Shown in pieces: positions 1 through 24,750 of a DNA stretch of 24,750 nt. The translations under genes were made by a program, and so were the position numbers. The notes beneath the pieces are model-generated. The model searched no databases. It was not told the DNA's origin and worked only from the letters and a program-made list of their open reading frames with translations. Numbering within the stretch: position 1 is the stretch's first letter; each line of letters opens with the position of its first letter. This stretch comes from an uncultured bacterium (GTDB taxonomy: Bacteria > CAYUVA01). The DNA lies in NCBI GenBank assembly GCA_964448115.1, contig CAYUVA010000014.1, forward strand, positions 62,001 through 86,750, given 5' to 3'.

Positions 1-81
1 AAAAGAAACCGAGCAATCCTCATCGCTGACTGATAAGTGATCGCCTGGCAAATCTTACCCGCTATCGCAATGCATTAGCTA

Positions 82-1359
82 ATGATAAGATCCCTGCTTG
101 TATCGACTGTAATATTACTTTTCGCCCCTTCAATAGTTTATGCCGATATATTACCCGCCGAGGCAAGGCGTATCCTGGGCGCTGACCTGATACATCTGCA
201 AGGCTATGAATTGAGCCGCAAGTATCTTTACAACCGCGATATCTTCAGGGTATCGGTCGAGCTGGGAGGCTTCAAGATAGGCGAAGAGCCACATTATTGC
301 TATCTGAGTCTCAGTGGCGCCGATGATAAGCTGCAGATCAAGCAACGGATAACCTGGGATCATGAAAGCAGCCAGGGCTTATTATTTAGCAAGGAGAATT
401 TCATCATAACCATCCCTGAACACTTCCAGGAGGGGACTTATAATATATACCTGGGCATCTCTGGCAGCGATGAGAATAAAAGACCAACCCACGCCATAGT
501 CATTGACCAGGTCATCATACATACTAAAAGCGGGTTGCTCGAATCGGGACGCTTCAATCTCGCAAATGGAAATTGCGAACTAGCGCTAAGAGGGATACTG
601 GGATTCGCAGACATAAGTGAAGCGCGGGATAGCCAGATCCTGTATAAGCTGGCAAGAGACCTGCGAGAGAAAGATCGCCGCTGTGGAGATGATGTGCATT
701 GCATCGCCTCCTTATTAGAGGGGATTAGCGAATACCATAAAGGCAATTACGAGCCTGCAATATCCATGCTCAAAAAGGCTGGTGAATCAGGTTATGCTGA
801 AAAGATCCCCTGCCTGGAATACTGGCTTGGCTTGGCGCTTTTGAAAAAAGGCGATATGTTGTTAGCTGTAAGACATCTGCGCAAGGCATTGCGCCGGCGT
901 GCAATGGACATGCGGATCTACCATGCCCTGCACAGTTGCCTGATCGAGCTGGGGGAAGTGGAAGAAGCCAACTCGCTACTCAACAAGGCTTATGTAAGGT
1001 GCAGCCGAAGCTATCTCCCCTCGATGTTACTGGGAGCTGAAAGGGGTCTCCTGGAAAGGACTGGTACAGCCTTTATCGATCTCCCTCTAATGAGCGGCGA
1101 GGTTCAGATCGAGGTCATCGCAAGCGGAAGTTTATTAGCCGGCGAATGGCCGAAGATGACCTTTTACCTGGAGGGAAGCCCCAAGGCCCACTATCTGGTC
1201 GCCTCTGAGCAACCGCTTCGCTATGTACACTCGGTTATGGTAGAAAGATCTGGCGTGCATCGCCTTTTCATCAGCCTAGACAATGGCTTAAAAAAAGGCG
1301 AGCTATATAGAAGCATAAAGATACTGGGGATTAATATAAAACAGGGTGCTGCATCTTAA
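82..1359 (+). CDS. Secreted hypothetical protein with a TPR region and a probable C-terminal carbohydrate-binding (CBM60-like) beta domain
   Basis: 425 aa ORF with signal peptide (MIRSLLVSTVILLFAPSIVYA/D). N-terminal Ig-like segment (LQGYEL...IPEHFQEGTYNIYLGI). TPR-like helices (LEGISEYHKGNYEPAISMLKKA, YWLGLALLKKGDMLLAVRHLRKAL). C-terminal IEVIASGSLLAGEWPKMTFYLEG resembles Ca-dependent carbohydrate-binding modules. Confidence 0.6.
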   Translation: MIRSLLVSTVILLFAPSIVYADILPAEARRILGADLIHLQGYELSRKYLYNRDIFRVSVELGGFKIGEEPHYCYLSLSGADDKLQIKQRITWDHESSQGLLFSKENFIITIPEHFQEGTYNIYLGISGSDENKRPTHAIVIDQVIIHTKSGLLESGRFNLANGNCELALRGILGFADISEARDSQILYKLARDLREKDRRCGDDVHCIASLLEGISEYHKGNYEPAISMLKKAGESGYAEKIPCLEYWLGLALLKKGDMLLAVRHLRKALRRRAMDMRIYHALHSCLIELGEVEEANSLLNKAYVRCSRSYLPSMLLGAERGLLERTGTAFIDLPLMSGEVQIEVIASGSLLAGEWPKMTFYLEGSPKAHYLVASEQPLRYVHSVMVERSGVHRLFISLDNGLKKGELYRSIKILGINIKQGAAS

Positions 1360-1410
1360 GTTGAATAATGGTATAAATAAGTATGTTAGGTATTGCGATA
1401 AAAAATCGTC

Positions 1411-1451
1411 TTGACAAACCAGGTAGGCTTTGTTACCTTTCAGCAAGGTAA
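1411..1451 (+). promoter_or_regulatory. Sigma70-type promoter for pilMNOPQ with an overlapping inverted repeat
   Basis: TTGACA (1411-1416), 17-nt spacer, TACCTT (1434-1439) preceded by TG at 1431-1432 (extended -10). Inverted repeat TTACCTT/AAGGTAA at 1433-1439/1445-1451. Confidence 0.6.
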
Positions 1452-1506
1452 TTAGTGATTATAATTAGCAGTAATATCGAACAACCTTAAGGATAGGGAT
1501 AGTTGG

Positions 1507-2574
1507 ATGCCACTGTTGGGGAGTCGGCAGATACTAGGTCTTGACATCGGGTCCTCCTCTGTAAAAGCGATGGTGCTCAGAGGGGGCAAGGGTGGATATA
1601 CCATGCAAAGCTTTGGTATCGAGCACCTTCCTCCGGAGGTTATTGTCGATCAAGAGATCATGGACAGCACGGTCATCGTGGAAGCGATCCAGAAGATCCT
1701 CAAAACCCAAAAGATCAAGCTAAAAGATGTGGCAACCTCGCTTTCTGGGCATTCGGTCATAGTTAAGAAGATCCCCCTGCCCAAGATGAGCGCCGAGGAG
1801 CTTGCCGAGTCGATCCAATGGGAAGCAGAGCAGTACATACCCTTCGATATTGAGGAGGTGAACCTGGACTTCCAGATCCTGGAGGATATCGAGGGCGAGG
1901 ATGCAACCAACATGAATGTTGTCATCGTTGCCGTCAAGAAGAACAAGATCGATGATATAGTGAACCTTCTGACCCAGGCTAACCTCAATCCAGCCGTGGT
2001 GGATATAGACAGCTTTGCCTTGCAAAATCAGTACGAGATAAATTACGGGATCGAGTCGGACTCGGTAATCGCCTTGATAAATATCGGCGCTTCGATCATG
2101 AACATCAATATAATCAACAGCGGCATCCATGTGATGCAAAGGGATATCTCCTTGGGGGGTAATCAATACACCGATGCAATCCAGAAGGAACTCGATGTCA
2201 ACTATAACCACGCCGAGGGACTGAAGATGGGGGAGGAAGTGAAGGGCATCGATCCCAAAAGCGTTGACGGGATAATTCGCTCGGTCAACGAGGATATAAC
2301 CCTCGAGATCCAGCGCAGCTTTGATTACTTCCGATCCATCTCCGATAACGAAAAGATAGATAAGATCGTTCTTACCGGGGGAAGCTCGAAGATAAAAGGG
2401 CTTGATTCATACCTCTTCGAGCGCCTGGGAATCAATGTGGAGTTCGGAGATCCCTTCAAGAACATTCGATACAACGAGAAGAAGTTCGATCCCGAATTCA
2501 TCAGGGAGATCGCTCCCCATTGCGCTATTGTTGCCGGATTAGCAATAAGGAGACCTGGAGATAAGTATAAATGA
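1507..2574 (+). CDS. pilM: Type IV pilus assembly protein PilM (FtsA/actin-like)
   Basis: 355 aa. Motifs GLDIGSSSVK, VIVKKIPLP, WEAEQYIPFDIEEVNLDF, INIGAS, GGNQYT, EIQRSFDYF, IVLTGGSS, AGLAIR. First gene of the pilMNOPQ order. Confidence 0.96.
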   Translation: MPLLGSRQILGLDIGSSSVKAMVLRGGKGGYTMQSFGIEHLPPEVIVDQEIMDSTVIVEAIQKILKTQKIKLKDVATSLSGHSVIVKKIPLPKMSAEELAESIQWEAEQYIPFDIEEVNLDFQILEDIEGEDATNMNVVIVAVKKNKIDDIVNLLTQANLNPAVVDIDSFALQNQYEINYGIESDSVIALINIGASIMNINIINSGIHVMQRDISLGGNQYTDAIQKELDVNYNHAEGLKMGEEVKGIDPKSVDGIIRSVNEDITLEIQRSFDYFRSISDNEKIDKIVLTGGSSKIKGLDSYLFERLGINVEFGDPFKNIRYNEKKFDPEFIREIAPHCAIVAGLAIRRPGDKYK

Positions 2575-3116
2575 TCAAAATTAACCTGCTGCCAACCCCT
2601 CCGCCACCGCCGACCAAGGTTTATACACAGATCGCACTGGCAGCAGTGGCAATTATCGTAGCCCTCTCGGTCGAGGGCTGGTGGTGGAGCAGGCTCAATG
2701 CTGATATTGCCGAGAAAAAGGACATAATCACCCGCAAGAAGCGTCAACTCGAAGAGCTTCAGGCAATCATCCGCGAGGTAAATAAGTACGAGGAGAAGCG
2801 CAGGCTACTATTAAAAAAGCTGGAGGTCATCGATCGACTCAGGCACATGCAGAAGGTTCCGGTAAAGCTGCTCATGGGGCTTTTAAGCACGCTTCCCGAT
2901 CAGGTATGGCTGGATAGCTTCTCGGTGGCACAAGGGATAATCAGGATGCGCGGATATGGACTATCGCTTACTGCCATAGGTAACTTTCTCACCGCCCTGG
3001 AGGACTCGCCGTACTTTAAAAATATCGAGTTACAATCCTCGGTCAAACAAAAGTTCGCCGGCAGGGATGTCTATTTCTTCGAGTTAACCTCAAACCTGGA
3101 TATCTCGCAGATGTAA
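2571..3116 (+). CDS. pilN: Type IV pilus assembly protein PilN
   Basis: N-terminal MIKINLLP PilM-binding motif, single TM helix, coiled coil, LPDQVWLDS and FLTALEDSPYFKNIEL. Start overlaps the pilM stop region. Confidence 0.93.
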   Translation: MIKINLLPTPPPPPTKVYTQIALAAVAIIVALSVEGWWWSRLNADIAEKKDIITRKKRQLEELQAIIREVNKYEEKRRLLLKKLEVIDRLRHMQKVPVKLLMGLLSTLPDQVWLDSFSVAQGIIRMRGYGLSLTAIGNFLTALEDSPYFKNIELQSSVKQKFAGRDVYFFELTSNLDISQM

Positions 3117-3138
3117 TGAGTTTTATAATAATTGAACG

Positions 3139-3714
3139 ATGAAAAAGTATATAGACCAGATCGATGCGTTACCGGATTGGCAGAAGATGACCGCTGTGGG
3201 GCTGGTGATCCTGCTGACCGTGGCGCTTTTTTATTTCCTTGTTTACGATCCCAAGTCAAAAGAGATAGAGGGTCTCAAGAAGGAGATCATCCAGCTAGAT
3301 GCTCAGATCAACAAGGGTCTTGCCATGAAGGACAAGCAACGGCAATTGGAGAAAGAGGTAGCCATGCTCAACGAACAGTTGAAGCTGACCGTGGATATCC
3401 TGCCGGATAGAACCGCCATGGATCAATTGGTTCGTTCCATAGAAAGCCTGGCTGTCGAGTGCGGGCTTACCGTCGATGCCTTCAAGCCGAGACCAGAGAT
3501 ATCACTCGATTTTTACGGCGAGAAACCGGTCGAACTGGCATTGACCGGCGGATTCCACGAGCTGGGAAAATTCTTCGAGAAGCTGGCTAATGAATCGCGA
3601 ATCGTCAATATCAGCTCGCTGCGCATCCAGGCGACCAGGCAAGTTGATCCATCCATAACCGTTAATATAGGCTCCAAGGCGTTTTGGTTCCTCAAGGAAA
3701 CTACCGCGCCATAA
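3139..3714 (+). CDS. pilO: Type IV pilus assembly protein PilO
   Basis: N-terminal TM helix, coiled coil, ILP, FYGEKPVEL, GGFHELGKFFEKLANESRIVNI. Lies after pilN. Confidence 0.93.
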   Translation: MKKYIDQIDALPDWQKMTAVGLVILLTVALFYFLVYDPKSKEIEGLKKEIIQLDAQINKGLAMKDKQRQLEKEVAMLNEQLKLTVDILPDRTAMDQLVRSIESLAVECGLTVDAFKPRPEISLDFYGEKPVELALTGGFHELGKFFEKLANESRIVNISSLRIQATRQVDPSITVNIGSKAFWFLKETTAP

Positions 3715-3732
3715 AAAATAAAATAAGGTGTA

Positions 3733-4308
3733 ATGGCTTTGAAATTTAGGGAGATGTTTTCCAGGTTCGGTCGCATGAGGAGAAACGATATGGCTAGGAG
3801 TGCTACATTCCTGGCACTGGCTGCCCTGCTGATCATAACACCCTGCCTTGTACTGATTCAGCAAGCAAGAGCACAAACTGGAGACACAGGCAAGGAAATA
3901 GAGACCGCTGAGCAGGCAAAAAAAGCGCTACAGGAAATCGTAAAAGCAAAGGATATGATAAAATACGACTCCAAGGAAATGAGAGATCCCTTTATTTCAT
4001 TGCTCTTGGGAGTCAAGAACGAGGAAGGACCGATTCGCCCACCCGGCCTTGCCGGAATGACCATCGCAGAGCTAAAACTGGAAGGGATCTGGAGAAGCCC
4101 ACTCATGGGGGGTAATATCGCATTCATCTTGGGTTCCGATAAGAAATCATATAGAATGCAAGTAGGAGATAAATGTTATGATGGGAAGGTTATACAGATC
4201 GACCAGGAATGCATCGCCTTCGAGAAGCCGATGTTCGATCCATTTGGTAATCCGAAACCACCAAAAATCATAAAAAAGTGCATAAAACCTTTTAAAGGAG
4301 GCTCATAG
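3733..4308 (+). CDS. pilP: Type IV pilus assembly protein PilP (start may be a downstream ATG)
   Basis: YDSKEMRDPFISL (RDPF motif), ELKLEGIW, AFILGSDKKSYRMQVGD, DGKVIQI. Lies between pilO and pilQ. Confidence 0.85.
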   Translation: MALKFREMFSRFGRMRRNDMARSATFLALAALLIITPCLVLIQQARAQTGDTGKEIETAEQAKKALQEIVKAKDMIKYDSKEMRDPFISLLLGVKNEEGPIRPPGLAGMTIAELKLEGIWRSPLMGGNIAFILGSDKKSYRMQVGDKCYDGKVIQIDQECIAFEKPMFDPFGNPKPPKIIKKCIKPFKGGS

Positions 4309-6405
4309 ATGAAGCTTAATCATAGGTCTTTAGTCATCATTGTTATATTCCTTGGAGTGCTGGTAGGAGGGTGCTCGAAGCAGCCCATAAATAGCGCTGC
4401 CCAACAGGCGCTCCCTACTATTGAAAATATAAACATTAGCAAGGAGGATAGCGGGCTTAAGATCAATATTATAAGCTCGCAACCCAATTTTACCTATACA
4501 GCATATAAGCTCACCGAGCCACTCCGGCTTGCTATTGATATCCCGAATGTCCTAGCCTCCCCAAACCTGACGGAGAAACTGTTCACCCAAGATCCCATCT
4601 TGCGCATAAAGCCGACAACTTATGGCGAGAACCATAGCAACCTGCGCGTAGAGCTTCTGCTTAGCCAGGATATGCCATACTCGATACAAAAGGTCGCCAA
4701 TACGGTAAGTATCGCCTTCAATAATAGAAATGAGGATGCTCAAGCCCCGGAAGGTAACCTGGTCGCCAGCCTGGCGGATACACAGACAGAACCCGAAAGG
4801 GAAACCCCCGCAACCGACAGAGAAACGAGGAACTTCCCGCAACCGGGAAACGAGACACAAGAAACCAGAAACAAGGAACATCCTAAGGCAGATGATATCA
4901 TAAGGATTACCAATGCCAATGTTGCAAGCAAAGCAAAGAAAATGGAGCCACTGGAGGCAGCCGAGCTTGTCGCCCAGGCAAGCGAACAACAACCGAGCCA
5001 AACAGCGACCCAGCAAGCAACACAAGCACCTAAATCAACCAAGCAAGAAGCTCCCCAATCCTGGGATCAGTACCTCAAAGGGCTGGAAGCGATGCAGGAG
5101 ACCACCGATGATGGCACCCCCATCTATCGCGGAGCTCCGATCAGCATCGACATAAAGGATGGAGATATACTCGATATCCTGCGCCATATCGGAGCAATAT
5201 CCGGCTTCAATGTGGTGGTGGATCCTGAAGTCAGGGGCACTGTTACATTGCACCTGGAGAATGTACCCTGGGATCAGGTGCTCGATATAATCCTCAAGAA
5301 CAACGGCTTGGGCAAGGAGTTCCAGGGTAATGTCATGCGCATAGCCACCATGGACAAGCTCAGGCGAGAGGAAGAAGCCAGGAAGCTGCTCCGCGAGGCA
5401 CAGATCGATGCCGCCCCGCTGCACACCAGGGTCGTTTACCTGAGCTACGCTGATGCCGGATCCATGAAAACGCTGCTGGAGAAGAACCTCTCAAGGCGTG
5501 GGCACATGACGGTAGATAACAGAACCAATTCAGTAATCATTACCGATTTGTACGACCATGTGGAAAAGATCGAGAAATTCATCCGCATCCTGGATAAAAG
5601 GACAAAACAGGTCTCCATCAACGCCAGGTACGTTACCGCCACCAAGAGCTTCTCTCGCTCGTTGGGTATAAACTGGGGCTTCAACCAGATAGCGGATGCA
5701 GCACATGGCAATACGACCAAGTATGCCTTCCCATATACATACGACGCCACCGGTGCGGTCAACCTGATTGACTTCACTGCCCCTGGCGAGCTTGCTTTGG
5801 ATTTTGGCGATATCCTCGATACCTTCAAGCTGGAGGTAAGGCTGGCGCTCTCCGAGGCGGAGGGTACTGCCAAGACGATCTCTAATCCACGGGTTACAAC
5901 TGCTGACAATGTGGCAGCTAACATCACCAGCGGAGTCGAGGTGCCTTACGCTGTTCCCGGTACCGCCACAGTCGGTACCCAAGCTGGTGAGACCGGCGCC
6001 GGTACCTCCATCACCGGGCAGGTAACCACCTTCTGGGAGTTCAGGCGCGCGGACATCTCGCTAAATGTTACACCTCACATCACAAATGATTACTTCGTTG
6101 ATATGAAGATTGCGGTCTCCAACAACACAGTCGATGATTCATTCACTCCCCCACGCATCAATACAGCCACCGCTACCGCACAGGTGCTGGTCGAGGATGG
6201 AGACACCTTCGTGATCGGCAGCTTCAAGCAGACAACTTCAGGTGTTTCATCCATGAAGGTGCCCTGGTTCCACAAGATACCCATTGTCGGACTGTTGTTC
6301 AAAAACAGCAAGCGCTCCAACAAGTTCACCGACCTTCTGATATTCCTCACGCCAACGGTTATAAAACAGAAAGAAAGAACCATCAAAAAAACGATCATAG
6401 AATAA
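4309..6405 (+). CDS. pilQ: Type IV pilus secretin PilQ with an N-terminal AMIN domain
   Basis: Lipobox LVGGC; AMIN-like YKLTEPLRLAIDIP; Q/E/T/P-rich linker; YRGAPISIDIKDGDI and LENVPWDQVLDIILK; N3 domain (YLSYADA, VDNRTNSVII); secretin domain (KQVSINAR, ISNPRVTT, LNVTPHIT, KVPWFHKIPIVGLLFK, LLIFLTPTVI). Confidence 0.96.
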   Translation: MKLNHRSLVIIVIFLGVLVGGCSKQPINSAAQQALPTIENINISKEDSGLKINIISSQPNFTYTAYKLTEPLRLAIDIPNVLASPNLTEKLFTQDPILRIKPTTYGENHSNLRVELLLSQDMPYSIQKVANTVSIAFNNRNEDAQAPEGNLVASLADTQTEPERETPATDRETRNFPQPGNETQETRNKEHPKADDIIRITNANVASKAKKMEPLEAAELVAQASEQQPSQTATQQATQAPKSTKQEAPQSWDQYLKGLEAMQETTDDGTPIYRGAPISIDIKDGDILDILRHIGAISGFNVVVDPEVRGTVTLHLENVPWDQVLDIILKNNGLGKEFQGNVMRIATMDKLRREEEARKLLREAQIDAAPLHTRVVYLSYADAGSMKTLLEKNLSRRGHMTVDNRTNSVIITDLYDHVEKIEKFIRILDKRTKQVSINARYVTATKSFSRSLGINWGFNQIADAAHGNTTKYAFPYTYDATGAVNLIDFTAPGELALDFGDILDTFKLEVRLALSEAEGTAKTISNPRVTTADNVAANITSGVEVPYAVPGTATVGTQAGETGAGTSITGQVTTFWEFRRADISLNVTPHITNDYFVDMKIAVSNNTVDDSFTPPRINTATATAQVLVEDGDTFVIGSFKQTTSGVSSMKVPWFHKIPIVGLLFKNSKRSNKFTDLLIFLTPTVIKQKERTIKKTIIE

Positions 6406-6458
6406 TAAGGAGTAAATAATGCTTTGGGCTAGTTAGCCCTAAGGAAAGGAGATATAGA

Positions 6459-6998
6459 ATGAAAAGGCTAGTTATCCTGCTTGGAGTTATATTCGGGCTT
6501 GTAAATATCTATGGCTGCACCAGCATCGACGGTATCTCAGATACCGAATCGCCGGTGTACCTGACACTTGATATAGATAATGCTTATTCTTGCTCTGTTG
6601 ATACTGGCGATGGTTGCCAGATTACCGGCACCATATACAATTATCCAAAGGCTCCTCTTGATGAACCTACTCCACTGATGGATGTAATCATAAGACATAT
6701 ATATGTTGATTTTAAGCGCGCAGATTCAAATGAGGGAGGTACACTGGTACCGCCTTCCCAACACTGGGAGGTTACATGGAATATTCCGGTCGATGAGTCC
6801 ATCGACTTCGAGTTCAATGGACTATTGAACGATGCGGACATTCCACCATTGGAATATCTGAAAAGCACTTCTTATGACTACGACCCGGAGACGGGTAATA
6901 CATACATCGATTGCCTGGTTCGCTTCACCTTCGTGGGGCAAGACAGGGCAGGGAACGATGTTTCCTGTAGCGGCATCGTGAGCGTAATCTTCTATTAG
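6459..6998 (+). CDS. Hypothetical acidic lipoprotein downstream of pilQ
   Basis: 179 aa, RBS AAGGAGA upstream, lipobox-like NIYGC. Beta-strand-rich, with four further Cys and C-terminal FTFVGQDRAGNDVS. Confidence 0.75.
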   Translation: MKRLVILLGVIFGLVNIYGCTSIDGISDTESPVYLTLDIDNAYSCSVDTGDGCQITGTIYNYPKAPLDEPTPLMDVIIRHIYVDFKRADSNEGGTLVPPSQHWEVTWNIPVDESIDFEFNGLLNDADIPPLEYLKSTSYDYDPETGNTYIDCLVRFTFVGQDRAGNDVSCSGIVSVIFY

Positions 6999-7009
6999 CA
7001 AGGAGGCTA

Positions 7010-8434
7010 ATGATGATCATAAAAAGAGCTGATTATAAAAGATTCCTGGTGCTAGCCCTCATGGGCATTGCTATAATTATAGGCTACTCATGCGACCTGG
7101 ATAGCGACAAGGGATACAAGGGACCCTGGGAAGATCCCGGACACGACCCAAACTTCGTGATATCATTGTCAGCCAGCCCCAATGTAATCCCCGCTGATGG
7201 TTCCTCGACTACCACCCTGACTGCCACCTTGACCGATCCCAACGGCGTCCCCATTCCGCAGCAGAGCATCTACTTCAGCGCCACCGATGGCGAGTTAAGC
7301 TCCGATACTGCTACCACCAATGCAGCCGGCAAGGCAATCGTGCAGCTAACCTCCAGCTATATACCGGGCAATAAGCTCTGTCGCGCCATGTTCGGCTCCC
7401 GCTATGCATCGACCTATGTAACCTTCGAGGGGAGCGGTCTAGATATAGAGCTACAGGTCGATCCCACCTGGACGATAGCAGACAGCTATCGCACAGTGGA
7501 ACTGGTCGCTTATGTTACCAACGGCGAAGGCTCGCCGATTCCGAATATTCCTGTCGTCTTTACAACCGACCACGGCTGCATCATCGGCGGCATCGGCGAA
7601 GAGCAGCAGTTCATCACCAACAACAATGGTCGAGCTACAGCCATTCTGCAAACAGGTTACCTGCCGACCGGGCATCTATCCTTCCCTGCCACCGTCTCCG
7701 CCCAGGTAACCCTGGAGAACAATAAGACCTACAAGGCGTACAACGAGATCGTGGTGTGGAACTGGGGGGTGGATTTCTGGTTCAAGGATGAAACCATAGA
7801 TGCCACAAGCGCAACACAGGTAATCGCAAAGGCACAATCATGGACTATTCCAATCCTGCCCATACAAAATGTTGCAGTTAGTTTTGCTGTCTCTGGTGGT
7901 GGAACAGTTATTCCAAGCACTGTCTATACAAATGAAGAAGGGGAGGCAATTGCCCGATTCGAGGGCGACGGTACCACCGGCACAGCGGGTGTTACATGTA
8001 GCATAAGCCTTACCGATTGCACTGGTTTCAGTAAAAGCTGGAGCCAGACCAAGTATATAACCCTGGGCGGAACAACAGGATTCATGGTGAATATCTCGGT
8101 TAATCCTGAGACCTTACCTGCTGATGGTGCATCTCAATCGGTCATTATAGTTCGAGTTACTGATACTGAAGGCGTACCAATTGACGATATGCTTGTCGAG
8201 TATGAATTGGATGGACAGGGTGAACTATCGGCAGATGCCGATGATTATTGCCATCCATATCCTGAGATTCCTAATGTTGGATATACTTGGGATTGTACAG
8301 AATACGGTTATTCCACTTGTACTTTGATCTCACCTTCATTATCCAAGGGCGGTCAAGCGGTGGTTTGGATAACCGTTAACCGAGAATATCGGACATATAT
8401 CATCATCACCTATACGACCCCGACAGAGGGGTAA
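7010..8434 (+). CDS. Lipoprotein with tandem bacterial Ig-like group 1 (invasin/intimin-type) domains
   Basis: RBS AAGGAGG, lipobox IGYSC. About four repeats of the Big_1 pattern: LSASPNVIPADGSSTTTLTATLTDPNGVP...TNAAGKA; VDPTWTIADSYRTVELVAYVTNGEGSP...TNNNGRA; ...TNEEGEA; VNPETLPADGASQSVIIVRVTDTEGVP. Confidence 0.85.
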   Translation: MMIIKRADYKRFLVLALMGIAIIIGYSCDLDSDKGYKGPWEDPGHDPNFVISLSASPNVIPADGSSTTTLTATLTDPNGVPIPQQSIYFSATDGELSSDTATTNAAGKAIVQLTSSYIPGNKLCRAMFGSRYASTYVTFEGSGLDIELQVDPTWTIADSYRTVELVAYVTNGEGSPIPNIPVVFTTDHGCIIGGIGEEQQFITNNNGRATAILQTGYLPTGHLSFPATVSAQVTLENNKTYKAYNEIVVWNWGVDFWFKDETIDATSATQVIAKAQSWTIPILPIQNVAVSFAVSGGGTVIPSTVYTNEEGEAIARFEGDGTTGTAGVTCSISLTDCTGFSKSWSQTKYITLGGTTGFMVNISVNPETLPADGASQSVIIVRVTDTEGVPIDDMLVEYELDGQGELSADADDYCHPYPEIPNVGYTWDCTEYGYSTCTLISPSLSKGGQAVVWITVNREYRTYIIITYTTPTEG

Positions 8435-8435
8435 T

Positions 8436-8457
8436 ACACCTGAATTTATTCGGGTGT
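8436..8457 (+). terminator. Hairpin directly after the pil operon (terminator or REP-like)
   Basis: ACACCTGAA-TTTA-TTCGGGTGT is a 9-bp stem with one G-U pair, starting 2 nt after the TAA of the Ig-domain gene. The U-tract is weak. Confidence 0.5.
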
Positions 8458-8461
8458 TGCT

Positions 8462-8630
8462 TGTAGGGGCGAATAATTACCCGCTACAGGCCCTCTCCCC
8501 CAGCCCACTCCTAGAGTGAGGGAGCTTCTACCCCTCTCCCGCTGGAGTTTGTCTCAAAATGTCCAAGAAGTCCCATACCTTGTCATTGCGAGCGACTTCG
8601 CTCCATTATGTCGCACTACACAGGATGACA
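8462..8630. repeat. Cluster of degenerate REP-like palindromic elements
   Basis: TGTAGGGGCGAATAATTACCCGCTACA (8462-8488, GTAG...CTAC type); CCCTCTCCCCCAGCCC...CCCCTCTCCCGC (8491-8542); TGTCATTGCGAGCGAC...GTCGC...ATGACA (8581-8630). Confidence 0.5.
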
Positions 8631-8660
8631 GGAGGTATTGGTTGCGGCCACGCTACTTTC

Positions 8661-8684
8661 AACTGTTGCGACGCCGCAACAGTT
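8661..8684. repeat. Perfect 10-bp inverted repeat
   Basis: AACTGTTGCG-ACGC-CGCAACAGTT. Confidence 0.8.
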
Positions 8685-8791
8685 ATCAACTTGGCGGTTA
8701 GGACACTCTGATCCCAAGCCGTGAGCATGAGCGAGCGGTCAATAAAAGACTTTAGGCTTTTGACTTTAGGAAAGAGTGAAATAAAGAGGAT

Positions 8792-8930
8792 CACGCAAAG
8801 ACGCAAAGAGGAAAGTGCTACCGTGATATCGTGAAGAGAGGATGGTGATGCAAGGTTAACTATTTCCGTGCTGAAACAGTTAACACATCACTCTATCATT
8901 TCCTCTTCGTGCCTTTGTGCCTTTGCGGTT
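8792..8930. repeat. ~140-bp nested inverted-repeat (MITE-like) element with octamer-repeat ends
   Basis: Left arm CACGCAAAG-ACGCAAAG-AGGAAA, right arm TTTCCTCTT-CGTGCCTTT-GTGCCTTT-GCGG. Internal stems GTGATG/CATCAC and GTTAACT(A)TTTC/GAAA(C)AGTTAAC. Confidence 0.55.
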
Positions 8931-9116
8931 AAGAAGCCTCAAGCCTAATAAACCACATATCCACAAATAGGTATTTACTTTTTTTGTAGATTGATGTATT
9001 GGATAAGATTGGCTGTTGCCTTTGGATACTTTGCAAGATTGCTGTCGAAGCTGGTGTTGTTGTTGATAGGTACAAAGGAACGAAAAACCTGTACAATAGG
9101 CATAGGGATCAGATAG

Positions 9117-10403
9117 ATGAACATTAAACTCAAGTACGGTGATGGTTATCGAACACTTAACTTACCGGAGAAAAACATCCTTGCAATTGTAGAAGGCAAG
9201 GATATCCCCCAGGACAGGCCGGTAAGAGACCAGGTGGCTGAAGCGCTCAATAACCCGATAGGCTGCCAACGATTATCCGAGATAGCCAAAAGCAAGAATG
9301 CCAGAAGCGCCGTGATCATCGTAAATGACTTCACGCGAGCCATACCCTACTTCGGTGATGATTATAATATGCTGATCGATCTCGCCAGTGAGTTGGAGGT
9401 TGGCGGCATCCCCAGGGAGGGCATCCGCTTTTTAGTAGCCACCGGCACCCACCGCCCCCATACCGATGCTGAGAACCTGGAGAACTTCGGCAGGGAGGTG
9501 GTGGAGAACTACCAGGTCATCAGCCACAACTGCGACAAGGACAATGTTTATCTCGCAACCATGTCATCCGGGCACGAACTCTGGGTGGATAAAGTTGTGG
9601 TTGAGTCCGATGTGGTTGTCGGCACTGGAATGATCGCCCCGCATTACTACGGCGGGATCAGCGGGGGACGGAAATCTATCCTACCTGGCGTTGTGGGTCG
9701 GGAGACCATCCGTGCCAACCACGCTATGATCATGCGACCTGGAGTAGGGATAGGGGCGCTGGAAGGCAATCCCATTGCCGAGGAGATGATGGAGGCTGCT
9801 CGTAAGGCAGGACTCGACTTTATCCTCAATGTCATCTTCAATAAACGCAAGGAGATAATCCTAGTTGTTGCCGGTGATATGGAGGCTGCCTTTAATGAAG
9901 GGGTAAGATTTTACAGGGAAAACTTCACCACCGAGTTCGATAAGCTCGCCGATGTTGCCATTATGAGCGCCGGCGGATACCCCAAGGATGTCGAGCTTTA
10001 CCAGGTGCAAAAGGCGCTGAACAACACCAAGGAAATGGTCAAACCGGGCGGAACCATTATCTGTATATGCGAAGCCAGAGAGGGAATCGGTTCTGCCAAC
10101 TTCGAGAAATGGCTCTCCTCGGTGAGCGACCCAATCGAACTCGAAGGCACCCCGGAGGAGAAGATCGTCCCCGGCGGCAACACGGCGGTCAATACCGCGG
10201 TGCGAATACTCTCCAAGTACCATGTCATTCTGATCACTGATATCCCCAAGGAGACGGTGGAAAGGATTCACTTTAACTATGCAAGCGACCTTGATGAGGC
10301 GCTGAAGGTGGCATACGACCGACACGGCGAGGACTTCAAGGCTTATGTAATCCCACAGGGAGGGTTCATATTCCCTAGATACATAGGAGAACACAAACCA
10401 TAG
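9117..10403 (+). CDS. larA: LarA-family nickel-pincer-dependent lactate/2-hydroxyacid racemase
   Basis: 428 aa. Motifs IIVNDFTR, LVATGTHR, HNCD, PHYYGGISGGRKSILPG, RANH, GGYPKDVELYQVQKAL, VKPGGTII, YVIPQG. Confidence 0.9.
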   Translation: MNIKLKYGDGYRTLNLPEKNILAIVEGKDIPQDRPVRDQVAEALNNPIGCQRLSEIAKSKNARSAVIIVNDFTRAIPYFGDDYNMLIDLASELEVGGIPREGIRFLVATGTHRPHTDAENLENFGREVVENYQVISHNCDKDNVYLATMSSGHELWVDKVVVESDVVVGTGMIAPHYYGGISGGRKSILPGVVGRETIRANHAMIMRPGVGIGALEGNPIAEEMMEAARKAGLDFILNVIFNKRKEIILVVAGDMEAAFNEGVRFYRENFTTEFDKLADVAIMSAGGYPKDVELYQVQKALNNTKEMVKPGGTIICICEAREGIGSANFEKWLSSVSDPIELEGTPEEKIVPGGNTAVNTAVRILSKYHVILITDIPKETVERIHFNYASDLDEALKVAYDRHGEDFKAYVIPQGGFIFPRYIGEHKP

Positions 10404-10419
10404 ATAAATAGGAGCTGCT

Positions 10420-11514
10420 ATGAGTTACATTGTTAAGCACGATGAGCTTTTTGACTTTTGTACTAAGATATTCATCGCCAAGGGAGTTCCGGAAAAGGAT
10501 GCCAGGACTACGGCAGATAACCTGGTTCAAGCCAACCTGCGCGGCATCGACTCCCACGGCGTTGCTCGGCTGAAAAGGTATGTGGATGGCATAACCGACG
10601 GCTTGATGATGCCTGATATCACCCCGGAGATCGTCCGCGAAAGCCCCTTTTCCGCCAATGTTGACGGCAAGAACGGTCTAGGACAGGTGGCTGGACTTTT
10701 CGGCATGGAAGTCGCTCTTAAGAAAGCAAAGGAAACCGGCATCGGCATGGTTACGGTGCACAACAGCAATCACTACGGGATCGCCGGTTACTATGCGATG
10801 ATGGCGCTCGAATACAACATGGTCGGCATCTCGATGACCAACGCCGCCCCGCTGGTATGCCCTACCTTCGGCAAGGATCTGATGTTCGGCACCAACCCGA
10901 TAGCCGTGGCTGCGCCTACTGACAAGGGCTATCCCTTCGTGCTGGATATGGCGACCAGCGTTGTGCCAAGGGGGAAGCTAGAGGTCTATAATCGCTTGGG
11001 AAAGCCGATCCCCGAAGGCTGGGCAATAGACGAGAACGGCAAGGTTACCACCGATGCAGGCAGGGTTCTGCAGAATATGCTTGCACGCAAAGGCGGAGGC
11101 ATACTCCCCTTGGGTGGAGCCGGCGAGCTGTTCAGCGGTTATAAGGGTTATGGCTTGGCGCTGTGGGTCGATATATTCTGCGGTCCGCTAGCCGGCGCTG
11201 CCTGGGGTACACATGTCTATGCCAAGAAGGATGGCAAGCCTCTTCCACCAAACATCGGACATTTCTTCATGGCTTTCAAGGTGGAGAACTTCGTAGATCC
11301 CGCTGAGTTCAAGCGCAACCTGACCCAGCAGCTACAGGAACTCAGGGATGGAAGCAAAGCCGAGGGCGAAAAGCGGATCTACATCCACGGCGAGAAGGAA
11401 TTCGAGATGACCGAGAAAAGAAGAAAAGAGGGATTTGACCTTGGCGAGAAGGTCTATTCAGCGCTTAAAGGCATCGCCGAGGAGACGGGAGTCGAGTTTC
11501 CCTGGAACTACTAG
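10420..11514 (+). CDS. Ldh_2-family NAD(P)-dependent malate/L-lactate/L-2-hydroxyacid dehydrogenase
   Basis: 364 aa. Motifs ANLRGIDSHGVARL, NSNHYGIAGYY, GTNPIAVAAP, VLDMATSVVPRGK, IPEGWAID, GYKGYGL, RIYIHGEKE. Confidence 0.92.
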   Translation: MSYIVKHDELFDFCTKIFIAKGVPEKDARTTADNLVQANLRGIDSHGVARLKRYVDGITDGLMMPDITPEIVRESPFSANVDGKNGLGQVAGLFGMEVALKKAKETGIGMVTVHNSNHYGIAGYYAMMALEYNMVGISMTNAAPLVCPTFGKDLMFGTNPIAVAAPTDKGYPFVLDMATSVVPRGKLEVYNRLGKPIPEGWAIDENGKVTTDAGRVLQNMLARKGGGILPLGGAGELFSGYKGYGLALWVDIFCGPLAGAAWGTHVYAKKDGKPLPPNIGHFFMAFKVENFVDPAEFKRNLTQQLQELRDGSKAEGEKRIYIHGEKEFEMTEKRRKEGFDLGEKVYSALKGIAEETGVEFPWNY

Positions 11515-11572
11515 GGCTGTTTAGCAGTGCTATCTAATACCCTCTCGACATAGCATAAGTCATTACCAGAAG

Positions 11573-11614
11573 GAGCGACCTTCCGTGTGCGAATTAGCAC
11601 CCGGAAGGGTGCTC
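11573..11614 (+). other. GC-rich intergenic stem-loop between the dehydrogenase gene and hdrC
   Basis: GAGC-GA-CCTTCCG-T-GTGC-GAATTA-GCAC-C-CGGAAGG-GT-GCTC. No clear U-tract. Confidence 0.55.
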
Positions 11615-11671
11615 TTACAAAACTAGGAATAAAAAGAAAACAGCTAATAGTTGTAGATTTATGGATGAAAT

Positions 11672-12283
11672 ATGAATAACAACGACAAAAGGATATACCG
11701 GCGAGTCGAAGACGAGAACTTCGCTGCCGAGGTCGCCAAGCGCCCCTTAGGTGCTGCCATCAAGAAGTGCCTCCAGTGCGGCACCTGCTCGGCGACTTGC
11801 ATGGTGCACAGGGTCAATCCCAACTACAATCCACGGCAGTTGATCGCTCAGACCGTGCTGGGATTGCGCTCGCTAGTGCTGCACTCGCCGATGATCTGGA
11901 TCTGCGCCCGCTGTAACTACTGCACTGCCCGATGCCCCAAGGATGTGCGCCCCGGCGAGATAATAACCGCCATCAGGGAGATTGCTATCGAGGAAGGCAT
12001 CGTAAACAATAAGGGAGTTCGACATAGCAAGGCTTTCAAGGAGGATATACTCGCCACCGGCAAGCTGAACGAGGCTTTCTTGCCCTTAAAGACGCTTCAC
12101 CAGGGGATAATTGGCGAGCTGCCCTATCTTCCCAGCCTATTCAAACATAAGAAACTCCCCAAGCCGCTCCCCAACTTCCTGCTCCCTAAAATTGAGGGGA
12201 TCGATGATCTGCGCCGGATGGCTGACAAGGCTAGGGAAATCGCACAGCGTCAGAAGGCTCATGGAACCAGTAAACACGGCTAG
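11672..12283 (+). CDS. hdrC: Heterodisulfide reductase subunit C-like protein (2x[4Fe-4S])
   Basis: CLQCGTCSATC and IWICARCNYCTARCPKDV, YNPRQLI, GKLNE. Upstream of hdrB. Confidence 0.87.
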   Translation: MNNNDKRIYRRVEDENFAAEVAKRPLGAAIKKCLQCGTCSATCMVHRVNPNYNPRQLIAQTVLGLRSLVLHSPMIWICARCNYCTARCPKDVRPGEIITAIREIAIEEGIVNNKGVRHSKAFKEDILATGKLNEAFLPLKTLHQGIIGELPYLPSLFKHKKLPKPLPNFLLPKIEGIDDLRRMADKAREIAQRQKAHGTSKHG

Positions 12284-12303
12284 CTCGACAAAGCAAGGAG
12301 AGA

Positions 12304-13188
12304 ATGATGACCATAAGATATGCCTATTATCCGGGATGCGCTGCCGAATCGACCGCTAAGGAAGCTGACCTCGCCACCAGGGCGCTTTGCAGGAGGCTTG
12401 GCATCAGCCTTGTTGACTTCGATCAGTTCAGTTGCTGCGGTGCTGGCATTGTCGATGAGGAAGATCCGCTGTTCGCCGAGGCTATAAACGCCCGCAACCT
12501 GGCAATCGCCGAGAAACAGGGGCTGGATATCCTCACCCTGTGCAATACCTGCCTGTTGACCATGAGCACCTATCTTCGGCGCTGGGGGGCTGATCAAAAG
12601 GCGCTTGAGCAGGTGAACGAGGTTCTCTCCGTTACCGGCTTGGAGTACAAGATGACCAATAAGGTAAAGCACCTGCTTTGGGTCATCGAGGATGATCTCG
12701 GCTTGGAGAGGCTCGCCTCGATGGTCAAAAGACCGCTTCGTGGTCTGCGGGTGGCACCGTTCTATGGCTGCCATATCCTGCGCCCGCCAGAGATTGTCAA
12801 CAGACAAGGTCAGGATAGCGATGACCCGCGCAGCCTGGAGAAGATCATCGAGATACTCGGAGCAGAGCCAGTCGATTATCCATCGCGGCTCGATTGCTGT
12901 GGATTCCATATACTGTTAGCCGATGCGGACACATCGCTCAAGATGAACGCCCGCTGTCTTGCCGATGCAACCGAGGAGCAGGCGGACTGCATGGCAACGC
13001 CATGTACCTTATGCCATATAAGCCTTGATATGTATCAAAAGAGGGCTGGGCGAAAGGCGGGGATGAGCTTCGATATGCCGGTGCTTCATCTTTCTCAGCT
13101 CATTGGGATGGCGCTGGGTATGAGCAGCGAAAGCCTGCAACTGGATCGAAACATCATCTCACCACAGAAGATATTGCAAAGATGTTAA
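12304..13188 (+). CDS. hdrB: Heterodisulfide reductase subunit B-like protein (two CCG domains)
   Basis: YAYYPGC, SCCGAG, INARNLAIAE, TLCNTC, VKRPLRGLRVAPFYGCH, DCCG, TPCTLCHISLD, PVLHLSQLIGMALG. Confidence 0.92.
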   Translation: MMTIRYAYYPGCAAESTAKEADLATRALCRRLGISLVDFDQFSCCGAGIVDEEDPLFAEAINARNLAIAEKQGLDILTLCNTCLLTMSTYLRRWGADQKALEQVNEVLSVTGLEYKMTNKVKHLLWVIEDDLGLERLASMVKRPLRGLRVAPFYGCHILRPPEIVNRQGQDSDDPRSLEKIIEILGAEPVDYPSRLDCCGFHILLADADTSLKMNARCLADATEEQADCMATPCTLCHISLDMYQKRAGRKAGMSFDMPVLHLSQLIGMALGMSSESLQLDRNIISPQKILQRC

Positions 13189-13215
13189 GTAGTTTTATGG
13201 ATAAGGTGAATAGAT

Positions 13216-16200
13216 ATGAGAGATAGAGCTAAAAACCAACGAATCGGCGTCTTTTTGTGCCGCTGCGGAGGGAACATCTCCAACACGGTCGATATAGATG
13301 AACTCAAGGCTTTCGCGCTCAAGCAGCCGGGCGTGGTCTTCTCCGAGTACCAGTCCTTCACCTGCTCCACCGAGGGACAGGGGCTTATCCAGGACAAGGT
13401 CAAGGAGGAGAACCTGGATGCCGTGATCATCGGCTGCTGTACGCCCAAGCAGTACGAGGATCTATATCGAGAGGCGCTTTCACATACCCCTTTGAACCCT
13501 TACAAGCTGGAGATGGTTAACATTCGCGAGCAGGTCTCCTATCCGCACCATCACGAGCCTCAAAAGGCTACAGCCAAGGCTAAGAAACTGCTTATCGGCG
13601 CTATCAACAAGGTGAAGCTGCTCGAACCCCTGGAGGTGAAAAAAGCTAAGGTTAATCGAGATATCGCCGTGATCGGTGGCGGAGTGGCAGGGATCAACGC
13701 CTCGCTGACCTTATCCAAGCTCGGCTTCAAGGTTTATCTCATCGAGAAACAGGTAACCATCGGCGGCGCCATGGCAAAGCTGGTCAAGACCTTCCCTACC
13801 GATGACTGCGCCATGTGTACGCTATCCCCTAAGCTCGACGAGGTGGGCAAGGATAATAACATCACCCTGATGACCTACTCCGAGGTGAGCGAGGTGGAGC
13901 GCATCCCTGAAGGTTATCGCCTTCGCATCCTGCGCCATCCGCGCTATCTTGACGAGGAAATATGCACCGGCTGCGGTAAGTGCAATGAGGTCTGCCCGGT
14001 CGAGGTTCCCAATCCTTATGACATGGGCTTGCACTCCACGAGGCGCGCTGCCTACAAGCCATTCCCCTCGGCTATACCTATAGCCTACTGCATAGAGCGC
14101 AATGGCATACCCCCCTGTCGAGCCGAGTGCGCCATAGACCAGGCTGCACAAGGCTACATAGCACTGGTCGCCAAGGGTAAATTCTATGAGGCTATGCGCG
14201 TGATACGGCGTGATAATGCTCTACCCACCGTCTGCGGTAGGGTATGCATGCACCCCTGCGAGGACGCCTGCACCCGCTGCAATATCGATGAGCCTATCGC
14301 CATCGCAGCCATCAAGCGCTTCGTTACCGATTACTATATTGAGAACCCGCCATCCGAGCCTCTGCTCCCCAAGATAAAAAAACGCAAGGAGAAGGTTGCC
14401 ATCATCGGCTCCGGTCCCGCCGGGCTGGCTGCTGCGCACGAGCTTGCCATGCACGGCGTGCAGGTTACCGTTTATGAGGCGAAATCGGAGCTGGGCGGGA
14501 TGCTCGCTCTAGGCATTCCCAGTTATCGTCTGCCCAAGAAATACCTCGATTATGATATCGATTACATAAGATCGCTCGGTGTAAAGTTCGTAACCAACAC
14601 CCGCATCGGCAAGGATCTGAGCCTCGCTGATCTGCGCAAGAAGCATGATGCGGTGCTCATCGCAGCCGGCTTGTCGCGCAGCTTCAGCATAAAGATCCCA
14701 GGCGTCGATCTGCCTGAGGTGATTCTCGGCGGGGATATGCTCGAACAGGTTCGCTTGGGTACCCCCCCCAAGCTTGGTAAGAGGCTGGTTGTTGTCGGCG
14801 GAGGCAATGTCGCCGTGGATGTTGCTCGAACCGCCAGGCGCCTCGGTGTCGAGGATATAACCATGATCTGCCTGGAGACCAGGGAGACCATGCCGGCTAT
14901 CGAGAAGGAGATCGAGGAGGCTGAAAAAGAGGGTATCAAGATTCGCCCCGCCATATCCCCAAAAGCCTTCAAGGAAGAAAACGGCAAGCTCACCGGGGTT
15001 GAGACCATCGAGGTGGAGCGCATCGACTTCTGGGAGGACGGTAGGCTGAAGCCGATCTTCAGGGAGAACACAGAGGACTTCATCCCCGCGGATAATATAG
15101 TCATGGCTATCGGGCAGGTTACCGATCTCGACTTTTTAACCAATCACTACAAGGTTAGCAATCGCAGGTTGATCGAGATAGATGATGAGTGCGCCACCAG
15201 CGTTAATAATGTCTTCGCGGCTGGCGATGTCGCTATCGGCGCCAGCACGGTTACCAAGGCTATGGGCTCCGGCAAGAAGGCTGCCCTGAATATCCTGAAA
15301 AGCCTTAACATCGAGCCTCGATACGATCCCATCTGGGTCTTCAAGGAGATGAAACGTTATATCAGCGCTGAGGAGGTCATCGAGGCGCGCAAGGGATACT
15401 ATGAGAAGACTAAACGACAGCAGATGCCCGAGCTTGAGCCGGATAAACGGGATGGCTTTGCCGAGGTGGAGCTTGGTTTCACTTCCGAGCAGGCGATGGC
15501 AGAGGCGCAACGCTGCCTTAACTGCGGGGGCTGCTCCGACTGTCGAGAGTGCATCGAGGTCTGCGAGAAGGAGTGCATCCACTTTGACCAGGTCGAACAG
15601 TATGTCGATATCGAGGTCGGCGGGGTGATACTCGCCACCGGCTGGAAGGAATACGATCCCAGCAAGCTGCACTATGGCTACAAGAAGTATCCCAATGTCA
15701 TAACCCAGATGCAACTGGCAAGGATGCTCGACCCGCTAGGACCAACCGGCGGCAAGGTAGTGCGCCCCAGCGACGGCAAGGAAGCTAAGCGTATCGTGAT
15801 GGTGCAGTGCGTAGGCTCTCGCAGCGCGGAGACAGGACATAAGGACGGGCATAGCTATTGCAGCCGGGTCTGCTGTATGGTCGCGCTTAAGCACGCTAAC
15901 CTGATCAAGCGCTACTTCACGCCCGATGCACAGATCTATATCTGTTACATCGATATCCGCGCTTATGGCAAGGGCTACGAGGAATACTACGAGCGCGCCA
16001 AGCAGGACGGAGTCAAGTTCATCCGCGGGCTGCCCGGCGAGGTCAGGGAACGCAAGCGGGACAATAACCTGCTGGTCTATGTTGATGATAGCAACACTAA
16101 CCAATTGCTGGAGCTTGATGCGGATCTGCTGGTGCTCTCCGCTGCCACCGAGCCGACCGCCCAGGAAGTGGCTGCCAAGTTTACCGTCTCGCGGGACGAG

Positions 16201-16629
16201 TCCGACTTCATCAAGGAGTTCCATGTCAAGATCCGCCCCACCGATACCAGCATCAAGAATGTCTTCGTAGCCGGCGCCGCCCAGGGACCAAAGGATATCC
16301 CGGATAGCATCGCCCAGGCGGGGAGCGCGGCTGCCTCCGCTGCTGGATATCTGGGGAGTGGATATATCACGCTAAATCCGCAGATATCCTATGTTGACTC
16401 CGAGCTGTGCCGTGCCTGCGGTCGCTGCGAGGAGACCTGCGAGTTCAAGGCTATTAAGGTGAATGAAGATAAACTATGCGCCGAGGTTGCCGAGACCCTC
16501 TGCGAAGGGTGCGGCAAGTGCACGGTGGTCTGCCCCACCGGCGCAGTCTCTGTGCACTCGTTCGATAATCAGCAAATAATGGCGCTGATCGAGGGATTGC
16601 TTGAAGAACCGGAAATGGAGAAGGTATAA
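13216..16629 (+). CDS. hdrA: Large HdrA-family flavoprotein with an inserted GltD-like NAD(P)H oxidoreductase domain (HdrL-type)
   Basis: HdrA N-terminus (GVFLCRCGGNI, VIGGGVAG, KTFPTDDCAMC, CTGCGKCNEVCP). GltD-like insert (PPCRAEC, VCGRVCMHPCEDAC, IIGSGPAG, VGGGNVAVDVAR, FAAGD, EAQRCLNC). HdrA resumes (ILATG, GPTGG, QCVGSR, YCSRVCCM, DIRAYGKGYEEYY, GPKDIPDS) and ends in a 2x[4Fe-4S] ferredoxin. Confidence 0.9.
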   Translation: MRDRAKNQRIGVFLCRCGGNISNTVDIDELKAFALKQPGVVFSEYQSFTCSTEGQGLIQDKVKEENLDAVIIGCCTPKQYEDLYREALSHTPLNPYKLEMVNIREQVSYPHHHEPQKATAKAKKLLIGAINKVKLLEPLEVKKAKVNRDIAVIGGGVAGINASLTLSKLGFKVYLIEKQVTIGGAMAKLVKTFPTDDCAMCTLSPKLDEVGKDNNITLMTYSEVSEVERIPEGYRLRILRHPRYLDEEICTGCGKCNEVCPVEVPNPYDMGLHSTRRAAYKPFPSAIPIAYCIERNGIPPCRAECAIDQAAQGYIALVAKGKFYEAMRVIRRDNALPTVCGRVCMHPCEDACTRCNIDEPIAIAAIKRFVTDYYIENPPSEPLLPKIKKRKEKVAIIGSGPAGLAAAHELAMHGVQVTVYEAKSELGGMLALGIPSYRLPKKYLDYDIDYIRSLGVKFVTNTRIGKDLSLADLRKKHDAVLIAAGLSRSFSIKIPGVDLPEVILGGDMLEQVRLGTPPKLGKRLVVVGGGNVAVDVARTARRLGVEDITMICLETRETMPAIEKEIEEAEKEGIKIRPAISPKAFKEENGKLTGVETIEVERIDFWEDGRLKPIFRENTEDFIPADNIVMAIGQVTDLDFLTNHYKVSNRRLIEIDDECATSVNNVFAAGDVAIGASTVTKAMGSGKKAALNILKSLNIEPRYDPIWVFKEMKRYISAEEVIEARKGYYEKTKRQQMPELEPDKRDGFAEVELGFTSEQAMAEAQRCLNCGGCSDCRECIEVCEKECIHFDQVEQYVDIEVGGVILATGWKEYDPSKLHYGYKKYPNVITQMQLARMLDPLGPTGGKVVRPSDGKEAKRIVMVQCVGSRSAETGHKDGHSYCSRVCCMVALKHANLIKRYFTPDAQIYICYIDIRAYGKGYEEYYERAKQDGVKFIRGLPGEVRERKRDNNLLVYVDDSNTNQLLELDADLLVLSAATEPTAQEVAAKFTVSRDESDFIKEFHVKIRPTDTSIKNVFVAGAAQGPKDIPDSIAQAGSAAASAAGYLGSGYITLNPQISYVDSELCRACGRCEETCEFKAIKVNEDKLCAEVAETLCEGCGKCTVVCPTGAVSVHSFDNQQIMALIEGLLEEPEMEKV

Positions 16630-16631
16630 AA

Positions 16632-17051
16632 GTGGAATTCGAGCCTGATATACTGAGTATTAACTGTAACTGGTGCGGGTATGCCGGCGCAGATAGCGCC
16701 GGGGCTATGAAGCTTGAATACCCGACCAGCATCAGGATCGCCAGGGTCATGTGTATGGGCAGGGTGGATCCGCTGCTGGTGCTGCACGCATTCGAGAAGG
16801 GCTATGACGGGGTGATGATGATCGGCTGCCATATCGGAGATTGCCACTATATCTCTGGCAATATCCAAGCCGAGAAGGAAGTGGAAAAGCTGAAAAAATT
16901 GCTCCATATCATCGGCATCGGCTCCGATAGGCTGCTGCTTAACCCGGTCTCGGCTGGCGAGGGACCTGTTTATGCCAGGGTCGCAAACGAGTTCTACAAG
17001 AAGATACAGGAGCTAGGACCTAACCCCTTGAAAGCGAAAGCGAAGGCATAA
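16632..17051 (+). CDS. mvhD: MvhD/FlpD [2Fe-2S] protein (methylviologen-reducing hydrogenase delta subunit family)
   Basis: GTG start. Motifs FEPDIL, CNWCGYAGAD, RVMCMGRVDP, GYDGVMMIGCHIGDCHY..GN, VSAGEG, ELGPNP. Confidence 0.93.
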   Translation: MEFEPDILSINCNWCGYAGADSAGAMKLEYPTSIRIARVMCMGRVDPLLVLHAFEKGYDGVMMIGCHIGDCHYISGNIQAEKEVEKLKKLLHIIGIGSDRLLLNPVSAGEGPVYARVANEFYKKIQELGPNPLKAKAKA

Positions 17052-18178
17052 TGGAAAAGTTTGATGTAAAACTGCTTGAATGTATCCAATGCAATAAATG
17101 TACCATGCACTGCCCGCTTCACGCTGCGGACATCACCTACTCCCCGCGTGAGCTGATACTCAGGGCATTGCTCGGCAAAGAAGATGAGCTGCAACAGGAC
17201 AAGGATATCTATCGCTGCCTCACCTGCTATACCTGCTACGAGGTCTGCCCCTCCAAGAACAAGCTGGTCAACTTCGTCTTCGATGCCCGAAAGGAGGCGC
17301 TGCAAAAGGGATATCTATCCGAGTGTAAGCACGGGATGATCCTGCGCAGCATACAGAATATGCAAGCCAATATCGATGTCAGCCAGAACCGCACAGAGTG
17401 GCTGGACCCTGCCCAGGTCTCTGATACGAGCGATACGATGTACTTCGTCGGCTGCCTCCCCATCTTCGATAATATATTCACCCATACCGACAGCACCAAC
17501 ATCGGCAGGAGTGTGCTCAAATTGCTCAATGCTGCCGGGATCAAGCCCTACATATCGCCGGATGAGAAGTGCTGCGGGTATGACCTGCTCTGGAACGGCG
17601 ATAGGGATAACTTTAACCGGCTGGCTGAGCACAATATCAAGATGATAAAGGACAAGGGGATAAAGACGGTTGTCCTCTCCTGCGCCGAGGGGTATGTAAC
17701 CCTCAAAGAACACTATGCTGAGCTATGGGGGGATGGGAAGCCTGAGATCTACCATATCTCGCAGTACCTGGACAAGCTGATCAGCGACGGAACATTGAAG
17801 CTGACCAAGGAGGTTAACAAGCGGGTAACCTATCATGACCCCTGTCGCTTAGGGAGGATCGGCAAAGAATACGAGGCACCGCGCCGTGTGCTAGCCGCCA
17901 TTCCCGGAGTCGAGCTTATCGAGATGCCGCGCAATAAAGCCGAGGCGGTCTGCTGCGGAGTGGGCAACTTCTCCAACTGCGACTCGGTAACCAAGTTCAT
18001 CCAGCACGACCGCATGACAGAGGCAGCCTCGACCGGCGCCGAGGCGGTCATTACCACCTGCCCCAAGTGCAGGATACACCTTAACTGCTACCTGGACGGC
18101 AAGCCGATAGAGCCTATTGATGGGATTCGATTAGTTGATCTAACCGAGTTGGCTGCGGAAGCGCTGGAAGAGGAGTAG
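17051..18178 (+). CDS. HdrD-like Fe-S oxidoreductase (4Fe-4S dicluster plus two CCG domains)
   Basis: CIQCNKCTMHCP, CLTCYTCYEVCP, YFVGC, EKCCG, SCAEGY, VTYHDPCRLGR, VCCG, TTCPKC. TAATG overlap with mvhD. Confidence 0.87.
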   Translation: MEKFDVKLLECIQCNKCTMHCPLHAADITYSPRELILRALLGKEDELQQDKDIYRCLTCYTCYEVCPSKNKLVNFVFDARKEALQKGYLSECKHGMILRSIQNMQANIDVSQNRTEWLDPAQVSDTSDTMYFVGCLPIFDNIFTHTDSTNIGRSVLKLLNAAGIKPYISPDEKCCGYDLLWNGDRDNFNRLAEHNIKMIKDKGIKTVVLSCAEGYVTLKEHYAELWGDGKPEIYHISQYLDKLISDGTLKLTKEVNKRVTYHDPCRLGRIGKEYEAPRRVLAAIPGVELIEMPRNKAEAVCCGVGNFSNCDSVTKFIQHDRMTEAASTGAEAVITTCPKCRIHLNCYLDGKPIEPIDGIRLVDLTELAAEALEEE

Positions 18179-18248
18179 AAAAAAATCTAAGGTACCAAAT
18201 CGGGAGAGAATTGGGTTATATAGAAAGGTCTAGTAGGATCTAAAGATA

Positions 18249-19773
18249 ATGGAAAGTTTTAATATAACATTGATTTTAATTATAGGTTCTATATTTATTA
18301 TTCTATATTTAGGTTTTTTATGCATACAAAATATAACCCAGGCCGAGAGATGCCCGGTGGATACCATCATTTACAGAGAATCTCTGCTTAACACACTAAA
18401 TGGCTGTCTATTATGTAACCGAATTGAGGGTCATTTTTTTTCTCCTGTAAGTATAGCATCTTCTTCAAACTATATATCACATATTGCAATTCATAATCAA
18501 TTTGTTTTGTTGTTGTTCATTCCTTTTGCGCTGATACATAGAATACTACCGCTTGAGATTTCATTAACAATTTTACAAATAATAATATTGTATGGAATCG
18601 GTTCACTTTTGTTGTTTAGATATTTTTTAGATGAAAATATGGATAAAAATACATCGCTATTATGTGCTTTACTATTTTTGTTTAACCCTCAACTATTCCT
18701 TATATCCCAAGAATATCATCCAATTGTCTTTAGCATTCCATTAATTATACTTTTCATTATGTCAGTTAAACATTCAACATATATTACTATTATTTTGACC
18801 AGCATTTTTTTAACACTTATTAGAGAAGATCTTAACTTCACCTTGGTATTATTGGGAGTGTATATATTCTTTTGGGGGAGCAATACCTGGAGCAATGTTA
18901 ATATGAGAAAAGCAAGAATTTCAGGACTAGTATTATCTCTTAGCGCGGTTTTTTCTTACCTAGTTTACAATAATTATTTAGTCAATCTTTTCGCTCCATA
19001 TAAGCTCAATCCATGGAACCGCTTCGAACCGTTTGGAAGTAGCTTGAGTCAGATTATGATTACTGTTTTCTCACAACCGCTGTTCACTATGGAACAACTA
19101 CCTTGGTTAGATATATCAAAATGGCTGATTGCTATTCTGCTGCCGCTTGGTTTTTTGCCATTGATAAGACCCCATTTGATTCCTTTGGCAGTGAATTCTT
19201 GGGCGTTAGTGTTATTTTCGCGGTTCTCTGAGGATATGCTACCCGATGCAAGATATCATATACCTCTTTTATGTCTATTATTTATAACAATGCCAATAGC
19301 TATTAATACCATAAAAAACAAAGCTACTGTTCTAAAGTATATTAAAATATATTTAATCATCTTATTGATTTTTAATTTTACATTCGTGATCTTATTCGAT
19401 TACTGGGAATTCGTTCAGCATGGCTATATTGTATCAGCGAATTTCGCTAAACGACCCAACCATGAATTCCATATAATTAAGGATAAATATCTGCTTGATT
19501 CTCTGGAAGGAGAAATCATTGTCAGCAGCTTTTATCTTAGACACTTCAGAAATGCGTATCCTTTGCATGAGGGTATTTTAGACTATGTACGGGAGCCAGA
19601 TGTCATTTTAATAGATAAGGACACAAGCTGGCTGGCCAATGCAGGATATTAGCTATAACATGAAGATTATCGACCATTTCACAGATGAAATAACCTCAAA
19701 AGAAAAATATGAAGTGATGTACGAAAGCACAAGATTTTTTATTATATCAAAATTAATAAGTAGGAGTAAATGA
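18249..19773 (+). pseudogene. DUF2079-like polytopic membrane protein (GT-C-like) with a frameshift near the 3' end; the main ORF is 18249-19652
   Basis: Multi-TM 467 aa ORF with HIAIHNQFVLLL, LFNPQL, EYHP, LIREDL, LLPLGFLPL, RYH. The +1 frame is open from 19615 to a TGA at 19771-19773 that forms an ATGA overlap with the next gene. (GCTG)2 duplication at 19627-19634. Confidence 0.6.
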
Positions 19774-21065
19774 TGAGAATTAATATTCTAATTACAAATG
19801 CAATAAATTTATTGGTTGTCGAAACAGCAATGAGTTATCAAATATGGGAAAAGAATCCATTAAACCCAATTTTATCAGGATCTACCTCAGAAACTTATTT
19901 CGATTTCATGGGAATAGGAGGTTTTTCTGTATTGTATCTTCCTGAGGTAGATCCGGTTTATCCCTTCAAACTATGGTACACAGGTTATGGACTTGAACCT
20001 GTTCCTTCTCCACCTTATTTTTCTTACAGACAGAGGATAGGGTTTGTAAAATCATCTGATGGGATCAACTGGATAAAGGTGCAGGGACCTGGTGAATATG
20101 GTGAAGTTATTAAGTTAGGTGATCCAGATGATGAGGATGATGTACATGTAACTTATCCAATCGTTTTTTATAACGAGAATAAAGGTGGCTACACAATGCT
20201 ATATACGGGGGATAGAGGATTATATGGTCAATTATTTACTGCTTTTTCCTATGATGGAATCCATTGGGGGAAATATCAATTTAATCCAATTTTTGATTTT
20301 GGCAATTTACCGACTCCTTTTAGCAAATGGTTTGTAACTCCAAACTGGCGATGTATGACAAGTGCCTCTTCTCTAGTTAAAATTAATGATAATTCATATT
20401 TATTATTTATAAATGGCAGACAGGATCTTTCAAGTTCTATAAATCCCACATCATATATAGGTAGAATTTCTTCTAATAATCTAATTGGCTGGAACTTTTC
20501 ACAAGATTTAGTTGTTTTATCGCCTGAATTTTTTACAGATGCTTTTGATAATATAGGTTTAGGTTTCTTAGGCGGTGTTGATGTTATATTAAAAGATAAT
20601 AAGTATTATTTATATTATACAGGATTGTCCATTGAAAATTTCTATTGTACAGAAATTAAAGAAAACTTTCGTGGAGAAAGAATAGGATATGCCACTTCAT
20701 CTGATGGTATTCATTGGAATAAATGTTACACTCCTCCAGAATTAAACATTACAAAATATGGATCTACTCTTGATAAAGGAAATATTGGAGATTTTGATAG
20801 TTATAGCGTTAAATGGCCGCGAGTAATTAAAATAGATATTAATGGTGATGTATCCTATCGTATGTATTATATAGGAGAAATGAAAATTGATGAGGATGAG
20901 ATTATAACTCAGTTGGGTTATGCTGAGTTAATATTTGAGAATGATGAATGCTATTATTATATTAAAATACCATTAAATAGCTTTATTTCGTTATTTGTAT
21001 TAATATCAATATATACATTAACCCTGATGAAGATTTATAAAGGATCTGTAAATGAGTACAAATAA
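19770..21065 (+). CDS. Five-bladed beta-propeller glycoside hydrolase-like protein (GH32/43/130 clan) with a C-terminal membrane anchor
   Basis: Repeated blades WEKNPLNPIL, KLWYTG..RIGFVKSSDGINWIK, MLYTG..AFSYDGIHWGK..NPI, LYYTG..RIGYATSSDGIHWNK, RMYYIG..LGYA. Hydrophobic N-terminus and C-terminal IPLNSFISLFVLISIYTLTLMKIYK. Confidence 0.72.
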   Translation: MMRINILITNAINLLVVETAMSYQIWEKNPLNPILSGSTSETYFDFMGIGGFSVLYLPEVDPVYPFKLWYTGYGLEPVPSPPYFSYRQRIGFVKSSDGINWIKVQGPGEYGEVIKLGDPDDEDDVHVTYPIVFYNENKGGYTMLYTGDRGLYGQLFTAFSYDGIHWGKYQFNPIFDFGNLPTPFSKWFVTPNWRCMTSASSLVKINDNSYLLFINGRQDLSSSINPTSYIGRISSNNLIGWNFSQDLVVLSPEFFTDAFDNIGLGFLGGVDVILKDNKYYLYYTGLSIENFYCTEIKENFRGERIGYATSSDGIHWNKCYTPPELNITKYGSTLDKGNIGDFDSYSVKWPRVIKIDINGDVSYRMYYIGEMKIDEDEIITQLGYAELIFENDECYYYIKIPLNSFISLFVLISIYTLTLMKIYKGSVNEYK

Positions 21066-21151
21066 CATCCTTTCATGGGTATCCAATATCGGTTCACGGT
21101 CAACAGTTGACAAATGGCGGTTTAATATCCCCCACTGTCATTCTCATATAG

Positions 21152-21174
21152 GCAAGACCTTAGTTCTTGCTTTT
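21152..21174 (+). terminator. Possible weak intrinsic terminator after the AT-rich islet
   Basis: GCAAGA-CCTTAGT-TCTTGC followed by TTTT. Confidence 0.35.
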
Positions 21175-21212
21175 AAAAAAAGTTTAGGATAGAAAGTCAA
21201 GGAGGACTTAAA

Positions 21213-22733
21213 ATGGGATTAGATAATAATAAACTCGAAGACCTCAAGGGATTCCTCAAGGAAAAAGGGATCCTGTTCAAGGATAGAGGCTTGGAGGGCT
21301 ACATGGGAGATGCCTCCTTTATGGTGCTGGGCATACCTCCGATAGTCATATTCCTGAGAACCGAGGAGCAAGCGCTGGTTGTGGTCGATTATGCGGTGAA
21401 GAATAGGCTCAAGGCGACCATTCGCGCAATGGGTTCAGGCACAGCTGGCGCCACCCTAGCCCCGGATGATACGATAATACTCGTGGTAGAGAGCCTCGGA
21501 GTAACCAATAAATGGGGTCAAAGGTTGGCTATAGTTCCCTTCAAGATAGTTGATAAGAAGGGAAATGAGGTCGAGGAACCAGACCGTTGCGATGACAGCG
21601 AGTATTATGTCCGCACCCCGGCAGGCGCCTCCACAGAGGAGCTTGACCGCGCACTCAAGCCGCATGGCTATCATGTCGCCGTAGTACCCTCTAGTGGATG
21701 GAGCAGCGTGGGGGGGAATTTTTCCACTAATGCAGGTGGAAACGGCACCACTACTTATGGCACCTTCAAGGATATAGTCAATCACCTGCGCATGATCGTT
21801 ACCGATAATAATGGTGCTAAGATTATCGAGATCGATGATGTCGATGAAATAAAGAAGATCGGCGGACACCAGGGGCTTTACGGCATCATCACCGAGCTTG
21901 ATGTTCGCATCGTTCCCATAAAGACCGAAGAGCAGCTCTTGTCCGCTGTGGTCGCCATAGAGGCTGCTGACATCGAGACGGTTGGCGAGCAGGCTGGAAG
22001 GCTGATGCTGAAGGTGCAAGAGAATATACCGGTCATCATCGGCGAGTTTCTGCTGGTCGATGCCCTGCTCCTCTCGGCAGATGATCCGCTGCGCAAGGAT
22101 GCTGAGCTTGGCGAGTTCTTCGATATCGATAAGGACAAGATGAAGATGCTCATTCTCTACCAGGGCATCAAGGATAAGATCGGCGATAAGCTGGAAAAGT
22201 TGGTTGAGGATATCAAGGGCGCTGCCTACAAGGAAATCAGCCTGGCAGGCTTTAAGACCATGCTCGGTGTGCGCAAGGCTGCCACTGGCAAGTCGCTTCA
22301 GCGCGTCGCCATTCCCGGCTTCGAGGATATCTTCGTCGCGGACCTGACCAAGCTGGGCATCGTGCTCAAGCGCATCTTCGAGATCACCAGCGGCACGCTT
22401 CCAGGTCGCCCCATCGGGCATCAGTACATAGACGGCGCGGTGATCCACTACCGCCCCCAGGCACAGGTTACCGAGCGCGAGTTCAAGAAAGCCTGGGAGC
22501 TGAACAATAAGCTCGGCGAGGAGATCTTCGGCAATGTGGACAAGTACGCTACATATAAGCGCAGGGAGCATGGACTTGGCTTGGAGCTTTATGCCTCATC
22601 TGATGAGCCAAAGCGCAAGGAAATCCTGGCGATGAAGAAGAAGTATGATCCAGCAGGCGTCTTCAGCCCGCACCTTTTAAGCGAGAAGCCTAAGCTAAAA
22701 TTCATTGGCGATCTCCTGGCAGGGATAAAGTAG
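21213..22733 (+). CDS. FAD-binding oxidoreductase, divergent GlcD / D-lactate (D-2-hydroxyacid) dehydrogenase family
   Basis: RBS AAGGAGG. VAO/PCMH-type motifs IRAMGSGTAGA, PSS..SSVGGNFSTNAGG, YGTFKDIV, GHQGLYGIIT, GHQYIDGAVIH, REHGLG, KKKYDPAGVFSPH. Confidence 0.8.
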   Translation: MGLDNNKLEDLKGFLKEKGILFKDRGLEGYMGDASFMVLGIPPIVIFLRTEEQALVVVDYAVKNRLKATIRAMGSGTAGATLAPDDTIILVVESLGVTNKWGQRLAIVPFKIVDKKGNEVEEPDRCDDSEYYVRTPAGASTEELDRALKPHGYHVAVVPSSGWSSVGGNFSTNAGGNGTTTYGTFKDIVNHLRMIVTDNNGAKIIEIDDVDEIKKIGGHQGLYGIITELDVRIVPIKTEEQLLSAVVAIEAADIETVGEQAGRLMLKVQENIPVIIGEFLLVDALLLSADDPLRKDAELGEFFDIDKDKMKMLILYQGIKDKIGDKLEKLVEDIKGAAYKEISLAGFKTMLGVRKAATGKSLQRVAIPGFEDIFVADLTKLGIVLKRIFEITSGTLPGRPIGHQYIDGAVIHYRPQAQVTEREFKKAWELNNKLGEEIFGNVDKYATYKRREHGLGLELYASSDEPKRKEILAMKKKYDPAGVFSPHLLSEKPKLKFIGDLLAGIK

Positions 22734-22749
22734 CTCGAACACGATCTTC

Positions 22750-22778
22750 TTGACATAGCATCCTCTGAACATTATATT
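22750..22778 (+). promoter_or_regulatory. Near-consensus sigma70 promoter for the terminal AT-rich islet
   Basis: TTGACA (22750-22755), 17-nt spacer, TATATT (22773-22778). RBS AAGGAG at 22791-22796 before GTG at 22805. Confidence 0.7.
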
Positions 22779-22804
22779 AACTACTGAGAAAAGGAGTCGA
22801 TATT

Positions 22805-23392
22805 GTGTTCAGATGGATAGACGAGCTGAATAAACTAAATAAATGGAGATACCCACTTGCTGGCTATCAAGGTCTGTTAAAACTAGCCGAAAACCCTTGG
22901 CAGAAATACAATAATTTATTCAAATTAAAGTCAATTTTGCTCGGAATGTCATCATCTATTGATATTTGGGGCAATTTATATAGACATAAAATAAAAAATT
23001 CCTTTATTAATAATGATTATACTGCCTTAAAATCAGATTGGGAGGCAATAGGAAAAGATATGAAAAATGCAATAAGATCCTATTCTGATCATAACGATGA
23101 ATTAAAAATATCTTTGGATAATATTAATGATATACCTGAAGATATCCAAAATGCAATAAAATCCTTTCGACAAGCATTAACAAATTTATTAGATATAATT
23201 AGATCAAATAAGCAAATAAAAGATGATTTACAAGAATTACTAAAAAACTACCAAGATAATGAAGAGCAGTTAATAAATGAATTAGAAAAATATAAGGATA
23301 TCCATGAGACAATAAAAGATATAATTGTATCTTTTAAAAACATACAAAATAAGTTGATGTTATTACAAAATAATAAGAAAGATATTTATTGA
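22805..23392 (+). CDS. Hypothetical protein with an 'ALKSDWEAIGKDM' motif and a C-terminal coiled coil
   Basis: 195 aa, GTG start with RBS. GMSSSIDIWG...DYTALKSDWEAIGKDMKNAI resembles small proteins I recall being encoded just upstream of DUF2335 genes. K/N/Q/E-rich helical tail. Confidence 0.65.
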   Translation: MFRWIDELNKLNKWRYPLAGYQGLLKLAENPWQKYNNLFKLKSILLGMSSSIDIWGNLYRHKIKNSFINNDYTALKSDWEAIGKDMKNAIRSYSDHNDELKISLDNINDIPEDIQNAIKSFRQALTNLLDIIRSNKQIKDDLQELLKNYQDNEEQLINELEKYKDIHETIKDIIVSFKNIQNKLMLLQNNKKDIY

Positions 23393-23393
23393 T

Positions 23394-23831
23394 ATGGAAT
23401 CAGATAAGCCTAAACGACAATCTGAGTTACAAGAAGATGGGGAAAAAGAATCAAAATCATCAGTTACTATTACAGCACAATTATTGCACCAAGTACTACA
23501 ATTTGAAAGTCCACTTCCAGATCCAAAGATCTTAAAAGAATATGAAGATATAACTTCTGGCTCTGCTGAGAGAATTCTTAAGCTAACAGAAGAACAGGCA
23601 CGGCATCGTCAGGAACTTGAGAAAATGATTATCAAAAGTGCTGTTAAAAGAGAATCAAGAGGTCAATGGTTTGGATTGATTTTTGGATTCGTTGCAATTA
23701 TAAGTGGGATTACTTGCGTGCTATTAGGTCATGATTGGGCTGGAGCAACTATTGCTGTTTCTGGAATTGGCAGTTTGGCAGCGGTATTTGTGATAGGGAA
23801 AAAGATGCTAGAATATGAAAATAATAAATGA
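23394..23831 (+). CDS. DUF2335 family membrane protein
   Basis: FESPLPDPKILKEYEDITSGSAERILKLTEEQARHRQELE followed by RGQWFG and two TM helices. Confidence 0.85.
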   Translation: MESDKPKRQSELQEDGEKESKSSVTITAQLLHQVLQFESPLPDPKILKEYEDITSGSAERILKLTEEQARHRQELEKMIIKSAVKRESRGQWFGLIFGFVAIISGITCVLLGHDWAGATIAVSGIGSLAAVFVIGKKMLEYENNK

Positions 23832-23838
23832 TGCTAAT

Positions 23839-24750
23839 ATGTTACCGAATATGATAGAAGAGCTTACTAAAAAAATAGGAGAAATAAAAAATAGTATTGA
23901 AATCAATTCTTTGGAAATACCTGCAATTAAACAAGCAATTGTTATGCCTATATTATATGCACTAAATTGGGATATATTTAATATCAATGAAGTTTCCCCT
24001 GAATTCTCCAATGAAAAAGAAAAAATTGATTATTCTTTACGCATAGATAATAATGATAAAATATTAATTAAGATATTATCTCGATTATCTAATTTAGATA
24101 GACATCAAAATCAACTAATACAATTTTCATATAATAAAGATGTACCTTTAGCAGTAATTACAAATGGCAATCATTGGTGGCTATATTTGCCTTTGAAAGA
24201 TGATCAAAATGATAACAAATTATTCCATACTTTTAATTTGCTAGATTGTGATGATGAATTATTATCAAAATATTTTGTTATGTTTTTATCGAAGGATTAT
24301 TGTATATCTGGCAGAAATATTGAATATGCAAATGATATTTATTATGAAACACAAAAGAAAATTCTAATAGAAAAAACATTAAATGAGGCATGGGAAAAGC
24401 TGATCAGCGAGCCAGATGATTTAATCGTCGATTTGTTAAGGGAAGCTACAGAAAGACTTTGCGGACATATACCCGAAAAAGATATGGTTATCAATTTTTT
24501 ACATGCCCAATATGAAAAAATTAAATCATTATCTCCAGAAAAAATTATAGCTAATAATTCATTAAATTATAAATCATCTCGAACAAGAAGAACTAATGGA
24601 CAATATAATTATCTTCATAAAAAAATTTCTAGTTTTACATTTTTAGGTAAAAGGTATTATGTAAATACTTGGGTTGAGCTTTTGATTAATCTATTAGATA
24701 TTATTAATACCTTAAACAAAGATAGAATAATTAATTTACTTAAATTAAAA
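23839..24750 (+). CDS. HsdR N-terminal-like (restriction-endonuclease-fold) protein, partial at the window end
   Basis: Not in the ORF track; translated by hand and open to the window end (alternative ATGs at 23815 and 23851). KQAIVMPILYALNWDIFNINEVSPEF...IDYSL...HQNQLIQFS...AVITNGNHWWLYLP...EAWEKLISEPDDLIVDLLREATERLCG...SSFTFLGKRYYVNTWVELL. Confidence 0.8.
   Translation, partial: MLPNMIEELTKKIGEIKNSIEINSLEIPAIKQAIVMPILYALNWDIFNINEVSPEFSNEKEKIDYSLRIDNNDKILIKILSRLSNLDRHQNQLIQFSYNKDVPLAVITNGNHWWLYLPLKDDQNDNKLFHTFNLLDCDDELLSKYFVMFLSKDYCISGRNIEYANDIYYETQKKILIEKTLNEAWEKLISEPDDLIVDLLREATERLCGHIPEKDMVINFLHAQYEKIKSLSPEKIIANNSLNYKSSRTRRTNGQYNYLHKKISSFTFLGKRYYVNTWVELLINLLDIINTLNKDRIINLLKLK

Follow-up and report, generated by a model that had tools for sequence, protein, structure and literature searches.

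Eight co-oriented genes on the plus strand of the window, meaning the whole 24,750-nt stretch of DNA analysed here, are found with the same order and orientation in the genome that carries locus L015 (contig JADHTQ010000023.1), running larA-ldh_2-hdrC-hdrB-hdrL-mvhD-hdrD-FADb4 in both. It is quite possible, if somewhat short of probable, that the products of all eight genes make up a single soluble Hdr system, linked to NAD(P)H and ferredoxin, built around HdrL and equipped with an arm for 2-hydroxyacids and 2-oxoacids, as judged from sequence comparison and structure modelling. The cluster represents a candidate for a coupling of hydroxyacid oxidation to energy conservation via a nickel-dependent racemase, two dehydrogenases and an electron-splitting Hdr complex, a candidacy that follows from its recurrence in distant genomes.

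Gene content and conservation of the cluster

The gene content and coordinates given in an earlier note on this DNA are correct for all eight open reading frames, as seen from ORF positions and domain matches. From larA to hdrD the genes are separated by 16, 157, 20, 27 and 2 nt, the last of these lying between the end of hdrL and the start of mvhD, and are followed by a 1-base overlap in which mvhD and the start of hdrD have one base in common. The sole plus-strand terminator-like site within 9117-18178 is located at 16055, inside hdrL; over 8300-23000, 12 terminator-like sites were observed compared with 12.9 in shuffles. The earlier observation that hydrogenase, formate dehydrogenase, Flx and Etf genes are absent also holds: of the 57 ORFs in the window with 80 aa or more, 21 non-overlapping ones were scanned, and none matched a family of hydrogenase large or small subunits or of the other three.

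The proteins of the two loci are 50, 54, 56, 51, 59, 58, 52 and 51% identical from larA to FADb4. As the genes flanking the cluster in L015 are unlike those in the window, the unit extends from larA through FADb4 in both loci. A third lineage is represented by a single 12,883-nt Myxococcota contig, which carries relatives of FADb4 (GAB4299321), HdrB (GAB4299347) and LarA (GAB4299364). In a quick LarA tree, the LarAs of the window, L015 and the Myxococcota contig fall outside a 46-row group of the Zixibacteria type but inside a 49-row clade, with an SH-aLRT of 99 for both. Missing linkage of larA, ldh_2 and the flavoprotein gene to the hdr genes in relatives had been named as a ground for rejecting the proposal; the linkage is present, in the form of the eight-gene synteny and the Myxococcota contig. 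The joined arrangement thus appears in at least one other distant genome, and probably in two.

An AT-rich interruption between hdrD and FADb4 had been noted before. It is real, with a GC content of 0.28-0.35 over 18501-21000 compared to about 0.50-0.58 in the cluster, but it is not empty: on the plus strand, 18249..21065 encodes a 467-aa DUF2079 membrane protein (2.4e-25) and a protein of 431 aa whose GH130-like matches (beta-1,2-mannobiose phosphorylase, mannosidase) are weak. The stretch is missing from L015, in which the FADb4 gene (18904-20403) begins within hdrD (17756-18907), with 4 nt in common. It is a foreign, genome-specific insertion of two unrelated genes outside the system and no boundary of it, and a search for direct repeats flanking it found none. 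With about 3 kb inserted between hdrD and FADb4, co-transcription of the whole cluster is uncertain in this genome.

The two parts of the cluster also occur without each other. Of the 29 LarA-clade loci, 28 have no Hdr block beside larA-ldh_2, and 26 of the 29 have ldh_2 immediately downstream of larA. In Zixibacteria, the pair is surrounded by the housekeeping genes yebC, ruvCAB and queH, and is usually followed by a canonical glcD (17 of 29 loci); an HdrD/GlcF-like Fe-S protein accompanies it at 8 of 29. Both proteins are just 23-27% identical to the versions in the window. Among the FADb4-family matches whose contigs are 10 kb or longer, 12 of 26 pair with one of the best 120 HdrB matches, where contig sharing was read indirectly from exactly equal longest-contig sizes; L015 served as a control, its two accessions being four apart in agreement with the gene order. 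At least ten contigs have FADb4 and HdrB relatives with no LarA-clade match among those listed. Each unit can therefore function without the other, and from these neighbourhoods the cluster is best described as a union of two older units, larA-ldh_2 and the Hdr/FADb4 block, that are mostly found separately. One further size coincidence (P0135/P0110, 4647 nt) falls in the Zixibacteria LarA group and is a candidate case of sharing.

This raises the question of whether the racemase-dehydrogenase pair and the HdrL/HdrCB/MvhD/HdrD/FADb4 complex are chance neighbours that neither share a substrate nor exchange electrons. The separate occurrence of both units speaks for such independence, as does the widest gap of the cluster (157 nt), which falls exactly at the ldh_2/hdrC junction. 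Against this, the same joined order is kept across lineages that are about 50% identical, the third lineage has its relatives on a common 12.9-kb contig, and the identity to L015 is even (50-59%) over both units. Moreover, larA-ldh_2 in Zixibacteria has separately gained another GlcD and another CCG Fe-S protein, so that the pairing of a racemase and L-dehydrogenase with a D-type flavoenzyme and a CCG protein recurs independently. Chance neighbourhood is therefore considered unlikely, though it has to be taken seriously.

The Hdr core and the proposed HdrD-flavoprotein arm

HdrC (11672..12283) is a two-[4Fe-4S] HdrC-like subunit with Fer4 dicluster matches and two CxxCxxCxxxC motifs at residues 33 and 78; it scores 78.6 bits with the QmoC N-terminus and 77.6 bits with HdrC TIGR03290, both under the NCBIfam cut-off. 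HdrB (12304..13188) contains two CCG domains (Pfam CCG, 3.5e-28) with both Cys motifs complete (12/44/45/80/83 and 156/198/199/234/237), matches the HdrB structure 8rvu_b over its full length (187.5 bits), and reaches 252.8 bits with SdhE (cut-off 500) and 214.9 bits with HdrB TIGR03288 (cut-off 345). The central protein, HdrL (13216..16629, 1137 aa), is an HdrA into which an NfnB/GltD-like NAD(P)H/FAD/Fe-S module is inserted at residues about 291-770. It matches HdrA 5odc_A with 604.5 bits in two stretches split by residues about 298-779; the insert itself matches NfnB 4ylf_B (271 bits), 5jca_L and GltD. The NCBIfam scores are 743 bits for HdrA2 (cut-off 1100) and 500 bits for PRK12771 over residues 294-800; dinucleotide-binding GxGxxG/A motifs lie at 154, 398 and 528, and the protein also has four CxxCxxCxxxC motifs. 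Inserts of the NfnB type bind NAD(P)H, as discussed in a passage of PMC9012536 on the HdrA-NfnB of ANME-1. The [2Fe-2S] electron connector MvhD/FlpD (16632..17051; FlpD 5e-45, 152.9 bits) has five Cys at 12, 15, 41, 66 and 71.

The HdrD-like protein (17051..18178) is soluble, with two [4Fe-4S] motifs and two CCG domains, one of which is complete while the first motif lacks its final CxxC. Its top NCBIfam match is TfrB (158.9 bits, cut-off 385), and in the PDB the 'iron-sulfur-binding reductase' 9ojn_A (1042 aa) ranks first with 112 bits. FADb4 (21213..22733), described earlier as GlcD/Dld-like, has the fold and motifs of that group but belongs to a divergent, non-canonical family of 87 proteins (E<=1e-10). 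It shows a partial FAD_binding_4 match (9.5e-18, 64.7 bits), no Pfam match to FAD-oxidase_C, and 64 bits with TIGR00387, far under the cut-off of 568. Nevertheless, hhalign aligns its profile with canonical GlcD over the full length (probability 99.6%, 431 columns), and the AF2 model (pLDDT 91.2) has a VAO/PCMH fold, for which Foldseek returned the D-lactate dehydrogenases 9qit and 8jde, LctD 7qh2_C and AGPS with TM of about 0.65-0.76. In the PDB the family profile finds 9qgz best (76.6 bits) and LctD next (60.7). The residues invariant in 65 sequences (R354, E371-D372, H403, H412, E452-H453) align with the 'GH..DG..H' and 'EHGIG' motifs of GlcD.

A modelled complex of HdrD and FADb4 scored 0.92 against 0.15 for the best of three controls; 116 of 157 complexes of solved structure attain that mark, as do 2 of 215 mismatched pairs. 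The model was built from our own alignments and may pass because it resembles GlcD/Fe-S assemblies already solved, for example 9ojn. Between runs at least 96% of the contacts are the same, with a partner pLDDT of at least 90. The modelled interface comprises residues 6-46 of HdrD, including Cys 11/14/17/21 of the first cluster, and residues 73-75, 161-163 and 33-36 of FADb4 together with a family-specific insertion (101-106), with the first Fe-S cluster of HdrD facing the FAD site. The alternative offered by the earlier note, which pairs the HdrD-like protein with the flavoprotein, is thus favoured by the model and by the 4-nt overlap in L015.

The same two results would fit two enzymes that share only a thiol/disulfide carrier and form no complex: a stand-alone D-2-hydroxyacid:disulfide (or quinone) oxidoreductase made of HdrD and FADb4, and an NAD(P)H:ferredoxin/disulfide bifurcating enzyme made of HdrL, MvhD and HdrCB. 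Passages of PMC6421429 and PMC6783470 provide a precedent ('HdrD-GlcD'), reporting co-located hdrD and glcD and proposing a heterodisulfide-reducing complex for Verstraetearchaeota, Bathyarchaeota and Archaeoglobus, and HdrD has CCG domains of its own, one of them complete. On the other side, the first CCG motif is incomplete, and MvhD is fused to the HdrD-like part in 11 of 25 HdrD-like relatives scanned; an NfnB/GltD-like module is found in 4 of the 25, one of them also carrying the MvhD fusion, and FAD_binding_4 in 1 of 25. Because of these fusions and the base shared by mvhD and hdrD in the window, HdrD would be wired to the connector on the HdrA side, and two separate enzymes are regarded as a rather improbable arrangement.

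The racemase, the type-2 dehydrogenase and their substrate

LarA (9117..10403) is an NPN-type 2-hydroxyacid racemase of the LarA superfamily (Lar_N 8e-56, LarA_C 7e-26). Its top NCBIfam match is malate racemase LarAH6 (435.7 bits, cut-off 500), against 351.3 bits with the lactate racemase model (cut-off 460), and in the PDB Mar2 6d6z (246.7 bits) ranks above L. plantarum LarA (232.5 bits). Catalytic and cofactor residues are kept in an alignment to 6c1w (H112, H176, K186, H202, R74, Q296, K299); the specificity residues of Mar2 are partly kept, with those for the second carboxylate of malate absent. Ldh_2 (10420..11514), an NAD(P)H dehydrogenase of the type-2 malate/L-lactate/sulfolactate family, covers the whole Pfam Ldh_2 profile (2e-128, 428.6 bits), with the 'malate dehydrogenase' 1v9n of P. 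horikoshii as top PDB match (371.9 bits) and L-sulfolactate dehydrogenase as top NCBIfam match (288.5 bits, cut-off 500). Lactate, which the earlier note had named alongside other 2-hydroxyacids, gains no specific support, as the closest proteins are Mar2 and type-2 malate/sulfolactate dehydrogenases, all under curated cut-offs. The substrate is likely a C3-C5 2-hydroxyacid, with malate, lactate, 2-hydroxyglutarate and sulfolactate all possible.

Proposed electron flow

In the system proposed here, the NfnB/GltD-like insert of HdrL would bind NAD(P)(H), its HdrA flavin would split or merge pairs of electrons, and its C-terminal clusters would be of the ferredoxin type. HdrC and HdrB would form the thiol/disulfide arm, and MvhD, the HdrD-like protein and FADb4 a second arm with a D-2-hydroxyacid/2-oxoacid flavoenzyme at its end, while LarA would interconvert D- and L-hydroxyacid and Ldh_2 would connect the L-hydroxyacid with NAD(P)H. 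The most likely reaction would be the oxidation of a hydroxyacid whose potential is too positive for NAD+ alone, made feasible because the HdrA flavin would combine its electrons with those of low potential from ferredoxin; in reverse, NAD(P)H would drive the reduction of ferredoxin and an oxoacid. In Acetobacterium, this job is done by the Etf-dependent lactate dehydrogenase LctBCD together with LarA. From this arrangement we infer a single complex, bifurcation, the direction of electron flow and the substrate, as well as a self-contained system in which NADH may feed into Hdr. It counts against the proposal that a racemase together with a D-specific flavoenzyme would suffice for simple oxidation and leave Ldh_2 superfluous. 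LarA, Ldh_2 and FADb4 acting on one substrate beside a confurcating complex would sum to a wasteful ferredoxin:NAD+ reaction, which points to different substrates or to another logic.

The direction itself can also be read the other way, as a reductive electron sink in which HdrL bifurcates electrons from NAD(P)H to ferredoxin and a 2-oxoacid, FADb4 makes the D-hydroxyacid from the latter, and LarA and Ldh_2 equilibrate or re-oxidise the product. By standard potentials the reaction is near equilibrium, and its direction is therefore set by physiology. The architecture is identical in both readings, and the NfnB-type insert, by its PDB matches and the ANME-1 discussion in PMC9012536, is suited to NAD(P)H. 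Sequence favours neither direction over the other. The GlcD-family enzymes characterised so far are, to our knowledge, hydroxyacid oxidases or dehydrogenases, and a sink of this kind seems very unlikely. As a separate observation, HdrB and HdrD would place two CCG-type arms on one HdrA core, a feature that also counts against the proposed system.

The gene cluster and its occurrence in relatives

The best-supported reading of the eight genes of the cluster, all on the plus strand of the window, is that they encode one soluble redox system. They comprise larA (9117-10403; Pfam Lar_N and LarA_C), ldh_2 (10420-11514; Pfam Ldh_2, 2e-128), an hdrC-like gene for a two-cluster protein (11672-12283), hdrB with two complete five-Cys CCG motifs (12304-13188), hdrL (13216-16629; 1137 aa, an HdrA body with an NfnB/GltD-like module), mvhD (16632-17051; FlpD, 5e-45), an hdrD-like gene for a protein with 2x[4Fe-4S] and two CCG domains (17051-18178), and the gene for FADb4, a flavoprotein with a FAD_binding_4 match (21213-22733). 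mvhD begins 2 nt past the end of hdrL and overlaps the hdrD-like gene by one base. The earlier note had named the genes of these eight open reading frames (ORFs) within 9117-22733, and Pfam, NCBIfam and PDB matches agree with the families it named. Its statement that mvhAG, fdh, flx and etf genes are absent also holds, as hydrogenase, formate dehydrogenase, Flx and Etf families are unmatched in the 21 non-overlapping ORFs scanned out of the 57 window ORFs of at least 80 aa. Rfam gave no match anywhere in the window, and scans for promoter-like sites (29, against 21.3 in shuffled sequences) and terminator-like sites (12, against 12.9) were uninformative.

Upstream of the cluster, the genes pilM-pilN-pilO-(pilP-like)-pilQ (1507-6405) make up a complete set for type IV pilus assembly and are followed by a 179-aa ORF without assignment and a Big_1/invasin-like repeat protein (7010-8434). 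The 683-nt non-coding stretch 5' of larA (8435-9116) holds weak promoter-like sites only and no Rfam match.

Among 5.8 billion clustered proteins no relative of the window LarA exceeds 55% identity; about 40 matches at 49-55% form a distinct group, after which identity drops to at most 46%. Searching an alignment of this group against one genome per species yielded 56 loci, 29 of which carry a LarA at 47-55% identity and come mostly from metagenome-assembled genomes (MAGs) of Zixibacteria. Ldh_2 is encoded immediately 3' of LarA in 26 of these 29 clade loci, the exceptions being two contigs that stop at larA and one locus (L053) with glcD in that place. A canonical GlcD is encoded at most 10 kb downstream in 17 (Pfam FAD_binding_4 and FAD-oxidase_C confirmed in L003, L008, L026 and L053), an HdrD/GlcF-like protein with 2x[4Fe-4S] and two CCG domains upstream in 8, and the full hdrC-hdrB-hdrL-mvhD-hdrD-FADb4 block is present in one. 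The remaining 27 loci, with LarA 28-39% identical, have none of these partners apart from one weak HdrD-like match in L038.

The gene cluster is real: one distant genome has it in full synteny, and in another a single contig holds three of its genes. The syntenic locus (L015, JADHTQ010000023.1, labelled Bacteriovoracaceae) carries all eight genes in the order of the window, with identities of 50, 54, 56, 51, 59, 58, 52 and 51%, between unrelated flanks (an MFS transporter and a PPDK-like gene in L015, pilMNOPQ in the window). A third instance of the linkage is indicated indirectly by a Myxococcota MAG, in which the relatives of FADb4 (GAB4299321), HdrB (GAB4299347) and LarA (GAB4299364) all list one and the same contig of 12,883 nt; in L015, used as a control, the accessions of FADb4 and HdrB are separated by four, as gene order predicts. 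A quick maximum-likelihood tree (66 rows) places the LarAs of the window, L015 and Myxococcota as long branches within a 49-row clade (SH-aLRT 99) and outside a 46-row Zixibacteria-type group (SH-aLRT 99), and leaves the branching order among the three unsettled.

It is on this distribution that a rival explanation has to be weighed, namely that larA-ldh_2 and Hdr/FADb4 are independent units which merely adjoin. The linkage of larA, ldh_2 and the flavoprotein gene with the hdr genes, as proposed in the earlier note, is borne out by the full gene order in L015 and by the Myxococcota contig, and is weakened by the presence of the full block at a single clade locus. For 12 of the 26 FADb4-family matches on contigs of at least 10 kb, the size of the longest contig is identical to that of one of the top 120 HdrB matches (55750, 67055, 65100, 19788, 29832, 12883, 23600, 11412, 18211, 14123, 55402 and 227643 nt), with 12883 alone recurring among the LarA matches. 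These exact coincidences, although indirect evidence, are in our judgement very unlikely to be due to chance. Indirectly, the evidence points to two older units, Hdr/FADb4 usually without larA and larA-ldh_2(-glcD) usually without Hdr, which were joined in a few deep lineages. As a side observation, a LarA within the Zixibacteria group of the quick tree (P0135) and an HdrB-like protein (P0110) both report a 4647-nt contig and may represent a further larA-hdrB linkage.

In Zixibacteria a triad of larA, ldh_2 and canonical glcD recurs (L003, L004, L007, L008, L010-L012, L014, L016, L017, L021, L025-L028), sometimes with an HdrD/GlcF-like Fe-S protein upstream. The GlcD and HdrD-like proteins of these loci are 23-27% identical to those of the window, and therefore the combination of a racemase, an L-type NAD(P) dehydrogenase, a D-type flavoenzyme and a CCG Fe-S protein arose with non-orthologous parts, a recurrence that we read as support for a functional link. 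The neighbours of the triad are housekeeping genes (yebC, ruvCAB, queH) together with a patatin-like gene, and 72 further ORFs from 13 loci contained no transporter or larBCE Pfam match that could hint at the substrate. In one triad locus (L028:18-1237) the LarA match consists of two tblastn segments meeting at position 362, which points to a frameshift or a misassembly in the MAG.

The AT-rich interruption described in the earlier note is seen as a fall in GC to 0.28-0.35 at 18.5-21 kb, with GC again low past 22.8 kb. The insertion (18249-21065, GC 0.28-0.35) contains two ORFs, encoding a 467-aa DUF2079 membrane protein and a protein of 431 aa with weak GH130-like matches (beta-1,2-mannobiose-phosphorylase/mannosidase). 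In L015 the hdrD-like ORF (17756-18907) and the FADb4 ORF (18904-20403) overlap by 4 nt, whereas the window pair is split by about 3 kb, and this stretch is therefore regarded as a lineage-specific insertion into a once translationally coupled pair. No flanking direct repeats were found as a signature of a mobile element, and PADLOC returned nothing beyond weak coiled-coil-type matches for the insertion and the downstream region. The window FADb4 is intact despite the insertion, with the L015 alignment covering residues 10-499 and a Shine-Dalgarno-like AAGGAGGA preceding its start. A second AT-rich block lies 3' of FADb4 (22805-24750, GC about 0.25-0.34) and has ORFs for a coiled-coil-like protein of 195 aa and a DUF2335 protein, besides an open-ended one whose product weakly matches HSDR_N; FADb4 is thus a normal-GC island between two foreign-looking stretches. 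The 371-aa antisense ORF within its gene (21456-22571, minus strand) is most likely a shadow ORF of this GC-rich gene. A second case of foreign genes inside a larA-ldh_2-type cluster is provided by a Zixibacteria triad locus (L026:12495-15330), where a type I restriction-modification methylase and a specificity subunit are encoded between ldh_2 and glcD.

LarA, Ldh_2 and the substrate

The window LarA belongs to the LarA superfamily of NPN-dependent 2-hydroxyacid racemases and epimerases, with full-length matches to Lar_N (188.9 bits) and LarA_C (91.4 bits) that both exceed the cut-offs. In LarA, Lys184 tethers the cofactor, His200 is a nickel ligand and H108 and H174 are the catalytic histidines. 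Aligned to 6c1w, residues H112, H176, K186, H202, R74, Q296 and K299 of the window protein match LarA H108, H174, Lys184, His200, R75, Q295 and K298, and these seven catalytic and cofactor residues are invariant in a 38-sequence clade alignment. R75/K184/H200, H174 and K298 are named in the accessible text of PMC7583248. The window LarA scores 351.3 bits against the lactate racemase model NF033504 (curated equivalog cut-off 460) and 435.7 bits against the malate racemase model LarAH6/Mar2 NF052593 (cut-off 500), which ranks top among the LarA-type models, and in the PDB it scores almost equally with Mar2 (246.7), L. plantarum LarA (232.5) and LarA_Ip (217.5).

Mar2 and LarA have the fold, the domains and all catalytic and NPN-binding residues in common with the window LarA, which differs from them in scoring under both curated cut-offs and in the residues at the substrate-specificity positions. 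For Mar2, these positions are proposed in the accessible text of Desguin 2020 (PMC7583248) as the loop Y172-K173, the "GHK" motif, Q293 and K351. The loop past the catalytic His reads Tyr-Tyr in the window (Y177-Y178; Tyr-Phe in the clade) against Tyr-Lys in Mar2, the motif around the cofactor Lys is GRK instead of GHK, and helix alpha-14 has Thr356 in place of Lys351, so that Gln before the catalytic Lys (Q298, Mar2 Q293) is the only specificity residue common to both. With a Tyr-Tyr loop and Thr356, both lysines thought to bind the second carboxylate of malate are therefore missing, and a clean malate racemase was rejected on the basis of these positions.

Ldh_2 belongs to the type-2 malate/L-lactate/sulfolactate/ureidoglycolate dehydrogenases, and its PF02615 match (428.6 bits) spans the whole profile, positions 1-333 of 333. 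Against the curated equivalogs for sulfolactate, ureidoglycolate and diketogulonate it scores 288.5 (cut-off 500), 222.2 (356), 206 (496.2) and 149.6 bits (316), and its closest structure is the P. horikoshii "malate dehydrogenase" 1v9n (371.9 bits), with M. jannaschii sulfolactate dehydrogenase 2x06 at 240.6 bits. Lactate, which the earlier note had put forward alongside other 2-hydroxyacids, is unsupported, as LarA and Ldh_2 both score under every curated equivalog cut-off and nothing singles lactate out. The comparisons thus point to a 2-hydroxyacid in general. A link to fumarate or succinate, raised by best matches to SdhE and TfrB, was rejected as well, the SdhA/TfrA flavoprotein being absent from the window and L015.

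The Hdr proteins and the flavoprotein FADb4

HdrB matches HdrB structures over its full length, and Cys 12/44/45/80/83 and 156/198/199/234/237 form the two five-Cys CCG motifs expected of non-cubane clusters. The curated Hdr equivalog cut-offs are not reached by HdrL (HdrA2 model, 743 of 1100 bits), HdrB (214.9 of 345.15) or the HdrC-like protein (77.6 of 160). The HdrA body of HdrL matches 5odc_A (604 bits) in two stretches on either side of an NfnB/GltD-like insert at residues about 298-779 (4ylf_B, 271 bits). HdrL is defined in the accessible part of PMC2702500 as an HdrA/glutamate-synthase-type fusion with adjacent MvhD. The window protein has this architecture, as an NAD(P)H-binding GltD/NfnB-like module interrupts the HdrA body and mvhD adjoins.

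The assignment of FADb4 as a GlcD/Dld-like flavoprotein in the earlier note probably stands as far as the GlcD branch of the VAO/PCMH flavoenzymes is concerned and fails for canonical GlcD, since the curated model TIGR00387 yields 64.4 bits against a cut-off of 567.9. The FAD_binding_4 match (64.7 bits) covers profile positions 60-131 only, FAD-oxidase_C is not matched at E<=1e-3, and NCBIfam YdiJ is matched weakly (34 bits). A homologue search at E<=1e-10 delimits a family of 87 proteins with identities of 39-52% and lengths of about 497-514 aa, annotated at source only as "FAD-binding oxidoreductase". A 65-member profile of this family aligns by hhalign with canonical GlcD of the Zixibacteria loci over 431 columns (probability 99.6%, 26% identity), and the profile alignment attributes the Pfam gap to about 25 residues inserted into the FAD domain. 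R354, E371-D372, H403, H412 and E452-H453 are invariant in the 65 sequences and coincide with the GlcD motifs "GH..DG..H" and "EHGIG" (EHGxG), with H412 two positions off in a gapless stretch; H403, H412 and E452-H453 are presumably metal or substrate ligands. The AlphaFold2 model (mean pLDDT 91.2) matches the D-lactate dehydrogenases 9qit and 8jde, LctD (7qh2_C) and AGPS at TM about 0.65-0.76, with only 16-18% identity to the LctD and D-LDH structures, and in the PDB the family profile scores best with 9qgz, a D-LDH/glycolate oxidase (76.6 bits), followed by LctD (60.7 bits). Profile alignment, motifs and fold therefore mark FADb4 as a probable flavoenzyme of the GlcD branch, divergent but complete. 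That it might be a truncated GlcD, or a broken one, was rejected in view of the full length, the 87-protein family and the conserved nature of the insertion behind the Pfam gap.

The HdrD-like protein has 9545 matches at E<=1e-3 in an exhaustive search and, as its best PDB match, 9ojn, a 1042-aa "iron-sulfur-binding reductase". Domains were scanned in 25 of its best 150 relatives, namely 23 of the 35 with at least 500 aa and the two closest. Ten are MvhD(FlpD)-Fe-S-CCG fusions and four have an NfnB/GltD-like module fused to Fe-S-CCG (together P0346, P0347, P0353, P0354, P0362, P0365, P0368, P0374, P0381, P0488, P0434, P0389, P0407 and P0439, with P0434, of 1146 aa, having MvhD as well); one has a FAD_binding_4 fusion, six are doubled CCG proteins, two are Fe-S and CCG proteins with additional N-terminal sequence and two are unfused. 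P0434 unites NfnB-like, ferredoxin, MvhD and CCG parts in a single chain and, from its domains, would be an enzyme that links NAD(P)H to CCG without HdrA.

The earlier note had allowed that the HdrD-like protein might be the partner of the flavoprotein, which is favoured by the gene overlap in L015 and by a predicted complex. This was modelled with FAD included, with alignments of our own and three controls, and scored 0.92 against 0.15 for the best control, a score that 116 of 157 solved complexes attained, as against 2 of 215 mismatched pairs. Contact agreement between runs was at least 96% and partner pLDDT at least 90. In the model, HdrD residues 6-46 (first cluster, Cys 11/14/17/21) face FADb4 residues 73-75, 161-163, 33-36 and 101-106, the last belonging to the family-specific insertion. 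The prediction supports binding of the HdrD-like protein to FADb4, and its outcome may also reflect likeness to solved GlcD/Fe-S assemblies.

HdrD-FADb4 might on this basis be a stand-alone enzyme of the HdrD-GlcD type, proposed for Verstraetearchaeota, Bathyarchaeota and Archaeoglobus in the accessible parts of PMC6421429 and PMC6783470. That proposed complex and the fused YdiJ-type D-2-hydroxyglutarate dehydrogenase pair a GlcD-like flavoprotein with a 2x[4Fe-4S] and CCG protein, in neighbouring genes or as a fusion, a pairing that the L015 overlap and the predicted contact suggest for the cluster as well, although the window genes are about 3 kb apart. In contrast to both, the HdrD-like group of the window is often fused to MvhD and its gene is set within an HdrL/HdrCB cluster, and FADb4 forms a separate family with its insertion of about 25 aa in the FAD domain.

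Proposed electron flow and comparison with known systems

Few systems are known to drive flavin-based electron bifurcation, HdrA-based complexes being among them, and we know of no established substrate for bacterial HdrB/HdrD-type CCG proteins in organisms without DsrC. The cluster offers a testable donor/acceptor couple for an HdrA-based complex, a chiral 2-hydroxyacid, within a defined set of eight proteins. As one system, HdrL would house the flavin of HdrA, the site for NAD(P)(H) and the clusters on the ferredoxin side, HdrCB would form the thiol/disulfide arm and MvhD-HdrD-FADb4 the hydroxyacid/oxoacid arm, and LarA with Ldh_2 would deal with both enantiomers. The hydroxyacid link of this HdrA-module cluster is a plausible candidate. 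Analogy with LctBCD, often encoded with LarA, suggests that hydroxyacid oxidation with NAD(P)+ could be assisted by ferredoxin, or the reverse. Two problems of such a scheme are that Ldh_2 would be redundant and that two CCG arms on one core are unaccounted for. Flow direction and bifurcation are matters of pure inference, and a rival in which the cluster runs in reductive mode would correspond to the reverse scheme.

LctBCD (Ldh-EtfAB, PDB 7qh2), with a lactate racemase in the operon, likewise combines a GlcD-family D-hydroxyacid flavoenzyme, LarA and a flavin-based bifurcating module, and LctD is one of the proteins that FADb4 matches best in sequence and fold. LctBCD has Etf, whereas neither the 21 window ORFs scanned nor the 17 of L015 match ETF families; the bifurcating module of the window would be HdrA-type, with HdrCB, HdrD and Ldh_2 as additions. 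If the coupling is true, the cluster would be an Hdr-type counterpart of the Etf-type bifurcating lactate dehydrogenase, would give a physiological context to a LarA clade and a GlcD-like family (87 detected members) that are both uncharacterised, and would explain the frequent MvhD-HdrD fusions. If it is false, two separate conserved units are still delimited, larA-ldh_2(-glcD) and hdrCB-hdrL-mvhD-hdrD-FADb4.

Flx-Hdr, Mvh-Hdr and Fdh-Hdr are built on an HdrA(BC)-MvhD core with an interchangeable partner, a dehydrogenase or a reductase. MetFV-HdrABC-MvhD, mentioned in PMC9012536, follows the same principle. What would set the window apart from all of these is a partner consisting of a 2-hydroxyacid dehydrogenase and a racemase.

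Closest in design to the window HdrL are the HdrL clusters of the sulfate reducers Desulfobacterium autotrophicum (HdrL1-3 with MvhD) and Syntrophobacter fumaroxidans (HdrABC/HdrL, Sfum_0819-0824) and the ANME-1 HdrA-NfnB fusions, in which a large HdrA with a glutamate-synthase/NfnB-like NAD(P)H module is also followed by mvhD and accompanied by hdrB/hdrC. According to the accessible parts of PMC2702500, PMC5947623 and PMC9012536, HdrL and HdrA-NfnB with MvhD are known from genomes and proteomes, no HdrL complex has been purified, and the function is a proposed one, NAD(P)H-linked bifurcation or confurcation. In contrast to the window, the HdrL clusters described there go with dsrABC, formate-dehydrogenase-like Fe-S proteins or a separate hdrA, and larA, Ldh_2 and a GlcD-family gene go unmentioned for them in these parts. 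The HdrL/HdrA-NfnB and MvhD theme is already known; what is new is the attachment of larA, Ldh_2 and a GlcD-family gene.

Associations of LarA with such proteins appear in Table S1 of PMC7583248, in its accessible part, where LarA group 1 goes with COG0277 (35%) and Etf (32-33%) and homologue group 4 with COG0247 (39%), COG0277 (17%) and MvhD-type COG1908 (17%); COG2055 (Ldh_2), COG1148 and COG2048 are absent from two supplementary files of that paper. Our searches of the literature outside subscription-only papers yielded no description of a 2-hydroxyacid dehydrogenase with racemase as partner of the HdrA(BC)-MvhD core or of the larA/ldh_2/Hdr/HdrD/FADb4 combination. Zixibacteria with lactate racemase had no literature match, and none of the papers naming heterodisulfide reductase and lactate racemase seemed relevant by title and the start of the abstract.

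A further reading, which we consider improbable, is an enantiomer relay in which Ldh_2, LarA and the D-specific flavoenzyme would act in turn on an internal metabolite and stereo-inversion would serve as a soluble one-way electron valve. A 2-oxoacid would be reduced to the L-hydroxyacid with NAD(P)H, the nickel racemase would convert the L to the D form, and FADb4 would re-oxidise the latter, passing more positive electrons through HdrD and MvhD to the Hdr core. The valve would then join the pyridine-nucleotide pool to Fe-S/CCG chemistry instead of serving the use of a racemic substrate. This fits the recurrence of larA-ldh_2-glcD beside housekeeping genes in Zixibacteria, without a transporter among the annotated neighbours, and it would explain why the racemase has as its tightest partner (26 of 29 loci) an L-dehydrogenase that would otherwise be redundant. 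For the flavoenzyme itself, an Atlas feature search gave look-alike clusters in Asgard archaea and Pseudomonadota, which we take as a lead only.
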